From Nanobdellota archaeon (GTDB lineage Archaea; Nanobdellota; Nanobdellia; Woesearchaeales; GW2011-AR4): 64,000 bases of DNA. Location of the stretch: the NCBI GenBank assembly GCA_038046385.1, contig JBBSWH010000006.1, positions 129,009 through 193,008 on the forward strand, given 5' to 3'. The notes beneath the pieces are model-generated. The model ran no database searches and was not told the origin of the DNA. It was given only the letters and a program-made list of their open reading frames with translations. Numbering within the stretch: position 1 is the first letter of the stretch; each line of letters opens with the position of its first letter. Positions 1 to 64,000 of the stretch are shown here, in pieces. The position numbers and the translations under genes were made by a program.

Positions 1-2
1 AT

Positions 3-104
3 ACAGAATCAATGTTCAGAATTGTTCAGTCTATCCCATCCAAGAAAGCAGAGCCTTTCAAGCTATGGCTGGCGCAAGTAGGATATGAAATGGTTTATGT
101 TTGA
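3..104 (+). pseudogene. 3' part of a Bro-N/antirepressor-like gene, apparently truncated (5' end outside window)
   Basis: Frame 3 reads TESMFRIVQSIPSKKAEPFKLWLAQVGYE-MVYV*. RIxQSIPSxKAEPFKxWLAQVGYE is typical of Bro-N family proteins, which normally continue well past GYE. Confidence 0.6.
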
Positions 105-126
105 TTGATCTGAAATTATTCTTCTG

Positions 127-666
127 TTATTTTTTGCCGATTTTTTCTCCACCTGTAAGGATTAAGGAAATTTTTCCGACAAATTTCACAGCATTATCAT
201 AAATCTCACTGAGCCTTCTTTCGGTGTATGTCTTAATTGCAGAATATCTTGCAATATAACTTTCTGTTTTTGCATCTTCAAAATATTTCACATATTCATC
301 TTCAAAAATTTTGTAGGATTGGCTCAAAAGCTCCAAATCCTCTTTTTCTATTTCTCCCGGCACAAGCAAATGCCCCAATGCTATTTGGGCAGAGTCGTGA
401 TCTTTTACCTCATAGCCTTTGGAGAGGATAGCTGCTTTTGCAGCATACAGCATTGAATAATAGGAAATTGTAATTGCCCAATAATCCCAATATATCTTTT
501 TGGGCTGGTCTTTGTTTGGCTGCAATTCTTTAGCATGCTTTGCTATAAGCAGGCTGTTTTCTGCTTTTTCCAGAAATAATTTTATTTTAAACGACTGGCC
601 GGATTTGACTATTCTATTTTCCCTCAAAAATTCCGCAAACTGCTTTTTGTAATCTTCCTTACCCAT
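127..666 (-). CDS. HEPN domain protein (toxin of HEPN-MNT pair)
   Basis: FLEKAENSL...SYYSMLYAAKAAIL..G...DH signature; overlaps the upstream MNT gene. Confidence 0.8.
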   Translation of the reverse strand: MGKEDYKKQFAEFLRENRIVKSGQSFKIKLFLEKAENSLLIAKHAKELQPNKDQPKKIYWDYWAITISYYSMLYAAKAAILSKGYEVKDHDSAQIALGHLLVPGEIEKEDLELLSQSYKIFEDEYVKYFEDAKTESYIARYSAIKTYTERRLSEIYDNAVKFVGKISLILTGGEKIGKK

Positions 667-1225
667 TTAGCACCAGCTCCCAGAACTTTTCAGGATTATT
701 TAAGATTATGTGGTTAGCTAACACCTGTTTTCCCACGTTTTCTTCTTTTTCTTTCATCATCTGGTTAAATTCTTTTTCTGTTATGAATATTGGGTTTATT
801 TTTTTCCTGAACATCATCTCATATCTGGAAAAAGACAACGACCTGCTTCCATCTTTGTTTATTATCATCAGGTCTACGTCGCTTTTTTCATTTTCTGTTT
901 TCTTCGCATAGCTCCCAAACAGGATTACTATATCATTTGACTCTATTTCAGATGCTATTTTTGAGATTAACGGTGTTTTTTTTAAGAATTCTTTTTTTTC
1001 TTCTTCAGATGATATTGCCAGATATGGCTTGATTATTGGGATGATGTTCAATTCTATTAAAATTGCTTTTCCTGCTTTTTCTTTTGTGATTAAGCCAGAC
1101 ATCTTGCTGATTGTCCTGTGGAACGTTGCATAAGGAATACGGATTAAATTGCTTAATTCATGCATTGTGAACAATTTTCCAATATTCTTTCCCAGATAAT
1201 TTATTATTTTTAACTTATTATCCAT
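659..1225 (-). CDS. Minimal nucleotidyltransferase (MNT) antitoxin with N-terminal HTH
   Basis: LFGSYAK...SDVDL motif (GS..DxD); N-terminal HTH-like segment. Confidence 0.85.
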   Translation of the reverse strand: MDNKLKIINYLGKNIGKLFTMHELSNLIRIPYATFHRTISKMSGLITKEKAGKAILIELNIIPIIKPYLAISSEEEKKEFLKKTPLISKIASEIESNDIVILFGSYAKKTENEKSDVDLMIINKDGSRSLSFSRYEMMFRKKINPIFITEKEFNQMMKEKEENVGKQVLANHIILNNPEKFWELVLNG

Positions 1226-1274
1226 TTTTAGATAATATTATCCATATTTGATATATAAAGTTATCGGTTGATAC

Positions 1275-1305
1275 CACTGGACATCCCCGCGTGAAGTTTA
1301 TAAAG
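1275..1305 (+). promoter_or_regulatory. Conserved 31-bp promoter box ending in a TATA box (copy 1, upstream of AbrB-PIN-radC remnant)
   Basis: cactggacatccccgcgtgaagtttataaag; 25/31 columns identical across this copy, 17790-17820 (-) and 42991-43021. Confidence 0.7.
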
Positions 1306-1375
1306 GAGCTGTCCCTTACTATATCTAACCAGTTAAAGTACGAAAAGTTTATAAATACGTAAAACGTACTTTGAT

Positions 1376-1645
1376 ATGGTGATTATAATGAGGATGGAAA
1401 CAGCTAAAATGTCAGAAAGGGGCCAGATAATAATCCCAAAGGAGATAAGGGAAGAAGTCGGAGCTTCAACAGATTCTATCTTTGCAGTCAGTACTCTTGA
1501 TAAAGATACTATTGTGATGAGGAAGATTGACCGGGATGCCTTGGTTGAAGAATTCAGGCGCATAAGAAGCAGGACAAAAAAGATGTCTCCAGCCCAGATT
1601 GAGGCAGAGATACATGCATACAGAAAAGAGAAGAGTAGTTCTTGA
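1376..1645 (+). CDS. AbrB/MazE/SpoVT family antitoxin
   Basis: KMSERGQIIIPKEIREEVG swapped-hairpin motif; overlaps the PIN gene. Confidence 0.85.
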   Translation: MVIIMRMETAKMSERGQIIIPKEIREEVGASTDSIFAVSTLDKDTIVMRKIDRDALVEEFRRIRSRTKKMSPAQIEAEIHAYRKEKSSS

Positions 1646-2021
1646 TACCAATATTGTAATATCGGCATTTATCTCTCCATTTGGGGCTGCAGCGCAGATA
1701 TTTGAGATGTTTTTGGAAGGCAATATCATAAATTATACTTCTGAAGAGATACTCCAAGAGGCAGAAGAGGTTATTCACAGGCTAGAATTTACTGAGTATA
1801 TTGCTGATAAAAAATTCATGATTGATAATCTTAGAAAGTTATCATTGATTATAAATGTAACATCAAATGAAATGATTGTTAGGGAAGACCCTGCAGATGA
1901 TAAAATTGTAAATTGCGCTCTTGATGCCGGAGCAGATATTGTATCCTGGGACAATCATCTTCTTAAGCTGAAGAAGTTTAGGAATGTTAAGATAATTAGC
2001 CCGAAGGAGTTTCTTTTATGA
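1599..2021 (+). CDS. PIN domain (VapC-like) toxin
   Basis: VVLDTNIVISA...DPADDKIVNCAL...IVSWDNHLL acidic PIN motifs. Confidence 0.9.
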   Translation: MRQRYMHTEKRRVVLDTNIVISAFISPFGAAAQIFEMFLEGNIINYTSEEILQEAEEVIHRLEFTEYIADKKFMIDNLRKLSLIINVTSNEMIVREDPADDKIVNCALDAGADIVSWDNHLLKLKKFRNVKIISPKEFLL

Positions 2022-2072
2022 AAATAAAGGATATTTCACTTTCTCAAAGGCCAAGGGAGAGGATGAAGAAGG
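2018..2072 (+). pseudogene. radC: N-terminal remnant of radC (JAB domain protein)
   Basis: ATG overlaps the PIN stop (ATGA) and reads MKIKDISLSQRPRERMKK, the characteristic RadC N-terminus. Similarity ends where the convergent DUF2075 gene stops. Confidence 0.65.
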
Positions 2073-3959
2073 TTAATTTTTTATATTAAATTTGTCTAAT
2101 CTTTCTTGTATATAATTACTCAAATTTTTATCGCAGCAATAAACATAACACCCTTTTTGCCCCCTAGTCATTAAAGTTCTATAAGTATTTTTTATAATTT
2201 CATCTGCAATTTTATTTGCTTTATCTTGATTTTCTTTTGCTATCCTTTTAATTCCTTTTAGCGACTGGTCTGTTTTTGCACGTTTTGTATAATCAGTTAT
2301 AATCTTTCCATTTTCATATCTTAAATCCAATCCTATGATTATTCCTACATAATCAAACTCCAATCCTTGAGAGGTGTGAATACACCCTATTTCGTTTATA
2401 GATTCTTTATCTATTGCCCAAGTTGTTGTGTTACCTAAATTCCAACTCATTGAAAAATTGAATTCTTTAATGTTTATGTCATGAACTGTACTTTTATTTT
2501 TACCTTCCATATTCCAATCCCAACAATATCCTGCCAATAATCTAGATTTATTATTTATATTATTTTTTTCTATAATAATATTTTTTAGCTTATTTGGGTC
2601 ATCAACAACTTTAAATTCATACTCTTTTTCAAATCCATCTGAGTTAGCAGTTTCTCGTATTCCTAACAAATCATCTAACCATGCTAAGTATCCGTCTGAT
2701 CCATTACATCTAAACTGGGAATTTAATTCAAGAATTTTAACCTCAGCATCAAACAAAGAAGTGTATTTTATTATTTCTGATTTTCTTCCTATATCAAAAA
2801 TATCTACTTTTTGCCCTTCGTCAATAAAAAATACACTAAACTTTGAAGCATTAATAATTTCTTTTATTTGATTCTCTCCTAAATTTTTGAATAATCCTGA
2901 CTTTTCATTCAGCCTGTGTGCTTCATCTACAACTAAGGCATCAAAAACGTTTTTATCACAATCGTGAAAGAATCCAGAACTCTTGAATAAATTATCTATA
3001 TGGGATTTAGTGGTTGTTCCTCTTAATTTAGAAGCATAAACATTTCTAGGTGCAGAATTCTTTGATATATAATGCACAACCATATCCTTACTAGTTAATT
3101 TGACTAATAAATTAACAGCCAAAACTGATTTTCCAGTTCCTGGTCCGCCTTCAACTATCATCACTCTTTTTTTGTGGTCATTAAAGGACTTAAGTGCCAT
3201 AGACATTACTTCTTCATAGACTACTTTTTGGTCATCTATCAGGGTAAACTCATCTTTTCCTTTCAATAAATTTACTAATGAATCTTGTAGGGTTTTTGAT
3301 GGCTTTAACCTACCATGATCTATCTGATACAGGGAATATTTATTGTCACCATATTTTATGAATTTAGAAATAAATTTTCTAAGTTTCAAAACTTCTCCTT
3401 TTGTGTATATTGGGGCTTTTTCAATATAATAAGAATATATTGGATCTTCAATTTCTGGATTTTTCTCCCTATCGAGATTATGTAAGAAAGCGCAAGGGTA
3501 AACCCCAATATTCTCTTTTTGAACGTTTTCATTAAAGTCTTTGATTAGATTATGATAAGACCAAACTTGATAGGATGGGTGTGTTGATTCGTGAAGTCCC
3601 TTTCCCAATGGAGTCATAACTATTGCGTCTTTCCCTTCTACTTTGTGTACTTCATCCCATCTTTTTAATTCTATTATAACTACTAGATTTGATTTGTTTT
3701 CATCTTTACCAGAAATAATAAAATCAACTCTTTTACTGGTTGATGGGATACGAAATTCAATAGCTATCCCACAACTATTTGGGATTTCTTCTGCTTGAAC
3801 CACTTTATACATATATTGCATAGAATCTGACCAAGAACTTATCTCTTTTTTGGATATGTTTCCTATTTTTTGTTGATAATTTGAATATATCTCATCTGAT
3901 ATTGTATCATTTAACACAGAGCTACAAAATTCACTTTTTGTTCCTTCATATACTAGCAT
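2073..3959 (-). CDS. DUF2075 (Schlafen group 3-like) SF1 helicase with N-terminal nuclease-like domain
   Basis: Walker A GGPGTGKS, DEAH, QFRC, IHTSQGLEFDY, YRTLMTRG; N-terminal E...D...ELK nuclease-type motif. Confidence 0.85.
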   Translation of the reverse strand: MLVYEGTKSEFCSSVLNDTISDEIYSNYQQKIGNISKKEISSWSDSMQYMYKVVQAEEIPNSCGIAIEFRIPSTSKRVDFIISGKDENKSNLVVIIELKRWDEVHKVEGKDAIVMTPLGKGLHESTHPSYQVWSYHNLIKDFNENVQKENIGVYPCAFLHNLDREKNPEIEDPIYSYYIEKAPIYTKGEVLKLRKFISKFIKYGDNKYSLYQIDHGRLKPSKTLQDSLVNLLKGKDEFTLIDDQKVVYEEVMSMALKSFNDHKKRVMIVEGGPGTGKSVLAVNLLVKLTSKDMVVHYISKNSAPRNVYASKLRGTTTKSHIDNLFKSSGFFHDCDKNVFDALVVDEAHRLNEKSGLFKNLGENQIKEIINASKFSVFFIDEGQKVDIFDIGRKSEIIKYTSLFDAEVKILELNSQFRCNGSDGYLAWLDDLLGIRETANSDGFEKEYEFKVVDDPNKLKNIIIEKNNINNKSRLLAGYCWDWNMEGKNKSTVHDINIKEFNFSMSWNLGNTTTWAIDKESINEIGCIHTSQGLEFDYVGIIIGLDLRYENGKIITDYTKRAKTDQSLKGIKRIAKENQDKANKIADEIIKNTYRTLMTRGQKGCYVYCCDKNLSNYIQERLDKFNIKN

Positions 3960-3961
3960 AG

Positions 3962-4318
3962 TTATAGTTCATTATATTTTTTATTTGATCCTTTTGATTT
4001 TTCTATTGGGTATTTTTCAGAATTCTTCTTTAATTTTTTATTTAATTCCTCACTTAAATTGATATCGTACTTTTGTGCAATTCTTAAAACAAAATAAAAA
4101 ATATCACTTAACTCTTCAGAAATCTCGTTTTTCTTTGTTTTGATTATGTGTTCAGATTCTTCGTTAGATTTAAATCTAAAATGTTCTAATAATTCAGATG
4201 ATTCAGTAATAATCCCTATTGCTAAATCTTTAGGGTTATGAAATTTATCCCAATCTCTATCAACACAAAATTTTTTAACTTTGTTTTTCAAGTCATCTAC
4301 TGTGGTTTTTGAATCCAT
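3962..4318 (-). CDS. MazG-like nucleotide pyrophosphohydrolase
   Basis: RDWDKFHNPKDLA...ESSELLE...EELSD signature. Confidence 0.9.
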   Translation of the reverse strand: MDSKTTVDDLKNKVKKFCVDRDWDKFHNPKDLAIGIITESSELLEHFRFKSNEESEHIIKTKKNEISEELSDIFYFVLRIAQKYDINLSEELNKKLKKNSEKYPIEKSKGSNKKYNEL

Positions 4319-4361
4319 CTCTAGTAATTTCTTTATGTTTCTTAATAAACTTTACCCACCT

Positions 4362-4994
4362 TCACCCACACCACTTACACTCTTCTGCTGCATCTGGAAT
4401 GTTATTGGAAAGGACTTTAAGAGCATGAGATAATATTCTTTCAGCATTCGTAACATCTATCTTCATCTTGACTAAATCGGTGTTAAACAATACAGTTCCA
4501 TCAGCGTTGACTTTAGAAGGATGATAAAACAATAAATAAGCGTAATCATGAGTCTTATACCCATTCTTCCTAAGTAAAAAATTGTAAATGTCAAGCTGAT
4601 TCTGGTAATGGGCAGCTGTGTCGTCTTTCAGGGGAAAGCCGCGCGTTTTATAATCCAAAACAATGAACTTGCCGCTTTTAACAAGAATGTTGTCAACTGC
4701 CCCGCGTAACACATTACCAGAAGAATCAGTATATGAAATGCCTTTGAAGTTGCTTCTCCAAATAGCAAGCAAAGAAATATCATCAAACAACTTAACATTC
4801 TTCAGCTTAAGAGAAGGAGGCAATCCTTTCCCGATAAAAGAGTCAAAATACTCTTTCAAGACTTTATCCATGCCTGAAGGAAGAGAAGGAAATATGCTAT
4901 CAGGCCTTTTAATGTTTTTATTAAAATGAAGCCAAAAACACCTAGGACAATCTGAAAGAAGCGATAATGATGAAGGGGAAAATTTGTAGGTCAT
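4362..4994 (-). CDS. PD-(D/E)XK (RecB/Cas4-like) nuclease
   Basis: SPSSL...CPRCF, GAVD...LDYKT, QLDIY, C-terminal CKWC. Confidence 0.8.
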   Translation of the reverse strand: MTYKFSPSSLSLLSDCPRCFWLHFNKNIKRPDSIFPSLPSGMDKVLKEYFDSFIGKGLPPSLKLKNVKLFDDISLLAIWRSNFKGISYTDSSGNVLRGAVDNILVKSGKFIVLDYKTRGFPLKDDTAAHYQNQLDIYNFLLRKNGYKTHDYAYLLFYHPSKVNADGTVLFNTDLVKMKIDVTNAERILSHALKVLSNNIPDAAEECKWCG

Positions 4995-5875
4995 TTTATG
5001 TACCTTTTCATGAAAAACCTTACAAAATATTTTTGTTTTTCATTAATCTGGCTTGCTTCAAGGTTTTTATAGTATTCCATTCTGTCCTTGAATTTAATAT
5101 TAAGCATGGGGTATTCGTGCCTAATAAGCACATAATTTGCCAGTAACCTGCTTATTCTTCCGTTTCCATCAGAATATGGATGGATGGTAACAAACTTCAA
5201 ATGGGACAAAGCGGCCAGTTCAACAGGGTTCATTCTTTTTTCATTCTTGGAATACCATCCAAAAAACTCCGCAAGCAGCTTAGGAACATCTTCCGGAGCA
5301 GGAAAAGAAGTTCTGCTGCCGGTTACTATTATCTTATGAATTCTTAATTTGCCGGCAATGTAATCTTTGGATTCCCTAAAAATCATTTCGTGCCATTTAT
5401 TGACAATGCTTAGGCTTAATTTACCTTTAAATTCCATCATTGAGTAAAATGCCTTCCGATAGCCTTCGGTTTCCCTTACTTCGTTCAGGGGCTTGTTTTT
5501 TGGTGTTGTATTATGCAAAAACAACCCTTTTGTGTCATCCAAAGATAAGCTGCTTCCCTCTATCTTGCTTGAATTGTAAATGAAATGAACCAGAAAATCC
5601 TCAATCAGTTTTTGCTTTTCTTCTGCAGGCAAATTGTTTTGCTCTTTATCATATTTTGATTTTATTTCTTTGATTTTGCTGAATGTTATTAATTTTAGGT
5701 GTTTATATTCCATATCTTCTTTGATTTCTTCTATATTATCGGGAATTTTTTTGCCGAGATACTTGCTTAGTGTTTTGGTTTTTTTGCCTATCTTGAAATT
5801 GTGCTCAACATAGAAATATTTTTTCCCACCAACTGTTCTTTTTTTTATTGCTGCCATAAGATTAGTTATACCCAC
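4991..5875 (-). CDS. Fic family protein (class II, autoinhibited)
   Basis: HPYSDGNGRISR catalytic motif; SSKIEG inhibitory motif. Confidence 0.9.
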   Translation of the reverse strand: MGITNLMAAIKKRTVGGKKYFYVEHNFKIGKKTKTLSKYLGKKIPDNIEEIKEDMEYKHLKLITFSKIKEIKSKYDKEQNNLPAEEKQKLIEDFLVHFIYNSSKIEGSSLSLDDTKGLFLHNTTPKNKPLNEVRETEGYRKAFYSMMEFKGKLSLSIVNKWHEMIFRESKDYIAGKLRIHKIIVTGSRTSFPAPEDVPKLLAEFFGWYSKNEKRMNPVELAALSHLKFVTIHPYSDGNGRISRLLANYVLIRHEYPMLNIKFKDRMEYYKNLEASQINEKQKYFVRFFMKRYIK

Positions 5876-5955
5876 TTTCTTATAAATTTTGTGTTTTTTG
5901 TTGAAAAGTGGGGATAAGAATAGAGGGAATTTTTACAAGGGATTGAATAAATGGT

Positions 5956-6498
5956 TTACCCGAATTTTGACAATATCTGACGGCCTATTTTTGAAATGTA
6001 CTCTGCAGCTTCTTTGCTGCTTCCTTTAGAAGTAATTTGAATGAGGTATTCGTCTTTGGTTATGTAAAGAGTGTAATAGTAAATGTTTGGATCATTGTAC
6101 TGGCCGCCATAATCGTTTTCGTTGTTTAAATAAAATCTGCTCTGGTCCCCGTAATCATTCACACTGATTAATCCTTCAACACTGCGGTAGTGCTGGGAAG
6201 AATATTGGTATGTTCCGTTTAGATCATTTAGATTTGTAAATTTCTGTAATTGAATAATCACTTCAGTATCATTTAAACTATTAATGGTGTAGTCACAGAA
6301 GCTGTATTGCGCCAGCGGTGAAAATTCGTTGGTTGGGTATTCCTCTGTCAGGCAATCTGTTCCGTTGTTTTTCATTCCAAGCTGCTGAAGGTCTTGTGCA
6401 TCAAGCAGCAGCTCCTGGGTTCCTAGTATAGTTGTCTTTGCTGTTGAGCATCCTCCGATAAGCAATAAGAAAATTGTTAAAATTATAGCTGGTTTCAC
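5956..6498 (-). CDS. Putative lipoprotein, function unknown
   Basis: MK + hydrophobic stretch + LIGGC lipobox-like motif; GTG start. Confidence 0.6.
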   Translation of the reverse strand: MKPAIILTIFLLLIGGCSTAKTTILGTQELLLDAQDLQQLGMKNNGTDCLTEEYPTNEFSPLAQYSFCDYTINSLNDTEVIIQLQKFTNLNDLNGTYQYSSQHYRSVEGLISVNDYGDQSRFYLNNENDYGGQYNDPNIYYYTLYITKDEYLIQITSKGSSKEAAEYISKIGRQILSKFG

Positions 6499-6674
6499 AA
6501 TATCACCTTTATTTTAGAGGGGTGTTGTTGTTTTTAAATATTATTAAAAAAATGTCAGTTTTTTATTGTAAATTTGTGGGTGTAAAAAATCTTTTTTTAA
6601 GCTAGGGGTTGTGCTGAGTGGCAAGTCTGTTTTTTTCGTATTTTTCTTTATTTTCCTACTTATTTGGTTAGCTG

Positions 6675-6823
6675 ACCCTGTTGTTTCGTGTGGAAACGTG
6701 TTTCTTTCTTCTTTTCTTTTTTTCTTTCTTCTTCTTCTTTTCTATATAGAAATAATATATATAATATATAATAATAAGAATAAAATATATAATAATAAAG
6801 GGTTCCATAGGAAATCAAGGGGT
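6675..6823. other. Putative replication origin (oriC): two inverted ORB-like boxes flanking an AT-rich unwinding element
   Basis: gttccataggaaatcaaggggt (6802-6823, +) and gtttccacacgaaacaacagggt (6675-6697, -) match TTCCAnnnGAAAn...GGG. About 100 bp of near-pure A/T and pyrimidine tract lies between them, immediately upstream of cdc6. Confidence 0.8.
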
Positions 6824-6873
6824 GTCCTAAGTAAAAGCAATCTTTAAATACAACCTGTAAACCTCTGGTTCTT

Positions 6874-8079
6874 ATGGAGAGGGGGTTGGAAACATTCTTT
6901 GAGGTTTTCCTCAAAAAAGACAGTGTATTTTTTGACAAGAAAGCGCTACAGACATCTTTCGCGCCAAACATAATACTTCATAGGGAAGACCAAATCAAGC
7001 AGATAGCTAATATTCTGGCTCCTTCATTAAAGGGAGACCGGCCATCAAATGTTTTTGTCTATGGAAAGACAGGATCAGGAAAAACACTTACCATAAAACA
7101 CACAACACAAAAACTAGCAGAGGTAGCAGAAAAAGAGCAAGTTCCGTTAAAAATAATATACATCAACTGCAAGCTAAAGCGCGGAACAGACACAGAATAT
7201 AGGTTAATAGCACAGTTGGCAAGAGAATTGGGAAAAGCAATCCCACCAACAGGTTTGCCAACAGAAGAGGTTTACAGAATATTTCTTAAGGCAATCAACA
7301 AAGAAAAAAGAAATTACATTCTAGTACTAGACGAAATTGACCAGTTAGTCAATAAAATAGGAGATTCTGTTTTATACAATCTTACAAGGATGAATGAGGA
7401 AAATACAGAATCACAAATATCAATCATTGGAATATCAAACGACGTAACATTTGTAGATGCTTTAGACCCAAGAGTAAGGTCCTCAATGTCAGAAGAGGAA
7501 ATTGTTTTTCCACCGTACAATGCGATGCAAATCCAGGCAATTTTAAGGCAGAGAACAGATATTGCATTCAACAAAGAAACAATAGAGGCTGGTGTTATAG
7601 AAAAATGCGCAGCATACGCAGCAAGAGACCATGGAGATGCACGCAGAGCTTTAGAATTAATGAGGGTATCGGGCGAAATTGCAGACAGAAAGAATGAAAA
7701 GAAAATTACTGTAACCCATATTGATGAAGCTGAAGATAAGATAGACAGGGACAGGATAGTTGACATTGTGGCATCGCAGCCGAAGCAATACCAGTTAGTT
7801 CTGCAATCTATTCTTTCCTTGCAGCCAGAAAGAAAAAACAGCATTTTCACAGGGGAAATTTACGAGCTGTACAAGTCGCTGTGCAAGAAAACAAACACAA
7901 CAGTCTTGACACAAAGAAGAATATCAGATATTATTTCAGAGTTTGACATGCTTGGAATTGTTAACGCAAAAGTTATCTCAAAGGGAAGATACGGAAGAAC
8001 GAGGGATATTTCAGTGGAGATCCCGGAAGCAGCTTTGAAGAGAATAAAAACAATACTTTTAGACACATTAAACATCTAA
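6874..8079 (+). CDS. cdc6: Orc1/Cdc6 replication initiator
   Basis: GKTGSGKT, LDEID, GDARRAL, C-terminal winged helix (SKGRYGRT). Confidence 0.97.
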   Translation: MERGLETFFEVFLKKDSVFFDKKALQTSFAPNIILHREDQIKQIANILAPSLKGDRPSNVFVYGKTGSGKTLTIKHTTQKLAEVAEKEQVPLKIIYINCKLKRGTDTEYRLIAQLARELGKAIPPTGLPTEEVYRIFLKAINKEKRNYILVLDEIDQLVNKIGDSVLYNLTRMNEENTESQISIIGISNDVTFVDALDPRVRSSMSEEEIVFPPYNAMQIQAILRQRTDIAFNKETIEAGVIEKCAAYAARDHGDARRALELMRVSGEIADRKNEKKITVTHIDEAEDKIDRDRIVDIVASQPKQYQLVLQSILSLQPERKNSIFTGEIYELYKSLCKKTNTTVLTQRRISDIISEFDMLGIVNAKVISKGRYGRTRDISVEIPEAALKRIKTILLDTLNI

Positions 8080-8080
8080 A

Positions 8081-9547
8081 ATGCAAGAATTCATACAGCA
8101 AAAAAAGGAAGTAATAGGCACTTTTCTAAAAGAGGGTGTTCTTGTAAGCTCTGAATTATTGAAGCAGATGGAAACAGAGGAAGGAATAAAAAAAATTATA
8201 GAACTTCTTAAAACAAAAAAAGCAGAGGATATTGCCGTCATAAATAACATTGCAGACATTCAAAAACCAGAAATAAAATCAAAGATAGAAAAAGTAAGAA
8301 TCATAGAATCATACAAAGACGAGCCAAAGAAAAGAGAGATGCAGGATTTTGTTGATTACTTCACAGCAAGATACAAGGGAATGGAGAAATTAATCAAGAA
8401 CAGGCAGGAAATGGCTTCAACAATTTCCATAAACAAGCTGTACAACAAGAAAGACAAGGAAAATGTTGTAATCATCGGGATGGTGAGCGACAAGCAGGTC
8501 ACAAAGAACGGAAATATTATGTTAAAACTGGAAGACCCGACAGGATACACCAAGGCAATCATCAACAAAACAAAGCCTGAGCTGTTCAACGAGGCAAAAA
8601 ACATTGTTCTTGATGAAGTTATCGGGATAACCGGATCCAACATAAATAATTTTGTTTTCATTAACAGCATAGTGTGGCCCGATATACCGACGACAAAAGA
8701 GCTAAAAAAAGCAACAGAAGAAACGTACGCTGTTTTTCTTTCAGATTTGCACGTTGGCTCGTCAAAATTCCTGCCTGAAGATTTTGACAAGTTTCTAAAA
8801 TGGATTAACGGAGAAACAGGGAATGAGCAGCAAAAAGCTTTGGCAAAAAAAGTTGAATATATATTCATTGCCGGCGATTTGGTTGACGGTGTCGGGATTT
8901 ATCCGAAGCAGGATGAAGAGCTTTTAATAAAAGATATTTACCAGCAATACAAAGAATGCGCAAAACTTTTAGACCAAATTCCAAAACATATTCCATTAAT
9001 CATATGCCCTGGAAATCACGATGCTCTAAGAATATCAGAGCCGCAGCCATTATTACCAAAAGATTATGCAAAGCCATTATACGAGCTTAGCAACGCAATC
9101 ATGGTATCCAATCCATGCACAGTAAACATAGGAGCAACAGAAGATTTTTCAGGGTTTGATGTATTAATGTATCATGGTTATTCTTTTGACCATTTCATTG
9201 CAGAAGTTGATTTATTGAGAAACAACGGCGGATATGACAGGGCAGATTTGGTTATGAAATTTTTATTAAAAAGAAGACATTTAGGGCCAACACACGGATC
9301 AACTTTATACCTACCAGACCAAAAGAAAGACCATAGAATTATAGAAAGAGTTCCTGATTTCTTCCTATCAGGGCACATCCACAAATCAGTTGTTGCAAAC
9401 TACAGAAATGTTACAATGATCTGCGGCAGCTGCTGGCAGGGAAAAACAAGCTTTCAGGAGAAAGTAGGGCACAACCCTGAACCAAGCAGGGTTCCAATTG
9501 TAAATCTTAAGACAAGAGATGTAAAGGTGTTTAAATTTGGACAATGA
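8081..9547 (+). CDS. polB: DNA polymerase D small subunit DP1
   Basis: OB fold plus metallophosphoesterase motifs SDLHVGS, GDLVDG, PGNHD, GHIH. Confidence 0.95.
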   Translation: MQEFIQQKKEVIGTFLKEGVLVSSELLKQMETEEGIKKIIELLKTKKAEDIAVINNIADIQKPEIKSKIEKVRIIESYKDEPKKREMQDFVDYFTARYKGMEKLIKNRQEMASTISINKLYNKKDKENVVIIGMVSDKQVTKNGNIMLKLEDPTGYTKAIINKTKPELFNEAKNIVLDEVIGITGSNINNFVFINSIVWPDIPTTKELKKATEETYAVFLSDLHVGSSKFLPEDFDKFLKWINGETGNEQQKALAKKVEYIFIAGDLVDGVGIYPKQDEELLIKDIYQQYKECAKLLDQIPKHIPLIICPGNHDALRISEPQPLLPKDYAKPLYELSNAIMVSNPCTVNIGATEDFSGFDVLMYHGYSFDHFIAEVDLLRNNGGYDRADLVMKFLLKRRHLGPTHGSTLYLPDQKKDHRIIERVPDFFLSGHIHKSVVANYRNVTMICGSCWQGKTSFQEKVGHNPEPSRVPIVNLKTRDVKVFKFGQ

Positions 9548-12500
9548 AATATATTTTAAGGAATTAACTGTAAAAATAAACAAGGCTTACGAAATTGCAG
9601 CAACAGCGAGAGCCAAAGGTTATGATCCTGAAGATACTGTAAACATTCCTTTAGCGAAAAACATGGCCGAAAGGGTAGAGGGGCTTGTTAGCGTTGCAGT
9701 TCCGCAAATAATGAACAAAGGGATTCCTGCAAGGCTAAAGGAACTAGAAGCAAAGTATGGAAAATTAGATTGGAGGGTTGCTTTTACAATATCGCTTGAG
9801 ATTGCAAAAAACAAATTTGTTGAATTCAAGACGCAGAATGAGGCGATGGAAGCAGGGATAAGGATAGGATTAGCATATTTAACTTTAGGTGTTGTTGCTT
9901 CTCCGTTAGAAGGTTTTGTTGGATTAAAAATCAGAAAAACAAAAGACGGAAAAGATTACATTGCATTGATGTACTCCGGCCCGATAAGAAGCGCAGGGGG
10001 AACAGCTGGAGCTGTAAGCGTGATTCTTGCAGACTATATAAGGAAAGAGATGGGTTTTGCAAAGTACGATGCAAACGAAAAAGAAATAAGAAGAACAGTA
10101 ACAGAAATGTATGATTACCATGAGCGTGTCACAAATTTACAATACCTGCCAAGTGAAAAGGAAATAAGATTTTTAGTAAGCAACCTGCCGATTCAGATTG
10201 ATGGGGATGCGTCTGAAGATATTGAAGTTTCAAATTATAAGGATGTTGAAAGAATTGAAACAAACAAGATACGAAGCGGGCCGTGCCTTGTTTTAGGAGA
10301 ATGTGTTGCGCAAAAAGCTCCAAAAGTTGCAGCTCAATTAAAAAGATGGGGTGCTGATTTTGGATTAGAAGATTGGAATTTCTTACAAGAATTTGTAATC
10401 CTCCAAAAAGAAATCAAAGCAAAGCAGCAGCAGACAAAAAAAGGGATTTCTCCGATATTTACATTCATACAGGATTTAGTTGCCGGAAGGCCGGTTCTAA
10501 CACACCCATCTGCTTTTGGAGGATTTAGATTGAGATACGGAAGATGCAGAACATCTGGGTATTCTTCATGCTCTATCCATCCTGCAACAATGTGGATTCT
10601 TAACAAATATATTGCAATCGGCACGCAGTTAAAGATGGAACGTCCGGGAAAAGCAACAGCTTTGACAGCATGTGATACAATTGAAGGGCCTATCGTAAAG
10701 CTAAAAAATGGAAACGTTGTATTGATAGACACAGAAGCAAAGGCAAAGATGCATGCTGACTCTGTAAAGGAAATTTTGTTTGTAGGCGACCTTTTAATCA
10801 GCTACGGAGATTTTTTCAACAGGGCGCACCCGCTTGTTCCGTCGGGATACTGTGAGGAATGGTGGGTGCAGGAAGCAGAAAAAGCAATGATAGATACTTT
10901 CGGCAGCGGTGATTTTACACAACTTTCTAAATTGACAGGAGCAGATGAAACAACACTTCATAATATAATAAGAAATTACACAAAAGAAATACCAGATGCA
11001 GGTGTTGCGATTGCAATAAGCAACGCATTGAAAGTTCCGCTTCATCCAAGATACACATATCATTGGAAAGGAATACAAAAAGAAGATTTCAGCGAATTCT
11101 TGAAGTGGATGGAAACAGGAAGGGTAGAAAAAGATGAAAACAAGATAACAAAAATAGTCCTCAATAAGAATGATTTTGGAAAAAGAATGCTGGAATTGGC
11201 AGGAATCCCCCATCTTTTTATCAACAATGAATTCACAGTCATAGAAAGCAACGATGCAGAAATATTATACACGATGCTGAAGCTTGGAACTGCAAAAGAA
11301 ATCATAGAAGCAGATGATGTTCTCGGATTAATCAACAATTTCTCTGAAATAAAAATGAAGGATAAATCAGGGACTTTCATAGGCGCAAGAATGGGGCGCC
11401 CAGAGAAAGCAAAAGTCAGAAAACTGGACGGAGACCCTCATACTTTGTTCCCAGTCGGAAAAGAAGGCGGAAAGATGAGATCATTCCAGACTGCAATGGA
11501 AAAAGGGTTTGTTGAAGCAGAATTTCCGACATTCTTTTGCAAGGCGTGCAACAAAGATACTATTTTCAGCGTATGCGACATCTGCAGCGCAAAAACCACA
11601 AAGATGAGCCACTGCAAGATATGCGGGACAACAGAGAAAGAATGCCCGCACGGAGGAAATATACACTACAAAGTCCAGAAACTAAACCTTAACGAGCATT
11701 TCAAAAATACTCTGAAGAGGCTTGGGATGTCTCAGTACCCTGATTTAATCAAAGGTGTTCGCGGAACTTCAAATAAAGATCACGTGCCGGAGCATTTTGC
11801 AAAAGGAATACTAAGGGCAAAGCACGATGTTTCTGTAAATAAGGACGGAACAACAAGGTATGATATGACGCAGCTTCCTATAACCCATTTCAAGCCAAAC
11901 GAGATAGGAACATCATTTGAACAATTAAGAAAGATGGGATACAGCAAGGACATAAACGGAAACGAGCTTGAGAATGATAATCAGGTGATAGAGTTAAGGG
12001 CACAGGATATTATACTTCCAAAGTGTGTTGACGCGCCTGAAGCTGGGGCAGATGAAGTGCTGTTCAATGTTGGAAATTTCATGGATGAGATGCTGGTTTC
12101 ATTGTACGGAGTTGGAAAATTTTACAATTTTAAATCAAGAGAAGATCTTGTTGGAGAGCTAGTTGTTGCTTTAGCTCCGCATACTTCAGCCGGAATTGTG
12201 GGAAGAATAATCGGATTCTCGCAGACACAGGGATTCTATGCGCATCCTTTGTTTCATGCAGCAACAAGAAGAGACTGTGACGGGGATGAAGCATCTGTAA
12301 CATTATTGATGGACGCTCTTGTTAACTTTTCAAGGCACTTTTTGCCGAATTCAAGAGGAGCAACACAGGATGCTCCACTGGTTTTGACATCTATATTGAT
12401 TCCGTCGGAAGTTGATGATATGATATTTGACCTGGATGTTGCGAACAAATACTCGCTTGACTTTTACGATGCTGCGCAAAGATTTGAAATGCCCGGCAAT

Positions 12501-13025
12501 GTAAAAGTTGCAAAGTTTGCGCACATACTTGACAGCAACAATGTTTATTCGAGCATTTACTACACACACGAAGTTGACTGCATAAACAACGGGATAAAAT
12601 GCTCATCATACAAGACAATCCCTTCAATGGAAGACAAGCTGAAGGGACAGATGGATCTTGCTGACAAGATAAGAGCTGTTGATGCAACTGATGTTGCAAG
12701 GCTCGTCATAGAAAAACATCTGTTAAGGGACATAAAAGGAAACTTAAGGAAGTTTTCGACGCAGCAGTTCAGGTGCAGCAAATGCACAGAAAAATACAGA
12801 AGGCCGCCGTTAGTCGGAAAATGTTTGGCATGCGGAAGCAGGCTGCTGTTTACGGTAACAGAAGGGTCAATTGTAAAATATCTAGAGCCTGCAATTTCAT
12901 TGTCTGACAAATATAATTTGCCTCCTTATCTGAAGCAGGTTCTTGTTTTAACAAAACACAGAGTTGAAGGAGTGTTCGGAAGAGAGAAAGACAAACAGGA
13001 AGGGCTTAATAGGTGGTTTGGGTAG
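9537..13025 (+). CDS. polC: DNA polymerase D large subunit DP2
   Basis: GPIRSAGGT, GGFRLRYGR, RMGRPEKA, catalytic RRDCDGDE; Zn fingers; TTG start overlapping DP1. Confidence 0.97.
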   Translation: MDNEIYFKELTVKINKAYEIAATARAKGYDPEDTVNIPLAKNMAERVEGLVSVAVPQIMNKGIPARLKELEAKYGKLDWRVAFTISLEIAKNKFVEFKTQNEAMEAGIRIGLAYLTLGVVASPLEGFVGLKIRKTKDGKDYIALMYSGPIRSAGGTAGAVSVILADYIRKEMGFAKYDANEKEIRRTVTEMYDYHERVTNLQYLPSEKEIRFLVSNLPIQIDGDASEDIEVSNYKDVERIETNKIRSGPCLVLGECVAQKAPKVAAQLKRWGADFGLEDWNFLQEFVILQKEIKAKQQQTKKGISPIFTFIQDLVAGRPVLTHPSAFGGFRLRYGRCRTSGYSSCSIHPATMWILNKYIAIGTQLKMERPGKATALTACDTIEGPIVKLKNGNVVLIDTEAKAKMHADSVKEILFVGDLLISYGDFFNRAHPLVPSGYCEEWWVQEAEKAMIDTFGSGDFTQLSKLTGADETTLHNIIRNYTKEIPDAGVAIAISNALKVPLHPRYTYHWKGIQKEDFSEFLKWMETGRVEKDENKITKIVLNKNDFGKRMLELAGIPHLFINNEFTVIESNDAEILYTMLKLGTAKEIIEADDVLGLINNFSEIKMKDKSGTFIGARMGRPEKAKVRKLDGDPHTLFPVGKEGGKMRSFQTAMEKGFVEAEFPTFFCKACNKDTIFSVCDICSAKTTKMSHCKICGTTEKECPHGGNIHYKVQKLNLNEHFKNTLKRLGMSQYPDLIKGVRGTSNKDHVPEHFAKGILRAKHDVSVNKDGTTRYDMTQLPITHFKPNEIGTSFEQLRKMGYSKDINGNELENDNQVIELRAQDIILPKCVDAPEAGADEVLFNVGNFMDEMLVSLYGVGKFYNFKSREDLVGELVVALAPHTSAGIVGRIIGFSQTQGFYAHPLFHAATRRDCDGDEASVTLLMDALVNFSRHFLPNSRGATQDAPLVLTSILIPSEVDDMIFDLDVANKYSLDFYDAAQRFEMPGNVKVAKFAHILDSNNVYSSIYYTHEVDCINNGIKCSSYKTIPSMEDKLKGQMDLADKIRAVDATDVARLVIEKHLLRDIKGNLRKFSTQQFRCSKCTEKYRRPPLVGKCLACGSRLLFTVTEGSIVKYLEPAISLSDKYNLPPYLKQVLVLTKHRVEGVFGREKDKQEGLNRWFG

Positions 13026-13028
13026 ATT

Positions 13029-13640
13029 ATGAAACAAAAAACCAAAGATATACTACTTAAGTTTGGGTTAATTCCACATTACGAAGAAGATACTTTATTT
13101 TTGATGAGTATTGCAGCAATCATATTATTTTTAATTTCTTTTGATTTAAGATCCGACTTCTTTTATTTTTTTACTGGAAGCGCCGCAATAACAATAATTT
13201 CGATACTAATTGGAATCTATGTTTCAATTTATAATGCGTTTTCAAACAAGAAGAAACCCACCGGTCACAAATTTTTCATGTTATTTTTTGCTGTAATAAT
13301 AAATTCCTATATTGGTTTTAAATCAGGAACTTATATTTTATCTAAATCCTCAGACCTATGGATTATATTCCCAATTTTAAATATTTTAAACTCAGTATCA
13401 CTTATCCTTCTCTTTAAAATGGGGGTAATAAATGAAAATTCTATTTCAGATGAAAATACAAATTATTGGGAACTTGTTATTGGGTCATTTGTACTAATAA
13501 CAATAATTTTCATAAGTAATTTTATCTACAAAAACTATTGGGCAATCACCTTTTCCATGTCTGTTGCATATGCAACAAATTTCAACAACATAATTATTAA
13601 TAGTGTTAATGCATTTAGAAAACTTAGATTTTCGCCTTGA
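13029..13640 (+). CDS. Hypothetical multi-pass membrane protein
   Basis: About 6 hydrophobic segments; visibly more AT-rich than its neighbours. Confidence 0.6.
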   Translation: MKQKTKDILLKFGLIPHYEEDTLFLMSIAAIILFLISFDLRSDFFYFFTGSAAITIISILIGIYVSIYNAFSNKKKPTGHKFFMLFFAVIINSYIGFKSGTYILSKSSDLWIIFPILNILNSVSLILLFKMGVINENSISDENTNYWELVIGSFVLITIIFISNFIYKNYWAITFSMSVAYATNFNNIIINSVNAFRKLRFSP

Positions 13641-14034
13641 CAATATTCTTTACACCGCAGGCTGTGCATTTCATGTAAAGAAGCTCGCCTTCTTTTTCCA
13701 GTTTTGTGTCCGGCTTGCCGCATTCTGCGCAAAGCACGAATTCATTGGCATACTGCCTTATCTTCTCGTTTATTCTTGAAGCGGAAATTTTGGTGCCCAT
13801 TATCAATGAGCCTGATTTTTTGATTTCTCCCGGCGTTGCAAGCTCTTTCAGGACATACTTCAGCAAATGCTCAACTTCCCTTCTCAAGTCGGTTGCAATC
13901 TGCAGGAAATTGGAGATAATGGTTCTGTTACCCTGTATGTGGCCGATTACTTTCGGTATCACAAACCTTTCCTTGATGAATACGACTTCAGGCAGTGATT
14001 TTCGCGCGTCTTCTAGCATTTCCTTGTAATCCAT
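13624..14034 (-). CDS. eif2b: Translation initiation factor 2 subunit beta (start moved to MDYKEML)
   Basis: ERFVIP...TIISNF...ELATPG and C-terminal CAECGKPDT...CTACG zinc ribbon. Confidence 0.95.
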   Translation of the reverse strand: MDYKEMLEDARKSLPEVVFIKERFVIPKVIGHIQGNRTIISNFLQIATDLRREVEHLLKYVLKELATPGEIKKSGSLIMGTKISASRINEKIRQYANEFVLCAECGKPDTKLEKEGELLYMKCTACGVKNIVKAKI

Positions 14035-14082
14035 GCAAGAGAGTAAAGAAGGGTTGTTTATAAAGCTAATCAATAAATCACT

Positions 14083-14172
14083 AGACAACAATATGGCTGG
14101 TCGGACGGGGGTTGTCCCTTACGGGGTGTCCGACGAGGAGCGTAGCGACGACAGCCTATATTATTGTTGTCT
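14083..14172. repeat. GC-rich multi-stem inverted-repeat element (ncRNA or MITE/REP-like)
   Basis: agacaacaat/attgttgtct, ggctg/cagcc and gtcggac/gtccgac stems plus a GCGTAGC mini-hairpin, in an otherwise AT-rich divergent intergenic region. Confidence 0.55.
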
Positions 14173-14255
14173 CTAATACCTCCAGATAAAAGATACTCAA
14201 CAACTTACCTAAGTTATTCACAAAATATATAAATAAAACAACAAAGAAAACAACC

Positions 14256-15107
14256 ATGGTGCTTGAATCAATACTTTTTCCAGTTAATGCCGAAAAAAAA
14301 CCCTGGCAGATGTTTATTCTAGGTTTGGTTTACACTACTATAGGCATATTTATCTCAATGTGGATTTTCGCAGACCAAGCGAGTTTAGTGATGGTTTTCA
14401 TGATAACAATGGCAGCTCTGCCAATTTTCTTCAACACAATGAAACTTGAGGAAAGCAAAGATATGCTGATGGACAATGAAACCGCAATACTCAAAGAGCA
14501 CAACAAAGCCATCACGTTTTTCATGTATCTTTTTGTCGGCATCACAGTTGCATGCGCATTCTGGTATGCTGTTCTTCCGACATCCACAATAAACAGCGTT
14601 TTTGACAAGCAAATCGGAACAATACAGTCAATCAACAACCAGGTTTCAGGAAATGTAGTCACAAACCTTGGAGTATTTTTTGCAATATTCTTTAATAATT
14701 TCAAAGTGCTTGCATTTTCAATTTTGTTTGCGTTCATCTACGGAGCAGGCGCAATATTCATACTGGCGTGGAATGCAACAGTCATCGGAGCGGCAATAGG
14801 CAATTTCATAAGATCAAACATAAGCACATACTCAAGCACTTTTGGATTGACACAATCCGGAAATTATTTTCATGTTGTATCGGTCGGATTGCTGAAATAC
14901 TCAATACACGGATTGCCGGAAATTGCAGCATATTTTTACGGCGCGCTTGCAGGCGGGATACTGTCAGTGGCTTTGATAAGGAAGCATTTCATGACAGATA
15001 AATTCTCAAAAGTAATAATAGATTTTTCAGAACTAATACTGATTGCAATCGGGTTTTTGATAGCAGCTGCATTCCTTGAAGTTTACATAACGCCGATTTT
15101 ATTCTGA
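14256..15107 (+). CDS. Stage II sporulation protein M (DUF95) family membrane protein
   Basis: IFFNN, WNA..IG, HGLPEIAAY, AAFLEVYITP motifs. Confidence 0.85.
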   Translation: MVLESILFPVNAEKKPWQMFILGLVYTTIGIFISMWIFADQASLVMVFMITMAALPIFFNTMKLEESKDMLMDNETAILKEHNKAITFFMYLFVGITVACAFWYAVLPTSTINSVFDKQIGTIQSINNQVSGNVVTNLGVFFAIFFNNFKVLAFSILFAFIYGAGAIFILAWNATVIGAAIGNFIRSNISTYSSTFGLTQSGNYFHVVSVGLLKYSIHGLPEIAAYFYGALAGGILSVALIRKHFMTDKFSKVIIDFSELILIAIGFLIAAAFLEVYITPILF

Positions 15108-15132
15108 ATTATAGACAGAATAATCTATAGTT

Positions 15133-15738
15133 TTACTCCAGAACTTTTAATCTTCCCGGGCGTATTTCAAACACATCTCCGTTCTGCAGAAGGGAGTTTA
15201 TCATCTTTTCAGCATCCGGATTCTTTGATTTTGAAATAACATCCTCAAAAGAAACTCCGTCTCCAGTGTCAAGGTTCCTTATGATTGTGTAAACATCTTC
15301 TTTCGGATTTAATTCGGCTTTAACTTCAGCTTCCGGAACATCTTCAACAGAAATAATTTTATTTTTTCCCAACTCAATTTTTCTTAAGTTAATCCATTCG
15401 GGATTGCTGATTTTTTTAACTATTTCAGGCATGATATATCTTTCATTGTTAAATTCACGGATTCTGCCGACAACAAGAACAATATCCCCGATGTCTATGG
15501 AAGAAAACATAACAGTGCTTTCAAAAGCACGAAGGTTTATTTTTCCAGTGCCATCATCTATCACCATTGACATGCTGTCCCCTTCCGGCTTGTAGACTGA
15601 ATAAGCTATCACATTGACTCTGGCAACATTATTTCCATTCAGAGAAATCTGGCCGTCTGAAATGGAAGAGTTAACAATATCAGAAATAAGAACCTTGTAA
15701 GCCACTTGCCTTTGGAATTTGTTATCTGAATCGGCCAT
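15133..15738 (-). CDS. RPA32-like OB-fold/winged-helix ssDNA-binding subunit
   Basis: RVNVIA...IDDGTGKI...VVGRIREF OB fold; C-terminal GDVFEIRPG winged helix; directly downstream of mcm. Confidence 0.8.
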   Translation of the reverse strand: MADSDNKFQRQVAYKVLISDIVNSSISDGQISLNGNNVARVNVIAYSVYKPEGDSMSMVIDDGTGKINLRAFESTVMFSSIDIGDIVLVVGRIREFNNERYIMPEIVKKISNPEWINLRKIELGKNKIISVEDVPEAEVKAELNPKEDVYTIIRNLDTGDGVSFEDVISKSKNPDAEKMINSLLQNGDVFEIRPGRLKVLE

Positions 15739-15748
15739 TTTGCTAAAA

Positions 15749-17767
15749 TCATATTCTGCTTATTGAGCCGCGTTTAGGTTCAAATATGTCACCAGAACGC
15801 TTTAGCCTTTCAAGAGCTTCTTCTATTTTATCTTCATCCAATCCCTTGTTTCTTGCTTCCTGCACCACTTCTTCTATCGGAATTGATTTTCCGTGCTTGA
15901 CTTCAAGCTCTGCAACAACTTCCTTGACAATCATGATATGGCTTCTTTGGGATGCGCCGACTCCGGTTGCAATACGGTCGATATCAATCTTGCCGGTTTC
16001 CTTGTCGAATCCAACTTGCATCAGGCAATAGTCAAGCATCTCGATTGCTTTCTTGGCATCTTTTCTTGTAACTCTTGGATCTAACCTTGATCTTGCAGAA
16101 GCTTCGCTTAACCTTACAAGCGCTTCTAACTGTCTTGGTGATATTGGGACTGTCTTTACGCTGCCTTCCCCGCCGCCTCTTCTCATCTTCAAATAAAATT
16201 CTTTTATTTCTTCAAGAGCACCATCAGTTAACTGAGGATGGCAATGCTGCCTTGCATAGCCTACAAATTTCTTCAGCATGTTTGTGTCTATTTCCGGCTC
16301 AATCAAATCCGGCTTCTGGTGCAAACTCAGAATATGCTTTGCCAATTTCTCGTCTCTGACTTCTTCCGGCAGGTCTTTTATCGGGAATATCAAATCGAAC
16401 CTGTTGATTAATGTCGGCGGCAAATCTATTTGTTCTGATATCAGCCCATATGGGTCAAATCTTCCAAATTTTGGATTTGCTGCTGCAAGAACTGTTGTAC
16501 GCGCAATTAAAGTTGCCTGGATGTTTGCTTTTGAAATGCTGACTGTTTGATTTTCAAGAGCTTCGTGCATTGCAGCTCTATCTTCATTGCTCATTTTGTC
16601 CATCTCGTCTATGCAGATTAAACCGTCGCTGGAAAGAACCATCGCTCCTGCTTCAAGCGCCCATCCGTTAAGAAATTCATCTTTAACTACAGCTGCAGTC
16701 AAACCTGCGCCGCTAACTCCCTTACCGGAAACATAACGTCCTTTTGGCGCAAACTGGACTATTCTTTTCAGAAGCGCTGACTTTCCACTTCCAGGATCAC
16801 CAATCAAAAGAATGTGCATGTCACCTCTGCTGACAACCTTGTCGTTTCTTGTTTTTCTTACTCCACCCATCAGCTGAAGCAAAAGGCCTTCTTTTATTTT
16901 TTCATATCCAAAAATAGAAGGGGCGATTGAATTTATTAGCTTCTCATATCCTCTTGGATCGTTTGCTATTGCAAGAATTTCTTTTTCCTCTTCCGGAGAT
17001 ATGTTGATTTCATAGAATGTATCCTGGGTAGGCTTTACGTAGTTTGCCTCAATCATCAAATCAGACCTTGTCGAGCGGCTTCCGCTTTTTGAGATTATCG
17101 GGACTTCTTTTATCACTCCAATTGCTTCAACCCTGCTTCCAGGCGCTGTTCTTTTTTCGCTTAACGGAGAAACAAGGTCATTTGTCAAAAGCACGTTCAT
17201 TCTTTTTGGCTGCTCGCCGCCTTCAAGATTTTCAGATGCCTCTTCCAAGACAATTCCCTGTGCGTCAACCATCTCCTTATCAAGCATTACGAATTTTCCT
17301 TTACGGCCGCAGCCGCATCTTGACGGCTCTTTGAAGGTTCCTTCTAATTGCAAAACATTCATTATGTTGCCGCACATCGGGCATTCAAATCTTGCAGAAG
17401 TTGTCTGCGGGCGTACATCGGATTTTTGCCTTACCAATCCCTGAACAAAAATAAGCCTTCCAATGTGATGGCTTCTGATATCTCTGATTTTTACTTCCTG
17501 GCTTAACGGAATGTTTTCAAATCTTACCTTGAAATTTCCAAGATTTTCAATATCAAACTGGCCTATGGATTTTTCAATTGCCTTTATTGTTTCTTCAGGC
17601 TTATCCAGCAATTCTACAGCTAGGTCAGGATCAAACTTTGACAGTTCAGCAAAATCAACAAGGAGAAACTGGTGACCTTTTCTTACATTTTCAAGAAGCG
17701 TGCTATAGTAATTTGCGTCAATAAACTCCTGAAACCTTTTGATTTGGTCGACAACATTGATTTCCAT
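15749..17767 (-). CDS. mcm: MCM replicative helicase
   Basis: GDPGSGKS, IDEMDKM, AAANPKFGRFD, NRFD, PRQLEALVRLSEA; no intein. Confidence 0.98.
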   Translation of the reverse strand: MEINVVDQIKRFQEFIDANYYSTLLENVRKGHQFLLVDFAELSKFDPDLAVELLDKPEETIKAIEKSIGQFDIENLGNFKVRFENIPLSQEVKIRDIRSHHIGRLIFVQGLVRQKSDVRPQTTSARFECPMCGNIMNVLQLEGTFKEPSRCGCGRKGKFVMLDKEMVDAQGIVLEEASENLEGGEQPKRMNVLLTNDLVSPLSEKRTAPGSRVEAIGVIKEVPIISKSGSRSTRSDLMIEANYVKPTQDTFYEINISPEEEKEILAIANDPRGYEKLINSIAPSIFGYEKIKEGLLLQLMGGVRKTRNDKVVSRGDMHILLIGDPGSGKSALLKRIVQFAPKGRYVSGKGVSGAGLTAAVVKDEFLNGWALEAGAMVLSSDGLICIDEMDKMSNEDRAAMHEALENQTVSISKANIQATLIARTTVLAAANPKFGRFDPYGLISEQIDLPPTLINRFDLIFPIKDLPEEVRDEKLAKHILSLHQKPDLIEPEIDTNMLKKFVGYARQHCHPQLTDGALEEIKEFYLKMRRGGGEGSVKTVPISPRQLEALVRLSEASARSRLDPRVTRKDAKKAIEMLDYCLMQVGFDKETGKIDIDRIATGVGASQRSHIMIVKEVVAELEVKHGKSIPIEEVVQEARNKGLDEDKIEEALERLKRSGDIFEPKRGSISRI

Positions 17768-17789
17768 AGTGATACCATGCGCTTTTTAG

Positions 17790-17827
17790 CTTTATATATT
17801 TCATGTGAGCATGTCCAGTGGTGGACA
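17790..17827 (-). promoter_or_regulatory. Conserved promoter box (copy 2, mcm promoter) including the palindrome TGTCCA-N4-TGGACA
   Basis: Minus strand cactggacatgctcacatgaaatatataaag; TATA about 25 nt upstream of the mcm ATG; perfect 6-bp arms at 17812-17827. Confidence 0.7.
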
Positions 17828-17856
17828 AGATAAAAAATAATAAAAAAACAAGCCAG

Positions 17857-18417
17857 TTAGGCCTTTACCTTTTTTAGGTTCTCAATCAGCTTGTCAAGAG
17901 CTGCGTGAACTTCTGTTTCAGACTTGGTTCCTGTGCAGACTATTTTGCCGTTGCTGAACAAAAGGAACGTGGCTTTCACAGTGCCTGCAGTCAGCTTGTA
18001 AACAAGCCCTGGGAACTGCTCTGGCTCATATTCTGTGTTCTCAAGCTTCATCGCAAGAGTGTTCAGATTCAAGTCCATCCAGACAGAACCGGAAGCAACT
18101 ATGTTCTGTATTTTGATTTCCGGCTTAATTGTAATCTTGATGTTTATCTTTTCAAGACTCTTTATGATTTTGTTGATAGACAATCTTACATTTTCCATTG
18201 TCCTTGCGCCGGTGCAGACTACTTTTCCAGAACTGAATATCAATGCAGAAGTCTTCGGCTCCTTTATCCTTATAACAAGCCCCGGAAACTGCTCTGGGTT
18301 GTATTCTGTGTTGCTCAATGTAGCAGCCATCTTCTCCAACGGTATAGCATGCATCAAAGACGTCGAAACGACTATATTAACAACTTTTATGTCTCTTTTA
18401 GTTTCTTTCTTGGCCAT
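17857..18417 (-). CDS. tbp: TATA-box binding protein
   Basis: Two repeats: NIV.S...EYNPEQFPGL...LIFSSGKVVCTG and EYEPEQFPGL...LLFSNGKIVCTG. Confidence 0.98.
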   Translation of the reverse strand: MAKKETKRDIKVVNIVVSTSLMHAIPLEKMAATLSNTEYNPEQFPGLVIRIKEPKTSALIFSSGKVVCTGARTMENVRLSINKIIKSLEKINIKITIKPEIKIQNIVASGSVWMDLNLNTLAMKLENTEYEPEQFPGLVYKLTAGTVKATFLLFSNGKIVCTGTKSETEVHAALDKLIENLKKVKA

Positions 18418-18753
18418 GTTGGCTCCACCCCCGATTAAAATGACTTATTTGTGCTGAAAAAACCTTATTTTGCCTTATCTTTGTGGACAAGGTGTTTATT
18501 GAGCTTATTCAGGCACTTTCTTTATAAATATTTATAAATGGGGTTTCCTTTATAAATACTTTTATTTTTAAATAGGGTTTTCACGTCATATATTTTAGAA
18601 AATGCATGCCCCCACGAGTTCCGATGGAGAATAGGGATTATGGTGATTTTGATTATTTTTAATATTTTAATTTTAAATTTATTTTATTGTTTAATATTAT
18701 TCGTTAATGAGTTTCGTTATTGTTTTTGTTATTTTGTTTTATTGAAATTTTCT

Positions 18754-18813
18754 TTCCGTCCTTCGGACAAAAGTTACAGCTCGCTGGCACCATAACCAGC
18801 TCGCCATACATTG
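18754..18813. repeat. 60-bp dispersed hairpin repeat, copy 1
   Basis: 58/60 identical to 32743-32802. Confidence 0.9.
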
Positions 18814-18877
18814 CAATCGCAACGCTTCGTCTATTTTTACCAATAACTTTAAATAAAATCCGACTAGATGATGATTC

Positions 18878-19432
18878 ATGTTTGAAGAAATAGTTTTCCC
18901 TAAAAATAACGAAAAGGAATTCATAGAGATAGCTGAAAAGCTCGGAACGAAAAAAATAACTTTTTTGTATAATCTTGAAGACTATAAGCCGAAGCATAAT
19001 TTTGATACAGACATTGAAATCAAAACAGGGATAATCTCAAAGACATCAAATACAAGCCATGCTTTTAAAATGTCAAAGTTCGTTGCAGCAAAAAGCTCGC
19101 AATATGACAGGGAACTGATTGAAGGAAAAAAAATATCAATGATTTACGGCTTTGAAGAAAGCCCAAGAAGAGACAGCATGCACCAACAAGCGTCTGGATT
19201 AAACCATATAATGTGCACCCTTGCAAAAAGCAGCAATGTTGCAATAGGATTTTCTTATAGTTCTCTTCTTCAAAATAATCCAATGATAACCGGGAGGATG
19301 ATGCAGAACCTGAAGCTGTGCAAGAAATACAAGAACAATGTTTTGGTAGGGTCTTTTGCAACAAATCCCCTGCAGTTAAGGTCAAGATACGATGTTGCTT
19401 CTTTGTTTAGATTGATTGGGGCAAATGTATAA
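18878..19432 (+). CDS. rnp3: RNase P subunit Rpp30 (Rnp3)-like protein
   Basis: SGLNHIMCTLAK...VAIGF...QNLKLCKKY...LRS..D pattern of the RNase_P_p30 family. Confidence 0.75.
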   Translation: MFEEIVFPKNNEKEFIEIAEKLGTKKITFLYNLEDYKPKHNFDTDIEIKTGIISKTSNTSHAFKMSKFVAAKSSQYDRELIEGKKISMIYGFEESPRRDSMHQQASGLNHIMCTLAKSSNVAIGFSYSSLLQNNPMITGRMMQNLKLCKKYKNNVLVGSFATNPLQLRSRYDVASLFRLIGANV

Positions 19433-19524
19433 CTCCTATATAGGAAAACAAAAGCTTTTAATACAAGATATTGAAGAATACCCTATAATATTATATTAGT
19501 AATGTTATTCATTGAAGTATACTG

Positions 19525-22500
19525 GTGGGTTGTATCTTGAAAAGAGGGATAATGAGCAATAACTATAGGGTTCTAGCTTTTGTAATCTTATTTATGATTG
19601 GGTTTGTGAGTTATGTTCCGGATGTTAAGGCAGCATGCTGGAATGGATGGGGATGCAGCTTGGCTAGAGCATGCTGTAACAGCGGTAGCTCATGTGGAGC
19701 ATTGTATCAATCCTGCTGCCAGAATAGTGCTTGTGGCTCGGGGCTTGTATGCATTTCAGGAAAATGCAGTACCCCCTCTGGATGTTTGACAGAACCAGCA
19801 GGGTGCTACAAAAAAGAAACAATTTGCACAGTAACCGAAGTATGCAAAGACAGCCAAGATGATAGTGTATGCGACCCTCTAGATTACTATGGAGACGGGG
19901 AATGTGTTTGCAATCCAATAACACCTGAAGAGTGCCCTGATTATGCAAAACAAAATACAAACACACTAACAACAACAGCCGCAAAAAGCGATTTTGCATA
20001 TTATCTTCCTTCTCCAAAATGCACGAAAATCGGTTCTTGCGCCTGTCCAACCGGAACAGACGCAGTAACTCCAGTATCAGATTTTACAACAACAGAAGCA
20101 GCATGCAAATGCATAACTGACGCAACTTGGACAGGCACAAGCTGCTGTGGATATGCTGGAGGGCCGGCGTGCACAGGACAACCATTATGTGGAGGAACAT
20201 CATACAATTCAGCAACACAAAAATGCTGCGGTGACGTTATAAAACCAATAGGAGAAACCTGCCCATCAGCCCCAACAAACCCTACAACTCCCCTAACTTT
20301 TCAACAAGGGGATTGCCCGACTTCAGGATATACTTGCGATCCATATGTAGACCTACCGGCAAATCCTGTAAAGGCCAAAATCGCTTATCTTGAAAAGACA
20401 AAGTCCGAATATATTGCTATGGACAGCACAACCTGGGATAAATGCGACAAAGTTTTTGAATCTAATAAAAATATCAGAAAAAATATCACAGCTGACAATA
20501 AAAATCATACCTTCTTATGCACAGGAAAAGGAGAAGGATCAATTGTCGAATGCCAAGGCGAAGGGGCATCAATCTCAACAGGAGACGGACAAAGAATCAA
20601 AATAGGAGAATCAGTAAAACGCGGCCTTCCCAACAATCCGATTCCGGGAGAATGCAAACCGGGCCCGGTTCTTTGTGACGGAACAGCAAACGCAAACTGT
20701 GCATGCCCTAAAGACAAGAAGATAGTTTCTCAGAAAGTTTGCAAGAAGACGAACACATTAAAAACATGCACGCCTGGAGCATGCACTACAGGAACGAGCG
20801 TAACAAGTTGCCCACCACCTGCTTCAGACCCACTAACAGGAAGGGTTGTAAGAAATCCTATAACCGGAAATTTTGTTGCTCCACCTCTAGACACTTGCGG
20901 CGATACTACTTGTAATGAACCGAGTGAAACATGCACAAACTGCCCATCAGATTGTGGAGAATGCCCGCCTCCGCCTGCTGACTGCGGAGCATTAGGACAA
21001 GATTGCTGCACTACCGGAACAGCATGCCCGGGACTTACATGCAATAGTGTAAGCGGAAAATGCGAAGCCGTGTCGGTTGGAGAATGCTGCACATGTTCAA
21101 TGGAAAGAAAAACAGACTGCACAACAGAAGACCAAAAAGAAACAGTATATTCCTGTGAAGCATGCACTGACGATGGCAGTCCTTGTTATAATTGCACAAA
21201 GCCAACAGAACCAATTACAGATACATCAACCTATTACTGCAACGCCGATACAAGATTTGTAAAAGACCTTGATTATTATATTCCAAATGTTGATAAGAAA
21301 CCGGTAAGGCCTTTTAATGCAGAGGATTACTGCTCAAACTCATCAAATTCAAAAGAGATGTGCAAGAAAACATGCGAAGCAGCAGGATTCTCTTGGACAG
21401 GAACAAAATGCTGCAGCGAAGATGATGATAATCTGACAGAAACAGCAGAAGGAATAACGACATTCTTTACCTGTTTAAATGACCCCACAAAGACTGAATG
21501 CTACAATGATAAAATCAGTGCTTTAACAGGCACAGAAGGCGGATGCTGGAACAGCACAATAGTACCCTCATTCGATTCAGTCAGCGAAAATCCACCCACA
21601 AAAAATTCTGTCATGAATTACAATGGAGAATTCTACGGATGCGCAATAAGAAATGATTCAAACCCAAAATTAAAGAAACCAACGCCCGGTTTTAGAAATT
21701 TCAACACAGAGAATGATATTTTAATCCAACAAAACCCTCTTTCTTTTGGGCCAATACTTGATAAATATATAATAAATAGAAGACTGATAAAAGACCGCGC
21801 GCATTGCAATCTTTTAGAAAAATCACCCCTTCCAAACGCAGAATACTACTACTGCGCTTACAATGAAACATGGATATACTCAACAACAAAGAAAGAAAAT
21901 CTTTCTTATGCACCCCCAGTACCATCGCTAATAACAGACCAAAAAAACGAAGCTGGATGCTGCGAGGAATTCAAGTGCTGGAATGGAAGAACATGTTCTA
22001 ACAACCAGAAGAATGATCCAAAAGGATTGCCATTAGCAACTACTAATTTCAGATGCATAGACGGAAATTGGGTAGCATCTTCTTTGAAAAGATCTCTTGA
22101 CGGAAGAACCGGATACTGCGGAAACGAAAGCCAGTGCCTACTTGACCCCGATGAAGAGGATATCAACAAGCAGTGCATAGACTCCGGCCAATATATAGAA
22201 GACAATTACTGCGAATCAGGAAACTGGTCTTCAAGGACAAAATTAGTTGCATTGAAGATGATGAAGATAAAAGAAACTATTGGCAGATCTTCAGACTTTA
22301 CACTGTTCTGCGATGATTCAAAAGATAACACTTTGAATTATCTTGCATATTCTGTGCAAACTGGGCAGGCTGCTGCTGCATTAGCAAAATTGAATCCAAA
22401 TAACTTTTGCGTGCTTAATGTAGGAACAAGAACTTTCGTTGGAGTATCCCTCAATAAAAGGTCAGAAGAACTTTCTGCTAATACCTTGCAGGTCTTAGGA

Positions 22501-23055
22501 GGAACGTCGTGCAGCAGCACAGCAAACGACAGGCTCTACAATAAATGCACATCCAGCAACAGCAAATTATGGTACAACAGAAACTTAAGCATAATGGTTT
22601 ACAGCAACACTGATATAACTCCAAGTTCCATTCAGGATGCTTCTGAAAGAAACCCAGCTACCCTTATTTTGCAGCTGAAACAGATAATCAACATCCCTTT
22701 TAATTCGGTTGTAAGGGGCCTCGGACAAGCTTTATCGGAAGAAGATACTGGTTCTGAAATCCCCCTAAAATTCGACAGGCTTTACATGGCAAAGCAAGGA
22801 ACAAAAGCAATCAACGCATTCCTTGAAGGGAGTTCACATCAGGCAGCAGTCATACAATACAATGGATTTACTACATCCAATATTTGCCAGCAGATTGACA
22901 AGTATGCGCAAGGAAGAACTATAGATGAAGACTCAGGAATATCCTGCTCCGGCACTGCAGGCAACTATTATGTTTATGCTTATGGCCAAATATTTACAAA
23001 CATAAAACCATCGATAATCTGGCCGGATTTAACGTCAAAATTAAGGTTAACATGA
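19525..23055 (+). CDS. Large secreted Cys-rich surface protein (1176 aa)
   Basis: Signal peptide ending VKA; very high Cys content, repeated W.GT.CC and CG(A)L.Q.CC motifs, CGDxxC...ETCxNCPxDC unit. Confidence 0.75.
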   Translation: MGCILKRGIMSNNYRVLAFVILFMIGFVSYVPDVKAACWNGWGCSLARACCNSGSSCGALYQSCCQNSACGSGLVCISGKCSTPSGCLTEPAGCYKKETICTVTEVCKDSQDDSVCDPLDYYGDGECVCNPITPEECPDYAKQNTNTLTTTAAKSDFAYYLPSPKCTKIGSCACPTGTDAVTPVSDFTTTEAACKCITDATWTGTSCCGYAGGPACTGQPLCGGTSYNSATQKCCGDVIKPIGETCPSAPTNPTTPLTFQQGDCPTSGYTCDPYVDLPANPVKAKIAYLEKTKSEYIAMDSTTWDKCDKVFESNKNIRKNITADNKNHTFLCTGKGEGSIVECQGEGASISTGDGQRIKIGESVKRGLPNNPIPGECKPGPVLCDGTANANCACPKDKKIVSQKVCKKTNTLKTCTPGACTTGTSVTSCPPPASDPLTGRVVRNPITGNFVAPPLDTCGDTTCNEPSETCTNCPSDCGECPPPPADCGALGQDCCTTGTACPGLTCNSVSGKCEAVSVGECCTCSMERKTDCTTEDQKETVYSCEACTDDGSPCYNCTKPTEPITDTSTYYCNADTRFVKDLDYYIPNVDKKPVRPFNAEDYCSNSSNSKEMCKKTCEAAGFSWTGTKCCSEDDDNLTETAEGITTFFTCLNDPTKTECYNDKISALTGTEGGCWNSTIVPSFDSVSENPPTKNSVMNYNGEFYGCAIRNDSNPKLKKPTPGFRNFNTENDILIQQNPLSFGPILDKYIINRRLIKDRAHCNLLEKSPLPNAEYYYCAYNETWIYSTTKKENLSYAPPVPSLITDQKNEAGCCEEFKCWNGRTCSNNQKNDPKGLPLATTNFRCIDGNWVASSLKRSLDGRTGYCGNESQCLLDPDEEDINKQCIDSGQYIEDNYCESGNWSSRTKLVALKMMKIKETIGRSSDFTLFCDDSKDNTLNYLAYSVQTGQAAAALAKLNPNNFCVLNVGTRTFVGVSLNKRSEELSANTLQVLGGTSCSSTANDRLYNKCTSSNSKLWYNRNLSIMVYSNTDITPSSIQDASERNPATLILQLKQIINIPFNSVVRGLGQALSEEDTGSEIPLKFDRLYMAKQGTKAINAFLEGSSHQAAVIQYNGFTTSNICQQIDKYAQGRTIDEDSGISCSGTAGNYYVYAYGQIFTNIKPSIIWPDLTSKLRLT

Positions 23056-24263
23056 AAAAAACAAAAATAAAAAATCATAGATTTTCCAGGAAATCCCAGA
23101 TAACAATGCTGATGATAATAGGGCTTGCAATATTCATAACAATAAGCCTCGTGCTTTACCTTTCAAAGTCTGCAATAAAAAAACAAACTTCTCAGTCAAT
23201 AAAAAAAACACAGGGAACTTCAACAGACACAAGGCCGATACAGGAGTTTGCAAGCTCATGCGCTGACAAACTGACAAAAGACGCAATCTCTCTTGTTGGG
23301 AAACAGGGAGGGTATATCTATTCAAGCCAGGGCGGAACATTGCTGGATTACGGAGACGGGCAGGAAGGAGTTAGATACATAACTTGGGATAACAAAAAAG
23401 TTTCATACGGAATACTTGCCCCATCATTCAGAATTGAAAAATATTCTGCAGAAGTTCCAGATTATCCTTGGATTAAATACCCATACATCGACGATACCCT
23501 TACAATTGAAACATCCAAGGGAATTTTTGGAAAAAGCAACTTGCCATCTCTTTTGAAACCAGGAATACAATCAATACAGGGGCAGATTGAATCGTATATT
23601 GACAAAAATATGGAAGCATGCACTGACGACTTTTCAATATTCGAGAGCCAAGGATATGATATAGAGATGAAGAACACAAAATCAGCTGTTACGATAGGCA
23701 ACAGCGATGTTTCTGCAAAAATAAACACAACAATTACAATTACAAATCTGCAGACGCAGGAGCATTCTGAGATAAATCATCTTTCCACAAATGTAAATGT
23801 AAGGTTACGAGAATTATATCTTCTTGCAGATTATGCAATAAAAAATGATGTAGGCGATATATCGTTTGATATTAAAGACGCAAAGGATGAAAAGGGAACA
23901 ATCGATATTGATGTTAAAAATGGCATTTTTTCCAAAGATGATATAATAATTCTAACGGACACAAAATCGTTCCTTTATGGAAAGCCGTACCAGTTCATTT
24001 TTGCAAGAAAGAACAGGGCGCCGGCGCTTTCTTACATAAGGGGGTCATCAAAAGAAATAGATTATATTAACACTAAGGAAGAATTAATTGACGCTGCGGA
24101 TTTACCTCTAAACGCAACAGACCCGGATGAAGATGATGTTGACATAAAAACATACCAATTATTTCCCTACACTACCACTAATACAGCTACTCCAATTAAG
24201 ATATATGCAACAGACGGAGAACTTGAAGACTTTCACGAAATAAGCGTTAAATCAACAGGATGA
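23052..24263 (+). CDS. Large type IV pilin-like protein (class III signal peptide)
   Basis: RKSQ-ITMLMIIGLAIFI leader; C-terminal NRAP...ATDPDED Ig/cadherin-like segment. Confidence 0.75.
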   Translation: MKKTKIKNHRFSRKSQITMLMIIGLAIFITISLVLYLSKSAIKKQTSQSIKKTQGTSTDTRPIQEFASSCADKLTKDAISLVGKQGGYIYSSQGGTLLDYGDGQEGVRYITWDNKKVSYGILAPSFRIEKYSAEVPDYPWIKYPYIDDTLTIETSKGIFGKSNLPSLLKPGIQSIQGQIESYIDKNMEACTDDFSIFESQGYDIEMKNTKSAVTIGNSDVSAKINTTITITNLQTQEHSEINHLSTNVNVRLRELYLLADYAIKNDVGDISFDIKDAKDEKGTIDIDVKNGIFSKDDIIILTDTKSFLYGKPYQFIFARKNRAPALSYIRGSSKEIDYINTKEELIDAADLPLNATDPDEDDVDIKTYQLFPYTTTNTATPIKIYATDGELEDFHEISVKSTG

Positions 24264-27200
24264 ACAAAAAAATATTTTTAATAATGATTGCAGTTTTTAT
24301 AATTGCATTTTCATTTAATGTGTATGCTGACGAAATAGGGTGCTGCTCAAACCCTGCAGCAGGATCATGGGCATGCTCATCAGACCTTGCAAACAGGGAT
24401 GCGCAGTGTTGCCCTCCACAGGCTGCAAATCCGTCATATTATAAGCCTCAAAATCCAGACGGGCCGGTTGATTACAATGCATGCAAAAATTCATTTTTTG
24501 CTGTAGGACAAAATTGCAGGAATGTTGAAGCATGCAATCAGGGATGCTGCTGTTCAGACACAGGAGGAACAGTAAAATCAAAAATACAATGCACTGGCTC
24601 CGGTGAAATTTTTGATGAAAGCGATCCAACATGCGCAAATTGCGCAGATCCACAATGCAATGACGGAATAGATAATGACAACAATGGATGCTCAGATTTC
24701 CAGGGCGGAGATTCCGGATGCACAGACTCAAGTGATACTTCAGAAGCAAGAGGAACATGCCTTGGGCAGTCTGGAGGATGCCTTGACTCATTATATAATC
24801 CAAAACTTTCAAGCTTGATAATCACTCAAGTCATCGGACAGAAAAAATTATTTTTGAGGTGGATTGATGAATGCGGTCAAAACGCAGTTTCATATGATAT
24901 ATCCAGATGCAAAGGACAGGACTGCACAAATTTGGTTTTTGTAACAACTTCTGCAACAAACTCCTTTGAAGATTCTTCAGCAGAGCTTGAATATGACACG
25001 ATGTACACTTACCAAGTTAAGGCGCATTACTCTCCGCAATCTTCAACACCGACTGTAAAAGGATACGGAACACTTGGAAATAAGGAATGCAGCAGCGGCG
25101 CCTCAAAAGTATGCGTCGGCAACATTGCATATTCATGCGTTGCGGGAAAGCTTGTAAAATTAAGCGAATGCGCATCAACGCAGGCATGCGTAATAAGTAA
25201 TGACGAGCCAAAATGCCTTAATAAAGACAATTGCAATTATAATGAAGCAAATCCTTTTGGATTGTTTTACACAAAACAAATTTGTGAAAACGAAAAATAC
25301 TGCTTTTATGACAAATCTGTAACCAGCGTTAATCGGTGCTTTTCTTGCAATCCTACAATGGCATGCTATGACTATAAATCAAAAGATTCCTGTGAAACTG
25401 ATAATTGCGGAGTAAACAGCTGCCAATGGAAAGAATCAATAAGCCAGATAGGGATAGGAGCGTGCGTAAAAACAACAGACTACAACTGCAAGTGGTGCAG
25501 CACGCAAGGAACAGTAGGAATGCAAAATATTTTAGCGTACAACCAGGTCTTTGACATCTGCACTGCAGAAAAAACATCTTTGCTTTCATTGACAAATTTC
25601 AAATGCTTTCTTAACGGAAACAAGGCAAGCGGATGCGACGAGACAAAATGCTCAGATTATGATGTTTCACAGTGCAGCGCACTCCCAATAACTCACAATT
25701 CCAAGAATGAAATAACTCGTTTTTCAACAGACCAGTGCGGCATAAAAGTATGTCAGAACATAAATAACAAATGCGTCAAGAATGCAGACGGAGATGCAAT
25801 TCCTGATTGCGCAAGCGCAACCAACTCAAGCTTCTGTGAAGGTGATTATTTTGCGCCAAACACAACAATAACAGCAACAACAACAATTTCAGCAAACACC
25901 CAGAAAAATATAATAGACACGCTGCTGATACAGATAAAGGATAAGTCAAGCTACAAAGGGGATTATTTCCTTAAGATGTCTTCTGATTACTCAACATTTG
26001 TATGCCTAGGATCATGCACAAGCGGGCATCCTTTTGCGGCATATACTAAAGGCAGAAAAATAGTAATTTCAAATCTTGGAGCATACGACGGAAGCAATGG
26101 CAGCAAAATGCTTACATTAACAGAAGGAAAAAATATAATAAATTATTACTCCCAGGATCCGTCAAAAAATATAGGAACAGTTCAGACGATTGAAATATTT
26201 GCGTATGACAACACCACTGGTCCAAAAATATTTTATTTTAATGTGACAGGAAGCTCATCTGCGAATGATATTTTCTATACAAATCAAAAAAGGCCTAACA
26301 TTAGAGTTATATTCTTTGAAAAAGCAACAATAACCAGCGCAAGATTAATTTCAAAAGACAGGAAAAGGATAATCTCATTAGATATTCCGAGCGGAGAAGA
26401 CACAATATTCAATTTAAACGCCCAAAGCGACGCGTCTGACGGAGAATACACTTTTGAACTGCAGGCAAAAAATTCTAAAAATATTTTCATGCAGACATTC
26501 ACTGCAGCAGTTGTTGTAGACACAATAAAGCCGAAAATAACAGTGACTCCTGCAGAAGGAACTTTGATAACAGAAGACAAGCCGGTTCAGGTAACCTTGT
26601 CGTTCAATGAGATTGTAATCCTTGATTTGGTAACAATAAATTCTCAAAATATAAAAGATAAGCTAACAACAACAAACAACAAAGATTTTACCGGAGCAGT
26701 TTCTGTAAGCGACGGCAACAAGGCGCTGCAGGTTAATGCAAGAGATTTTTCAGGCAACGCAATAACAAATACAACAAGATTCGTTATGGACGCAAAGCCA
26801 ATGGACATAACGATTGCAAAGCCGAAATACGGAGTTGCTCCAGACTATTCTTTTGAATTTGCAGTCACAACAGACAACAATGCAAACTGCAGGTTTGCAA
26901 TCGATGATGACGATGAATACGATTTTATGCAAGCATTCGGCATTACAACTGGCATTTTACACTCAAAGCAAGGTGTTTCAATAAGAAACGGAGATAACAG
27001 CACCCATAAATTTTACGTCAAATGCAAAGACGCAAAAAATACAATTTTCTCAAAAGATTTTGATATAAGCGTGGACAAGACAAAGCCCATAATAAAAAAC
27101 TCGTTCGCATTCCCAGCAGTCGTGGCAGATGATCCGTATATTTCTTCTTTGAATGCGCAGACAGATGAACCAACTATATGCAAATTCAGCACAACAAGCT

Positions 27201-30200
27201 CGTTATTTGACTCCATGGATGGAAAGTTTGACGGAGTTGACACCGAAACATTTAGTACAATAAATACAAAATCAATGCAATTAACGTTAACAGGCGATTA
27301 TTCATATAATGTAGTGTGCAGGAACAAAGCAGGATTAGATTCAGACGCTGCAACTATAAAATTCAAAGTTGATCCAAATACGCAATTGAAGATAACACCA
27401 CACACCCCTTATTTCTTTAATTCGACAACCGCAACGCTTGCAGTTGAAACCAACAGAAATGCGACGTGCAGATATTCACAGAATGAAGATATGTCTTCAT
27501 CAGACTTGTTTGGACCTTCAGGATATTCCCATATAAGAAGCACCGTACTTAGCGAAGGAAAATACAAATTTTATATCTCATGCAAGGACAAATCAGGGCA
27601 GGCAACAGACAGCATTAATGTTGAATTTGTTGTCGATACATCTGCCCCTATAATGCTCAATGTTAATGACACAAGCACGCTTAATATTTCTCCCGAAAGA
27701 ACATGCAATAATACCCTCCTTCGCGTCAAATGGAACGGAGAAGACCCACAATCTGGCATAAAATTGTTCTCTTATTCAATCCATAAAAAATCAAATAATG
27801 CAAAAATAGGAAATTCAAAAGTTTCTTTCCAAAAAGATGAATGGGAATGGATATACAATCTGGACCTTGAAGACGGAATGGACTACATTTTCAAAGTGCT
27901 TGCTACAAATTATGTAGAAATGAATAGCAGTCCAATGAGCAGCGACGGCATAAAGGTGCAGGCCTCGGCATGCGCTCCGCCTCCAGAATGCGGAGATAAT
28001 AAAATCAACAATGCAGGAGAAGAATGTGACAGGAGCACATTTGGCTCTATAAATGGTTGTCTTCAATACACTAATTTTATAGGTGGCACATTAAAATGCA
28101 CAAACGATTGCAAACTCGATAACTCAGGATGTGAAAGAGCCCCATTATGCGGCAACAGCATGCTTGATCCAGGAGAAGCCTGCGACGGAACTAAGTTAGG
28201 AAGCATCAAGGCATGCACAGACTATGCTGATTCATTCTCAGGAGGCACATTAAAGTGCACACCCACATGCCAGCTTGACACAACAGGATGCACAGAAAAG
28301 CCAAAATGCGGCAATAACTTCATTGATGTCGGAGAAGCCTGCGACGGAACCAAGTTAGGAATATCTAGCAATAAGTGTTTAGACTACAGTTCTACTTTTA
28401 GCGGAGGAAACTTAACCTGCAATAAATGCGCTTTAGACACAGCAGGATGCCAAGGCGTTGCAGGAGGAATTTGCGGAGATGGTATAATCAATCTCGGAGA
28501 AGCCTGCGACGGAACTAAGTTAGGAAGCATCAAGGCATGCACAGACTATGCTGATTCATTCTCAGGAGGCACATTAAAGTGCACATCAACCTGCCAATTA
28601 GATACAGCAGCATGCACAGAAAAGCCAAAGTGCGGAAATAGCTTTATCGATGTTGGAGAATCCTGCGACAGCAGCACTCTTGGAATAAAAAGCAGCGCGT
28701 GCTTGAATTATAGCGAAGACTTTAGCAAAGGGACATTAAAATGCGCAAACGATTGCAAACTCGACACAACAGAATGCGGAAAAACACCAACTTGCGGCAA
28801 CAATAAGCTTGACACCGGTGAACTTTGTGATGGCACACAGTTTGGAAGAATGACGGATTTAAGCTGCAATGCCTTTAGCCAACATTTTGCAAATGGAAGC
28901 GTTTCATGCAAATCCTGCAAAATATCCACAGATCAATGTGCGTCAAACAAGACAAGCGTGCTTACCTGCAAAGATAGCGGAACATGCAAGAAAGGAGATA
29001 GGTGCAGCGACAACTCTGATTGTGAAACGAGATACTGCGCAAACGGAGCATGCGGAGAGAATTCTTGCAGCGACCGTGTTAAAAATCCATACGAATCTGA
29101 TGTTGACTGCGGCGGGCCGTGCCCAAAATGCAGGGAAAACCTGGACTGCTATGAAAACAAGGACTGCGCTACAGGATTATGCAGCATAGGCAAATGCAAG
29201 CCGTCACAGTCATGTTTTGACAGGGCATTTACACAGGGAGAAAGCGATATTGATTGCGGCGGAATCTGCCCTGTAAAATGCGAGGAGACGGGGCATTGCA
29301 ACACTGATGAAGACTGCGGAAGAGGATTAACCTGCTATTCATCCTCATGCACAGCATCAAAAAAAGAGGTAATAGAACAACCCACTAATACTGACACAGA
29401 CGGGGATGGGATGCCGGACAGTTGGGAAATAGAAAACGGACTGGATCCAAATGACCCTTCAGATGCAGCATTAGATTCTGATAATGATGGATTGACAAAC
29501 CTTGAAGAGTTTGAATTTTACAACACTTATGGAACGAGCACAGACCCAAACAATTCTGATACAGACAACGACGGCCAATCTGACAAGGAAGAAGTAGACA
29601 GCGGGACAAATCCAATAGATCCAGAAGATTTCAAGAAATCCGGCTTTGGCACAATACTTATGTTTATTTTTGGAATATTGATAATGATTTCAGGCTTTGG
29701 ATACCTTGCTTATAGAGTAATATCAAAAAGGAATGAACGCTCATTTGACACTTCAGCAAGAACTCTAACAATGACAAGGCAGTCAATGCAGCAACAGACT
29801 ACCAGGGTGCAGCCGACAGCAAGGCCGCAGATGCAGCCTAGAATAAGGACGGCAGGAGACGTTTTCAGGAGAAAAGAAGAAGAAAAGGGAAAAGAAAGAC
29901 AGAGGTTATTTGAGTCGTTCGAATCAGGAAAGAAAACAGAAAAGACAGAGCAGGAACAGAAGCCAAACCAAAAAGAAAATACAAAAATAGGAAAAACAGA
30001 GCAGAAGCCTGAACAAAAAGAAAAGCCAAAAACAGGAAGAACAGAACAAAAAATAGACTACCAACATGAACAAAAAGAAAAGCCAAAATCTGAAAAACAT
30101 ACAGCAGCTCAAAAAGCAGTTCCAAAATCACACTCCAAAAAACAATCAGCGAAGCAGGAAGATGTTTTTGCAAAGCTGAAGGGCATAGCGGAAAAAAAGA

Positions 30201-30205
30201 GATAA
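24260..30205 (+). CDS. Giant membrane-anchored Cys-rich adhesin-like protein (1981 aa)
   Basis: Signal peptide; FN3/Ig-like stretches; six CG(D/N)...GE.CD repeats; two ESD.DCGG repeats; DTDGDGMPDSWE/DSDNDGL Ca-binding repeats; one TM helix and a charged cytoplasmic tail. Confidence 0.8.
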   Translation: MNKKIFLIMIAVFIIAFSFNVYADEIGCCSNPAAGSWACSSDLANRDAQCCPPQAANPSYYKPQNPDGPVDYNACKNSFFAVGQNCRNVEACNQGCCCSDTGGTVKSKIQCTGSGEIFDESDPTCANCADPQCNDGIDNDNNGCSDFQGGDSGCTDSSDTSEARGTCLGQSGGCLDSLYNPKLSSLIITQVIGQKKLFLRWIDECGQNAVSYDISRCKGQDCTNLVFVTTSATNSFEDSSAELEYDTMYTYQVKAHYSPQSSTPTVKGYGTLGNKECSSGASKVCVGNIAYSCVAGKLVKLSECASTQACVISNDEPKCLNKDNCNYNEANPFGLFYTKQICENEKYCFYDKSVTSVNRCFSCNPTMACYDYKSKDSCETDNCGVNSCQWKESISQIGIGACVKTTDYNCKWCSTQGTVGMQNILAYNQVFDICTAEKTSLLSLTNFKCFLNGNKASGCDETKCSDYDVSQCSALPITHNSKNEITRFSTDQCGIKVCQNINNKCVKNADGDAIPDCASATNSSFCEGDYFAPNTTITATTTISANTQKNIIDTLLIQIKDKSSYKGDYFLKMSSDYSTFVCLGSCTSGHPFAAYTKGRKIVISNLGAYDGSNGSKMLTLTEGKNIINYYSQDPSKNIGTVQTIEIFAYDNTTGPKIFYFNVTGSSSANDIFYTNQKRPNIRVIFFEKATITSARLISKDRKRIISLDIPSGEDTIFNLNAQSDASDGEYTFELQAKNSKNIFMQTFTAAVVVDTIKPKITVTPAEGTLITEDKPVQVTLSFNEIVILDLVTINSQNIKDKLTTTNNKDFTGAVSVSDGNKALQVNARDFSGNAITNTTRFVMDAKPMDITIAKPKYGVAPDYSFEFAVTTDNNANCRFAIDDDDEYDFMQAFGITTGILHSKQGVSIRNGDNSTHKFYVKCKDAKNTIFSKDFDISVDKTKPIIKNSFAFPAVVADDPYISSLNAQTDEPTICKFSTTSSLFDSMDGKFDGVDTETFSTINTKSMQLTLTGDYSYNVVCRNKAGLDSDAATIKFKVDPNTQLKITPHTPYFFNSTTATLAVETNRNATCRYSQNEDMSSSDLFGPSGYSHIRSTVLSEGKYKFYISCKDKSGQATDSINVEFVVDTSAPIMLNVNDTSTLNISPERTCNNTLLRVKWNGEDPQSGIKLFSYSIHKKSNNAKIGNSKVSFQKDEWEWIYNLDLEDGMDYIFKVLATNYVEMNSSPMSSDGIKVQASACAPPPECGDNKINNAGEECDRSTFGSINGCLQYTNFIGGTLKCTNDCKLDNSGCERAPLCGNSMLDPGEACDGTKLGSIKACTDYADSFSGGTLKCTPTCQLDTTGCTEKPKCGNNFIDVGEACDGTKLGISSNKCLDYSSTFSGGNLTCNKCALDTAGCQGVAGGICGDGIINLGEACDGTKLGSIKACTDYADSFSGGTLKCTSTCQLDTAACTEKPKCGNSFIDVGESCDSSTLGIKSSACLNYSEDFSKGTLKCANDCKLDTTECGKTPTCGNNKLDTGELCDGTQFGRMTDLSCNAFSQHFANGSVSCKSCKISTDQCASNKTSVLTCKDSGTCKKGDRCSDNSDCETRYCANGACGENSCSDRVKNPYESDVDCGGPCPKCRENLDCYENKDCATGLCSIGKCKPSQSCFDRAFTQGESDIDCGGICPVKCEETGHCNTDEDCGRGLTCYSSSCTASKKEVIEQPTNTDTDGDGMPDSWEIENGLDPNDPSDAALDSDNDGLTNLEEFEFYNTYGTSTDPNNSDTDNDGQSDKEEVDSGTNPIDPEDFKKSGFGTILMFIFGILIMISGFGYLAYRVISKRNERSFDTSARTLTMTRQSMQQQTTRVQPTARPQMQPRIRTAGDVFRRKEEEKGKERQRLFESFESGKKTEKTEQEQKPNQKENTKIGKTEQKPEQKEKPKTGRTEQKIDYQHEQKEKPKSEKHTAAQKAVPKSHSKKQSAKQEDVFAKLKGIAEKKR
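28172..28585 (+). repeat. Intragenic 90-bp perfect direct repeat (28172-28261 and 28496-28585)
   Basis: ggagaagcctgcgacggaactaagttagg...ttaaagtgcaca identical in both copies, offset 324 bp (in frame). Confidence 0.9.
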
Positions 30206-30210
30206 ATCTT

Positions 30211-30711
30211 ATGAAAAAAGCGCAGCTTTACGGACATATTTTTATTTACATTCTGACAATAACGGTTACATCATTCATACTGTTATACGGCTACAATGCG
30301 ATAAAAAACTTTCAGGACAAGACAGACCAGGCTTCGTGCATCAAGTTCAGGAATGACCTGAAATCAGCTGTTTATACGATAATGAGCGACTACGGGACTG
30401 TCAAGAGAAAAGATATTGAACTTTGCTCAAATTACAACAAAGTTTGCTTTGTGGAAACATACAGACAGATAAATAGGGATAATCCAACTTCAAACTCAAA
30501 TCCAATTGATCCAATAATAAAAGACAGCATAATATCAAAAACAGAAAAGAATGTTTTTCTTGTTGCAGATGTAGCAAAAGACGGCTTTTACATAGGCAAT
30601 GTAACTGTAGATGCAAACTTTGATGTTTACTGCGTTAATGCACAGAACGGCAAGATAAGCTTAAAATTAGAAGGAATGGGAGACAGTGTTTATGTTTCAA
30701 AATGGGAATGA
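30211..30711 (+). CDS. Type IV pilin-like protein
   Basis: MKKAQ-LYGHIFIYILTI class III leader. Confidence 0.8.
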   Translation: MKKAQLYGHIFIYILTITVTSFILLYGYNAIKNFQDKTDQASCIKFRNDLKSAVYTIMSDYGTVKRKDIELCSNYNKVCFVETYRQINRDNPTSNSNPIDPIIKDSIISKTEKNVFLVADVAKDGFYIGNVTVDANFDVYCVNAQNGKISLKLEGMGDSVYVSKWE

Positions 30712-30717
30712 TTTTTC

Positions 30718-31755
30718 ATGGACAAAAAAGGATTTGAGATACAGTTCAACTGGATATTTGTTCTTGTGGCAGGCACAGCCATACTCCTGTTTTTTTCTGG
30801 GATAATAATAAAACAAAAAGATGTTTCAGAAACAACAACAAAAGCAGCTGTTTTGAAGAATGTCGATTCTATTATTGCTTCAAACAGCGCAAGAGAAGAC
30901 ATAACTACATCAACAGAAATTCCATTGTCTACAATAGAGATAAGCTGCAACAAAATCACATCCGGAAAAGTGGCAAAACAGTTTTCCAGATCAATTATCT
31001 TTTCACCTGAAAAATTAACAGGAACAAAATTATTTGCAACTTCAAGAGAATTTTCTGCGCCTTATAAGGCAGTCAATTTGCTTTTCATGTCGAATCCATA
31101 CATAAAATATGTGATAATAGGAAATAATAATGTAAATGAGCATATTGCAAGTGAAATCAACAAATCAATCCCAGATAAATGGAATAAGGAGTTTTACACA
31201 GCAATGCCCAATATAAAACATGAGGCAAACACAAAGTACAGGCTTATTTTTACGTCTTTATCACCTTCACAAACCCCCATATTTCCAAATGAGATACAAG
31301 GAATGCCGGACGATGATGTGACAGCACTGAAAGTGAATGGAGACATCCTTAAAGGAGATTTGACATTTTATTCAAAAAAAGGAGCATCATGGAAACTGCA
31401 AGGAAAATCAAGCTACATAACTAAAAATCTCCTTATGGGGGCAGTGTTCTCCGGGTCAAATGAAAATTATGAATGTTCTGCTGCAAATGCATTCTCAAGA
31501 ATGGCGCTTGTTTCTGGAATAAATTCAGACCGGGCTGGAAACTTATTGGCCAATGACCAAATTACAAATCCAGAATGCAAAGAAGAATATCAATATTCTA
31601 TCCAAAGTTTTAACAAAATAAAATTATCATCAGAATCAATTTCAACATCAGGAATAATATCAAAAAACAAAATAGATGAAATTTCAACGCAATCAGGGTT
31701 GCTTGAAGAATACAACCAAAAACTCAAGATACGCTCATGCCCATTAGTTTACTAA
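30718..31755 (+). CDS. Type IV pilin-like protein (large globular domain)
   Basis: MDKKG-FEIQFNWIFVLVAG class III leader. Confidence 0.8.
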   Translation: MDKKGFEIQFNWIFVLVAGTAILLFFSGIIIKQKDVSETTTKAAVLKNVDSIIASNSAREDITTSTEIPLSTIEISCNKITSGKVAKQFSRSIIFSPEKLTGTKLFATSREFSAPYKAVNLLFMSNPYIKYVIIGNNNVNEHIASEINKSIPDKWNKEFYTAMPNIKHEANTKYRLIFTSLSPSQTPIFPNEIQGMPDDDVTALKVNGDILKGDLTFYSKKGASWKLQGKSSYITKNLLMGAVFSGSNENYECSAANAFSRMALVSGINSDRAGNLLANDQITNPECKEEYQYSIQSFNKIKLSSESISTSGIISKNKIDEISTQSGLLEEYNQKLKIRSCPLVY

Positions 31756-31756
31756 A

Positions 31757-32233
31757 ATGAAAAAAAAGAAATCCCAAATACAGATTGGAGAAACCATATC
31801 GGTTATATTCGTTTTTTTTATATTGCTTTTGATAGGGTTCATGTTTTATGCAAAAGTTCTCAAGGGAAATGCCGCAATAGAGTCAGACGAGCTGGCGCAG
31901 TTAAGGTCTGTTGAGATTGCGCAGAGGGTTATGTTTCTTCCAGAGATGCAGTGCAGCACCGATGTGACTGACAGCAAGAACTGCATTGACAAACTGAAGG
32001 TAGAATCTGCAAAAAATGTAATGAACTTAAATGCAGTTGAATATTTTGACATATTGGGTTTTGCAAAAATAAAGATTCTTCAGGTGTATCCTTCATACGA
32101 GGAAACCGAAATCTATTCAAAGGACCTTTCGGATTTCAAGAACAAGTTCTCAACAAATGTGCCTGTTTCTATTTATGATCCTATAAAAAAAGAATATAAT
32201 TTTGGATTGGTGTCAATTGAAACGTACTCGTAA
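31757..32233 (+). CDS. Type IV pilin-like protein
   Basis: KKSQ-IQIGETISVIFVFFILL class III leader. Confidence 0.8.
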   Translation: MKKKKSQIQIGETISVIFVFFILLLIGFMFYAKVLKGNAAIESDELAQLRSVEIAQRVMFLPEMQCSTDVTDSKNCIDKLKVESAKNVMNLNAVEYFDILGFAKIKILQVYPSYEETEIYSKDLSDFKNKFSTNVPVSIYDPIKKEYNFGLVSIETYS

Positions 32234-32693
32234 AGGGCAGATGGAGATATTGGGATTGGCGATTGTTGTAGTTTTATTGCTTCTTGCTGCAACTTTTGTC
32301 ATAAGATTTCTGCTCACGAAGAAATCACCGGAATACAGGAAAAGCTTCATAAGTGCTGAACTTGCATCAGGAATGATAAACACTATTTTGAAGACAACAG
32401 CTACTTCATGCTCAAGGGCAACAATGAAGGACTTATTGGAGGACTGTGCGACTTCACAGTCACTTGTGTGCGAAGATGGGCAAGGAGCTTGTGATTATTT
32501 TGATGAGGCTGCCAACGGAATACTAATTCAGACTCTTAACAAATGGAACTACAAATATCAGTTTACAGCAGTAATTGGGCAGAATAGCCCTTTTGTCAGC
32601 ATCGGGAGCAAGTGCCTTTCGGAGAAAAAATCAGAAACTTATGTTGTGCCAAGCTCAATACCAATACAGGTTAAGCTTGATATTTGCGGATAG
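32217..32693 (+). CDS. Type IV pilin-like protein (probable TTG start at 32217)
   Basis: RKGQ-MEILGLAIVVVLLL class III leader. Confidence 0.8.
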   Translation: MKRTRKGQMEILGLAIVVVLLLLAATFVIRFLLTKKSPEYRKSFISAELASGMINTILKTTATSCSRATMKDLLEDCATSQSLVCEDGQGACDYFDEAANGILIQTLNKWNYKYQFTAVIGQNSPFVSIGSKCLSEKKSETYVVPSSIPIQVKLDICG

Positions 32694-32742
32694 TAGTTGT
32701 TAATGACCCATTTAGTTTATCCTTTGAGTTATTGAATGATAA

Positions 32743-32802
32743 TTCCGTCCTTCGGACAAACGTTACAGCTCGCTGGCACCATAACCAGCTCGCCATATAT
32801 TG
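32743..32802. repeat. 60-bp dispersed hairpin repeat, copy 2
   Basis: 58/60 identical to 18754-18813. Confidence 0.9.
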
Positions 32803-32924
32803 AACTAATCACAATCTTTATATTAAGGAAATCAAAGATTTTCTGATATAAATCTTCGAAATAGAACATTTCGATATATTTATATATAACCAATCCGATA
32901 AAACATTATCAAAGAGGTGTCAAT

Positions 32925-33185
32925 ATGAAAAAAGCGCAGGGAATTTCAATCAACGTCATTATTATAGCAGCAATCGCACTTGCTGTTTTAGTAGTTCTAT
33001 TTGCCATATTTACAGGCAGAATAGGCGGATTTTCAAAGGGGGTGTCTGAAACAGACACATGCGCGCAGAAATGCTCTGCTTTAAACATGCAGAAGCTTGG
33101 GGATATAGGCCCAGGAGAATGCAGCGGAACCCCAATAGGCGGAAAGTACTCTGACACGCCAACCAACGGATGCTGCTGCGGTTAG
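32925..33185 (+). CDS. Small pilin (major pilin candidate)
   Basis: MKKAQG-ISINVIIIAAIALAVLVVL; Cys-rich C-terminus; own TTTATATA box about 45 nt upstream and GAGGTG RBS. Confidence 0.85.
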   Translation: MKKAQGISINVIIIAAIALAVLVVLFAIFTGRIGGFSKGVSETDTCAQKCSALNMQKLGDIGPGECSGTPIGGKYSDTPTNGCCCG

Positions 33186-33227
33186 CAATACAAAATATTT
33201 ATATAGTGAGTTCTTTAGTATTTTTGT

Positions 33228-33488
33228 ATGATTAGCAGGAAAGCTCAAGGCATGCCGCTTAATGTAATAATAATAGCAGCATTGGGGCTGATTGTTCTTG
33301 TTATTCTTGCAGTAATGTTTTCTGGAGAGAGCAAGAAGTTTTCAGCAGGAATAAGCAGCTGTGCAGCAAAACAAGGAACTTGCCAACAAAAAGCATGCGA
33401 TGACGAACAGGTAACAATTAATGGAGTATGCCCTGAAAAAGGACAATCGACAGATTTGAAATACTGCTGCGCAAAAGTTCTTGGTTAA
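33228..33488 (+). CDS. Small pilin (paralog of preceding gene)
   Basis: RKAQG-MPLNVIIIAALGLIVLVIL; Cys-rich; own TTTATATA box upstream. Confidence 0.85.
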   Translation: MISRKAQGMPLNVIIIAALGLIVLVILAVMFSGESKKFSAGISSCAAKQGTCQQKACDDEQVTINGVCPEKGQSTDLKYCCAKVLG

Positions 33489-33489
33489 A

Positions 33490-33603
33490 ATGTTAAAGAA
33501 ATCTCAGATAGACAGTGTTATGATATGGATTATAGGAATCGCTCTTGGATTACTGTTTTTTTATGGAATATGGAAGGCACTGACAAATGGACTTAGCCCG
33601 TGA
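33490..33603 (+). CDS. 37-aa micro-pilin (not in ORF track)
   Basis: MLKKSQ-IDSVMIWIIGIALGLLFFYGIWKALTNGLSP*; starts 2 nt after the previous stop and overlaps the next gene. Confidence 0.7.
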   Translation: MLKKSQIDSVMIWIIGIALGLLFFYGIWKALTNGLSP

Positions 33604-34705
33604 CAAGAAAGGAATGGAACTTTCAACTATAATTGAAATAATTCTGGTAGTTGTGGCAGCGGGCCTTATAATCGGTGTTTTTACGCTTGCGTCAAACAAA
33701 GCAGATGAAAAAACATCAGAGATATTATGCAGAGGATTCAATTCTGTAAGGTTTTTAACCAAAATAGATAAAGGCCCTCTTTCGTTTAATGTAGCTCCGA
33801 ATGCGTGCAAGACAATTGATGTCAAAGACTTGCCGACAAAGGCTTATGCGACTTCTACCGATGTAAGCGCATTGAAGCAAAGCATGGCATACCAAATAAG
33901 GGATATGGCGACAAAGTGCTGGTGGATGTGGCTTGAAGGAAGGCAGACTAATATGTTCAGCACATCGACATTATCTTTTGAAAACAAGTGCTTTGTATGC
34001 TATACTTTTTCAATTGACAAAGACACGGGATTCATTCCAGTTGAAACTTTCTATAAATCCCTAAATGATCCTTACTTTGCATCAGACACTTCTGACAAAT
34101 GTGCTTCTGGCGGCGGAGGGAAGTGCATGGAAAAATGCGAAGGGGATTACCCAAAAGACACTTCATCTTCAAAATGCCAGCCTGACCAGAAATGCTGCGT
34201 CGCAGACAATGAATGCGAAAGCAAAGGGGGAAAATGCGCAGAAACATACCCTGACGGCGGTGGATATGTTGAATTCAACAAATGGCCTTGCAAGAGCGGA
34301 AAAACATGCTATGTGCCATCAGGAGTTTCAGGAACATATTTTGATTATATACAGGGCACAAAAGGAGAAGGCGGATTGGGTTTTATTGTACAGCCGGATG
34401 ATATGAACACTTTCGACAGCAATAATTATTATGCAATAACTTTTGTAAGTCCAGGAAACCATGCAAATTTAGATACATTTGGGTATGGGACTGTCACGGC
34501 AGTTTTAGGGGCAGGAACATTAGCAGCAACATGGTTTTCTCCAATAGGAAAAGCAAATATTTTGGCAGGAGGTTCAACATTAACTGCTGTGGAATATAAA
34601 ATGACGCAAAAATCAGGCGATGCAAATGCCAACTATCTTTATATATCAAAGTATGATGATGTGAAAGGAAAGTGCCTTGCGGAGACAGGGGCAGGACAGA
34701 AATGA
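33587..34705 (+). CDS. Type IV pilin-like protein, Cys-rich
   Basis: DKKG-MELSTIIEIILVVVAAG leader; repeated C...GG.C units; second hydrophobic segment near the C-terminus. Confidence 0.8.
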   Translation: MDLARDKKGMELSTIIEIILVVVAAGLIIGVFTLASNKADEKTSEILCRGFNSVRFLTKIDKGPLSFNVAPNACKTIDVKDLPTKAYATSTDVSALKQSMAYQIRDMATKCWWMWLEGRQTNMFSTSTLSFENKCFVCYTFSIDKDTGFIPVETFYKSLNDPYFASDTSDKCASGGGGKCMEKCEGDYPKDTSSSKCQPDQKCCVADNECESKGGKCAETYPDGGGYVEFNKWPCKSGKTCYVPSGVSGTYFDYIQGTKGEGGLGFIVQPDDMNTFDSNNYYAITFVSPGNHANLDTFGYGTVTAVLGAGTLAATWFSPIGKANILAGGSTLTAVEYKMTQKSGDANANYLYISKYDDVKGKCLAETGAGQK

Positions 34706-34842
34706 AATCAAAGAAAGCAGAACTTATAGAAGGAAAATTGATTACAATAATTTTGATACTTGTATTCCTTGCAATCGCAATAGGAATCTCAATCATCTTC
34801 AAGGATAAAATGTCATCAATAATATCATCAATATTCGGGTGA
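34702..34842 (+). CDS. 46-aa micro-pilin (not in ORF track)
   Basis: MKSKKA-ELIEGKLITIILILVFLAIAIGISIIFKDKMSSIISSIFG*; ATGA overlap with the upstream stop. Confidence 0.7.
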   Translation: MKSKKAELIEGKLITIILILVFLAIAIGISIIFKDKMSSIISSIFG

Positions 34843-34846
34843 ACAA

Positions 34847-35635
34847 ATGCCAGAAACTCTTATAGGAAAAATTGTATTATGGGGGTCTTTGCTTCTGTTC
34901 GTTGGCATATTCGCTTATGTTTTTTATTCAGATGAGGGGTTGCTAAAGACTATTGCAAACCTTGCATTGAAGACAGAAAGATTTCTTCCGTTTGGCACAG
35001 ACAAGGACGTTGGAACTACGACTGCAATTAACACAGCAGTTTTGGCATCCCATCTAAAATTTTCTGAAGAAGTTGATAAGTACGCTGCAAACTATGGGTG
35101 TCTGATTGATGCAGACTTTTCAGCTTTTGACGGATATACATTAGAGATATCAAATTCAGCAGGAAAAATAACATCAACAATATTAAAACCAGTTAATGAA
35201 AAAGGATTAATAGACAACAGCGGATTCTTGAGATTAAGGCAGAAAACTGTTGAGAGCAACACTAAGATATGCATGGTAAATCCAGACGTATTTGTTAAAT
35301 GTTATAATGAAAATCAAGGATGCACTTCTTCAAGCCTTTTTGTATCTGCTGACAAGCTTAAAGTCACAAAAGACAAAGTTTTATTCGGAGACCAATCTCA
35401 TAATTACGCAAATGGAATACTTTTCAAGCCGGCACAGGATGAAGTTTGCTTTATACCGACACATTCAGGAGCATTCACATGGTTTGGATGCGATGCGGAT
35501 GCAGCAACCATGGATGATGATTGTTTGAATTTTATAAAATCAAAAGTTCCAAAATGCTCGACAGGAAATGGAAATATTCCTGCGCCGAATGTAAACGCAA
35601 GAGCAGCAGCAGATGCAACAGCAACATCGAGATAA
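34847..35635 (+). CDS. Membrane-anchored Cys-containing protein in pilin locus
   Basis: N-terminal TM helix without a basic class III leader. Confidence 0.65.
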   Translation: MPETLIGKIVLWGSLLLFVGIFAYVFYSDEGLLKTIANLALKTERFLPFGTDKDVGTTTAINTAVLASHLKFSEEVDKYAANYGCLIDADFSAFDGYTLEISNSAGKITSTILKPVNEKGLIDNSGFLRLRQKTVESNTKICMVNPDVFVKCYNENQGCTSSSLFVSADKLKVTKDKVLFGDQSHNYANGILFKPAQDEVCFIPTHSGAFTWFGCDADAATMDDDCLNFIKSKVPKCSTGNGNIPAPNVNARAAADATATSR

Positions 35636-35636
35636 A

Positions 35637-35924
35637 ATGAAATCAAAAAAAGGAGCAGAAGGAATAATCTGGATTGTGATAGTTTTTGTTCTTCTTTTAT
35701 TGTTTATGTTTATTTACACAGGGATATGGACAAAGCTATTTGGGAAGGGCGCAAAAGGAATTGGCGATCAGATTGATGCAACATCGAATGATCATGACAG
35801 CGACGGAATTGCCGATTTTGCAGACAGATGCCCGTGCGGCGGAAGTGACGGTCAGCCGGAATACAACGGATGCACGAAGACTAGTGATGATAAAGAAAAA
35901 AGCGACAGAACATGCTTAAAATGA
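35637..35924 (+). CDS. Pilin-like protein with TSP3-type Ca-binding repeat
   Basis: MKSKKG-AEGIIWIVIVFVLL; DHDSDGIADFADRCP. Confidence 0.8.
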   Translation: MKSKKGAEGIIWIVIVFVLLLLFMFIYTGIWTKLFGKGAKGIGDQIDATSNDHDSDGIADFADRCPCGGSDGQPEYNGCTKTSDDKEKSDRTCLK

Positions 35925-36598
35925 ATTCTAAAAAAGCATTTACTATGGCAGAGGCTTTGATGAGAATAACCATAGCTGCAGTTTTGCTGTTTATTGTCTT
36001 TAAGTTTGGAAAGGGAGTTGCAGATTCCTTATCTGGAGGAAACGACGCATTGAATTCTTTTGAAAGCCTTGCAAATGAGATGAATTCGCATGAGAATTGG
36101 ATTGAAAAGCAAACACTGCTTTCTTTAGATTCGGATACTGCAGTATTCGGCTTTTCCAAAACCGGAAACTTTGAGTGTTACGGATGCGGAAACCTGGATA
36201 AAGGCAAGCTAAGGAGCTTTTTTACAAGGCCACAGAATGAAGAGTGCAAGGACAGCGCATGTGTATGCTTATGCTCATCCCCTTCTGTGCCTCCTGACTC
36301 GCCTCTCTCAGAGTCATTGGAAATAAAATGCAAAAAGATGTCATGCAGGAAAACAAATTACGAAATATCCAGCGGATATGAAGTTAAAAGGTTCTTCAAG
36401 TCAATTTCAGCTAGTGATACAGCTTCATGGAAAAATGGATTTGTATATGCAAGGGATATAGAGGACAACACAGTTCCTATAACGGGCATGCCTAGGAACA
36501 AAGAAAGAATAACATCTCTTTTCCTTGAAAGAAAAACAGCTAACGGGATAAATTATATAGGAGTATGCCCTGTTAAGCCATGCATAGAGCAAAACTAA
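35921..36598 (+). CDS. Type IV pilin-like protein
   Basis: MNSKKA-FTMAEALMRITIAAVLL (bacterial-like F1/E5 pattern). Confidence 0.8.
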   Translation: MNSKKAFTMAEALMRITIAAVLLFIVFKFGKGVADSLSGGNDALNSFESLANEMNSHENWIEKQTLLSLDSDTAVFGFSKTGNFECYGCGNLDKGKLRSFFTRPQNEECKDSACVCLCSSPSVPPDSPLSESLEIKCKKMSCRKTNYEISSGYEVKRFFKSISASDTASWKNGFVYARDIEDNTVPITGMPRNKERITSLFLERKTANGINYIGVCPVKPCIEQN

Positions 36599-36789
36599 TA
36601 TAAACCCTTAATTCGAGTTCTATACAATGTCGAAAATATATTCTCAGCATATAAATGGCAGACGTAAGCTGAATATAATTGCAAAAGACAATATATTTTC
36701 GAGCACGATCAAAAACCACAGACAATTTAATAAACAGATACGAGCATTTCAAAATATATACTATTTAACCACAAAAGGTGGTTTTTGAC

Positions 36790-37251
36790 ATGCAAAAAAG
36801 AGGGCAGCTTGTAAACAAGGCACTTATAGTTCTGATAGTATCTGCAATAGTCGTTATTGCATTCATATCTGCAGGAAAGTCTTTTGGATCTGGAGATGCA
36901 TATTACAAGCTGGCTGTCGCAAAAGATTTGGCACTTTCGGTTGATTTGATAAGCGGGATGCCGGGCGATGTTGTATTTACATATCCAAATGATGTTTCCG
37001 GATATGATATTGAAGTCAAGAAGAATTTAATCTTAGTTTATGGCAATAAGCTTGGCAAGCTCGACCCTGTTAAGGCAACTTACAGTTTCTCAAGTGTTGG
37101 CCAGATTGAAGATGTTTACATAAAGAATGCAAAATATGTTACTATAGAAAAAACAGGCAATAAGATTATACTGAAAGAATCAACACTTTTTGCAGGATTT
37201 GGAGGATCCGGAGCATTTTCTGGCAAAGGTTCAAGCGGAGTTATTCAATGA
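36790..37251 (+). CDS. Type IV pilin-like protein
   Basis: MQKRG-QLVNKALIVLIVSAIVV. Confidence 0.75.
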   Translation: MQKRGQLVNKALIVLIVSAIVVIAFISAGKSFGSGDAYYKLAVAKDLALSVDLISGMPGDVVFTYPNDVSGYDIEVKKNLILVYGNKLGKLDPVKATYSFSSVGQIEDVYIKNAKYVTIEKTGNKIILKESTLFAGFGGSGAFSGKGSSGVIQ

Positions 37252-37739
37252 AAACAAATAAAATATTTTCATCGAAAAGAGCAACAGAGCTGTGGGCAGC
37301 AGACACATTTTTGTGGTGGATAGTGTTCATAATTGCTGTCGGCTTTGCAGCAATCGGATTTTCTATTTTCACATATCAAATTGGATCCCAGCAGGCGCAG
37401 ATAAGGGAGAATTTAGAGTCTTATTACCTCATGCAGCGCTTTACAAAAGTTTCTGAATGCTTTGCATACAACCCAGAAGGAATTATAATCCCAAATACAA
37501 TAGACTTGGCTAAATTTACAGATTCAAAACTTCAAACCTGCTACGATTCTGAAAGCGCAAAGATGCCGGCTTTCAAGCTGACGCTTGTTACAGACAAGAC
37601 CGCTTTAATAATGACAAAAAACTGGAATGATAAAAGAGAGGCAGAACTAACATTAGCTTCGCAACCGGTTTTGGTCTATTCAGGCGCAAAAACATCAAAA
37701 GGAGAGTTAAAAATTGAAATACAAAATCTTCAGAAATAA
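37248..37739 (+). CDS. Type IV pilin-like protein
   Basis: SKRA-TELWAADTFLWWIVFIIAVG. Confidence 0.7.
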   Translation: MKTNKIFSSKRATELWAADTFLWWIVFIIAVGFAAIGFSIFTYQIGSQQAQIRENLESYYLMQRFTKVSECFAYNPEGIIIPNTIDLAKFTDSKLQTCYDSESAKMPAFKLTLVTDKTALIMTKNWNDKREAELTLASQPVLVYSGAKTSKGELKIEIQNLQK

Positions 37740-38232
37740 ACGAGCAATAGGCATAGACGATGCAATTCCCGTAATAGTAATCATATTCGTGGTTGCAATA
37801 ATGTTCATGCTTTTCAAATTTAATGAGCATTCAAAAGAAAAAGATATAGCGAATAATATACAAAATCAGAAAGACATAATCGATGGGCATGAAGTTCTTG
37901 TTGGGTATTTAACAAAAACAGATTCAAGCGGAAAAAATAATGCAGATTTGCTGATGGAAGCATATCTTAACAAAGATGATTCTGTTAAAAGCAAAGTTAA
38001 GGACTATTTCTCCGCAAAACTCTTGCATCTTACCGGATGGGAAGTGCAAATTTCAGATTCTCAAAATAAAGTTTTTTTCTCTGTAAATGGGGGATCTTAT
38101 GACAGTTCACAGCTTAAGAATGCAGTTACAGAGTCAATAATACCGGCAAGAAACGGGAATTATCTGAGAATAACGCTGAATTACGGAAGAGGAAAGGCGC
38201 AGAGCATGTATGCGAACGCAAAGAACGGTTAA
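37714..38232 (+). CDS. Type IV pilin-like protein
   Basis: NKRA-IGIDDAIPVIVIIFVV. Confidence 0.7.
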   Translation: MKYKIFRNKRAIGIDDAIPVIVIIFVVAIMFMLFKFNEHSKEKDIANNIQNQKDIIDGHEVLVGYLTKTDSSGKNNADLLMEAYLNKDDSVKSKVKDYFSAKLLHLTGWEVQISDSQNKVFFSVNGGSYDSSQLKNAVTESIIPARNGNYLRITLNYGRGKAQSMYANAKNG

Positions 38233-38233
38233 A

Positions 38234-39379
38234 ATGTTCAACAACAAAAAAGGAATAGGGTTGGAGTGGTATTTCCTTATCATAGCTTTATTCTTGGGGA
38301 TAATCTGGTTTTACATAGCGATGCAGAATGCAAGAACAATCTCAAATTATGTTGGAGAATATCAGTTTTCAATTCTGAAAACAGCGAACGAAGCCGAAAA
38401 TATTATTTTTTACATAGGTCAGTCTGCAAAATATTCTCTGGAGCAGGCGATTTACGACTTGGCCAGCAATGGGGGAATTTCAGAAGGCGAGCCTGGAGCT
38501 TCAATGAAATCAGATGATTTCTACAACGCAAACCCCTCTGACAGGTGCGGCAAATTTAACGGCTACAATGTCTGGATGCAGTTTCAGAGAAATGAAAACG
38601 GAGTGCAGGTTAATGACTGCTTTGATGCAGATGCAGTCGATTCAGATTTAGAAGTATATTTCGACAAAAACCTCAACAGCCATTTGGGAAAATACACTTT
38701 TGATATTCCAAGAGACTATCAATACAAGTTCAGCGGAGCAACAGAAGTTACAGGAATTGCATCATACCCTCTTATTTTTGACATTTCAAATATAAAAACA
38801 GCAACACAGCAAAAGCCAACACTGACAACCGGAGCAAATACTCCTGTGACAACAAAGCCGGGAATACCCGTTTCACAGATTTATTTTGGAAAATTAAATG
38901 ATTTCACAAATAAGAGATCAAGCAGCATAGCAGTTGAAAAGATAATTCTTCACCATACGGGGGACAGTGCAGCGTCGCAGACGTTTGCAACGCTGAAACA
39001 GAGGAAGTTATCGGTGCATTACATAACAGACAGAGACGGCACAATCTACTATGTTGTTGATGAAAGCTTAACGGCGTGGCACGCCATTGGCCAGAATGCA
39101 GATTCAATCGGAATAGAGATTGTGAACAATGCAAAAGCAGTCACAAAATACACCGATGCACAATATGAATCAATAAACAAATTGATTAAGGATATATCCA
39201 GCAGATGGCCTAACATAAAGATTGACAATAATCACATATTTGCGCATTATCAAACTGACCCAAAAAAGGAGAAATGGGATCCTTCTCCAAATTTTGACTG
39301 GTCAAAGATTGAATTAACGGATCACCAGACGCTTGCTGACTTGGGAAGAAATGCTCCAGCAGGGATGGGGTACACTTAA
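38234..39379 (+). CDS. Pilin-like protein fused to N-acetylmuramoyl-L-alanine amidase (Amidase_2, AmpD/AmiD-like)
   Basis: MFNNKKG-IGLEWYFLIIALFLG leader; T/P-rich linker; IILHHT, SVHYI, AWHAIG, SIGIEIVN, YTDAQY, FAH, KWDPSPNFDW. Confidence 0.88.
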   Translation: MFNNKKGIGLEWYFLIIALFLGIIWFYIAMQNARTISNYVGEYQFSILKTANEAENIIFYIGQSAKYSLEQAIYDLASNGGISEGEPGASMKSDDFYNANPSDRCGKFNGYNVWMQFQRNENGVQVNDCFDADAVDSDLEVYFDKNLNSHLGKYTFDIPRDYQYKFSGATEVTGIASYPLIFDISNIKTATQQKPTLTTGANTPVTTKPGIPVSQIYFGKLNDFTNKRSSSIAVEKIILHHTGDSAASQTFATLKQRKLSVHYITDRDGTIYYVVDESLTAWHAIGQNADSIGIEIVNNAKAVTKYTDAQYESINKLIKDISSRWPNIKIDNNHIFAHYQTDPKKEKWDPSPNFDWSKIELTDHQTLADLGRNAPAGMGYT

Positions 39380-39381
39380 AA

Positions 39382-40698
39382 ATGGAAAATAATCATTTCA
39401 TAGAACTAATGATAATCCCGCTGCTTATTATAGGGGCATTGCTGTATACTGAAAATTTTGACAATGTAATCACCGGATTTGCCACACAAGCTCCTGTGCA
39501 GAATACTAATCCAATTCTTGGAACATATTCAGCAAAGCCGAGCTTTAAGGCGTCATTCGATTATGATGTTAAAGCGAAAATTTCTTCGATAAAGGGCACA
39601 ATGAATCTCATAGCAGACACGTGCAAAGATGACCCTGATATAGAAAATTGCATGAACTCAAGCTTTTCAGGCCTTAAATGGATTTGCAGCAATGACAATG
39701 CAGAAGATGTTTTGCACGATTTTACAGGCAAGATGAAAGACTGCTTAGCTCTTGAAGAAAATGTTATCTGCAAATTCGGATTTGATGATAGAAACCTTGA
39801 TGGGAGAACATTCAACATCAAGCTTTTAAAAGAAGACGGAATTGTAAAAGCGCAATTGCTTGCGAATGGAAAATCAATTGCAGCAGAATATCTTGGGATC
39901 GATAAAATCCAATATACTGATTTTGCTTCAAAGGAAAAGGGAACAGATGCAGACTCTGCCGACATAATCGTTTCTTATTCTGATGGAAAGCCGAATGTAG
40001 AGAAGATGTTTGCGATGGCATCCAATTCAAGAACAGAATTAAGCAAAAAAATAATCCTGTACAAGTCAAACGGAATAAAGTTCATAGACGAAACAGAAGA
40101 AAACTCATTTGGAGCCCCAATCAAGACAGTATTTTTGCCAAGATACAAAGGCATGAAATTATGCGTCGATGCAGGAAAACAAGTTTATGCTTATGATGCA
40201 TCAGACAATCAAGTTAAGAGGAGAGACTTGGTTTACAGGTTTGCAATCACGTTCACAACACCGCCTCCAGGGCCTTTGACCGGTGTGAGAAGCCTTTCCA
40301 TGCCTGACGGAACACAGATTGTAATATGGAGCAAAATGGAAGATGCTGCTTCGTACTCTATTTATTATTCAAAGTTAGATTTTATTGATTCAAAATTATC
40401 TTCAATAAGAAGCGACAAGGATGTTATTCATGTTTCTGTTGATGCCAACCAGCCTTATGAAGAATTTGATAATTTCCCAACAACCAAGTTTGAGAAAGGC
40501 AAGCTGTACTATCACACCTTACTTAACAAGTTCACTTATGTGATTGATGTTGAGGACAACACACCCTATTACGCTGCTGTTGCAGCTGCAAACGAGCAAG
40601 GTTCAGAGATATTCAACGACAATACCGTGCCAAACTCTTTTGTTTATGAAAAAGGGAAGAACTATGCTGAATTCACTTCCGGCACAGATTCACAATAG
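39382..40698 (+). CDS. Membrane-anchored extracellular protein with C-terminal FN3-like domain
   Basis: N-terminal TM helix + ITGFAT; PPPGP...IVIWS...YSIYYS...YYAAVAAANEQGSE. Confidence 0.65.
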   Translation: MENNHFIELMIIPLLIIGALLYTENFDNVITGFATQAPVQNTNPILGTYSAKPSFKASFDYDVKAKISSIKGTMNLIADTCKDDPDIENCMNSSFSGLKWICSNDNAEDVLHDFTGKMKDCLALEENVICKFGFDDRNLDGRTFNIKLLKEDGIVKAQLLANGKSIAAEYLGIDKIQYTDFASKEKGTDADSADIIVSYSDGKPNVEKMFAMASNSRTELSKKIILYKSNGIKFIDETEENSFGAPIKTVFLPRYKGMKLCVDAGKQVYAYDASDNQVKRRDLVYRFAITFTTPPPGPLTGVRSLSMPDGTQIVIWSKMEDAASYSIYYSKLDFIDSKLSSIRSDKDVIHVSVDANQPYEEFDNFPTTKFEKGKLYYHTLLNKFTYVIDVEDNTPYYAAVAAANEQGSEIFNDNTVPNSFVYEKGKNYAEFTSGTDSQ

Positions 40699-40726
40699 AA
40701 GTAATACATTCTTTTTTTTGAGTCCT

Positions 40727-40775
40727 TTTCCGTTGCTTCGCAACAATATTTAGGCTCGCCCGCATTGCTCGCCTA
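40727..40775. repeat. Diverged third member of the hairpin repeat family
   Basis: tttcc-gttgc-ttc-gcaac...tag-gctcgc-ccgcatt-gctcgc-cta; same architecture as the 60-bp repeat. Confidence 0.6.
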
Positions 40776-40843
40776 TTCATAATGACTTTAACCTTACTAT
40801 TAAAACAATAAACTATTTAAAACACACAAGTAAACCCAATTCT

Positions 40844-41836
40844 ATGATTAAAATTCCATACGAGGAGATTGTTCTCAAGATTAATGAAAAAACCCAGATG
40901 AGCGTTGCGGAGATAGAGGAGCGCATAGACAAAAAGATGAAGCAATTATCGGGTTTGATAAGCAAGGAAGGCGCTGCGCATATTGTTGCAAACGAATTGG
41001 GTGTTAAATTATTAGAACAGACATCCGGAAAACTTCAGATCAAAAACATCATGAAGGGAATGAGGGATGTTGAGACTGTTGGAAAAGTAATGCAGGTTTA
41101 TGAAATCAGAGAGTTCATGAAAGGGGATTCTGTTTCAAAAGTCGCTTCTGTTTTGATTGGAGACGAGACAGGCACAATAAGGATTGTGATGTGGGGCTCG
41201 CAGGCTGATAATGCTACGAAGCTTTCATCCGGAGATACTGTAAGGGTTGTTGGTGGATACATCAGGGAAAATAATTCACGCATGGAAATTCATATGAATG
41301 AAAAAAGTCAATTAACGATTAATCCAACTGGTGTTGTTGTTAAGGATGTTGTTGTAACATCAAAAATAGGGACGCGCAAAACGATAAAAGAACTTTCAGA
41401 AAATGACAATGATGTTGAATTATTGGGAACGGTTGTGCAGGCATTCGACATTAAGTTTTATGAAGTCTGCCCAAGGTGCAGCAAACGCGCAAGACCTTCT
41501 GCTGATCTTTATCAGTGCGCAGAGCACGGAAATGTAATTCCTGCTTATTCATATGTTTTTAATGTTGTACTTGATGACGGAACAGAAACTCTTCGCTGTG
41601 TATTTTTCAGAAATCAGGTTGAGAAATTAGTTGGAATGACACAGGAACAGTTATTGAAATTCCGACAGAATCCAGCAGACTTTGAAGCTGTGAAGCATGA
41701 TTTGCTGGGCAAGATAATCAAGGTTACAGGACGTGCAAACAAGAACGCAATGTTCAACAGAATAGAGTTCGTGGCTAATTCGGTTGACAACAATCCTTCT
41801 GCGGAAGAAGAGATAAAGAAGCTGCAAGCTAATTAG
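40844..41836 (+). CDS. Replication protein A large subunit-like (OB folds + Zn finger)
   Basis: GLISKEGAAHIVA, IGDETGTIRIVMW, CPRC...CAEH, LDDGT. Confidence 0.85.
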   Translation: MIKIPYEEIVLKINEKTQMSVAEIEERIDKKMKQLSGLISKEGAAHIVANELGVKLLEQTSGKLQIKNIMKGMRDVETVGKVMQVYEIREFMKGDSVSKVASVLIGDETGTIRIVMWGSQADNATKLSSGDTVRVVGGYIRENNSRMEIHMNEKSQLTINPTGVVVKDVVVTSKIGTRKTIKELSENDNDVELLGTVVQAFDIKFYEVCPRCSKRARPSADLYQCAEHGNVIPAYSYVFNVVLDDGTETLRCVFFRNQVEKLVGMTQEQLLKFRQNPADFEAVKHDLLGKIIKVTGRANKNAMFNRIEFVANSVDNNPSAEEEIKKLQAN

Positions 41837-41899
41837 TTATCCTTTCTAAGTAGTGAAATTAAGCATAGATTTATAAATCTAAATCTGTTATCAATATAC

Positions 41900-42733
41900 A
41901 TGGGAGATAAGCCAGACATTCATCAAGTTGTTTTGGAAGCAGTAAACAGCATAAGATTAGATGGTGAATCACTCAAATCACATGCTTTTGAATATAGTAC
42001 TTCATATTATGAAGGATTACCAAACCTACCGGAAAGAGAAAGAAGATCAAGGGGGTTTCAACTGGACACAGAAATGAGAATTTTCATCCTAAAGAATTTA
42101 TTTAAGTTTTTATTTGGAGAAAATCAAGCACCTGGGTCTTTAGTTGAGCTTGGAAGCGCCGGCGATATTTCTGCAGCTTTAGCGTTTCCAAATACCCGAG
42201 TATATCCTTTAGATATTGATTACGATATTTTTTCAAATGAAGTTAATCATCTTCCAGAAGAGGTTTTTGCGTTATTAGGCATACCAAAACTTGTGACTTA
42301 TTATGGACAAACAACACCAGATAACTTAAGATTAGTAGACAGATGCTTACAAAATTACAGAAGAGTGATTGGAAATGGAAACAATTTTCCATTCAGAGAC
42401 AATGAATTTGATGTAGGCTTAGTTCAAGGAAGTCCACACTTACTTAATGATTACTTCTCTGAGCTTGCCAGAGTAACAAAAAAAGGAGGATATATTATGA
42501 GTGTTGCTGAGGATTTTTTCAAGCCAGCAGATGCAGAATCTTTTTATTCCACAGGAAAATATGGCAACTGGCCAGAACACGGAAAAACAGGCACATCGGG
42601 ATATCCTCTAGTTGCAATCGAAATTCCAAAAAAATTCCGCGAACTGGAAAGACTTTGCGAATGGAAATCAGAAAGAGCAGAAGGTCAAAGATTGGCATCA
42701 GGATTTGTTTTTGAAGTTTTTAGAAAATTATAA
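41900..42733 (+). CDS. Putative class I SAM-dependent methyltransferase-like protein
   Basis: VELGSAG, FPFRDNEFDVG, ELARVTKKGG. Confidence 0.6.
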   Translation: MGDKPDIHQVVLEAVNSIRLDGESLKSHAFEYSTSYYEGLPNLPERERRSRGFQLDTEMRIFILKNLFKFLFGENQAPGSLVELGSAGDISAALAFPNTRVYPLDIDYDIFSNEVNHLPEEVFALLGIPKLVTYYGQTTPDNLRLVDRCLQNYRRVIGNGNNFPFRDNEFDVGLVQGSPHLLNDYFSELARVTKKGGYIMSVAEDFFKPADAESFYSTGKYGNWPEHGKTGTSGYPLVAIEIPKKFRELERLCEWKSERAEGQRLASGFVFEVFRKL

Positions 42734-42776
42734 TTGCAGCAGTAAGTTTATATTTCTAAAATAATTTATTTCTTAA

Positions 42777-42917
42777 ATGGCAGAAATCGACGCAGCCAAA
42801 TACGAAAAAGATACTATCAAAGAATACATAATTATAGGTGTAATATGTTTGCTAATCTTCTTAGCTTTGGTTATTTACGGCTTTAAGATGATTTTGGGGT
42901 ATAACGGACTATTATAA
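42777..42917 (+). CDS. 46-aa single-TM small protein (not in ORF track)
   Basis: MAEIDAAKYEKDTIKEYIIIGVICLLIFLALVIYGFKMILGYNGLL*; TTTATA about 30 nt upstream. Confidence 0.5.
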   Translation: MAEIDAAKYEKDTIKEYIIIGVICLLIFLALVIYGFKMILGYNGLL

Positions 42918-42982
42918 TAGTATTCTTTCTTTTCCATACTGAAAACAATTATTATATGAGTGATTTATGAGTAAACAGGGTA

Positions 42983-43021
42983 CCACTGGACACTGGACAT
43001 CCTCGCATGAACTATATAAAG
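42983..43021 (+). promoter_or_regulatory. Conserved promoter box (copy 3, upstream of the radA operon) with duplicated CACTGGA
   Basis: ccactgga-cactggacatcctcgcatgaactatataaag. Confidence 0.7.
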
Positions 43022-43171
43022 GAAAGCGTGCCTTATACTTCTTGAAATCATGAAAATGGTTTCGACCCAGTCTCTGGGAATGGTGGCAAATGGCGTAAAT
43101 CCGCCTAATAATCCATCATCCATAATCAAGGAGACTTTGAAATAAAAAGCGAAAGCAAGGGTATAGAAAAA

Positions 43172-43468
43172 ATGAATGAAACAAAAAACATGCCTGAGAA
43201 GAGATTCTCAACAGGCGCTGTGGCTGCTACAGTCTGGCAAAATGCCGGGAAAAGCAAAGAAGGAGATAATGTAAACTTCCGCACAATATCTGTGCAGAGA
43301 AGGTACAAAGACAAGAGCGGAACATGGCAGAGTGCTAATTCTTTCCGTGTCAACGATTTGCCAAAGGCATCTTTAGTGCTGCAAAAGGCATACGAGTACC
43401 TTGTAATAAGGGAAGCTCATGAATCTTCTGGCAATCTTGCGGAAGACCTCATAGAAGAAGTCATTTAG
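43172..43468 (+). CDS. Small conserved-looking hypothetical protein, possible ssDNA-binding (PC4/SpoVG-like) fold
   Basis: ATVWQN...RTISVQRRYKDKSGTWQSANSFRVNDLPK; directly upstream of radA. Confidence 0.6.
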   Translation: MNETKNMPEKRFSTGAVAATVWQNAGKSKEGDNVNFRTISVQRRYKDKSGTWQSANSFRVNDLPKASLVLQKAYEYLVIREAHESSGNLAEDLIEEVI

Positions 43469-43511
43469 ACTTCTTCTTAAAATGAATAAAAATATAAAAC
43501 AAAGGTGATTA

Positions 43512-44534
43512 ATGATGGAACAGGAATTAATGGAAGTAGAAGTTGAAACAAAAACAAAGAGAAAATTAAAGATGGAAAAAGAAGAAAAAACAGAAAAAGT
43601 TCAAAAGACAATCTATGATCTTCCGGGCGTAGGGGCAGCAACAGCTGAAAAGTTAATTGCGGTTGGATACACGGATTTGATGAGCATAGCAGTTGCGAGC
43701 TCAGGGTCTTTGATAGATGCAACTGGCATGAGCGATGCTGTTGCAAAGAAGCTTATTGCAGTTGCAAGATCTTCCTTGGAAATGGGATTTGAAACAGGAG
43801 AAGAACTTCTAAAGAGAAGGGAAAAAGTGCTAAGGCTAAAGACCGATAGCAATGCCCTAAACATGCTGTTAGGCGGCGGCTTCGAGACCGGAGCAATTAC
43901 AGAATGCTTTGGTGAATTTGGCTCGGGAAAAACACAAATAGGCCACGTATTGGCTGTTAAAGGACAGTCCATTGAAAAAGATGCAGTCGTTGTTTACATC
44001 GACACTGAAAATACATTCAGACCAGAAAGAATAATCCAGCTTGCAAAAGGGCAGGGATTGGATGAAACCGAAGTCCTAAAAAATATCAAGGTTGCAAGAG
44101 CATATAACTCGGACCACCAGATGCTTTTGGCTGAAAAGGTTGAAGACTTAATCAAGAAACAAAATATGAACGTGAAATTAATCGTAATAGATTCTTTGAC
44201 CGCTCATTTCAGGGCAGAGTTCATCGGACGTGGAACATTAGCAGACAGGCAGCAGAAACTGAACAAGCATCTGCATACATTAGCAAAATTGGCCGATATG
44301 TACAATTTGTGCGTTTATGTAACCAATCAGGTTATGGCAAAGCCGGACATGTTCTTCGGCGACCCAACACAGGCAATTGGCGGGCATATTGTTGCGCATG
44401 CATCAACATTCAGGATTTATCTGAGAAAAGGCAAGAAGGGAACAAGAGTTGCAAAATTAATAGACTCTCCTAACATGCCGGAAGCAGAGTGCGGATTCTA
44501 CGTTGATGAAGGCGGAGTAAAAGACATAGAGTAA
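43512..44534 (+). CDS. radA: DNA repair and recombination protein RadA
   Basis: N-terminal HhH (LPGVG), [38 protein letters not shown]. Confidence 0.98.
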
Positions 44535-44608
44535 GTGCGCCTTAAGCACATATTTTTTTCTTTTATTTTTTTAATTTTTAATAATTGGAAATATAAAGAA
44601 AAAATAAA

Positions 44609-44646
44609 GGCCGCACAAATCCGGCTAACAGGAGATTGATACCCTC
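44609..44646 (+). repeat. Degenerate copy of the 5' half of the adjacent tRNA
   Basis: ggccgcacaaatccggctaacaggagattgataccctc vs tRNA ggtcgcacaacctggcagtgcgggagattgataccctc; last 16 nt identical. Confidence 0.65.
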
Positions 44647-44693
44647 AATAAATACAAATGAAACACACTATATAAATTTTTCCTAATAGCAAT

Positions 44694-44809
44694 GCCGCGG
44701 TCGCACAACCTGGCAGTGCGGGAGATTGATACCCTCCTGTCCGCAAGGATGTCTGGGTTCAAATCCTACACAGAGGTTTGGCTGTTGGGTGAGAATCCCA
44801 GCCGCGGCG
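44694..44809 (+). tRNA. tRNA with Ser-type body, anticodon GAT and a 32-nt intron at 59/60 (44764-44795)
   Basis: Acceptor GCCGCGG/CCGCGGC + G73; D-stem GCAC/GTGC; anticodon arm GGAGA-TTGATAC-CCTCC; long variable arm GTCC-GCAA-GGAT; T-arm CTGGG-TTCAAAT-CCCAG after removing a BHB-bounded intron; TATA at 44669-44676. Confidence 0.85.
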
Positions 44810-44859
44810 CTTTCTCATTAAACAAAACCTTTTTAATGATACATCTGATAGTGTAACTT

Positions 44860-45501
44860 ATGGTTTATCCTGTGTGGAGAATAATTCTGTGGCCGTGGTA
44901 CAGGCTGTGGATAAGGAAAGTTGAAGGTTTGGAAAACATACCAAAAAACGAGCCGTTTATAATTACATTAAACCATTCAAGCTATTATGATATTGTTCTT
45001 GCATATGGAACAGTGGCATTAACCGCAAACAAAAAATTGCACTCACTCGTCAACAGCAGATACTGGGAAAATTCAGTTACAGCAACAATACTCAACCATG
45101 GGGAATGCATTCCTGTTTACGTTGATGAGGGCAAAAAATCAGAATCAAAGAATGAAGAGGCATTAAAGAAAGCACTAATTTATCTAAAAAAAGGAGAATT
45201 GGTAAAAATATTCCCTGAAGGAAGGATAAGCATTGACGGAAACTTGCAGAAAGGAAAAACTGGCGCTGCAAAGCTTGCAATTGAAGCCAATGTTCCGGTG
45301 CTCCCTATAGGACTGATAAACACAGATAAAGTACTTCCAAGAGGAAAATTCTTCCCAAGATTCAGAAGATGCGATATAAAAATAGGAAAACCACTGCATT
45401 TTAATTATGCAAAAAACCCAGACGAAAAAGTGATTGAAGCAACCACATCGAAAATAATGAAAGAGATTGCAAAATTAACAAATAAAACATACAACTACTA
45501 A
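44860..45501 (+). CDS. plsC: PlsC-family (lyso)phospholipid acyltransferase 1
   Basis: NHSSYYD (HX4D), FPEGR, KTGAAKLA, VPVLPIG. Confidence 0.9.
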   Translation: MVYPVWRIILWPWYRLWIRKVEGLENIPKNEPFIITLNHSSYYDIVLAYGTVALTANKKLHSLVNSRYWENSVTATILNHGECIPVYVDEGKKSESKNEEALKKALIYLKKGELVKIFPEGRISIDGNLQKGKTGAAKLAIEANVPVLPIGLINTDKVLPRGKFFPRFRRCDIKIGKPLHFNYAKNPDEKVIEATTSKIMKEIAKLTNKTYNY

Positions 45502-45502
45502 G

Positions 45503-46120
45503 ATGGCATATCCAATCGGAAAAAGGATTCTTGTACCAATATTTAATATGTGGGTGAAAGAAATAAGAGGAATAGAAAATCTTCCTAAGACAGCTTACAT
45601 AATAGCCGCAAACCACGCAAGCTATATGGACCACCCAATAATTGTTTGCAATGTTGTAAAGCACCAAAACAGAAAAGTTCATTTTCTCTCGAAGAAGGAG
45701 CACTTTGACAATCCGCTAAAGGCGATGTGGCACACTTATGCAGGCGCAATTCCCCTAGACAGGGAAAAAAAAGGAAAGAAAGCATTAAGATTGGCAATAA
45801 AAACACTTAAAGACGGGAAAATAATTGCAATACACCCTGAAGGAACAAGGTCACTGACAGGAAAACTTATTGGAGCAAAGACGGGAGTTGCGAGACTTGC
45901 ATTATTGTCAGGCGTTCCGGTTGTCCCGATAGGGCTAATCGGAACTTTTGAAATACTTCCAAAAGGAAAATATATACCTAAGATGAAAAAAGCAACAATG
46001 AACATAGGAAAGCCGATGCAGTTCAGCAATAAAAATATTAATAGGAAGAACTTAAGGGACATAACAACGAAAATAATGGAAGAGATAGCAAAACTATCGA
46101 ACCAGAAATACGAATACTAA
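45503..46120 (+). CDS. plsC: PlsC-family acyltransferase 2
   Basis: NHASYMD, AIPLDR, PEGTRS, KTGVARLA. Confidence 0.92.
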   Translation: MAYPIGKRILVPIFNMWVKEIRGIENLPKTAYIIAANHASYMDHPIIVCNVVKHQNRKVHFLSKKEHFDNPLKAMWHTYAGAIPLDREKKGKKALRLAIKTLKDGKIIAIHPEGTRSLTGKLIGAKTGVARLALLSGVPVVPIGLIGTFEILPKGKYIPKMKKATMNIGKPMQFSNKNINRKNLRDITTKIMEEIAKLSNQKYEY

Positions 46121-46121
46121 A

Positions 46122-47093
46122 ATGAAAATTGCAGTAATAGGGGCAGGATCGTGGGGAACAACTTTAGCAGTTATTCTCGGAGAAAAAGGATATGACACAA
46201 GGCTGTGGGCAAGAAGAGAAGAGCTTGCAAAAGAAATCAACGACAAAAAAGAAAACAAGGAATATCTCCCAAATGTAAAAATACCAAACAGCGTGATTGC
46301 AACAAGCTCATTAAAGGATGCAATTGAAAATACTGACATCATTTTTATTTCTGTTCCGAGCATTTATCTAAGGGACACATTAAAAAAAATAAAGCCGTTT
46401 TATAAATCCCAGATAGTTGTATCGACGACAAAAGGGTTTGAAGTATCTGGCAAAAGAATGTCGCAGATAATAGAAGAAGAACTTCAAACTGTAAAAGTTG
46501 CAGTGCTATCGGGACCAAATCATGCAGAAGAGGTTAGCATGAAGATGCCTACAGCAAGCATTGTTGCGTGCAAAAATCTCAAGACAGGAAAAATAATATG
46601 CGATGTTCTCCAGACTCAGTATTTTAAATTGTATGAGCTGGACGATGTTATAGGGACAGAGATATGCGCTGCGCTGAAAAATATTGCAGCGCTTGCAACA
46701 GGCGCATGCGACGGACTTGGATTTGGCGATAATTCAAAGGCAGCAATAATTACATTGAGTTTAATGGAAATGAACAATTTCGGAAGGCATTTTGGAGCAA
46801 AAAGGGGAACAGTTTACGGGCTTGCGGGAGTCGGTGATTTGGTTGCGACGTGCATGAGCAGGCATTCAAGAAACAGAAAAGTCGGAGAGCAATTGGCAAA
46901 AGGCAAGACAATGGAAGAAATAAAAAAAGAAATGAAAGGAATGGTTGCAGAAGGAATATCGGCGACAAAATCAGTCTATGAATACAGCAAAAAGCACAAT
47001 ATAGAGATGCCCTTGACGCAGCAGGCTTATGAAGTCATCTTCCAAAATAAAAATATGATGAAAGCTTTGAAAGATTTGTTGAGGATTGTTTAA
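46122..47093 (+). CDS. gpsA: NAD(P)H-dependent glycerol-3-phosphate dehydrogenase
   Basis: GAGSWGT, LSGPNHAEEV, ALKN, GLAGVGDLVATC.S.HSRN, AEG. Confidence 0.95.
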   Translation: MKIAVIGAGSWGTTLAVILGEKGYDTRLWARREELAKEINDKKENKEYLPNVKIPNSVIATSSLKDAIENTDIIFISVPSIYLRDTLKKIKPFYKSQIVVSTTKGFEVSGKRMSQIIEEELQTVKVAVLSGPNHAEEVSMKMPTASIVACKNLKTGKIICDVLQTQYFKLYELDDVIGTEICAALKNIAALATGACDGLGFGDNSKAAIITLSLMEMNNFGRHFGAKRGTVYGLAGVGDLVATCMSRHSRNRKVGEQLAKGKTMEEIKKEMKGMVAEGISATKSVYEYSKKHNIEMPLTQQAYEVIFQNKNMMKALKDLLRIV

Positions 47094-47094
47094 A

Positions 47095-47946
47095 ATGAAA
47101 ATAGGATTTATCGGATTGGGGCTGATGGGAAATCCAATGGCAAAAAATATTCTTAAGTCAAAATTTTATTTATCAGTTTACAACAGGACTTCTTCAAAAA
47201 CAACAGAACTGAAAAAACTCGGAGCAATTGTTTGCAAGACTCCAAAAGAAATTGCAGATAATTCAGATGTGATAATTACAATGGTTACCGGCCCAGATGA
47301 CGTCAAGAAAATTCTTTTTGGTAAAAACAGCGCTTCAAAATCTAAAAACAAGCCAATAGTAATTGATATGAGCACAATAGGGCCAAAAGCAGCAAAGGAA
47401 ATTGCTTTAAAATTAAAAAAACAAAAAATAGAATTTATTGATGCGCCTGTGACCGGAAGCACGCCTGCTGCAATTTCAGGAACACTTACAATTTTTGTCG
47501 GAGGAAACAAAAATATTTTTGATAAAATAAAGCCAGTGCTGGAAGCGATGGGAAAAAATATACATTATACAGGAAAAACAGGATCAGGCCAGGCAATAAA
47601 ACTCGTGAATAACATGATTGTTGCAATAGAGATGGTTGCTGTTGCAGAGGCAATGCTTTTGGCAGACGAACAAAAAATTTCAAGGAAAATGGCGTTTGAA
47701 GCGCTGGAAAACGCGCCAATAATGTCAAATTACATGAGAATGAAGATGAATAACATAGTCAATAATGACTTTTCAACTTTATTTTCTGCAAGAAACATGG
47801 AAAAAGACCTCAAGCTTGCGATAAAAGAAACAAAGAAAAAACTTCCTTTCCTTGAAAAAACAAAAAAATTATTTTCAAAAACAATAGAGAAAGGCCTCGG
47901 AGAAAAAGACCTTTCAATAATAATAAAGCATCCGGAAAAAAACTAA
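47095..47946 (+). CDS. Beta-hydroxyacid dehydrogenase (3-hydroxyisobutyrate/tartronate semialdehyde reductase family)
   Basis: FIGLGLMG.PMA, DMSTI, DAPVTG, GSGQAIKLVNN, KDL. Confidence 0.88.
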   Translation: MKIGFIGLGLMGNPMAKNILKSKFYLSVYNRTSSKTTELKKLGAIVCKTPKEIADNSDVIITMVTGPDDVKKILFGKNSASKSKNKPIVIDMSTIGPKAAKEIALKLKKQKIEFIDAPVTGSTPAAISGTLTIFVGGNKNIFDKIKPVLEAMGKNIHYTGKTGSGQAIKLVNNMIVAIEMVAVAEAMLLADEQKISRKMAFEALENAPIMSNYMRMKMNNIVNNDFSTLFSARNMEKDLKLAIKETKKKLPFLEKTKKLFSKTIEKGLGEKDLSIIIKHPEKN

Positions 47947-47950
47947 ATTA

Positions 47951-48550
47951 TTATTCTTCTGTGAAGTCTTCCAGCTTGTTAGGTATGTCTTCCCCTTCCT
48001 TCAATTTTCCTTTTGCCTTCAAGAATTCCTTTGTAAGGATGTAAAACATAAGTCCAAGCGACTTCTTGCCTTTGTTGTTGCACGGCAAAGCCAGGTCAAT
48101 ATAGTTTGTCTGGTTGTTTGTATCACAAAGAGCGATTACCGGTATTCCTATTTTGACAGCATCAATTACTGCGTTTCTGTCAGGCCATGCATCTATAACG
48201 AACATCACTTTTGCTTCTGTGTATCTTTCAAGCTGCGGATTTGTCAGAATTCCAGGAGGATAACGCCCGGCGAAAACCCTTATTCCTGTCAATTTGCCGA
48301 AAAGCTCAACTGCTTTCCATCCGTTTTCCCTTCTGCTTACGATAAGAATGTCTTCAGGCTTGTACTGCGCCATGAAACTTGCAACTATTTTTATTCTTTC
48401 ATCAATTCTCTGGAGATTAAGAACAGACAATCCATCAGGCCTTGTTTTGTAAATGAAATCTTCCATGTACTTTGTCCTAAACTTTGTACCAATATGTATT
48501 CCTGATTTCAAATATACTTCTCTTGCTACTAAAAATTTGTCTTCTGTCAT
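47951..48550 (-). CDS. rps2: 30S ribosomal protein uS2 (archaeal type)
   Basis: YLKSGIHIGT, GRYPPGILTNP, IPVIALCDT, PCNNKG. Confidence 0.97.
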   Translation of the reverse strand: MTEDKFLVAREVYLKSGIHIGTKFRTKYMEDFIYKTRPDGLSVLNLQRIDERIKIVASFMAQYKPEDILIVSRRENGWKAVELFGKLTGIRVFAGRYPPGILTNPQLERYTEAKVMFVIDAWPDRNAVIDAVKIGIPVIALCDTNNQTNYIDLALPCNNKGKKSLGLMFYILTKEFLKAKGKLKEGEDIPNKLEDFTEE

Positions 48551-48868
48551 TTTAAACCTCAAAACAGTCCAGAACGCTGAACCGCTATTTTAGCCCGCAG
48601 TGCGAGATGACTTGCATCTCTGGGCAATACTATAGAGGATAGATTGTCGGTTTAAAAAGGTTTTGGAAGCAAAAGACGAGTAAAATTATATTTCTCGGCT
48701 ACCATCGCTCACATTATCTACATCAATAAAAAGAAAAAATTCCCACTGGAACTTCCTTTTTTCTGAATGTATAATTAAATTATGTTCGCATATTGATGGT
48801 AGCCTTATTTTCAAAAAACAGAGGCAAGCCTGCCTTTCAATCAAAAAAATAAAAAAAAACAAAAGAAA

Positions 48869-49255
48869 TTACTGTTCTTCGCCGAAGTTATCCGAGTCCT
48901 GATTGGAATACTGGTCCTCACTGGATGAATCCTGGCTAGGCTGCTCCTGCGGGTATCCCTGTTCCTGCTGCTGGCCGCCATCATCTGACGAAGCTTGCGC
49001 TTCACCGGTTGCCTGTCCAACAACTTCTGCAAAGCCTACTTTCTGAAGAACTCTTGTGACTCTTATTCTAACGTTATCTCCTGCCTTTGTACTTGGTACA
49101 AAAAGCACGAAACCGTCTTTCTTGGCTATTCCGTCTCCTTTCTCTCCAACAGCTTCTATCTTTACATCTAACTCGTCCCCAACCTTAACAGGGGCAAAAT
49201 TGCGCGGGGCAAAACCTCCTCCTCCACGTCCTCCACCAGATCTTTCATGTCTCAT
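48869..49255 (-). CDS. Single TRAM domain RNA chaperone with low-complexity tails
   Basis: APVKVGDELDVKIEAVGEKGDGIAK..GFVLFVP...GD.V.I.V..V. Confidence 0.9.
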   Translation of the reverse strand: MRHERSGGGRGGGGFAPRNFAPVKVGDELDVKIEAVGEKGDGIAKKDGFVLFVPSTKAGDNVRIRVTRVLQKVGFAEVVGQATGEAQASSDDGGQQQEQGYPQEQPSQDSSSEDQYSNQDSDNFGEEQ

Positions 49256-49339
49256 CTCAATACCTCTCTATGTTATTTTATATAGGGCGCCTTGGCGCAT
49301 ACCCTACAGATATAGGGATTAGTATATAAATATTGTGTG

Positions 49340-50074
49340 CTAAAAGCTGAAGCCCCCGTCTACACATATCACTTCACCGGTTATGTAGGAAGCCTTGTCA
49401 GAAGCCAAAAATCCAACTAAATTGGCAACATCTTCAGGCAATCCCGGCCTTCCTAAGGGAATCATGGCCATAATTATCTTTCTTCTTATGAACGGAACGC
49501 TTTTGGTCATTTGCGTATCAATAAAACCAGGGGCTACTGCGTTTACTGTTATTTTTCTTTTTCCAAGCTCCTTTGCAAGAGATTTTGTAAATCCTATTAT
49601 TCCTGCTTTGGAAGCTGCATAGTTTGTCTGGCCAAAATTACCGGAAATTCCTACAATTGAACTCATATTGATTATTTTGCTGCCATCTTTCATAACAGGC
49701 AATGCGTTCTTGCACATGTTGAAAACACTGTCAAGATTTGTTTTTATTACCGTATCCCACTGATGCTTTTCCATGTTCTTCAGGGTTTTATCAGACAATG
49801 CGCCTGCATTGTTCACAAGCACATCCACATTTCCAAATTTTTTCTTAACAATCTCTATCATTTCAGCGCAGTCATCGAATTTTGAAACATCTGCTTTTAC
49901 AGCTATTGAATCAACACCCAGTTTTTTTATTTCGCTCACAACAGCAACAGCTTCTTGCTCATCCCTGTAATAATTAACTATCACATTCATTCCGTTTTTT
50001 GCAAGCTCCATTGCAATCGCTCTTCCAATACCTTTTGAAGATCCTGTAACTAACGCAGTTTTTTTGTTTTCCAT
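49340..50074 (-). CDS. fabG: 3-oxoacyl reductase (FabG/PhaB-like SDR)
   Basis: TGSSKGIG, NNAG, GNFGQTNYAASK, VAPGFIDT.MT. Confidence 0.9.
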   Translation of the reverse strand: MENKKTALVTGSSKGIGRAIAMELAKNGMNVIVNYYRDEQEAVAVVSEIKKLGVDSIAVKADVSKFDDCAEMIEIVKKKFGNVDVLVNNAGALSDKTLKNMEKHQWDTVIKTNLDSVFNMCKNALPVMKDGSKIINMSSIVGISGNFGQTNYAASKAGIIGFTKSLAKELGKRKITVNAVAPGFIDTQMTKSVPFIRRKIIMAMIPLGRPGLPEDVANLVGFLASDKASYITGEVICVDGGFSF

Positions 50075-50080
50075 TTTACC

Positions 50081-51049
50081 TCAGCTTGTTTTAAACGCCG
50101 TAAAGTAGGCGCATTCTATTGTATAGTGAGTAGAATCCGCCATTGGATTGTTTGCAGCCAAATCACTGAACAATTTTTCTGCTGACATGACAATCAGTTT
50201 ATCTCTGTCTTCCTCTTCTTCAGGAGAAGGATCTTTTCCGCCTATTTCAGGAAGTATTCCTGCCTGAAGCCTTTTTACCCTTAAGAAATTCATCCAGTCT
50301 TTGTAAGCAACCTTAAAAGTTTTGAATTTTGGAATTTCAAATGTAAATTTTGCTGATTTTAATGCTTCAAGATACGTTTCAGCGGGCCTCGGATTCGGGA
50401 AAACGAATTTTTGCTGCTTATTTTCCATTTCTATTTTTTTATCCAAGCCTTCCTGATATTTTTTGAATCTTTTGTCGATGCGCACTATATCCAGTGCCAT
50501 CTCACGCACTTTTTTTATTGTATCATCAACCATTAACACTCCTTTTTTTCTGTTTTTATTGTCAATGTTTCCACTCTGGAAAGTAAAAGTTCCCTTCTTC
50601 TTTAAAGAATCATAGATGCCCCTGAAAGTTTCTTTGATGTCCGGTATAAGATGGACGGTGTTTGCGCACATAACATGGTCAGCAGCTTCTTCTCCGATAG
50701 TTTCTGCAAGCGTTGCATAACGGTCATTTGTTTTATTTAGGAGGAAACACTTAACATTTTCATCTGATTTGAAAATATCATGCGCATTTCCAAGCCACGC
50801 TGCCGAATTATCAACAATCCACAATTTGAAATTTTTATGAACTCTTTTTAGAAGCCTCAATGCGGAAACTCCAGTTCCTGCTCCAAAGTCAACAACAATT
50901 TCATCATTTTTTATCTTTGGATCCATTGCTTCCATTAACTCATCAAGGATTTCAGTATAGTAAGGTGCATCTACAACAGCTTCATGATATGCAATAGCTC
51001 CTTTCGAAACCTGACGATCCGGGTGCCATGGCTTTATTTCGTAAGTCAT
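50081..51049 (-). CDS. Class I SAM-dependent methyltransferase
   Basis: VVDFGAGTG motif I; embedded in the fab/thiolase operon. Confidence 0.8.
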   Translation of the reverse strand: MTYEIKPWHPDRQVSKGAIAYHEAVVDAPYYTEILDELMEAMDPKIKNDEIVVDFGAGTGVSALRLLKRVHKNFKLWIVDNSAAWLGNAHDIFKSDENVKCFLLNKTNDRYATLAETIGEEAADHVMCANTVHLIPDIKETFRGIYDSLKKKGTFTFQSGNIDNKNRKKGVLMVDDTIKKVREMALDIVRIDKRFKKYQEGLDKKIEMENKQQKFVFPNPRPAETYLEALKSAKFTFEIPKFKTFKVAYKDWMNFLRVKRLQAGILPEIGGKDPSPEEEEDRDKLIVMSAEKLFSDLAANNPMADSTHYTIECAYFTAFKTS

Positions 51050-51061
51050 TTTATCTTCTCC

Positions 51062-51108
51062 AGTATCATAAAAATTTTCTCTAAATTTTTAGGATCCCGA
51101 AAAATGCT
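51062..51108. repeat. 47-bp hairpin-containing repeat downstream of thiolase 1 (second copy 53696-53742)
   Basis: agtatcataaaaatttYctctaaatttttaggatcccgaaaaatgct, one mismatch between copies; taaaaattt/aaattttta stem. Confidence 0.85.
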
Positions 51109-52241
51109 CAACATTTTTCGAGGATGTGTACAGTAACAGAGCTTCCTGCACCGCCAATATTCTGCGCAAGGCCGTATTTGATGTTGCCAATCTGCCGTTC
51201 TCCAGCGAGTCCGCGCATCTGCTTTGCAAGCTCATATATCTGCGACAATCCAGTTGCGCTGATTGGATGGCCCTTTGCTTTAAGGCCGCCGCTTGTGTTA
51301 ACGGGCAGTTTTCCGTTGATATTGGTAAATCCTTCCCTTATAAGATTTTTTGCTTCTCCCGGCTTGCAAAAACCAAGGTCTTCATACGAAATAAGCTCCA
51401 CAGAGGTAAATGCATCATGCAGCTCTGCAATGTCAATATCGCTTGGTGAGATTCCGGCTTGTTTGTAAGCCTCTGCTGCAGATGCTCTTGAAGCATGCCA
51501 CGAAGTTAAATCATCACGCTCAAAAGGAGCAAGGAAATCAGTTTCATCAGCAGCTCCTATTATTTTGATGTCAGATTCATTTTTTGAAATAACGGCAGTT
51601 GCAGCGCCGTTTGCAGGTATGCTGCAGTCAAACAATCTCAATGGAGAAGCAACTACCGGAGATTTTTTTATTTCTTCCAATGTAACATTTTTCCTGTAAA
51701 ATCTTGCTTTGGGATTCATATATGCGTTATTGTGATTTTTAAAAGCAACAAGCGCAAGATCATCCATCGTAACATTGTGCTTTATCATGTACTGCTGCGC
51801 AACCAACGCATTTTCGGCTGGAAAATTCATGCCTTCGGATTGCTCATAGATTCTTTCTGTTCCCATAAGCATTTCGTCTGTGATTCTTTTTCCAATATTA
51901 GTTACCATTTTTTCAAATGATACTACGAGTATGTTTTTGTAATTGCTTGTCTTGTGTATTTGAGTGGCTGTCCACAATGCTGTTCCCCCTCCTGAACATC
52001 CTGCAGGAACAGATAGTATTGGCATTTTTTTCTGGAAAAGGCTGCTTAACATAGAAGAACTATGGCGCTGTCGCTCTCCATTGCTTATGATATCGTTATT
52101 GGAAACAACAACTGCGTCAATTTCATTCATTGAAAGGCTGGAATCATCAAGCGCTTCCATGACTGCTTCATGCACCAGATGGCTTGATGCAGCTTCATCT
52201 ATGCTAAACCTGGTCATGCCAACCCCTTTTATGAACATCAC
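51108..52241 (-). CDS. Thiolase (archaeal/SCP2-type) 1
   Basis: AGCSGGG active Cys, ELHDAF, GHPISATG, QNIGG. Confidence 0.92.
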   Translation of the reverse strand: MMFIKGVGMTRFSIDEAASSHLVHEAVMEALDDSSLSMNEIDAVVVSNNDIISNGERQRHSSSMLSSLFQKKMPILSVPAGCSGGGTALWTATQIHKTSNYKNILVVSFEKMVTNIGKRITDEMLMGTERIYEQSEGMNFPAENALVAQQYMIKHNVTMDDLALVAFKNHNNAYMNPKARFYRKNVTLEEIKKSPVVASPLRLFDCSIPANGAATAVISKNESDIKIIGAADETDFLAPFERDDLTSWHASRASAAEAYKQAGISPSDIDIAELHDAFTSVELISYEDLGFCKPGEAKNLIREGFTNINGKLPVNTSGGLKAKGHPISATGLSQIYELAKQMRGLAGERQIGNIKYGLAQNIGGAGSSVTVHILEKC

Positions 52242-53680
52242 TTTATCACTCTTGAAAGCAATTTTTGCATTTTTGTTTTTACTTTGTCTATGTTGGTTAT
52301 CTTTGGGGCGCCTTCTGTTGTAAGCAGCTTCTTCAGCAAAATCAGCTGCTCAACGCTGTCAGTTTCTTCATTTATTGATGCGAATCCAAGGCCCATGCTT
52401 TCAAACTTGTTTATTGCGCAGTTTCCAAGAACAACAACCCTCTGCTTTTCTTTCAGAACGTTTGGATCAAGACAGGAGCCTATTGCAATATACAGCTCAT
52501 TTCCCCTTATCCCTATAAGTTTTGAAGTAAGGCTGTACATGAGATTCAAACATGCAGGGCACGCTTTTCCATCAATAACTTTTATGTCAGAATGCGGAGT
52601 TTCATGCAATGATGGCTGTTTTATCGGATATTTTAATGCTTCAATTTCATTTCCGACAGTCTCTATTTTTTTAGCGCTTAAACTGTCAGAAACATAATGC
52701 GGGACAGGAAGCATGCATACTTCACAAAAAGCAGCATCAACTGCAGCAGGAGTTTTCCCTGCAAAAATCAAACTCAAAAAAGCAGGCTCTCCTAAATGCA
52801 GCGGGCCTTGGCCCTGCATTCCGTTGGATGCATCTGCAACCGTTATCACATTTTTCAAAGCATCGACAAGCTTTGGCAGTGTTTTTTCGATGTCGTTTTG
52901 GTACATCTCTCTTTGAGTTTTTTCATCACATAATCTTGAAAGGTTTTCCATTGCGCCGCTTATTCCAATTTGAAAATTTGTTTTCATGATTGGAGCATTT
53001 ATTATCTTCCTCTCAATTGCTTCCTTGAAAACGCTGAATTTCATGTTTCCATGCTCAACAGTTTCAAACGGCCCTTTTGAAATATCTGCAAATACAATCT
53101 CATTTTTCCTGCAGACTTCAAGAATCCCGGCTTTGGAAGCAGTGTCCATCACATCAAATCCTATTAATGCCTGTTCTGCAACAAGAATATTTTCTTTTTT
53201 TATTCCCTTTTCAATCAGAATCTTAATCAAAGCATCAAGGAATTCTGGATTTGTATTGACTGTTTGATATGGATATGCTGCCGATACAACTGAAGGCTTA
53301 ATAAGCACTCTGTCGCTTTCAGAAATTTCCAAACCTTTCAAAAGGCCAATCGCTTCTTTGATTGCTTCATAAACATCATATTTTATTCTTGTTATTGCAA
53401 CAGCATCGTCTGTTTTAGCATTTTCAATATTAAACAAGTCTCCTATCTTGTAGTCTTTCATGGTTTTTCTTGGAATTTTATTGCCATGCTCATCTTCAAG
53501 AAGCGCTATGTTATACGGGACTATTGGGTGCATTGGAGATGCTATCATAACTTTAGTAAACCCAATTACTTTTAGTTTTGAACCAAGCTGTTTTGAAATC
53601 TGACCTTTGCAAAAAGCACACTTCTCAACAGGGTAAATCCATTTCTTATTGCATTTTTCACAAATCCACCGTATTATCAT
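52238..53680 (-). CDS. DUF35-like Zn-ribbon/OB domain fused to a DUF362 domain
   Basis: N-terminal CEKC...CAFC + PYNIALLE OB fold; VLIKPS...TNPE, IINAPIMKT, GQGP..GEP, D-x-A and CPAC of DUF362. Confidence 0.75.
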   Translation of the reverse strand: MIIRWICEKCNKKWIYPVEKCAFCKGQISKQLGSKLKVIGFTKVMIASPMHPIVPYNIALLEDEHGNKIPRKTMKDYKIGDLFNIENAKTDDAVAITRIKYDVYEAIKEAIGLLKGLEISESDRVLIKPSVVSAAYPYQTVNTNPEFLDALIKILIEKGIKKENILVAEQALIGFDVMDTASKAGILEVCRKNEIVFADISKGPFETVEHGNMKFSVFKEAIERKIINAPIMKTNFQIGISGAMENLSRLCDEKTQREMYQNDIEKTLPKLVDALKNVITVADASNGMQGQGPLHLGEPAFLSLIFAGKTPAAVDAAFCEVCMLPVPHYVSDSLSAKKIETVGNEIEALKYPIKQPSLHETPHSDIKVIDGKACPACLNLMYSLTSKLIGIRGNELYIAIGSCLDPNVLKEKQRVVVLGNCAINKFESMGLGFASINEETDSVEQLILLKKLLTTEGAPKITNIDKVKTKMQKLLSRVIK

Positions 53681-53741
53681 TATTTCACCTTTTCAAGTAT
53701 CATAAAAATTTCCTCTAAATTTTTAGGATCCCGAAAAATGC

Positions 53742-54860
53742 TTAGCATTTTTCCAGGATATGAACCGTAACTGTGCTTCCTGCACCGCCAATATTCTGCG
53801 CAAGGCCGTATTTGATGTTGCCAATCTGCCGTTCTCCAGCGAGTCCGCGCATCTGCTTTGCAAGCTCATATATCTGCGACAATCCAGTTGCGCTGATTGG
53901 ATGGCCCTTTGCTTTAAGGCCGCCGCTTGTGTTAACGGGCAGTTTTCCGTTGATATTGGTAAATCCTTCCCTTATAAGATTTTTTGCTTCTCCCGGCTTG
54001 CAAAAACCAAGGTCTTCATACGAAATAAGCTCCACAGAGGTAAATGCATCATGCAGCTCTGCAATGTCAATATCGCTTGGTGAGATTCCGGCTTGTTTGT
54101 AGGCTTCCTGCGCTGTAATCTTGGATGCAGGCCATGTTGTCATATCTTCACTTTCAAAAGAAGATAATCTATCAACGCACAATGAAGAAGCTTTGATTTC
54201 AATATCACTTTTATCTTTTGACAACACCGCAGCCGCGGCCCCGTTTACAGAAAGGCTGCAGTCAAAAAGTCTTAATGGAGAAGCAACTACCGGAGACTTT
54301 TGGATTTGCTTTAAAGTAACTGCTTTTTTGTAGAACTTAGCTTTAGGATTCATGTAAGCATTCTGATGGTTCTTGAAAGCCACAAGCGCAAGGTCATCCA
54401 TAGTTGCCTTGTATCTCATCATGTATTGCTGCGCAACAAGCGCATTCTGAGCCGGAAAATTCAAGCCTTCAGATTGCTCGTAGATTCTTTCAGCAGCCAT
54501 CATGATTTCATCTGTTAGCCTTGGAGATGTGTTAGTTAGTAGTTTTTCAACCCCAACAACAAGGATATTGTTATAATTCATTTTTCCTGCTGTCCACAAA
54601 GCTGCACCTCCGCCGCCGCAGACTGCAGTTGAGTTGAGAATCGGAACCTTTTTCTTAAGAATGCTGCTAAGGACGCATGCAAAAAGACGCTGGCGTTCGC
54701 CCGTGCTTTCGTTGTCAATTGAGGAAACAACAACCGCATCAATATCTTCCATTGAAATATTGGAATCTTCAACAGCTTCAACTGCAGCTTCATAGACAAG
54801 CGCCTGGCTTGTGCTCTGCTGCGAACCGAACTTTGTCATTCCAACCCCTTTTATGAACAT
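53742..54860 (-). CDS. Thiolase (archaeal/SCP2-type) 2
   Basis: AVCGGGG active Cys, ELHDAF, GHPISATG. Confidence 0.92.
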   Translation of the reverse strand: MFIKGVGMTKFGSQQSTSQALVYEAAVEAVEDSNISMEDIDAVVVSSIDNESTGERQRLFACVLSSILKKKVPILNSTAVCGGGGAALWTAGKMNYNNILVVGVEKLLTNTSPRLTDEIMMAAERIYEQSEGLNFPAQNALVAQQYMMRYKATMDDLALVAFKNHQNAYMNPKAKFYKKAVTLKQIQKSPVVASPLRLFDCSLSVNGAAAAVLSKDKSDIEIKASSLCVDRLSSFESEDMTTWPASKITAQEAYKQAGISPSDIDIAELHDAFTSVELISYEDLGFCKPGEAKNLIREGFTNINGKLPVNTSGGLKAKGHPISATGLSQIYELAKQMRGLAGERQIGNIKYGLAQNIGGAGSTVTVHILEKC

Positions 54861-54869
54861 AGAAACACC

Positions 54870-55361
54870 TTAATTGGAATATCTTTCCCTAAACTCCGTT
54901 CTGTTTACTATCGCCAGCATTATAAGGGCTTCTGCTGCACACACTCCTTTTACAAAAGCCTTGCCCTTTAAGATAGCGCCCCTTTCATCCTGCGCTATTA
55001 GGTCAAGCTCAAATCTTGCTTCATCACCTGGGAGTATTGGAGAATTAAATTTAACCTCTTTTAACCTATAGGCAAGAACATCTTTTTCATGATGGTTTGG
55101 AATATTGCTTCTTGCAAGCAAAGTAGCTGCCTGACCCATTCCTTCAACGGTTAAAGCGCCCGGCATTATGGGGAAACCAACAAAATGACCTTTTAGAAAA
55201 TCTTCATTGCTTTTTACTTTCTTAACAGCCACTATCCTATTGCTGCTCAACTCCAAAACCCGATCTATAAATAGAAAATGCTCATTGTAAGGGATTATCT
55301 TCTTGATGTTTTCTGTATTTATTTCGCCTTTTTCGTCCTTTAGCTCGCTGAAATGAGTCAT
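54870..55361 (-). CDS. fabZ: 3-hydroxyacyl dehydratase FabZ
   Basis: FLFIDRV, GHFVGFPIMPGAL.VEGMGQ, PGD. Confidence 0.92.
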   Translation of the reverse strand: MTHFSELKDEKGEINTENIKKIIPYNEHFLFIDRVLELSSNRIVAVKKVKSNEDFLKGHFVGFPIMPGALTVEGMGQAATLLARSNIPNHHEKDVLAYRLKEVKFNSPILPGDEARFELDLIAQDERGAILKGKAFVKGVCAAEALIMLAIVNRTEFRERYSN

Positions 55362-55513
55362 ATTATCTTTCCACTTAATCTTTAGTCAATTTAAATAACT
55401 TTCTCCTTCAATAGTTTTTAATAGTTATTTTATAAAATATATTTTAATTTATATATTTTTAAGCACGAAACCCCGCAAAATGTTTATAAAACAAGTAATA
55501 AGATAAGATACTC

Positions 55514-57430
55514 ATGCTAAAGGGCAAAAAAGCAAAAATTAGGTTAGGAATAAGAAAAAAACTACTCATAAACAGCCTTAATATCGCACTAAAGCCAGTT
55601 GAAAAAGCATTCTCTTTTGGAAAGAACTCGGCAATTAAAGCAAAAGAGCAATTTCCTGCGATTTACAGGTATTTTGACGGAATAGTAAAACAACACGTAA
55701 TAACTCCAGGCATGAGCCTCTTCACAACAAAAAAATTCGGAGATATTGGCAATTTTATAACAGCAAGCGTGATGAAAAGAATTCCGCATGTGGACGAATC
55801 AAAGGTTGCCGAAATCCTGAACAATCCAGCTGATAAATCACTTCTTGAGACTTTTACAAAAGGACTCGGACCATGGAAAAAAAGATCATATACTGTACTT
55901 GGCAATGAACGATTCAAAAAAGTCCTTATAGCAAATAGGGGAGAAATTGCTTTAAGAATTATAAGGGCATGCCGTGAACTTAACATCGAAAGCGTTGTAA
56001 TATACTCGGATGAAGAAGTAGATTCTCTTTTGGTAAAGTTTGCAGACAGGGCATACAATATAGGCAAGCCTAAAAACTACCTCAATATAAGAAAAATAGT
56101 CAGGATTGCTAAAAAATCAGGATGCGATGCAATACATCCCGGATATGGATTTCTTTCAGAGAACCCAAAATTTGCAAGTATATGTGAGAAAAAAGGTATT
56201 AAGTTTATAGGACCATCTTCAAAAATGATAGAAAGCCTTGGAGATAAGGTTGAAGCAAAGAAGGCAATGCTAAAAGCAAATATTCCTGTAATTGAAGGGG
56301 TCAAACAGGATTTGAAAAGCAAGGGACACGCTTTGAAGGTTGCAAGGGGGGTTGGATTTCCTGTAATAATCAAGGCATCGGCAGGAGGCGGGGGAAAAGG
56401 AATGAGGATTGTGACAAAGGAAGAAGAAATAGGAGACTCTTTTGACAATGCCCAAAAAGAGGCAATGAATGCTTTCGGAGACTCTTCTGTTTACATAGAG
56501 AGCTATCTTGAAGACCCACGCCATGTCGAATTTCAGATACTGGCAGATAGATACGGGAATGTTGTACATCTTGGGGAGAGGGACTGCAGCATACAGAGAA
56601 GGCATCAAAAACTTGTTGAAGAATCACCAAGCCCAGCTTTGGACCAGGAGTTAAGGGAAAAGATGGGCGCAGCTGCTGTAAATGCAGTAAAATCAGTAGG
56701 ATATGAGGGAGCAGGCACAGTTGAATTTTTGCTTGACAAGAGCAAAAACTTCTATTTCATAGAAATGAATACCAGGATACAGGTTGAGCATGGAGTAACT
56801 GAGATGGTTACGGGTGTTGATCTTGTAAAGGAGCAGATAAAAATAGCAGAGGGCGCAAGACTTACATTTAGGCAGGAAGACATAAAGATACAAGGATATG
56901 CAATAGAATGCAGGATAAATGCAGAAGACCCGTCAAACGGATTCGTACCATCTCCAGGAACAATTGTCAATTATCTTCCTCCAGGAGGGCCAGGAATCCG
57001 TGTTAGCAGCGTTGCACATGCAGGATACAAGATATTACCTCAGTTTGATTCCCTTATTGCATTGCTTATATGCCATGGAAGAACAAGAAATGAGGCAATC
57101 ATAAGGATGAAGAGGTCACTTGATGAATTCATAATAGAAGGGGTCAAGACAACAATTCCATTCCATAAAGCAGTGTTAAGCAAGAGGCAATTTGCAAGAG
57201 GAAGCATAAACACTTCTTTCATAGCAAACAACAAGATAGTGGAAGAACTGAAGACAATGAAGCCAAGGAAGCAAAAACTCCCAAAAGACAAAAGAGTTAT
57301 CATTGTGACAACAGCAGTTGCGCAGTATCTTGCAAAGAAAAACAACAATAATCATCACCAACAAAAACATAATCCATGGGTAACTGCATCAAGGCACGAA
57401 TCAACAAACGAAGGAACTCTCGAAGAATAA
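55514..57430 (+). CDS. accC: Biotin carboxylase with N- and C-terminal extensions
   Basis: KVLIANRGEIA, HPGYGFLSEN, GGGGKGMR, ERDCSIQRRHQK, EMNTRIQVEH. Confidence 0.95.
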   Translation: MLKGKKAKIRLGIRKKLLINSLNIALKPVEKAFSFGKNSAIKAKEQFPAIYRYFDGIVKQHVITPGMSLFTTKKFGDIGNFITASVMKRIPHVDESKVAEILNNPADKSLLETFTKGLGPWKKRSYTVLGNERFKKVLIANRGEIALRIIRACRELNIESVVIYSDEEVDSLLVKFADRAYNIGKPKNYLNIRKIVRIAKKSGCDAIHPGYGFLSENPKFASICEKKGIKFIGPSSKMIESLGDKVEAKKAMLKANIPVIEGVKQDLKSKGHALKVARGVGFPVIIKASAGGGGKGMRIVTKEEEIGDSFDNAQKEAMNAFGDSSVYIESYLEDPRHVEFQILADRYGNVVHLGERDCSIQRRHQKLVEESPSPALDQELREKMGAAAVNAVKSVGYEGAGTVEFLLDKSKNFYFIEMNTRIQVEHGVTEMVTGVDLVKEQIKIAEGARLTFRQEDIKIQGYAIECRINAEDPSNGFVPSPGTIVNYLPPGGPGIRVSSVAHAGYKILPQFDSLIALLICHGRTRNEAIIRMKRSLDEFIIEGVKTTIPFHKAVLSKRQFARGSINTSFIANNKIVEELKTMKPRKQKLPKDKRVIIVTTAVAQYLAKKNNNNHHQQKHNPWVTASRHESTNEGTLEE

Positions 57431-57461
57431 GTTTATAATTTTGTATTCTATACACTAAACC

Positions 57462-58181
57462 ATGGTTTTCAAAACATATCATTTTAAGTCGATTTCTTCG
57501 ACACAGGATAAGGCAAAGGAATTTGCGTCAAAAGGACTTGAAAATATTGCGGTTATTTCTGACGTGCAGACAAAAGCAAGAGGCCGCTTCAAAAGGAAAT
57601 GGCATTCTTCCAGAGGCGGATTGTGGATGTCAATACTTGTAAAACCAGGTAATATGGGTAAAATGCAGTATCTTACTTTCTGCGCTGCAATAGCAGCAGC
57701 AGATTCAATAAAAAAATTATCAAAGCTTAACGTAAAAATAAAATGGCCCAACGATGTTCATTACAACAGAAAAAAACTGTGCGGCATACTCACAGAAGGG
57801 CATTTTGGAAAAAATGATTATGCAATAATCGGCATAGGAATCAATACAAACCAGACAAAATTTTCAAATGATATAAAAAATACAGCGGCGTCTATAAAAT
57901 CAATCACACACAAAAATACAGACATTAAAAAATTATCACAAATTATCACAACCAATTTCTTCAATCTATACAATAATTATTACTGTAAAAATAAATTTGA
58001 AGAAATAATGCAGAAATGGAAATCAAATTCCGATACAATCGGAAAAAAAGTAAAAGTAATAACAACAAAAAAAACATTTATTGGAAATGTAATAAACATT
58101 GACGAAGATTGCAATTTAATAATCAAATATAAAAACAAAAAAAACAAGATAGTTGAAGGAGACGTGTCAATAAGATATTAG
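57462..58181 (+). CDS. birA: Biotin-protein ligase (no HTH)
   Basis: SSTQD, QTKARGR, KWPND, KKLCGIL.E, GIGIN. Confidence 0.93.
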   Translation: MVFKTYHFKSISSTQDKAKEFASKGLENIAVISDVQTKARGRFKRKWHSSRGGLWMSILVKPGNMGKMQYLTFCAAIAAADSIKKLSKLNVKIKWPNDVHYNRKKLCGILTEGHFGKNDYAIIGIGINTNQTKFSNDIKNTAASIKSITHKNTDIKKLSQIITTNFFNLYNNYYCKNKFEEIMQKWKSNSDTIGKKVKVITTKKTFIGNVINIDEDCNLIIKYKNKKNKIVEGDVSIRY

Positions 58182-58576
58182 CCGAGCTTTAGCTTTCTTT
58201 TTATATTATCTGGTATCTTTATCGATTTCATCTTCTTGCCGTCTACAAAAACATTTACGGTGTGGCCTTCAGCAAGTATTTTTTTGTCATTTTTTCTGAA
58301 TACTTTGTTCTCAAATCTTATGGATTTCTCTTTTATCTGCGCTATTTTTGTTTCAATAACAACCAAATCGTCATATCTCGCAGGAGCAAAATAATTGCAG
58401 TGCGCCTCTACAACCGGCGTTAGGATATTTTTCTTCTGGATTGCGTACAAATCTATTTTTAAGTTTCTTAGCAATTCACGCCGTCCGCTTTCAAACCACT
58501 TGAAGTAATTTGCGTAATACACTACTTGTCCGGCGTCAGTGTCGGCATAAATAACTCGATGTTTTATTTTATTCAT
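58178..58576 (-). CDS. Acyl-CoA thioesterase (YbgC/FadM hot-dog family)
   Basis: VIYADTDAGQVVYYANYFKWFESGR. Confidence 0.9.
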   Translation of the reverse strand: MNKIKHRVIYADTDAGQVVYYANYFKWFESGRRELLRNLKIDLYAIQKKNILTPVVEAHCNYFAPARYDDLVVIETKIAQIKEKSIRFENKVFRKNDKKILAEGHTVNVFVDGKKMKSIKIPDNIKRKLKLG

Positions 58577-58603
58577 AATAATAGCTAGATTGGGGGGTAT
58601 TTA

Positions 58604-58876
58604 TTGATTTCCACAATGTTTAAAAGGAACACCATGCTACTACACGTTATGGGATTCATAGATAATGTGCCTATGCTGAAGAAAATTATTGATATAGGAT
58701 ACGCAATGCTCTTCGTCATAATAATCAGCGCAGTTGTAGGCTTAGTGCTTGCATTTCCGGTCATGTGGCTTTGGAATTTTATATTCGGAAATTTTCTTAA
58801 GATAGATGTTCTGCAGGCGTGGGCATTAAATCTTCTTGTCGGAATTCTTTTTGGGCAGAGAAGCACTAATAAATAA
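58604..58876 (+). CDS. Small membrane protein (start uncertain)
   Basis: Hydrophobic; PVMWLWN...QAWAL motif. Confidence 0.55.
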   Translation: MISTMFKRNTMLLHVMGFIDNVPMLKKIIDIGYAMLFVIIISAVVGLVLAFPVMWLWNFIFGNFLKIDVLQAWALNLLVGILFGQRSTNK

Positions 58877-59582
58877 TAAAAATAATAGATATGATGGCTG
58901 CTATTGATGCATAATCTGCCATGCCGAGATTTAACTTTTTTATTGTATTAGCATCTTCATTGTACAGCCTCGAGTGCATGGCGTCAGCAAGATTTGAAGC
59001 GGTGCGCATCATCTTCTCCATGAGCACAACTACAACAAGTCTGATATGACTTGGATTCCTGAAATCAGCAAGCCTGGCAAGCATAGCTTCCCTCAATTTT
59101 TCAAAAGACACAAACATTGCAGGCACGAATCTTATTGCAATAGAAACCATTACGGCAATATTTCTTGGCTTCACTCCAAAAGCCTTCAAAGGCATAGAGA
59201 AAAATTGCATAGAAGCAACAATATCTGAAATTTCTGTAGTAAAAGAAAATATAAATGACATAGAGACCAGCAGGAAAAATCTCCAGACAGAAAAAATACC
59301 TTTTGCGATTTCATAAGGGGAGAAAATCAGATACATTATAATTATAAATCCGAAGATAAAATAAAAATTTCTCATGTTAGAGAAAAAATTCCGAATACTC
59401 ATACCAGATACTGCAGAAATCAAAACAATGAATGAAGTCATGACAATAAACTGGTAAGCTGAATCCATAATAAAAATAAAAATGCTCAGAATAACGAGGC
59501 ATGCCAGCTTTACTCTTGGGTCTATCGAATGCACAGCAGAATTTTTTTGCCTGTATTGTCCGAATATTATATTTTTATGCAT
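58866..59582 (-). CDS. ecfT: ECF transporter transmembrane subunit
   Basis: HSIDPRVKL, IAIRFVP, two (A/S)R coupling motifs. Confidence 0.88.
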   Translation of the reverse strand: MHKNIIFGQYRQKNSAVHSIDPRVKLACLVILSIFIFIMDSAYQFIVMTSFIVLISAVSGMSIRNFFSNMRNFYFIFGFIIIMYLIFSPYEIAKGIFSVWRFFLLVSMSFIFSFTTEISDIVASMQFFSMPLKAFGVKPRNIAVMVSIAIRFVPAMFVSFEKLREAMLARLADFRNPSHIRLVVVVLMEKMMRTASNLADAMHSRLYNEDANTIKKLNLGMADYASIAAIISIIFIIY

Positions 59583-60279
59583 AAATTCCCGCTTTCTTGA
59601 TTATCCCATTTTTGAGTTCTGATTTCTTTCCTTCAAATATGACCTTTCCTGATTTCATAACAACAACTTTTCCAGCATATTTCAGATCATCCATAGAATT
59701 AGTTACCAATATTGGGGTTATCCCTTCTCTAGAAATCCGTTTTATAGTTGACATTATTTTTTTCCTGTTGATTGGATCAAGCATGGTTGCAGGTTCATCA
59801 AATACTGCATATTTTGGCTCCATAGCAAGAACTCCTGCAATGGCCACAAGCTGGCGCTGTCCTATTGATAAGGTGTTGACATTCTTTTTTGCAAGATTGC
59901 CGATGCCAAGCCCTTCCATAGTTTTTTTTACAATTATTTTTACATCGTTGCTTCCCAGCCCAATATTTTCAAGTCCGAACGATATATCTTCTTCAACAAC
60001 AGGATACACTATTTGATCTTCAAAGTTCTGGAAGACAAAGCCCACCTTTTTTCTTGCATTAAACTCATCCTTCTTTGTGCTTATGCCGTCTACAAAAACA
60101 TCCCCTTTTTTTGGTATGAGAAGCCCGTTCAGATGCTTTGCAAGGGTAGTCTTGCCTGAACCGTTTGCACCAATTATTGCAGTAATCACTCCCTCATTCA
60201 CATGCATGCTTGCATTTTCCAGCACGTAATCATCTTCATACCTAAAAAAAAGTTTTTTTGCCTCTATCATCCAAATCAA
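59575..60279 (-). CDS. ecfA: ECF transporter ATPase
   Basis: GANGSGKTT, VGFVFQN, LSIGQRQ, DEP..MLDP. Confidence 0.9.
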   Translation of the reverse strand: MIWMIEAKKLFFRYEDDYVLENASMHVNEGVITAIIGANGSGKTTLAKHLNGLLIPKKGDVFVDGISTKKDEFNARKKVGFVFQNFEDQIVYPVVEEDISFGLENIGLGSNDVKIIVKKTMEGLGIGNLAKKNVNTLSIGQRQLVAIAGVLAMEPKYAVFDEPATMLDPINRKKIMSTIKRISREGITPILVTNSMDDLKYAGKVVVMKSGKVIFEGKKSELKNGIIKKAGIYA

Positions 60280-60287
60280 ACCACGTT

Positions 60288-61040
60288 TTATTTCATGAAT
60301 CTTTTCATGTCAGTGTTTTTGGCTATCCATGCAGCCAGAATAATTTTTAAGGTGTCTCCTAATATGAAGGGAAGAACCCACCCTACAAAGATTGCATTCC
60401 ATGCAAGACCAGTCACTAATTTACCCTGTAAAGCACCCATGGCATAAATAATTGCTGTGCCGGCAAACATAGCCAAAACAGTTTCAAAATCTAGTTTCTT
60501 GAAACTCTTGGAATATTTTGCAAGAGCTGCGAGAACAGCAAGCACTAGGATGCTGATTGCAATTAAAAATAACCTCTGCTGACTTGATAGGGCAGAAACC
60601 ATTGAACCCGCTTTGAGCTTCATTATTCCTATGTTGAATATTGCATCAAAAGCAACTATGGAGACCATGATAAGGATTACGACAAATGACAAATATTTGA
60701 TTATTACACTTATTTTTTTAGATTTTGTCATCTTTCCTATGACAAATGCAGCAAGGGGATAACTAAAGAGGTAACCTCCCGTCGGGCCAAGCAATACACC
60801 TATTCCTGAAGAGCCTCCGGCAAAAACAGGCAGGCCAATCGCTCCGAGCAAAAGATAGATTATCATTGCAAGTGCTCCATAATAGGCACCAAGAACGGCT
60901 CCGCTTAGTAATACAAGGAGAGTCTGCAAAGTTATAGGCACTGGAGTAAATGGAAGAGGTATCTTAAACCAAGCCACAGCTGCTGTGAGCGCAGCGAACA
61001 TAGCTGCAAAAATCATCCATTTAAGTTTGTCTTTTTTCAT
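60288..61040 (-). CDS. bioY: Biotin ECF S-component BioY
   Basis: PFTPVPITLQT, GLPVFAGG, GPTGGYL, PF..GD..K. Confidence 0.93.
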   Translation of the reverse strand: MKKDKLKWMIFAAMFAALTAAVAWFKIPLPFTPVPITLQTLLVLLSGAVLGAYYGALAMIIYLLLGAIGLPVFAGGSSGIGVLLGPTGGYLFSYPLAAFVIGKMTKSKKISVIIKYLSFVVILIMVSIVAFDAIFNIGIMKLKAGSMVSALSSQQRLFLIAISILVLAVLAALAKYSKSFKKLDFETVLAMFAGTAIIYAMGALQGKLVTGLAWNAIFVGWVLPFILGDTLKIILAAWIAKNTDMKRFMK

Positions 61041-61048
61041 TTTACCTC

Positions 61049-61432
61049 CTATTCTATGACTGCTAATACCTGCCCTCTGCTCACGCTGTCATTTTTTTTT
61101 ACATTAATCTCTTTTATTATGCAGTTCCTTGGCGCAGTTATTTCATTCTCCATTTTCATTGCCATCAATGTGAACATGCTCTGGCCTGTTTTTAATTTGT
61201 CCCCTTTTTTTATTTTAATATCATAAACAATCCCAGGCAACGGAGCAGTAACATCTTTTTCAGAATTATCTGATTTGCCATGAATCTTCTCGATTGCAGA
61301 AGGTATTGCATCTTTTTTTGTCTCTACTTCATAGACTTCATTTTCAGAATGAACAAGAATTTTGCCGTCTTCTGTTTCCTCTACAAAAACTTTGTATTCC
61401 TTGCCGTCTACTTTAACAACTAATTCTTCCAT
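61049..61432 (-). CDS. Biotin carboxyl carrier protein
   Basis: APLPG...AMKMENEI biotinylation motif. Confidence 0.93.
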   Translation of the reverse strand: MEELVVKVDGKEYKVFVEETEDGKILVHSENEVYEVETKKDAIPSAIEKIHGKSDNSEKDVTAPLPGIVYDIKIKKGDKLKTGQSMFTLMAMKMENEITAPRNCIIKEINVKKNDSVSRGQVLAVIE

Positions 61433-61433
61433 T

Positions 61434-62960
61434 CTATAAAGGCATATTGCCGTGCTTTTTTGCAGGACGCTTCTCGCGCTTTGAGAGAATCATTTCAAGG
61501 CATCTTATCAGGGAATTTCTTGTGTCCTTTGGCTCAACAATAATGTCAACTTTTCCCATTCCTGCAGCAACATAAGGATTAAGAAATTTTTCAGTGTATT
61601 CATTTACAAGGTGTTCCTTAATTTTAGCAGAATCTTTTCCCTTTAACTGTTCCCGGTTAACAATGCTGACAGCCTGCTCTGCGCCCATAACTGCAATCTC
61701 AGCAGTTGGCCATGCAAGCACTTTGTCATAACCCATATCTTTTGAGACAAGTGCAATGTATGCTCCTCCATACGCTTTTCTTAGAACGAGAGAGATTTTT
61801 GGAACAGATGCTTCGGAGTAGGAATAAAGCAGCTTTGCACCATGCCTTATGATTCCGTTATGCTCCTGATTTGTTCCTGGCAAATATCCAGTCACGTCTA
61901 CAAGATTTATCAAAGGAATGTTGAAGCAGTCGCAGAACCTTACAAATTTTGCAATCTTATCTGAAGAGTTTATGTCAAGGCATCCTGCAAGAATTTTTGG
62001 CTGGTTTGCGACTATGCCTATGACATTTCCGTTAAGCCTTGCAAGCCCTACAATAACATTCGGCGCGAAATAAGGCTGCACTTCAAGAAAAGTTTTTTTG
62101 TCAAAAATTTCTGCGATGACTTCTTTGATGTCATAGGCTTTTTTTGGATCTTCCGGAACAATTGACTCTAGTTTTTTTGTTTCTCTTTCATTGTCTGAAG
62201 CGTGGAACGGCGGAGTTTCAAGGTTGTTTTGCGGAAGATAGCTCAAAAGAGATTTTATCATGTCAAGGCATTCCTTGTCATCATTCAGCACAAAATGCGC
62301 AACCCCACTTTTTTCGCTGTGCGCAGATGATCCGCCTAATTCTTCAAGCCCTATTTCTTCCCCTGTTACGCTTTTGATGACATCAGGCCCTGTTATGAAC
62401 ATGTAGCTTGTCTTCTTTACCATCAATATGAAATCAGTCAATGCAGGAGAATAAACTGCAATCCCTGCGCAAGGACCCATTATGGCAGATATCTGCGGCA
62501 CTATGCCGGACATCATCGTATTAAGCTGGAAAATCTTCCCACCGGAATCAAGAGCGGAAACCCCTTCTTGTATTCTTGCTCCGCCAGAATCAAGCAGCCC
62601 GATGCAAGGGCATCCTGTTTTCAAAGCAAGTTCCATTACATGGGATATTTTTTTGTTGTGCATTTCACCCATGGAACCTCCCATGAAGGAAAAATCCTGC
62701 GCATAGACATAAACCGGCTTCTTGCTGATTTTTCCGTGGCCGACTATTATTCCGTCGCCTGCTTTTTTCTTTGCTTCTATGTCTTTACTGTGCAACTCTG
62801 TAAATGCCTCAAGCTCTGTGAAAGAATCCTCATCAAGAAGATAATTCAATCTTTCTCTTGCAGTTAATTTGCCTTTTTTATGCTGAATTTCAGCTGCAGC
62901 CTTGTCATTAAGCAGCTCCTTTTTCCTGTCCAGAAAACCACTCATCTTATTTTTTGGCAT
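61434..62960 (-). CDS. Acyl-CoA carboxylase carboxyltransferase (PccB/AccD-type)
   Basis: GKLTARER, DSGGARIQEG, GPCAG, RKAYGGAY, KKHGNMPL. Confidence 0.95.
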   Translation of the reverse strand: MPKNKMSGFLDRKKELLNDKAAAEIQHKKGKLTARERLNYLLDEDSFTELEAFTELHSKDIEAKKKAGDGIIVGHGKISKKPVYVYAQDFSFMGGSMGEMHNKKISHVMELALKTGCPCIGLLDSGGARIQEGVSALDSGGKIFQLNTMMSGIVPQISAIMGPCAGIAVYSPALTDFILMVKKTSYMFITGPDVIKSVTGEEIGLEELGGSSAHSEKSGVAHFVLNDDKECLDMIKSLLSYLPQNNLETPPFHASDNERETKKLESIVPEDPKKAYDIKEVIAEIFDKKTFLEVQPYFAPNVIVGLARLNGNVIGIVANQPKILAGCLDINSSDKIAKFVRFCDCFNIPLINLVDVTGYLPGTNQEHNGIIRHGAKLLYSYSEASVPKISLVLRKAYGGAYIALVSKDMGYDKVLAWPTAEIAVMGAEQAVSIVNREQLKGKDSAKIKEHLVNEYTEKFLNPYVAAGMGKVDIIVEPKDTRNSLIRCLEMILSKREKRPAKKHGNMPL

Positions 62961-63007
62961 TAAACAAGCTTATGGAGGGCAATTTAAAAAGCTTTTTATG
63001 AGAATAT

Positions 63008-63730
63008 CTATCTGAACAGCCTGAATCTTCTGCCTTCTGTTGTGCCTATTATTCCGCCTTCAACTATCTTGAAAATAAGCTCTTTTTCCTCTGCTATGCT
63101 CCTGTGCTTCCTCAGGACAAGGCGCCTGTTGCCATTTTGCGTTATTTGAAGCTCTATAAGGCATTTGCTTCCGTATTTTAAGATATCGCCTCCAACTATG
63201 TTAACCTTGTCCTTTTCATCAAAGTCGCTATAGACCTGGTTTGCGATTATTACTGGGATAGACTGCTTTCTGGCAAGTCCTGTCAGTGAAGATATCTGCC
63301 TGCCAAGCTCCCTATTGATGTCTTTTATATCCTCACCCTTTCCAAACTCAAGCCGGTAGAGCATGGCTATAGTATCAACAATTATTAGCCCTATTTTTTC
63401 ATTTATTATTTCTTTTAGCATATCAAACGCTTTTTTCTGATCTTCAAAGCTCGTAGGCTTTATAAAAATAATATTGTCAATTATCTTTTTGTAATCCTGC
63501 TTTAGATGGTATGAAATTTGCTTTAATCTTTCAATAGAAAATCCGCCTTCACAGTCAACATAAATCACTTTTTTTGACCGTGCTGTATTCACTGCGCATA
63601 ATATGCATAAGCAGGTTTTTCCTGATCCTGCAGGCCCGTAAATTGTTGTTATTACATCCTTTTCATATCCGCCTTCCAGCATAGTGTCAAGTATCCTGCT
63701 GCCGGTAGGTATCCTGTTATCATGACTCAT
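63008..63730 (-). CDS. radB: DNA repair protein RadB
   Basis: GPAGSGKT, NQVY, RadB-specific KHR motif, no N-terminal HhH. Confidence 0.92.
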   Translation of the reverse strand: MSHDNRIPTGSRILDTMLEGGYEKDVITTIYGPAGSGKTCLCILCAVNTARSKKVIYVDCEGGFSIERLKQISYHLKQDYKKIIDNIIFIKPTSFEDQKKAFDMLKEIINEKIGLIIVDTIAMLYRLEFGKGEDIKDINRELGRQISSLTGLARKQSIPVIIANQVYSDFDEKDKVNIVGGDILKYGSKCLIELQITQNGNRRLVLRKHRSIAEEKELIFKIVEGGIIGTTEGRRFRLFR

Positions 63731-63806
63731 AAATTAACTAACGCTTCCGGTCTTATAAATTTGATGTTTGGGAAACTTTTTATAATAAGGCAGGCACCAT
63801 GCACAA

Positions 63807-64000
63807 ATGGACAAGAAAATTACAGTCAAAAAATCAAAAGCAAGGGCGATAGCGTGTTTTATTCTTTCAATCATCTCATTTTTGCCCTTAATTAATTATA
63901 TAACAATACCGCTATCCATTTATTTTGGGATTAAATCCTTGAAAAACATAAAAAAAGACCCTGCTGCGTATGATGGCAAGGTGTTTGCAATCCTGGGGTT
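63807..64000 (+). CDS. DUF4190-like membrane protein (partial, runs off window)
   Basis: MDKK...AIACFILSI...SIYFGIKSLKNIKK.P..Y.GK.FAILG. Confidence 0.6.
   Translation, partial: MDKKITVKKSKARAIACFILSIISFLPLINYITIPLSIYFGIKSLKNIKKDPAAYDGKVFAILG

Follow-up and report, generated by a model that had tools for sequence, protein, structure and literature searches.

The priming or tip complexes of bacterial T2SS and type IV pilus (T4P) systems (GspH-I-J-K; FimU-PilVWX with PilY1) consist of several co-transcribed small pilins and one larger pilin with an extra helical domain, and a large non-pilin adhesin is associated with them. The Kil (Tad-like) pilus of Myxococcus xanthus is reportedly the subject of work by Seef et al. 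from 2021. For this same pilus, the excerpted text of Herrou et al. 2025 (PMC12075869) describes interchangeable minor-pilin 'Tip' complexes whose genes form separate clusters. Bacterial modular type IV pilins are exemplified by PilB (vWA) and PilC (lectin) of Streptococcus sanguinis; the excerpt of Raynaud et al. 2021 (PMC8179133) covers lectin, vWA and peptidase modules, and a count of the word 'hydrolase' in the paper gave 0.

Among archaea, the clade 1 / Epd systems of Methanococcus, Methanothermobacter and Thermococcus combine, in the excerpt of Makarova, Koonin and Albers 2016 (PMC4858521), two TadC components per ATPase, small major pilins (~70 aa) whose genes often lie away from those of the motor, and at least five minor pilins; the pilin locus also encodes two large adhesin-like proteins with DUF2341 domains. 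Archaeal peptidoglycan hydrolases, with large SLT-domain proteins of Woesearchaeota and Pacearchaeota among them, have been noticed before (PMC12352652, PMC8204110, PMC9723730). In the portions of these papers on which we draw, the enzymes come from archaea that make no murein, are prominent in Nanoarchaeota, are read as antagonism towards or attachment to bacteria, and are treated as Sec/Tat-secreted or unassigned proteins; no delivery device accompanied them. The terms 'pilin' and 'class III' are absent from PMC12352652, and 'pili' and 'pilin' from PMC9723730. Our literature search found no paper on an operon that joins pilins to a murein hydrolase in the way described here. Woesearchaeota are among the most widespread uncultured archaea.

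We analyzed a stretch of 64,000 nt, referred to as the window, from a Nanobdellota archaeon (assembly GCA_038046385.1, JBBSWH010000006.1, positions 129,009–193,008 of the forward strand). Window positions 19525–40698 (21 kb) form a single co-oriented, tightly coupled block on the + strand, in which we count 21 ORFs. This operon of a small groundwater archaeon resembles an apparatus with which bacteria could be grasped and opened. Its features are as follows (a slash in a leader marks the predicted cut).

19525–23055, + strand: g01, giant Cys-rich secreted protein (1176 aa, 91 Cys) without a C-terminal anchor
23052–24263, + strand: g02, pilin-like protein (403 aa, RKS/Q leader) between the giants g01 and g03
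24260–30205, + strand: g03, giant Cys-rich surface protein (1981 aa, 118 Cys)
30211–32693, + strand: g04–g07, conserved, translationally coupled quartet of pilin-like proteins (166, 345, 158 and 163 aa)
32925–33488, + strand: g08 and g09, two 86-aa pilin-like proteins with a KKA/QG leader and a small six-Cys head
33481–36598, + strand: g10, g11, g11b, g12, g13 and g14, that is, five pilin-like proteins (40, 372, 56, 103 and 228 aa) and g12
33481–33603, + strand: g10, small ORF within the count of 21
34672–34842, + strand: g11b, small ORF within the count of 21
36778–38232, + strand: g15–g17, three small pilin-like proteins (157, 163 and 172 aa) at the start of the last sub-operon
38210–39379, + strand: g18, modular pilin-like protein with a KKG/I leader, a carrier of ~200 aa, a linker and an Amidase_2 head (residues 242–360)
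39382–40698, + strand: g19, N-anchored 438-aa protein without a cleavage motif, last gene of the operon
Larger intergenic gaps: 231 nt 5' of g08, 42 nt 5' of g09, 179 nt 5' of g15

The initial annotation had counted 20 co-oriented genes; the co-orientation stands and the number does not, the difference lying in the small ORFs g10 and g11b. Its description of the genes as mostly abutting or overlapping was borne out, since neighbors overlap by 4–34 nt or are spaced by at most 6 nt, the three gaps listed above aside. A T8 run lies 3' of g19. All 19 of the locus ORFs examined have one N-terminal hydrophobic segment. Groundwater metagenome runs were the sole runs with matches to the DNA.

A class-III-like leader was defined as K/R-G/A/S followed by a hydrophobic helix, and 1464 crude gene calls were scored with a relaxed and a stricter classifier. 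The relaxed classifier accepted 16 of the 21 locus calls versus 65 of 1464 genome-wide (hypergeometric P = 5.7e-19), a ~17-fold enrichment of the motif in the locus. With the stricter one, 42 of the 1464 calls were positive, 13 of them within the locus. We left g01, one of the 16 positives, out of the pilin-like tally because its orthologues carry plain Sec leaders. Gene g10 lies below the size limit of the gene caller (40 aa; 37 aa from the first Met), yet it has KKS/Q and then a hydrophobic helix. With g10 included and g01 omitted, the tally is 16 pilin-like genes with products of 37–403 aa, matching the sixteen genes with K/R-K/R-(G/A/S) leaders, of 37 to about 400 aa, reported initially. 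The [KR][GAS] site adjoining the helix is retained in every listed orthologue of g02, g04, g05, g06 and g07 across the order, at 25–55% identity. Gln occupies position +1 in 7 of the 16 leaders, the EppA substrate type. Judged by this sequence motif, the class III signal peptide that serves as a criterion for the type IV filament (T4F) superfamily, defined by a short basic leader with a small residue at −1 ahead of a hydrophobic helix of ~20 residues, is present in the 16 locus proteins and in their orthologues.

None of the pilin-like proteins of the locus reached the cut-off of a pilin model in Pfam or NCBIfam (Pfam at E ≤ 0.1, or E ≤ 0.01 for g19; NCBIfam at E ≤ 1 and E ≤ 0.01), and none of Pilin_N, Class_IIIsignal, N_methyl, TadE, Flp or the NCBIfam archaeal pilin/flagellin N-terminal models was listed for locus proteins. 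In the predicted models of g05 and g18, a long N-terminal helix precedes a beta domain, a layout that may correspond to the T4F subunit fold, in which helix alpha-1 is packed on a beta sheet; no solved pilin was among the Foldseek and VIA matches, the latter from a search in which the N-terminal and beta parts were barely sampled. All structural support for the locus is prediction.

The quartet g04–g07 has orthologues in the same gene order in five relatives (G001, G015, G031, G039 and G040) and a partial set in two (G028 and G034). The g05 model (pLDDT 93) consists of a 56-residue N-terminal helix (residues 3–58), a beta domain and a helical bundle. Foldseek returned nothing for it at E ≤ 0.001, and a wide structural search gave generic helical-bundle matches only (Z ≤ 9.5). 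Multimer prediction of consecutive pilins, a check proposed at the outset, was run for g05–g06 with the membrane helices removed. The globular parts were predicted to bind, with a score of 0.79 in 3/3 runs versus 0.00 for the best of 3 controls, contact agreement between runs of at least 92% and partner pLDDT of at least 78. In calibration, 58 of 80 solved complexes reached the mark applied to this score, as did 2 of 110 mismatched pairs; these counts are approximate here, as our own alignments were supplied. We regard g04–g07 as a candidate priming or tip complex.

In an alignment of g08 and g09, Q5 and the Cys columns were invariant. Gene g08 is the most conserved of the locus relative to G001 (67% identity; at most 56% for the rest), and the gap 5' of it contains a TTTATATATA element and a GAGGTG site. 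The best PDB profile match for g08/g09 was an archaeal 'flagellin-like protein' (8rey_M), which at E = 0.14 is not significant. Both are candidate major subunits, and because they resemble such subunits the locus is probably more than a tip set. The proposal of a tip/minor-pilin assembly is probably too narrow.

The locus had been said to begin with two giant Cys-rich proteins; there are indeed two, g01 and g03, and they are not adjacent, as pilin-like g02 lies between them. For g01, neither Pfam nor NCBIfam gave a match. Its C-terminal 400 aa are conserved in G015, G028, G031 and G039, and its orthologues have Sec-type leaders; it is a probable adhesin or recognition protein. The [KR][GAS] site followed by Q in g02 was retained in all 6 orthologues seen, a g02 paralogue lies at G000:C11:97015-99183, and in the Atlas g02 matched solely Woesearchaeota hypothetical-protein clusters. 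The layout of g03, for which orthologues occur in 7 genomes, is a Sec leader, Ig-like domains, Cys-rich repeats, TSP3 Ca-binding repeats, a membrane helix near residues 1795–1819 and a Lys/Gln-rich, basic tail predicted to be cytoplasmic. Pfam matches were TSP3_bac (33.5 bits), Big_13 (32.1 bits) and, as the only other, Y_Y_Y.

We also considered g03 as a simple pilus-borne adhesin; it has its own membrane anchor, and therefore this was ruled out. Anchoring of g03 in the membrane of its own cell fits a cell-surface complex equally well as a pilus.

The locus had been described as ending in an amidase-pilin and an FN3-like protein. The former is confirmed: the g18 head matches Amidase_2 (PF01510, the N-acetylmuramoyl-L-alanine amidase / PGRP / T7 lysozyme fold) with 95.3 bits against a cut-off of 26. 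The latter is not: g19 gave no Pfam match at E ≤ 0.01 and, in the Atlas, weak Ig/fn3 leads only (score ≤ 0.87, TM ≤ 0.33). Aligned to AmpDh2 and AmpD, the g18 head agrees with both in the columns of His (LHHT), His (AHY) and Asp (WDP), residues that we take to be zinc ligands. In the g18 model, helices 16–43 and 50–86 are followed by a small alpha/beta domain, a low-confidence linker (196–208) and an amidase with pLDDT > 90. With this predicted layout, g18 fits the plan of a modular type IV pilin, namely leader plus carrier (1–195), linker (196–208) and Amidase_2.

Relatives carry other heads on the same carrier. Amidase_2, VanY/M15, M15_3, M23, SLT and glucosaminidase families were all found on g18-type carriers, and of the 25 genomes examined, 22 encode a last pilin-like protein with such a murein-hydrolase head. 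By Pfam, the 20 in-locus orthologues of g18 comprise 10 with VanY/M15, 1 with M15_3, 2 with SLT, 3 with M23, 1 with fn3 only and 3 with none; Amidase_2 heads occur in the present genome, G020, G009 and G033. A tree of 63 carriers required at least 16 changes of head type, and in it the amidase-headed g18 of the window is sister to a VanY-headed protein (SH-aLRT 97). A profile search of the genome, which is 85% complete so that genes not found are no proof of absence, gave no Transpeptidase match and a single Mur_ligase_M match. Given that no murein transpeptidase turned up in the genome and that the heads of relatives alternate between six hydrolase families, g18 would act on foreign (bacterial) murein, so that the cell could attach to a bacterial partner or prey, open it or feed on it. 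The initial reading of host recognition and attack is partly supported, its attack part gaining from the prevalence of hydrolase heads and their frequent exchange.

The block is syntenic across the order, where it lies between Rpp30 and RPA in relatives, as a synteny check suggested earlier now shows. Core gene g05 was detected in 38 of 41 relatives; across the phylum, 260 of 301 sampled genomes contained it, a tally that takes in the unpublished genomes G276 and G277. The g10–g14 group, in which g12 (262 aa) has an N-terminal anchor but lacks the K/R-G/A/S motif, has orthologues in G001 and no Pfam match reaching cut-off (search at E ≤ 0.1). Orthologues of g15–g17 also occur in G001, and that of g15 additionally in G031 and G040.

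As noted initially, the window contains no ATPase, TadC-like or prepilin peptidase gene, and none was found on the whole of its contig (C6). All three turned up on other contigs. The genome profile search gave T2SSE matches on C8, C4 and C5, T2SSF on C4 and C8, and Peptidase_A24 on C15. Two PilB/FlaI-type ATPases (C8 and C4), paralogues with 56% identity, are each followed by two T2SSF/TadC-like genes, and a single A24 prepilin peptidase is encoded at C15:2374-3252 (56.8 bits; cut-off 26.5). Motor genes were absent from the locus in 5/5 relatives checked. In the smallest relative, G040, the one strong ATPase adjoins its own PilA-type pilins. The initial annotation staked its reading on a type IV filament ATPase and peptidase in the genome and on an alpha1-helix architecture; the machinery is encoded, and the g05 and g18 models begin with a long helix.

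These data favor, on balance, a reading in which the locus supplies the subunits of a type IV filament-like surface apparatus in an archaeon of the Woesearchaeota type (Nanoarchaeia), an apparatus that would present adhesins and a cell-wall hydrolase to bacteria. Some 16 proteins would be inserted in the membrane via class III-type leaders and cut after [KR][GAS] by the lone A24 peptidase. Assembly would fall to one of the two modules of a PilB/FlaI-type ATPase and a split TadC, whose genes lie on other contigs. The shaft would consist of g08 and g09, which are small and the best conserved, and the conserved quartet g04–g07 would make up the priming or tip complex, in which a g05–g06 contact is backed by controlled structure prediction. 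Recognition and adhesion may be due to the secreted g01, the membrane-anchored g03 and g02. At the end of the last sub-operon, the modular pilin g18 would present its amidase head to a bacterial wall upon contact.

Instead of a long pilus, the type IV machinery might process the class III proteins and assemble them into a short stalk or display complex on the cell surface. Such a membrane-proximal pseudopilus or 'bindosome'-like array would keep the giants and the hydrolase at the site of contact between episymbiont and partner. In Sulfolobus, a PilB/PilC-type pair assembles sugar-binding proteins with class III leaders into a surface bindosome. The membrane anchor and cytoplasmic tail of g03, the N-anchored g12 and g19 without cleavage motif, and a number of different subunits (sixteen) far beyond the need of a simple fiber are all consistent with such a stalk, yet the size, conservation and separate expression signals of g08/g09 are as expected for shaft subunits, and we consider the stalk rather unlikely. 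It is far less probable still, indeed very improbable, that these are ordinary N-terminally anchored membrane proteins, with a K/R stretch due to the positive-inside rule, no cleavage and no type IV machinery. The lack of pilin family matches, of a motor gene in the locus and of a structural match among solved pilins would be explained. However, a small residue directly after K/R, at the same position in all listed orthologues and often followed by Gln, would not be, nor would the enrichment of the motif in the locus or the helix-plus-beta-domain layout of the g05 and g18 models; moreover, g12 and g19 are examples of plain anchors within the same operon.

A further alternative concerns the hydrolase, which might scavenge free murein debris or remodel the archaeon's own wall rather than attack a living bacterium on contact. 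Cell-wall debris is present in groundwater, the only source of runs matching the DNA, and fusion to an anchor would hold digestion products close to the cell. Against this, the lack of a Transpeptidase match and the single Mur_ligase_M match, in a genome 85% complete, speak against a murein wall of its own; frequent swaps among enzymes that cut different bonds would be expected of target-specific weaponry; and the hydrolase shares its operon with adhesin-like giants. We judge scavenging or remodelling to be improbable. Returning to the filament-like apparatus, a broader and tentative proposal, possible though doubtful, is that most Woesearchaeales and related Nanoarchaeia share an ancestral, motor-unlinked type IV filament 'harpoon'. 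Its tip would be built of several pilins, its recognition proteins would be the giant Cys-rich ones, and one pilin would bear a murein-hydrolase head that is exchanged to suit the chemistry of the bacterial partner's wall. Much of this archaeal class would then live on or prey on bacteria, not other archaea, and the g18 head type would predict the kind of host wall.

In this locus an exchangeable enzyme for cutting cell walls is joined to ~16 conserved pilin-like proteins and two giants, a set found in most genomes sampled from the phylum. Several predictions are testable: leader cleavage at [KR][GAS], a g05–g06 complex, a g08 shaft, and activity of the g18 head on particular sacculi. The head type of g18 may serve as a sequence marker for guessing host wall chemistry.

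How, then, does the locus compare with described systems? As far as the cited excerpt goes, it follows the overall plan of clade 1 / Epd, with two T2SSF genes per ATPase and g08/g09 of 86 aa before cleavage. It differs in the unlinked motor (all 5 relatives checked), in the number of pilin-like genes (~16 versus ~5), in giants g01 and g03 without a DUF2341 match, in the lack of any detected Epd pilin family, and in the murein-hydrolase pilin. A dedicated 9-TM EppA peptidase and an ATPase of clade 1 characterize the Epd system; the A24 peptidase here, which may be of the EppA or the PibD type, has ~6–7 hydrophobic segments by a crude scan. With T2SS/T4P minor-pilin complexes the locus appears to share several small co-transcribed pilins, a larger member with a helical domain (g05), predicted binding of globular domains and a large adhesin; unlike them, it shows no sequence or structure match in our searches, its subunit numbers differ, and archaea have no outer membrane.

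Likenesses to Kil, within the part of the source used, are minor-pilin complexes in a cluster of their own, disulfide-rich variable distal domains without a PDB match, predicted heteromeric assembly, and contact-dependent action against other bacteria, proposed for both systems. Kil, however, belongs to the bacterial Tad/Flp systems, has envelope parts of the secretin type and is connected to a T3SS-like complex, and its tips are described in that part as heterotrimers without a recognised hydrolase domain. Secretins are not expected in an archaeon, and the locus contains no Tad-type ATPase and no TadE or Flp family. The comparison with Tad/Kil contact-killing systems in the initial annotation thus holds for function, given the Myxococcus tip complexes with their own clusters, and not for family; the resemblance would be one of way of working. 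Compared with the published archaeal murein hydrolases, as the cited portions present them, the enzyme here is a swappable head on a pilin-like carrier within a conserved 21-kb pilin operon. Like bacterial modular pilins, g18 has a pilin-like module, a linker and a recognisable functional domain, and its relatives swap modules on the same carrier; unlike them, it is archaeal, lies outside the bacterial N-methylation motif family (IPR012902), and has a module predicted to cut murein. As far as the literature we found goes, g18 would be the first archaeal enzyme-bearing modular pilin.

Every gene in the locus (window 19525–40698) is read from the + strand, and all 19 ORFs first examined have a single N-terminal hydrophobic segment. 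Genes were called crudely across the genome (1464 ORFs) and passed to a leader classifier that accepts [KR][GAS] within residues 1–45, a 14-residue hydrophobic window no more than 8 residues on, and at most one membrane-like segment per protein. Positives are clustered in the locus: 65 of the 1464 ORFs scored genome-wide, and 16 of the 21 locus calls were among them (P = 5.7e-19). A stricter version retained 42 genes genome-wide, 13 in the locus. The giant Cys-rich protein g01 was dropped from the pilin-like count because its orthologues have plain Sec leaders, and g10 (KKS↓Q then a helix), which falls below the gene caller's length limit, was included, which gives sixteen pilin-like genes, the number stated in the initial annotation. 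Sec-type leaders are seen for g01 and for the second giant, g03, and plain N-terminal anchors lacking the motif for g12 and g19.

The leader site is conserved. In every listed orthologue of g02, g04, g05, g06 and g07, the small residue after K/R occupies the same position, across families of the order at 25–55% identity, and Gln often comes next. To judge from sequence, such constancy would not be expected of a mere positive-inside anchor. Asp or Glu occurs between positions +1 and +6, counted from the predicted cleavage site, in 11 of the 16 pilin-like proteins, those without it being g02, g04, g15 and the candidate major subunits g08 and g09. This acidic residue near the putative mature N-termini recalls Glu5 of bacterial pilins.

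Adjacent genes of the locus overlap by 4–34 nt or are spaced by no more than 6 nt, with larger gaps 5' of g08 (231 nt), g09 (42 nt) and g15 (179 nt), and a T8 run lies 3' of the final gene, g19. The flanks are housekeeping genes: upstream Cdc6, both PolD subunits, MCM, TBP and RNase P Rpp30; downstream RPA, a methyltransferase and RadA. The gap before g08 holds the following elements.

Window 32694–32924, 231 nt: gap 5' of g08, with a short GTCC-TTCG-GGAC hairpin and a 36-codon ORF at 32736–32846
About 40 nt before the g08 start: TTTATATATA element, plus a GAGGTG site

The gap has no Rfam match, and Rfam and tRNA scans found no RNA genes in window 18–42 kb. These elements would fit strong expression of g08 from a signal of its own. 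Fifteen sequencing runs containing the DNA are listed, from 5 studies; all are DNA, with no RNA run among them, and the organism, where given, is groundwater metagenome.

The locus is a real and conserved feature, syntenic among relatives and widely distributed. The genome itself is 1.28 Mb in 19 contigs and 85% complete, and homologues of the window's proteins carry the depositor names Candidatus Woesearchaeota or Nanoarchaeota. Of 41 relatives, 38 have the core pilin-like gene g05, and the genomes of the other three, in which no match was found, are 83–91% complete. By profile, it was found in 260 of 301 sampled genomes of the phylum (each at least 80% complete; the tally includes the unpublished G276 and G277), other orders of the class included. 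Almost every relative has the locus, which leaves little scope for a phyletic co-occurrence analysis with motor loci. Synteny, proposed as a check in the initial annotation, held across relatives: the full gene order between Rpp30 and RPA recurs in four genomes (G001, G039, G031 and G040) and part of it in three (G015, G028 and G034). The conserved order is giant, pilin-like, giant, g04–g07, small pilins, more pilin-likes, large modular pilin and g19. In the four complete cases, 14 to 18 of the 17 to 22 ORFs per locus are class-III-like, i.e. have [KR][GAS] followed by a hydrophobic helix. Compared with G001, of the same genus, g08 has the highest identity in the locus (67%); values for the others lie between 26% and 56%, and evolution is fastest in the second half. 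In the G040 locus (L027, contig C1), a gene for a 566-aa polytopic membrane protein (6430–8130) splits the g04 and g05 orthologues, interrupting the otherwise conserved quartet.

The initial annotation saw no motor or prepilin peptidase genes in the window and suggested that they be sought elsewhere in the genome, where they are indeed present.

G000:C8:9010–14919: motor locus of this genome, with a strong T2SSE ATPase at 10495–11943 followed by two half-size T2SSF (TadC-like) genes
G000:C4:66009–70768: paralogous motor locus, with a strong T2SSE ATPase at 67952–69595 followed by two half-size T2SSF genes; the two ATPases are 56% identical
G000:C15:2374–3252: lone Peptidase_A24
G000:C15:5366–6343: g04 paralogue, 325 aa, DKKS↓Q leader, 27% identity, E = 4e-7

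The C8 motor locus is flanked by pilin-like genes of its own, with Q-A-L-E-F-L type N-termini; no pilins lie near the C4 motor locus. In G040, at 0.6 Mb the smallest of the relatives, a single strong ATPase is 31–34% identical to both of these ATPases and lies beside PilA-type pilins. Because the C4 and C8 loci are paralogous and this single ATPase is equidistant from the two and accompanied by PilA-type pilins, the idea that C4 encodes a dedicated motor for the locus was abandoned. Two weaker T2SSE matches on C5 (ORFs of 767 and 613 aa) were also rejected as pilus motors, as neither has an adjoining platform gene. None of the 5 relatives checked has T2SSE within the locus, and in G039, a closed genome, ∼190 kb separate the locus from the nearest T2SSE match. 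Archaeal pilin loci unlinked from motor loci are already described in the available part of PMC4858521. The motor serving the locus would be encoded elsewhere in the genome. The g04 paralogue on C15 sits 2 kb from the sole A24 prepilin peptidase.

Structure predictions bear on whether these proteins have pilin architecture, as the initial annotation supposed. The g05 and g18 models have a long N-terminal helix and beta-domain layout, and no solved pilin was matched. The g05 model (58-sequence alignment; pLDDT 93, pTM 0.85) has a helix at 3–58, a beta domain at 63–234 and a helical bundle at 235–338. That of g18 (45 sequences; pLDDT 84) has helices at 16–43 and 50–86, a small alpha/beta domain to ∼185, a low-confidence linker at 196–208 and then a confident amidase domain. 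For g05, Foldseek found nothing in the PDB at E ≤ 0.001, and a wide VIA structural search returned generic helical bundles only (residues 250–345, Z ≤ 9.5); no pilin was among the solved-structure matches of either search, an outcome that speaks neither in favour of a pilin fold nor against it. The evidence for these predicted folds is one of layout, not of structural match.

Contact between g05 (30–345) and g06 (32–158) was predicted with membrane helices removed, at a score of 0.79 in 3/3 runs, with contacts agreeing at least 92% between runs and partner pLDDT of at least 78; none of three controls scored above 0.00. In calibration, the mark was reached for 58 of 80 solved complexes, as against 2 of 110 mismatched pairs, a guide that is rough here, where our own alignments were supplied. 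The prediction supports, but does not prove, that the core pilin-like proteins complex via their globular parts, and g04–g07 may form a tip or primer complex. When the alignment of the 86-aa proteins g08 and g09 was used in a PDB profile search, the best match was 8rey_M, an archaeal 'flagellin-like protein' (E = 0.14, not significant), and below it came eukaryotic membrane helices. These two proteins may make up the shaft; the leaders of the pilin-like subunits would be cleaved and the subunits would polymerise.

In the Amidase_2 head of the pilin-like carrier g18, the His, His and Asp columns match those in AmpDh2 and AmpD. Public metagenome homologues have the first ∼200 residues in common, including the NKKG↓IGLEWY leader, and end in Amidase_2, VanY/Peptidase_M15, Peptidase_M15_3 or glucosaminidase. 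Among 20 in-locus orthologues, Pfam identified VanY/M15 in 10, M15_3 in 1, SLT in 2, M23 in 3, fn3 only in 1 and no domain in 3; BLAST against reference heads added G005 (VanY) and G001 (M15_3). Together with the amidase-headed forms (G000, G020, G009 and G033), these assignments put a murein-hydrolase head at the g18 position in 22 of 25 genomes. For the carrier module, a maximum-likelihood tree was built from 63 proteins, 81 of 144 candidates having been excluded as lacking the carrier. On it, head type changes at least 16 times (possible minimum, 6), as against a mean of 29.1 in shuffles, 0 of 200 of which were that low, and the G000 amidase form is sister to a VanY-headed protein (SH-aLRT 97). 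One and the same carrier has thus had its head replaced repeatedly. Scans for murein synthesis in G000 gave no Transpeptidase match and a lone Mur_ligase_M match; the target of the hydrolase would be bacterial. A second Amidase_2 is encoded on the same contig.

G000:C6:91239–96382, ∼33–38 kb before the window start: 1245-aa ORF whose C-terminal Amidase_2 domain and the g18 head are 56% identical, with a 387-aa pilin-like gene (KKAQG leader) immediately upstream in the same orientation

NCBIfam and Pfam searches with the other pilin-like proteins, and with 10 more proteins from the loci of relatives, gave almost no matches; the exceptions were a sub-threshold Amidase_3 and, closing the G039 locus, a Laminin_G_3 lectin. 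The latter, a Sec-type 278-aa concanavalin-like protein (L020, contig C1, 15238–16074; 82.8 bits), is placed between the hydrolase pilin and RPA, the position of g19 in G000.

Of the giants, g01 has no domain recognisable to Pfam or NCBIfam; g03 has Ig-like repeats, calcium-binding repeats of the TSP3 type and long repeats rich in Cys, with a membrane helix around residue 1800 and a tail that is basic. Both may be adhesins. The Ig-like stretches of g03 also occur in a 6275-aa giant ORF (G000:C16:3873–22700). The pilin-like g02, with a 722-aa pilin-like paralogue at G000:C11:97015–99183, matched only Woesearchaeota hypothetical clusters in the ESM Atlas. There, g19 gave weak Ig/fn3 leads only, and its description as FN3-like was not confirmed. 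The membrane anchor of g03 favours the main rival explanation, that the locus encodes a short surface display complex instead of a long pilus. Most plausibly, the locus encodes the subunits of a type IV filament-like apparatus, with motor and peptidase genes elsewhere, that would present recognition proteins and a murein hydrolase to bacteria. The locus offers a concrete, testable apparatus for the long-suspected interaction of Woesearchaeota with bacteria.

Publications already report murein hydrolases from Nanoarchaeota and Woesearchaeota, with no link to pilins in the accessible sections of those papers (PMC12352652, PMC8204110, PMC9723730), and a recent census using its own models reports, in the portion available, few T4F systems in DPANN (PMC13705601). 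Our full-text literature search, with supplementary files outside its scope, found no archaeal pilin operon with a murein-hydrolase pilin. Among known systems, as far as the sections at hand describe them, the archaeal clade 1/Epd systems are closest to the locus in overall plan (PMC4858521), Myxococcus Kil pilus tips are closest in way of working (PMC12075869), and bacterial modular pilins are closest to g18 (PMC8179133). The locus is a variant of type IV filament systems with modular pilins.

Follow-up and report, generated by a model that had tools for sequence, protein, structure and literature searches.

The locus raises the question of why a tiny, Woesearchaeota-like DPANN archaeon of groundwater should encode, behind a pilin-type leader, an enzyme for cutting bacterial peptidoglycan. 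The window, the whole stretch of 64,000 nucleotides analysed here, holds the gene in one frame, which reads 389 residues from the ATG at 38210 or 381 from the ATG at 38234. We favour ATG 38234, the start given in the preliminary description of this DNA, because it better fits the short leaders of the homologues, and residues are numbered from it throughout. From the N to the C terminus, the product consists of a Lys-rich leader ending in Gly, a hydrophobic helix, an α/β domain, a Thr/Pro linker and an Amidase_2 domain, with the following features:

38210–39379 including the stop codon, plus strand: hydrolase-carrier reading frame, a single open frame
38234–38254, plus strand: class-III-type (prepilin-like) leader MFNNKKG, with putative cleavage after Gly7
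38255–38332, plus strand: hydrophobic N-terminal helix, residues 8–33 by models, the sole hydrophobic segment of the protein
38357–38773, plus strand: carrier domain, residues 42–180, by alignment and model
38774–38878, plus strand: Thr/Pro-rich flexible linker, residues 181–215, by composition and model
38849–38875, plus strand: conserved TTKPGIPVS at the linker end, with which the amidase module begins on all the types of carrier seen
38933–39289, plus strand: Amidase_2 (PF01510) catalytic domain, residues 234–352, by Pfam, alignment and fold
38951–38953, plus strand: His240, first Zn ligand (HHT), by alignment
39116–39118, plus strand: Glu295, catalytic Glu (SIGIE), by alignment
39245–39280, plus strand: His338 (Zn), Lys347 and Asp349 (Zn) in FAH...KWDP, by alignment
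39290–39376, plus strand: conserved module tail (H-x-T-L-A-x-L-G-K...G-Y-x at the very end), by alignment

The hydrolase-carrier gene is real and undamaged. Archaeal replication genes flank it on both sides of the contig, and contigs from the runs of other studies span both gene borders with 0 differences and 0 gaps:

37685–38522 and 38547–40625: matching independent contig X4
38361–39640: matching independent contig X5
37075–38446: matching independent contig X3

The archaeal flanks and these exact matches reject contamination and exclude, so far as contigs can show, the chimerism against which the preliminary description had warned. The protein collection also holds frameshifted pieces (P0001, 233 aa; P0121, 68 aa), which would suggest a broken gene; this reading is rejected because the frame in the window, which is intact, is matched letter for letter by the contigs of the other runs. 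A tRNA scan of the 64-kb window found none, and a scan with sigma-70 promoter and terminator models gave nothing above shuffled sequences, a sigma-70 model not being meaningful for an archaeon.

Sequence and fold modelling support the view that the protein is an extracytoplasmic, catalytically complete MurNAc-L-Ala amidase of a Woesearchaeota-like DPANN-type archaeon. The Amidase_2 domain, for which an HMM search had been proposed as a check, is recovered by PF01510 over profile positions 5–131 of 131 (E = 4.6e-27, 95.4 bits against a cut-off of 26), and the best Foldseek match to the amidase model is AmpD (2y2b, E = 2.1e-9, target TM-score 0.61), one of 33 matches at E ≤ 0.001; among those listed, all are amidases or PGRPs. 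The earlier reading of the Zn ligands and the catalytic Glu is also borne out, since H240, E295, H338, K347 and D349 fall on conserved positions of AmpDh2, AmiD and AmpD (in the AmpD alignment, chain positions 154 (H), 162 (K) and 164 (D), together with the SIGIE Glu) and are invariant in 23 aligned sequences; we take their roles as Zn ligands, catalytic Glu and Lys to be those of AmpD. With the NCBIfam AmpD equivalog (NF008758), the target scores 65.1 bits against a cut-off of 143 and is thus not an AmpD orthologue. In the target, Pfam recognises only Amidase_2 and no peptidoglycan-binding domain. The module is preceded by the Thr/Pro linker that had been described before, in which 8 Thr and 4 Pro fall within 36 residues (181–216) and the model has a pLDDT of about 37.

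At the other end of the protein, the junction MFNNKKG/IGLEWYFLII... combines a short charged leader and a small residue with a hydrophobic run that follows directly, and hydropathy places the single hydrophobic segment at residues 12–30. The [KR][GAS] motif recurs in 19 of 22 homologues, with K-x-[GA] in 2 more, and in 114 of the 149 representatives of the carrier family; the other 35 lack it by the pattern used, some of them being fragments or having wrong starts. This pattern is our own approximation of FlaFind-type rules. Within the gene cluster, 12 of the 14 ORFs with an N-terminal hydrophobic stretch carry the leader motif, compared with 38 of 193 elsewhere in the genome, an enrichment that counts paralogues, which are not independent. 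Furthermore, six cluster genes have the junction [KR][GAS]Q, as in the canonical pilins of this genome, K[GAS]/QAALEFL. The motif, the single hydrophobic segment and the motif-rich gene run thus agree with the class III leader KKG and hydrophobic helix of the preliminary description.

The pilin-like body that was said to follow the helix is not upheld. No pilin family matches the target in Pfam (E ≤ 0.1) or NCBIfam (E ≤ 1), and the model of residues 1–190 (pLDDT 76) gives 0 PDB matches at E ≤ 0.001, with no pilin among the 50 structure matches listed. In the model, the carrier domain, of about 140 residues, is built from a long helix (residues 42–78), four strands and a helix at 132–152, and Cys105 and Cys129 within it are nearly invariant, a conserved pair that, like the single hydrophobic helix, speaks for export. 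The model also interrupts the N-terminal helix at residues 34–41, which counts against a pilin because classical pilins have one continuous N-terminal helix. A further 15 proteins of the cluster, scanned against Pfam and NCBIfam, have no pilin HMM match either, and the carrier part finds only unnamed archaeal clusters in the ESM Atlas. A word-indexed search for shorter stand-alone forms of residues 1–190 returned nothing but a piece of the gene in the window; the full HMMER scan found stand-alone carrier forms of about 171–185 aa. The N-terminal part is a protein family of its own, new here. The preliminary observation is partly confirmed, and the pilin reading is carried by the leader motif, by the place of the gene in a leader-bearing gene run and by a secretion ATPase that lies beside the gene in some relatives.

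The gene run and the members of it that bear on the argument are as follows:

19525–40698, plus strand: run of 18 co-directional genes, of which 12 match the leader pattern used and 15 do so by eye
24260–30205, plus strand: 1981-aa Sec-type surface protein inside the gene run
32925–33185, plus strand: 86-aa leader-bearing protein (KKA/QGISINV...), candidate major filament subunit
33228–33488, plus strand: second 86-aa leader-bearing protein (RKA/QGMPLNV...), paralogue of the first
39382–40698, plus strand: downstream gene, 438 aa, with an N-terminal hydrophobic helix and a Cys-rich body, predicted partner of the carrier domain

The hydrolase-carrier gene is second-to-last in this run. The carrier is likewise last or second-to-last in the same gene run at loci L013–L016 and in 7 of 8 further genomes, and at L052 the run is visible only in part. 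The first 86-aa protein matches no family in Pfam or NCBIfam and, as with the carrier part, matches only unnamed archaeal clusters in the ESM Atlas. Elsewhere, the genome encodes a Peptidase_A24 prepilin peptidase (E = 2.9e-16, a 299-aa frame on contig C15) and has four T2SSE matches. At L023, L026, L029 and L030, an ATPase is encoded no more than 10 kb from the carrier gene, and its 720-aa partner, which has 7–8 hydrophobic segments and no T2SSF match, is found alone at L032, so that the ATPase, its partner or both are near the carrier gene in 5 of 31 related loci, the other 26 showing none within 10 kb. The window's own cluster holds no ATPase or platform gene; the same genome has an orthologue of that ATPase (53% over 762 aa), which together with the orthologue of the partner sits at contig ends (C5 and C19).

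Modelling supports a complex of the carrier domain with the protein encoded next in the run. The predicted complex has an ipSAE of 0.70, compared with 0.01 for the best control. In calibration, 58 of 80 solved complexes attained the mark that this complex reached, as against 2 of 110 mismatched pairs; the calibration holds only roughly here because our own alignments were used, including a natural fusion. In the model, strand pairing is predicted between residues 111–117 of the carrier and 285–290 of the partner. The runs agree in at least 76% of contacts, and the pLDDT of the partner is at least 79. In agreement with the predicted complex, the fusion itself (P0037) joins the carrier domain to the downstream protein.

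The amidase is not the only enzyme found on this carrier. In relatives, it is replaced on the same carrier by VanY/M15, SLT, M23, NlpC/P60 or M74, all of them murein hydrolases. Among 110 longer members of the carrier family, Pfam reports VanY in 26, M15 in 20, SLT in 10, M15_3 in 7, M23 in 5, Amidase_2 in 3, NlpC/P60 in 2 and M74 in 1, and Pfam checks combined with local profiles place a hydrolase on at least 51 of the 110; this combination replaced a BLAST single-linkage clustering of the C-terminal tails, which had merged into one cluster of 79. In the 8 further genomes, the module is M23 in three, SLT in one and Amidase_2 in one, the carrier stands alone in one, and no module is recognised in two. 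These data are best read as a set of interchangeable warheads, of which the amidase is one, in a fixed place of the operon. The case is thereby strengthened beyond the argument of the preliminary description, as it is by a second protein of this genome that joins SLT and Amidase_2; the interpretation of that description as a whole is partly supported. Full-text word searches, judged mostly by title and abstract, found no account of DPANN murein hydrolases borne on a pilin-type carrier.

A pilin-type start joined to wall-cutting enzymes that are swapped among relatives suggests an organ with which bacteria are attacked or used as food. On balance, we consider it probable, if by no means certain, that a conserved 15–18-gene operon of Woesearchaeota-like DPANN archaea encodes a surface apparatus akin to type IV filaments, in which this protein is the subunit that bears the enzyme. 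Such an apparatus is best read as one that would present exchangeable murein hydrolases to bacteria. The precursor would insert into the membrane through the one hydrophobic helix at its N terminus, leaving the Lys-rich leader on the inner side, and the A24 prepilin peptidase of the genome would, judging from the motif, cut after Gly7. The carrier domain would then dock onto the product of the next gene, as modelling and the natural fusion suggest, and the pair would be held at the surface, either in a filament of 86-aa subunits, as a minor component or at the tip, or at the filament base. From there, the Zn amidase could swing on its tether of about 35 Thr/Pro-rich residues and cut the MurNAc-L-Ala bond in the peptidoglycan of a bacterium that is touched, loosening the bacterial wall for attachment, lysis or the uptake of wall fragments. 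Sequence and fold establish the catalytic machinery of this scheme; the substrate and the cell-contact step are inferred. That the amidase is built into or displayed by a filament and opens the wall at the contact point, as in the preliminary description, is conjecture. The most specific form of the scheme, in which a type IV-like filament carries at its tip the carrier domain and the downstream protein with the tethered hydrolase, as a host-breaching organ whose warhead has been swapped repeatedly to suit the wall chemistry of the host, we put forward tentatively.

An alternative that we regard as possible, and on the whole doubtful, is a membrane-anchored ecto-enzyme, the N-terminal helix being a signal anchor, cleaved or uncleaved, that keeps the enzyme on the surface of the archaeon itself, and no filament being involved, which would scavenge wall debris and muropeptides in groundwater. 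Indeed, the genome encodes a second protein, of 1245 aa, that pairs SLT with Amidase_2, and the two proteins could yield peptides and amino sugars to an organism of little biosynthesis. The closest solved relatives, AmpDh2, AmiD and AmpD, have as substrates the muropeptides and anhydro-muropeptides that SLT-type enzymes release. The genome also encodes a GH3-family protein. The amidase module is also found on plain N-terminal anchors without a leader (L018, L019, L022, L023, L029 and L034), on Sec-type or giant carriers without a leader (L020, L024, L027, L031 and L033) and, in the same genome, on a polytopic membrane protein, so that its use does not depend on a pilus; the lack of a pilin fold or family in our searches fits an anchor as well. 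Against an anchor stand the strong enrichment of the leader motif relative to other proteins with a hydrophobic N terminus, the fixed place that the gene keeps alongside short pilin-like genes in a conserved run, the linkage of the ATPase and its partner to the gene in 5 of the 31 loci, and the specific partner that modelling predicts. AnmK, too, was not found in the genome, which is 85% complete. Scavenging and attack are nevertheless compatible and do not exclude each other.

We consider it improbable that the module acts as a released antibacterial lysin, shed by leader cleavage or by proteolysis of the linker and killing bacterial competitors at a distance. Bactericidal archaeal peptidoglycan hydrolases exist in Halogranum, and Nanoarchaeota are described as rich in such genes (PMC12352652); the long disordered linker could serve as a cleavage site. 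Against release, no peptidoglycan-binding domain is recognised, and a conserved carrier domain with a predicted partner and a fixed operon position favours a protein that is retained and assembled. Moreover, an amidase alone cannot, to our knowledge, reach the wall of a diderm bacterium from outside.

We consider it very improbable that the module is aimed at some other amide-linked glycopeptide than bacterial murein, be it the pseudomurein of methanogens, with which Woesearchaeota have been proposed to partner, or the envelope of the archaeon itself. The same holds for a gene left over from a pilus or secretion cluster of bacteria, whose trans-envelope machines carry dedicated wall hydrolases that open the producer's own wall. 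Against both, six hydrolase classes for different murein-specific bonds share one carrier, SLT needs the β-1,4 MurNAc-GlcNAc bond, which pseudomurein lacks, and catalytic residues that are invariant across a diverse family fit a vestige poorly. A murein of the archaeon's own also seems unlikely, as far as a genome that is 85% complete can tell: no penicillin-binding transpeptidase was found in it, and its one Mur-ligase-type match (Mur_ligase_M) is of a kind that also arises in control archaea.

No Woesearchaeota-type DPANN archaeon is known to have a proven host, and the genomic case for archaea that live on bacteria has so far rested on SLT domains in huge proteins. What is added here is a defined and testable device, that is, a conserved operon, a dedicated carrier, six classes of murein-specific hydrolases and a predicted partner. 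If the filament-tip reading is true, the type of module would predict the host of each uncultured lineage. The family would also be a source of small natural lysins, from organisms that they cannot harm.

Among known enzymes, the periplasmic, lipid-anchored AmpDh2 and AmiD of Pseudomonas and E. coli, as well as the cytoplasmic AmpD, have the fold in common with the archaeal module and the full Zn/Glu/Lys set. Like AmpDh2 and AmiD, and in contrast to AmpD, the archaeal protein would be extracytoplasmic and tethered; it differs in having no PG_binding_1 domain, and recycling of its own wall cannot be its function because the host archaeon is taken to have no murein.

Closer in organism are the large extracellular SLT proteins of Woesearchaeota and Pacearchaeota, from which bacterial hosts or prey were inferred earlier (Castelle et al., 2021, PMC8204110; Vigneron et al., 2022, PMC9723730), so that a life on bacteria, or predation on them, had already been proposed for such archaea. 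These proteins share with ours the lineages, a bacterial-wall substrate and the conclusion drawn; the present genome has one of them, and 10 of the 110 family members bear SLT. In contrast, neither paper describes a common carrier with a leader, an exchange of six hydrolase classes on it or its constant place in an operon, and the words 'amidase' and 'pili' have 0 occurrences in both (PMC8204110, PMC9723730).

Woldo and Danwoldo of Halogranum are secreted archaeal peptidoglycan hydrolases that kill bacteria, and they are defined by a catalytic and a peptidoglycan-binding domain, Sec or Tat signals and release into the medium (PLoS Biol 2025, PMC12352652). They resemble our protein as archaeal enzymes aimed at bacterial murein, whereas the latter has no binding domain, a pilin-type leader and a carrier domain encoded in a surface-structure operon. 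The sugar-binding proteins of the Sulfolobus 'bindosome' have archaeal class III signal peptides and are not filament subunits. They reach the archaeal surface by way of a pilin-type leader, as our protein would; the bindosome proteins bind solutes for uptake, whereas here murein hydrolases are carried in an operon of many leader-bearing genes.

An architectural parallel comes from the modular type IV pilins of Streptococcus sanguinis, PilB with a vWA module and PilC with a lectin module (Raynaud et al., 2021, PMC8179133). That paper notes that some pilins are predicted to carry peptidase modules and argues for a location at the tip, and its main text has 0 occurrences of 'amidase', 'hydrolase' and 'peptidoglycan' (PMC8179133). 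PilB and PilC follow the same plan, in which a short leader that closes with Gly precedes some 21 hydrophobic residues and a small module at the N terminus, with a functional module grafted on beyond a linker. They are, however, bacterial and defined by IPR012902, whereas the archaeal carrier matches no such family, its N-terminal module has no recognisable pilin fold, and its grafts are murein hydrolases. The comparison would thus extend the idea of the modular pilin, so far a bacterial one, to archaea and to a wall-degrading cargo.

The amidase protein under study is encoded by the following frame:

38210..39379, + strand: open reading frame of 389 aa from the ATG at 38210, or 381 aa from the ATG at 38234

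Since the leaders of homologues are short, sequence comparison favours the start at 38234, from which residues are numbered here; either ATG may be the start, because a purine-rich stretch precedes 38210, and the Lys-Lys-Gly junction is identical from either start. The C-terminal domain is beyond doubt an Amidase_2 domain (Pfam E=4.6e-27, aa 234-352), with AmpDh2, AmpD, AmiD and T7 lysozyme as relatives of solved structure by phmmer. A model of the whole protein, with pLDDT 78 overall and better values for the enzyme, resembles AmpD (E=2.1e-9), with 33 amidase/PGRP chains matched at E≤0.001. The zinc ligands and catalytic Glu proposed in the preliminary description lie on conserved positions, and H240, E295, H338, K347 and D349 are invariant across 23 aligned sequences. 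The protein belongs to Amidase_2 and is not an AmpD orthologue. A conserved tail at the extreme C terminus, H-x-T-L-A-x-L-G-K...G-Y-x (39290-39376), always closes the amidase module and might serve in recognition or regulation.

The remainder of that description was largely right. The leader (MFNNKKG), a single hydrophobic helix (aa 8-33) and a disordered Thr/Pro linker (aa 181-215) are all present, but the body between helix and linker, which had been called pilin-like, is not a recognisable pilin: this conserved α/β domain, in which two Cys residues are nearly invariant, has no structural match in the PDB at E≤0.001 and no pilin HMM match, and in the ESM Atlas it matched unnamed archaeal clusters only. 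Sequence and fold show the product to be exported, to have a single hydrophobic helix at its N terminus and to bear a complete Zn amidase, flexibly tethered. Among 301 genomes sampled from the same taxonomic class, the α/β domain occurs in 17 (one query sequence, E≤1e-5) and Amidase_2 in 31.

The frame is intact and the contig non-chimeric at this point, since contigs from other studies match without difference or gap across the upstream gene border (X4 37685-38522, X3 37075-38446) and across the gene body and downstream border (X4 38547-40625, X5 38361-39640); the chimerism considered earlier as an objection is not borne out. Two frameshifted pieces of the gene recorded from a 57834-base contig, P0001 and P0121 (233 aa and 68 aa), probably reflect misassembly of another version. 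The window, whose DNA is found in groundwater metagenomes from several studies, forms the final 64 kb of a 193-kb contig in a genome of 1.28 Mb (19 contigs, completeness rating 85%). Both flanks are archaeal, with Cdc6/Orc1, both DNA polymerase D subunits, MCM and RNase P p30 upstream and an RPA-like protein immediately behind the gene cluster, then RadA, downstream, and the nearest named homologues are labelled Candidatus Woesearchaeota, Pacearchaeota or Nanoarchaeia. The window also holds bacterial-type lipid genes (44860-47093, +; two PlsC-like acyltransferases and an NAD-dependent glycerol-3-phosphate dehydrogenase), which downstream ORFs of the related loci L014 and L016 match in a comparison of size and order only. 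A DUF362 gene (-) between two thiolase-like genes, and a biotin carboxylase gene (+), lie at 51108-57430; these genes may be connected with the fatty-acid genes of bacterial type that have been reported from Woesearchaeota. A gene with a Schlafen group 3-like DNA/RNA helicase domain (2073-3959, -; E=1.8e-101) may be defence-related.

The N-terminal part, comprising leader, helix and α/β domain, acts as a carrier for more than the amidase. With aa 1-190 as the sole query, a full HMMER scan gave 274 representatives at E≤0.001, and 149 of the best 150 were surveyed, the window's own fragment P0001 being left out. The leader pattern ([KR][GAS], then within a few residues 16 uncharged, mostly hydrophobic residues) is present in 114/149. 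Stand-alone forms of ~171-185 aa, plus fragments, make up the 39 representatives of ≤210 aa; the 110 longer ones were all run against Pfam, and the matches are nearly all to murein hydrolases.

Pfam matches among the 110 longer carrier-family members (M15-type models overlap on the same domains)
VanY: 26
Peptidase_M15: 20
SLT: 10
M15_3: 7
M23: 5
M15_2: 5
Amidase_2: 3
NlpC/P60: 2
Lysozyme_like: 2
M74: 1
fn3: 5, plus a few single odd ones

Checked protein by protein, at least 51 of the 110 bear a hydrolase (43 labelled by local profiles seeded on Pfam-verified domains, and 8 further Pfam-verified proteins). Furthermore, comparison of 14-20 kb around the carrier gene in 8 of the 17 carrier-bearing genomes places it at the end of the same leader-bearing gene run in seven and, only in part, in L052, with an RPA gene directly behind it in four; the modules borne are M23 (three), SLT (one) and Amidase_2 (one), while nothing was recognised in two genomes and a module is lacking in one. 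The amidase fusion is therefore one state of an exchangeable-cargo carrier, and each recognised cargo type cuts another bond of bacterial murein.

The gene belongs to the following cluster:

19525..40698, + strand: co-directional run of 18 genes, 12 fitting the leader pattern and 15 by eye

The amidase gene overlaps the 3′ end of the preceding gene, and the next begins 3 bases past its stop. Among ORFs of this genome that start with a hydrophobic stretch, the leader motif is found in 12/14 within the cluster versus 38/193 elsewhere; since paralogues are included and are not independent, the p-value exaggerates this enrichment. The canonical pilins of the genome, encoded outside the cluster and in two cases adjoining an ATPase and platform pair on contig C8, read K[GAS]|QAALEFL, and their [KR][GAS]Q junction recurs in six genes of the cluster. 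Another similarity is size, two cluster genes having 86-aa products as short as pilins. One Peptidase_A24 gene is present in the genome. The order of the run is conserved in four relatives (L013-L016), where a homologue of the next gene comes after the amidase carrier (in L016 it was not called), with RPA behind that homologue in L013 and L014. A T2SSE ATPase of ~764 aa lies ≤10 kb from the carrier gene in L023, L026, L029 and L030, accompanied by a ~720-aa protein with 7-8 hydrophobic segments, and L032 has this partner without the ATPase; one or both are thus near the carrier in 5 of 31 archaeal loci examined. Their orthologues in this genome lie outside the window at the extreme ends of two contigs (C5:275-2551, -; C19:26461-27186), which are therefore probably neighbours. 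Together, these sequence data place the protein in a conserved operon with pilin-type leaders, in a genome holding a matching peptidase and ATPases. The run also includes a gene for a 1981-aa Cys-rich surface protein (24260-30205, +) with a Sec-type signal, repeated C-x-G-x-x-C-D modules, TSP3 repeats, a C-terminal hydrophobic anchor and a Lys/Glu-rich tail; in L027 and L033, an amidase protein lies directly behind a similar giant.

In one family member, P0037, the carrier domain is fused straight to the body of the downstream protein and the amidase is absent, and we therefore modelled aa 36-190 with aa 40-438 of the downstream protein, using alignments of our own, both of which contain the fusion protein. 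The ipSAE was 0.70 versus 0.01 for the best of three controls; in a benchmark, 58 of 80 solved complexes scored as high, as did 2 of 110 mismatched pairs, a calibration that is only approximate for such alignments. Three runs had at least 76% of contacts in common, with partner pLDDT of at least 79. The model supports the predicted binding of the carrier domain to the downstream protein.

The amidase module, too, moves between carriers, being found on a homologue of the downstream protein (P0022), a different leader-bearing body (P0024), a bare anchor (P0028), behind a Sec-type signal (P0040) and on 1200-2060-aa proteins (L020, L024, L031). The same genome encodes a second wall-degrading protein:

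C6 ~91239-94976 (L012:7240-10977), - strand, 38 kb upstream of the window: 1245-aa protein

It has a polytopic N-terminal membrane part, SLT (E=7.6e-12) and Amidase_2 (E=9.6e-28); the linker motif opening its amidase module is nearly identical to that of the protein under study, and it ends in the same C-terminal tail. Behind its gene lie three paralogous lipoprotein-like genes (344-349 aa). Elsewhere, a GH3-family gene (C2:40444-41376, in a 469-aa frame) is possibly NagZ-like and could have a role on wall-derived amino sugars.

Our preferred reading, held with moderate confidence, is that the protein presents a hydrolase as one subunit of an apparatus that has type IV filaments as relatives and bacterial walls as its target. 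The leader would be cleaved after Gly7, the protein would dock to its downstream partner and be retained in or on a filament-like structure, and the enzyme would presumably act on the wall of a contacted bacterium. The stronger claim, that the protein is part of a true filament or located at its tip, is held with low confidence. The main rival, a plain surface-anchored enzyme feeding on wall debris, is rather unlikely but gains from two points: SLT is paired with an AmpD-like amidase, an arrangement that mirrors the bacterial recycling route, and other lineages have the module without needing the leader. Attack and feeding are compatible. A shed soluble lysin is improbable, since no binding domain was recognised and both carrier and partner are conserved, and a non-murein target is very improbable, since six murein-specific enzyme classes share the carrier. 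The earlier proposal of a filament-borne enzyme opening bacterial walls is upheld in part.

The ecological implication once drawn, an archaeon parasitising or preying on bacteria, is already in print: murein-degrading SLT proteins are reported for Woesearchaeota and Pacearchaeota, archaea that may have bacteria as hosts or prey (PMC8204110, PMC9723730), and archaeal peptidoglycan hydrolases are reported to kill bacteria, with Nanoarchaeota rich in such genes (PMC12352652). A 2026 survey describes archaeal type IV filament systems as widespread, Asgard and DPANN archaea excepted, and its main text contains neither 'peptidoglycan' nor 'amidase' (PMC13705601). Full-text word searches of the literature found no description of the leader-bearing carrier, its exchangeable hydrolases or its conserved operon position. 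The device behind the ecological idea appears undescribed and is broader than first seen. Its architecture works in the manner reported for bacterial modular pilins (PMC8179133), and its known relatives in kind are modular pilin-type surface proteins and archaeal murein hydrolases.

What the first reader, a model, noticed from the sequence alone, without database searches (positions are those of the whole stretch)
44694..44809. tRNA with serine identity elements but an isoleucine (GAT) anticodon
Seen: long variable arm, G73 discriminator and GCCG acceptor start, with anticodon loop TTGATAC (GAT at 44728-44730) and an A31-C39 mismatch. The arm is one substitution from the GATTGCTA arm typical of tRNA-Ser(GCT). 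Established: SerRS reads the variable arm and acceptor rather than the anticodon, while IleRS needs A73. Inference: if expressed, it would insert Ser at AUC/AUU codons (programmed mistranslation), or it is edited, non-translational or decaying. Its intact promoter, stems and BHB intron argue against long decay, and the upstream partial copy carries the same GAT.
Basis: partly seen in the sequence, partly recalled or inferred. Interest (0 to 1): 0.8.

Follow-up and report, generated by a model that had tools for sequence, protein, structure and literature searches.

The report
Serine-type tRNA with isoleucine anticodon
A small groundwater archaeon carries a real serine-shaped transfer RNA gene that reads isoleucine codons, and beside it sits what looks like a tiny antisense RNA gene matched to that tRNA's anticodon, possibly a built-in brake on deliberate mistranslation.

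Summary
Window 44694-44809 is a class II tRNA gene with a 32-nt bulge-helix-bulge intron in the T loop (44764-44795), G73, serine-like D and variable arms, and anticodon GAT. GAT is no assembly error. A second copy lies in the same genome, and contigs from three other studies show the same letters. Ordinary tRNA-Ile(GAT), Ser(GCT), Ser(GGA), Ser(CGA) and four A73 Leu genes also exist, and RadA reads normally under the standard code.

The gene belongs to a family of serine-type tRNAs. All 36 copies found in the genus carry N-A-N anticodons (GAG, CAG, AAG, TAG, GAT, GAC, GAA) and none carries a serine anticodon. This scan met the family before (e1-3532416 in this genome, e1-694373 in another).

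The 'upstream partial copy' is conserved in 38 of 38 modules from 27 genomes and always carries its neighbour's anticodon. Read on the minus strand, it has a correctly spaced promoter, a hairpin kept by G.U pairs and an oligo-T stop. My best reading is a toxic mis-decoding tRNA paired with its own antisense RNA. No RNA data exist, so expression, charging and pairing are inferred.

The parts
44694..44763 (+). tRNA exon 1: acceptor 5' strand, D arm, anticodon arm, 15-nt variable arm, T stem 5' strand and T loop up to position 59
   Evidence: Read directly. Cloverleaf returned by ARAGORN after in-silico intron removal.
44728..44730 (+). Anticodon GAT (reads AUC/AUU), in loop TTGATAC with U33 and A37
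   Evidence: Same letters in the paralog on contig C1 and in contigs of runs X5, X6 and X12 from three other studies.
44764..44795 (+). 32-nt bulge-helix-bulge intron at tRNA position 59/60 in the T loop
   Evidence: Helix TTCA (44758-44761) pairs with TGAG (44790-44793), and each is followed by a 3-nt bulge AA|T (by eye). The same intron place is kept in relatives while the intron sequence varies. Removing it restores the T arm.
44796..44809 (+). tRNA exon 2: T loop position 60, T stem 3' strand, acceptor 3' strand and discriminator G73
44669..44676 (-). TATA box TTTATATA read on the minus strand, with a purine-rich stretch just upstream of it on that strand (44677-44684). Proposed promoter of the antisense RNA.
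   Evidence: It ends 22 nt before the edge of the partial copy. The same geometry holds in 37 of 38 modules, with spacing of 22-23 nt in 28 of them. Read on the plus strand it ends 17 nt before the tRNA, against 23-30 nt for the other tRNA genes.
44600..44646 (-). Proposed ~45-nt antisense RNA. The 5' hairpin (44631-44646) has a 7-nt loop that is the exact complement of the tRNA anticodon loop. Then come a GC hairpin (44610-44625) and an oligo-T stop (complement of the A-run at about 44594-44608). Both ends are inferred.
   Evidence: alignment; 79 of 92 stem cells pair on the minus strand against 49 of 92 on the plus strand, and a T-run of 5 or more follows in 23 of 23; a generic pattern for such a gene finds only the three modules in the genome.
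44636..44642 (.). Copy of the anticodon loop (TTGATAC, with GAT at 44638-44640) inside the partial copy
   Evidence: The 7-nt loop is identical to the neighbouring gene's loop in 36 of 38 modules, with one mismatch at position 32 in the other 2. The anticodon is identical in 38 of 38.
44591..44598 (+). Remnant of the upstream plus-strand promoter (ATATAAAG). This copy lacks the CCACTGGACAT element and the normal spacing seen in the C1 paralog.
   Evidence: Alignment of the two own copies and of class A modules. The motif is a genome-wide promoter element.
43512..44534 (+). radA (context only), followed by its own hairpin and T-run terminator
   Evidence: ORF. E = 4.6e-109 to archaeal Rad51/RadA chain 1pzn_A.

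Best explanation
The finding is a genuine accessory tRNA gene. Its body derives from tRNA-Ser and its anticodon is GAU. It must be spliced at a T-loop BHB intron to mature. SerRS ignores the anticodon, and G73 blocks archaeal LeuRS, so the mature RNA would most likely be charged with serine. It would then compete with the ordinary tRNA-Ile for AUC/AUU, which make up about 4.3% of codons. That activity is lethal in yeast when such a tRNA accumulates.

The gene is one half of a conserved two-gene module. On the opposite strand, starting about 47 nt upstream of the tRNA in this copy and reading away from it, lies a ~45-nt RNA gene built from an old partial copy of the tRNA's 5' half. Its 5' hairpin presents a loop exactly complementary to the neighbour's anticodon loop and to the 3' strand of its anticodon stem. 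I propose that this antisense RNA pairs with the tRNA, and with the identical sequence in the tRNA's long leader, and so masks the anticodon or lowers tRNA output. That would keep a potentially toxic mis-decoder in check until the balance shifts.

Shown here: the anatomy of the gene, the family, the co-variation, and the promoter and terminator geometry. Inferred: transcription of either strand, serylation, RNA-RNA pairing, and any physiological role.
For: Gene and identity
- Cloverleaf after in-silico splicing; 62-63 of 84 bases shared with the own Ser tRNAs against 54 for Leu and 50 for Ile.
- All four own Leu tRNAs have A73 and a different acceptor, D loop and variable arm. All own Ser tRNAs have G73.
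- Review passages state that G73 and G30-C40 are strong elements for bacterial-type and archaeal SerRS, and that G73 is an antideterminant for H. volcanii LeuRS (PMC9976931). This archaeon has a single SerRS of the type with the Seryl_tRNA_N domain.
- RNase P RNA is present, so a long leader could be removed.
- GAT is real.

Family
- 36 of 36 family genes found in 43 genomes of the genus have N-A-N anticodons. The search pattern left positions 34-36 free.
- The family is monophyletic against true Ser tRNAs, with support 97/91. At least 12 anticodon changes occur among 24 genes.
- Positions 34 and 36 change 9 and 7 times, and position 35 never changes.

Partner
- A partial copy is present in 38 of 38 modules from 27 genomes. 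The loop is identical in 36, and the anticodon in 38.
- In the 24-gene subset, 0 of 100,000 shuffles reach 24 of 24 anticodon matches.
- Identity to the cognate gene is 23-24 of 24 at positions 32-40 and collapses to 4 of 24 at position 43.
- The minus-strand TATA box ends 22-23 nt before that edge in 28 of the 37 modules that have a TATA box. That is close to the 24 nt seen at ordinary tRNA genes.
- A T-run of 5 or more follows the GC hairpin in 23 of 23.
- The hairpin is kept by 32 G.U pairs on the minus strand, against 2 on the plus strand.
- Predicted duplex energy averages -24.7 kcal/mol for cognate pairs, -12.6 for non-cognate pairs, and -5.9 against the ordinary tRNA-Ile arm.
- A second, unrelated serine-type family (anticodons GAA and CTC) also has a minus-strand partial copy with a promoter and T-run, aimed at the D and variable arms.

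Toxicity precedent
- Yeast tRNA-Ser carrying a GAU or GAA anticodon is lethal when it accumulates, and extra cognate tRNA rescues the cells (passages of PMC6125640).
Against: - No RNA run holds the locus, so no transcript, splice joint, end or charge state has been seen.
- Structural co-variation within the proposed small RNA is weak: 39 of 500 and 47 of 500 shuffles reach the observed values, and RNAalifold finds only 3 pairs.
- Gene conversion does occur. The partial copy in locus L035 is a fresh, perfect 43-nt copy without a T-run. One run's contig mixes letters of the two own copies. Conversion could therefore keep the anticodons alike without any selection.
- 17 of 43 genomes of the genus give no pattern match, so the module is dispensable, or often unassembled.
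- The tRNA has an A31.C39 mismatch, no promoter at the usual distance and no oligo-T directly after it. That fits weak expression.
- This window's copy has lost the upstream CCACTGGACAT promoter element that its paralog keeps, and a T5 run lies between the partial copy and the gene.
- In the second family the partial copy lacks the anticodon arm, so anticodon masking cannot be the general mechanism.
Confidence: 0.5

Rival explanations
1. The tRNA is real and is serylated, but the upstream copy acts in the sense strand. It would be part of a long 5' leader transcribed from the upstream promoter. There it could serve as a decoy for a factor that binds anticodon arms, or as a processing signal. 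The minus-strand promoter-like box would then be incidental.
For: Class A modules carry a standard plus-strand promoter, CCACTGGACAT plus a TATA box, which occurs about 30 times in the genome ahead of other genes. It would start transcription a few bases before the partial copy. Class B modules follow directly after a small ORF that has the same promoter type. RNase P RNA is present.
Against: On the plus strand the copy's stem is broken by A.C mismatches: only 49 of 92 cells pair, against 79 of 92 on the minus strand. The oligo-T run, the GC hairpin and the 22-23-nt TATA spacing make sense only on the minus strand. The two readings are not exclusive, because a sense leader and an antisense RNA would pair with each other.
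Confidence: 0.17
2. The gene and its partial copy are selfish or drifting DNA with no role in translation. The tRNA would be silent, unspliced or uncharged. The two copies would stay alike through repeated gene conversion between close direct repeats.
For: There is a fresh 43-nt copy in L035 and a hybrid contig in run X6. The module is missing from 17 of 43 genus genomes by pattern. The gene has no promoter or terminator of the usual tRNA kind.
Against: Across 24 genes, U33, A35 and A37 never change while their neighbours change 7-9 times. The acceptor, D, variable and T arms and the BHB helix stay intact in all family genes examined. Identity between copy and gene is confined to positions 32-42, with only 4 nt of homology on the 3' side, which is a poor substrate for conversion. 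The copy has acquired its own conserved hairpin, T-run and promoter geometry.
Confidence: 0.15
3. The tRNA is charged by the synthetase that matches its anticodon, or by LeuRS. This copy would receive Ile. It would then be a harmless extra isoacceptor in an odd scaffold and would cause no mistranslation.
For: It has the GAU anticodon and A37. Most family members carry Leu anticodons (23 of 36). Dual charging is known for the CUG-decoding tRNA-Ser of Candida (recalled, not from a call).
Against: G73 is present in all but one family gene examined, whereas the own Leu and Ile tRNAs have A73. G73 is an antideterminant for an archaeal LeuRS. Orthologous loci switch among Leu, Ile, Val and Phe anticodons while the body stays the same. 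That fits an anticodon-blind enzyme. The body is closest to tRNA-Ser.
Confidence: 0.1
4. AUC/AUU, or CUN in relatives, is reassigned to serine in this lineage.
For: The only support is the existence of serine-type tRNAs with these anticodons.
Against: An ordinary tRNA-Ile(GAT) with a normally placed promoter is present. In RadA translated with table 11, isoleucines align with I, V or L, or with charged residues at a few places, in solved archaeal RadA chains, and never with S or T (counted by eye). The anticodon differs between close relatives at the same locus.
Confidence: 0.01
5. Assembly or sequencing error in a tRNA-Ser(GCT) gene.
For: None beyond the one-letter distance from GCT.
Against: Two copies in the genome have the same anticodon. 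Contigs of runs X5, X6 and X12 from three further studies cover 44728-44730 without any difference. The true Ser(GCT) gene lies elsewhere. GAT recurs in five other genomes of the genus and in a different family of the order.
Confidence: 0.01

Closest known systems
Bacterial allo-tRNAs (Mukai et al., Nucleic Acids Res 2017, PMC5389517; passages read)
   Same: Both are natural, accessory tRNAs with serine identity elements and highly variable non-serine anticodons, including Ile, Leu, Val and Phe. Both are patchily distributed.
   Different: Allo-tRNAs are bacterial and are defined by 8/4 or 9/3 acceptor/T-stem geometry. This tRNA is archaeal, has the ordinary 7/5 geometry and carries a T-loop BHB intron. 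Its anticodons are restricted to N-A-N, and it has a co-varying antisense partner. The passages I read mention no such partner for allo-tRNAs.
Engineered or variant tRNA-Ser mis-decoders: yeast tS(GAU) and tS(GAA) (PMC6125640, passages), and the human tRNA-Ser-AGA G35A variant (PMC12993449, abstract only)
   Same: The logic is the same. SerRS ignores the anticodon, so a Ser body with GAU or GAA puts Ser at Ile or Phe codons. The yeast GAU and GAA versions are lethal when they accumulate.
   Different: Those are laboratory constructs or rare alleles. This one is a conserved natural gene family with apparent selection on A35 and a dedicated neighbouring RNA gene.
Bacterial tRNAProX-type mistranslating tRNAs (PMC10404621, abstract in search listing only), nematode nev-tRNAs and Candida tRNA-Ser(CAG) (the last two recalled, no call)
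   Same: All are naturally retained tRNAs whose body identity and anticodon disagree.
   Different: They have other scaffolds (Pro or Leu) and other hosts. As far as I recall, none has an antisense partner, and I did not read those papers in full. In Candida, the CUG codon is reassigned to serine with some ambiguity. Here the ordinary tRNA persists.
Antisense control by loop-loop kissing: type I toxin-antitoxin pairs and plasmid copy-control RNAs (hok/sok, CopA/CopT, ColE1 RNA I/II; recalled, no call)
   Same: These systems use a short, structured antisense RNA whose hairpin loop is complementary to a loop in the target. Several of them (hok/sok, CopA/CopT) target the leader of a potentially harmful or dosage-sensitive RNA.
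   Different: In those systems the target is an mRNA or a replication primer, not a tRNA. They are bacterial. Here the complementarity extends to the mature tRNA's anticodon loop through a duplicated segment. Membership is not claimed.
Archaeal non-canonical BHB tRNA introns (general knowledge; endonuclease types in PMC5829648, abstract only)
   Same: A bulge-helix-bulge motif lies outside the anticodon loop, at position 59/60.
   Different: Nothing unusual about the intron itself. It is only the reason that gene finders miss the gene.

Membership tests
tRNA, class II (long variable arm) | Cloverleaf with a 7-bp acceptor, a D arm with G18G19, a 5-bp anticodon stem with a 7-nt loop bearing U33 and a purine at 37, a variable arm over 10 nt with its own stem, and a T arm with a TTCRANY loop | tested here: met
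   ARAGORN draws it after intron removal. There is one A31.C39 mismatch in the anticodon stem. The variable arm is 15 nt with a GCAA loop.
Archaeal BHB intron | A 4-bp central helix flanked on opposite strands by two 3-nt bulges, with exon pairing outside | tested here: met
   TTCA/TGAG with AA|T bulges. The T stem forms the outer helix and CC(T)A/TTGG the inner one (by eye). The position is kept in relatives. Cleavage itself was not tested.
tRNA-Ser (substrate of bacterial-type/archaeal SerRS) | Discriminator G73 | tested here: met
   G at 44809. All three ordinary Ser tRNAs of the genome also have G73.
tRNA-Ser (substrate of bacterial-type/archaeal SerRS) | Long variable arm of the length and design of the organism's own tRNA-Ser, and a G30-C40 pair | tested here: met
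   The arm is 15 nt with a 3-4-bp stem and a GNRA-type loop, as in the own Ser(CGA, GGA, GCT) genes. G30-C40 is present. The role of these elements comes from review passages.
tRNA-Ser (substrate of bacterial-type/archaeal SerRS) | Serine anticodon (NGA or GCU) | tested here: not met
   The anticodon is GAT. It is therefore not an ordinary serine isoacceptor.
tRNA-Ser (substrate of bacterial-type/archaeal SerRS) | Actual aminoacylation with serine | not testable with these tools
   Needs an enzyme assay or acid-gel/tRNA-seq data.
tRNA-Ile | Class I body and A73, as in the organism's own tRNA-Ile | tested here: not met
   The own tRNA-Ile(GAT) is 75 nt, has a short variable loop and A73, and shares only 50 of 84 bases. 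Only the anticodon and A37 agree.
tRNA-Leu (archaeal) | A73 and a Leu-type D loop and variable arm | tested here: not met
   The four own Leu tRNAs have A73, a GCGGGGG-type acceptor and an 11-nt D loop, and share 54 of 84 bases.
allo-tRNA | 8/4 or 9/3 acceptor/T-stem architecture | tested here: not met
   7-bp acceptor and 5-bp T stem.
Independent small antisense RNA gene | Own promoter at working distance, a defined 3' stop, and structure conserved on that strand | tested here: met
   A minus-strand TATA box in 37 of 38 modules, 22-23 nt before the edge in 28. A T-run in 23 of 23. 79 of 92 stem cells pair on the minus strand against 49 of 92 on the plus strand. This is sequence-level evidence only.
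Independent small antisense RNA gene | A detectable transcript | not testable with these tools
   No RNA holder was listed for the locus.
Type I toxin-antitoxin system | The toxin is a small protein whose mRNA is bound by the antisense RNA | tested here: not met
   The presumed harmful partner is a tRNA. No toxin ORF lies in the module. It may work like such a system but is not a member.

The most novel reading that the evidence does not exclude
These archaea carry a self-contained RNA-only module in which the 'toxin' is a serine-charged tRNA aimed at hydrophobic codons (Ile here; Leu, Val or Phe in relatives). The 'antitoxin' or switch is a ~45-nt antisense RNA, born from a duplicated tRNA half, that kisses the tRNA's anticodon loop and its leader. 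Convergent promoters decide which partner wins, so the cell, or a selfish element, can unleash proteome-wide mistranslation on demand. This would be a new class of regulated mistranslation or addiction system, and the first antisense RNA known to target a tRNA anticodon.
Probability: 0.33. Interest if true: 0.95.

Novelty: new variant of a known kind. Interest (0 to 1): 0.8.

Why it matters
Natural tRNAs whose body and anticodon disagree are rare. They bear directly on how the genetic code can change and on whether cells use mistranslation deliberately.

Here a whole archaeal genus keeps serine-type tRNAs aimed only at codons with U in the middle. It swaps their anticodons often, and each gene appears to come with a matching antisense RNA. 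If that pairing is real, it shows how a cell can afford to keep a mis-decoder that is lethal in yeast when it accumulates. It would also give a simple, testable RNA-RNA device: a 7-nt loop-loop code that changes with the anticodon. Such a device could be borrowed to switch suppressor or mistranslating tRNAs on and off.

The case also shows that standard tRNA finders miss these genes entirely because of the T-loop intron, so similar systems may be hidden in other DPANN genomes.

Tried and rejected
- ARAGORN and Rfam on the raw window found nothing at gathering thresholds. A permissive Rfam scan of 44540-44840 gave only sub-threshold chance hits and a 13.9-bit partial tRNA match.
- Minimum-free-energy folding of the unspliced gene does not give the cloverleaf, so it was not informative.
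- RNA evidence: no RNA holder was listed for the locus. This is no evidence for or against expression. Run X8 stops at 44725 and does not cover the anticodon.
- RNAalifold on the proposed small RNA found only 3 conserved pairs.
- I considered that the family might be this lineage's ordinary tRNA-Leu with an odd discriminator, since most anticodons are NAG. I rejected this because A73 Leu tRNAs for TAA, CAA, TAG and GAG exist in a different scaffold.
- I considered an alternative register of the anticodon loop that would give TGA. I rejected it because it puts C at position 33 in some relatives and does not hold across the family (by eye).
- I considered that the partial copy might be an integration scar, or the outer exon of a nested gene like the one seen on contig C15. 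I rejected this because no matching 3' part lies downstream and the spacing is fixed at about 35-47 nt in most modules.
- I looked for C/D-box guide RNA motifs in the antisense RNA by eye and found none.
- Pfam, NCBIfam and PADLOC gave nothing for the 53-aa zinc-ribbon ORF that precedes class B modules, nor for the 173-aa ORF next to the C1 copy.
- Literature searches found no description of archaeal serine-type tRNAs with such anticodons, nor of an antisense RNA to a tRNA anticodon. Subscription papers and supplements were not searchable.

Full report
**Observation**

It has a 7-bp acceptor (GCCGCGG/CCGCGGC), G73, a 4-bp D stem with a GG-bearing loop, and an anticodon stem GGAGA/CCTCC with an A31.C39 mismatch. 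The loop is TTGATAC with GAT at 44728-44730. The variable arm is 15 nt and the T stem is CTGGG/CCCAG.

ARAGORN and Rfam report nothing in the whole window. The reason is a 32-nt intron in the T loop. TTCA (44758-44761) pairs with TGAG (44790-44793), and each strand then carries a 3-nt bulge AA|T. This is the archaeal bulge-helix-bulge motif at position 59/60. I removed 44764-44795 by coordinates in a script, and ARAGORN then drew an 85-nt class II cloverleaf with anticodon gat.

**Not an error**

The same genome has a second copy on contig C1. It is 92% identical over 213 nt, with identical exon 1 and a different intron. Contigs from runs of three other studies (X5, X6, X12) cover the anticodon without any difference. 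X8 stops short of it.

**What kind of tRNA**

The genome is 1.28 Mb, 85% complete and 38% G+C. Earlier scan notes call the organism a groundwater DPANN archaeon.

It has many intron-bearing tRNA genes. Among them are an ordinary tRNA-Ile(GAT) and Leu(TAA, CAA, TAG, GAG), all with A73. By my reading it also has Ser(CGA), Ser(GGA) and Ser(GCT), all with G73. ARAGORN mis-called the last two.

The spliced candidate shares 62, 63 and 63 of 84 bases with the three Ser tRNAs. It shares 54 with Leu(GAG) and 50 with Ile(GAT). Review passages say that G73 and G30-C40 are strong elements for bacterial-type and archaeal SerRS, and that G73 keeps H. volcanii LeuRS away. Both features are present here.

One SerRS gene and an RNase P RNA are present. 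RadA, translated with the standard code, aligns its isoleucines with I, V or L in solved archaeal RadA chains and never with S or T (counted by eye). ATT plus ATC make up 4.3% of 306,656 codons in long ORFs. So the code is standard, and this tRNA is an extra.

**Family**

Relatives of the same genus carry the same scaffold with other anticodons. A pattern that leaves positions 34-36 free found 37 matches in 26 of 43 genus genomes. Of these, 36 are family genes: GAG 10, CAG 7, GAT 6, AAG 5, GAC 5, GAA 2 and TAG 1. None has a serine anticodon. The remaining match is a different serine-type gene with CTC.

I ran the same pattern on 401 genomes of the order (257 genera). Outside the genus it found:
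- one family gene with CAG in a sister genus;
- two GAT genes in another family of the order;
- two GAA genes of the second scaffold;
- five true Ser genes.

I built a tree from 77 columns with the anticodon loop left out. It places the family as one clade against true Ser tRNAs (support 97/91) and needs at least 12 anticodon changes among 24 genes. Loop positions 32, 34 and 36 change 7, 9 and 7 times. Positions 33, 35 and 37 never change. Genes that follow the same small ORF in different species carry GAT, AAG or GAC. The anticodon is therefore labile but confined to N-A-N, which argues against neutral decay.

This scan had already met the family: an AAG copy in this genome (e1-3532416) and a CAG copy in another genome (e1-694373).

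**The upstream copy**

Every family gene with enough upstream sequence has a partial copy of its own 5' half about 35-47 nt upstream. That is 38 genes in 27 genomes, and two of them lie farther away. The 7-nt loop is identical to the gene's loop in 36, with one mismatch at position 32 in 2. The anticodon therefore matches in 38 of 38.

In the 24-gene subset, 0 of 100,000 shuffles reach 24 matches, and the highest value reached is 14. Identity to the cognate gene is 23-24 of 24 at positions 32-40, then 20 and 17 of 24 at positions 41 and 42. It drops to 4 of 24 at position 43. It also fades gradually on the 5' side.

**Which strand**

Several features point to the minus strand.
- *Promoter box.* The AT-rich box between the copy and the gene reads TTTAWATA on the minus strand, preceded by a purine-rich stretch. 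It ends 22-23 nt before the sharp edge in 28 of the 37 modules that have it, with a range of 18-24.
- *Comparison with ordinary tRNA genes.* There the TATA box ends 24 nt before the 5' end in 9 of the 15 genes that have one, with a range of 23-30. Read on the plus strand, the family's box ends only 17, 17 and 6 nt before the three own genes.
- *Spacer.* The stretch between the box and the edge is not conserved.
- *Terminator.* Beyond the copy lie a GC hairpin and a T-run of 5 or more in 23 of 23. L035 was left out because its copy is a fresh 43-nt duplicate.
- *Hairpin pairing.* The 4-bp stem around the loop pairs in 79 of 92 cells on the minus strand, 32 of them G.U. On the plus strand it pairs in 49 of 92, 2 of them G.U.
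- *Uniqueness.* A generic pattern for such a gene hits only the three modules in the genome.

Formal co-variation inside the small RNA is weak. Predicted duplexes between the first 16 nt of the RNA and the anticodon arm average -24.7 kcal/mol for cognate pairs. Non-cognate pairs average -12.6, and the ordinary tRNA-Ile arm gives -5.9.

**How the tRNA itself may be transcribed**

Class A modules carry CCACTGGACAT plus a TATA box 28-37 nt before the copy. That motif occurs about 30 times in the genome ahead of other genes. Class B modules follow the stop codon of a 53-aa zinc-ribbon ORF that has the same promoter type.

The tRNA would thus be made with a long leader that contains the sense copy. 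That transcription would face the antisense promoter, so the two are convergent. The window's copy has lost the CCACTGGACAT element, which its C1 paralog keeps. The flagged gene may therefore be the weaker of the two.

**A second family**

Serine-type genes with GAA or CTC in other genomes also have an upstream partial copy with a minus-strand TATA box about 21 nt before it and a T-run after it. That copy holds the D and variable arms and lacks the anticodon arm (two loci examined by eye). An antisense partner thus seems to go with mismatched serine-type tRNAs more generally. The part of the tRNA it targets differs.

**Interpretation**

The most economical reading is a serine-charged mis-decoder held in check by its own antisense RNA. 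A tRNA-Ser with GAU or GAA is lethal in yeast when it accumulates. That gives a reason for such a brake.

The main alternative for the matching anticodons is gene conversion, which does occur. However, conversion fits poorly with identity confined to 11 nt, with 4 nt of flanking homology, and with the copy's own conserved hairpin, stop and promoter. The other rivals are a sense-strand leader function, a silent selfish element, cognate charging, a code change and an assembly error. They are weighed in their own sections.

**Comparison with what is known**

The tRNA works like allo-tRNAs, nev-tRNAs, tRNAProX and engineered tRNA-Ser variants. It is not a member of any of those families. The antisense arrangement resembles kissing-loop control in type I toxin-antitoxin and plasmid copy-control systems, which I recall rather than tested. 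The target here is a tRNA. My five literature searches found no such case. Supplements and subscription papers were out of reach.

**Limits**

Everything about expression, splicing, charging and pairing is inferred from DNA. The genomes are incomplete metagenome bins, and kin are not independent. The tree rests on 77 columns. The transcription start is deduced from geometry alone.

Noticed in passing
G000 contig C15, about 15240-15480 (minus strand); outside the window: Nested tRNA genes. An outer Ser(CGA)-like gene has its own correctly spaced TATA box, an anticodon-loop intron and acceptor GCCACTG/CAGTGGC. Its T loop is interrupted by an insert of roughly 140 nt that contains a complete, intron-less inner Ser(CGA) gene.
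   Followed up: partly
Whole genome G000; in the window for example near 42984 (C6:171992): The motif CCACTGGACAT, sometimes doubled, lies about 8-12 nt upstream of a TATA box at about 30 places, always in the same orientation. It looks like a lineage-specific upstream promoter element or operator of protein-coding genes.
   Followed up: partly
Loci L096, L099, L100, L104, L105, L106 (relatives); L101 in the acceptor 3' region: Many family genes carry a second insert between the variable arm and the T stem. It is a palindromic repeat of about 43 nt, nearly identical in different genomes, and so probably a mobile intron or a miniature inverted-repeat element.
   Followed up: no
L094 (G118), L095 (G010); G215 by pattern only: A second serine-type family: class II, G73, T stem GCGGG/CCCGT, a T-loop intron, and anticodons GAA and CTC. 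Its upstream minus-strand partial copy covers the D and variable arms and lacks the anticodon arm.
   Followed up: partly
G000 C5:78857-78995 and C13:9322-9444: By my reading, the true tRNA-Ser(GCT) has two introns (29/30 and 37/38), and the true tRNA-Ser(GGA) has one near the anticodon. ARAGORN mis-called them as Gln(ctg) and Ala(ggc). Only about 24-26 tRNA genes are found by standard tools in this genome.
   Followed up: partly
L058 (G000 C1:114371-117579), positions 1777-3209: The C1 paralog of the module lies about 1 kb from a type II DNA methyltransferase gene (PADLOC E = 2.8e-46) and next to two unassigned ORFs. This may be a restriction-modification neighbourhood.
   Followed up: no
Window 44627-44900 in run X6: One contig from another study carries the C1-type letters at 44664-44666 and a C1-type hairpin upstream, but runs on into the C6-type downstream flank. 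That suggests exchange between the two copies, or strain variation.
   Followed up: no
G000 C5:68067-68234 and about 70400-71660: The AAG member of the family lies about 2.2 kb from the only SerRS gene of the genome, on the same strand. I did not check whether this linkage holds in relatives.
   Followed up: no
L060 1654-1815 (G000 C5), and homologous ORF ends in L031, L037, L068, L072, L096, L098, L101: A conserved 53-aa zinc-ribbon ORF (CxxC...CxxC, with a C-terminus of the type ...FMxxMxIxGWR) ends exactly at the A-run of class B modules. It matches no family in Pfam, NCBIfam or PADLOC.
   Followed up: partly
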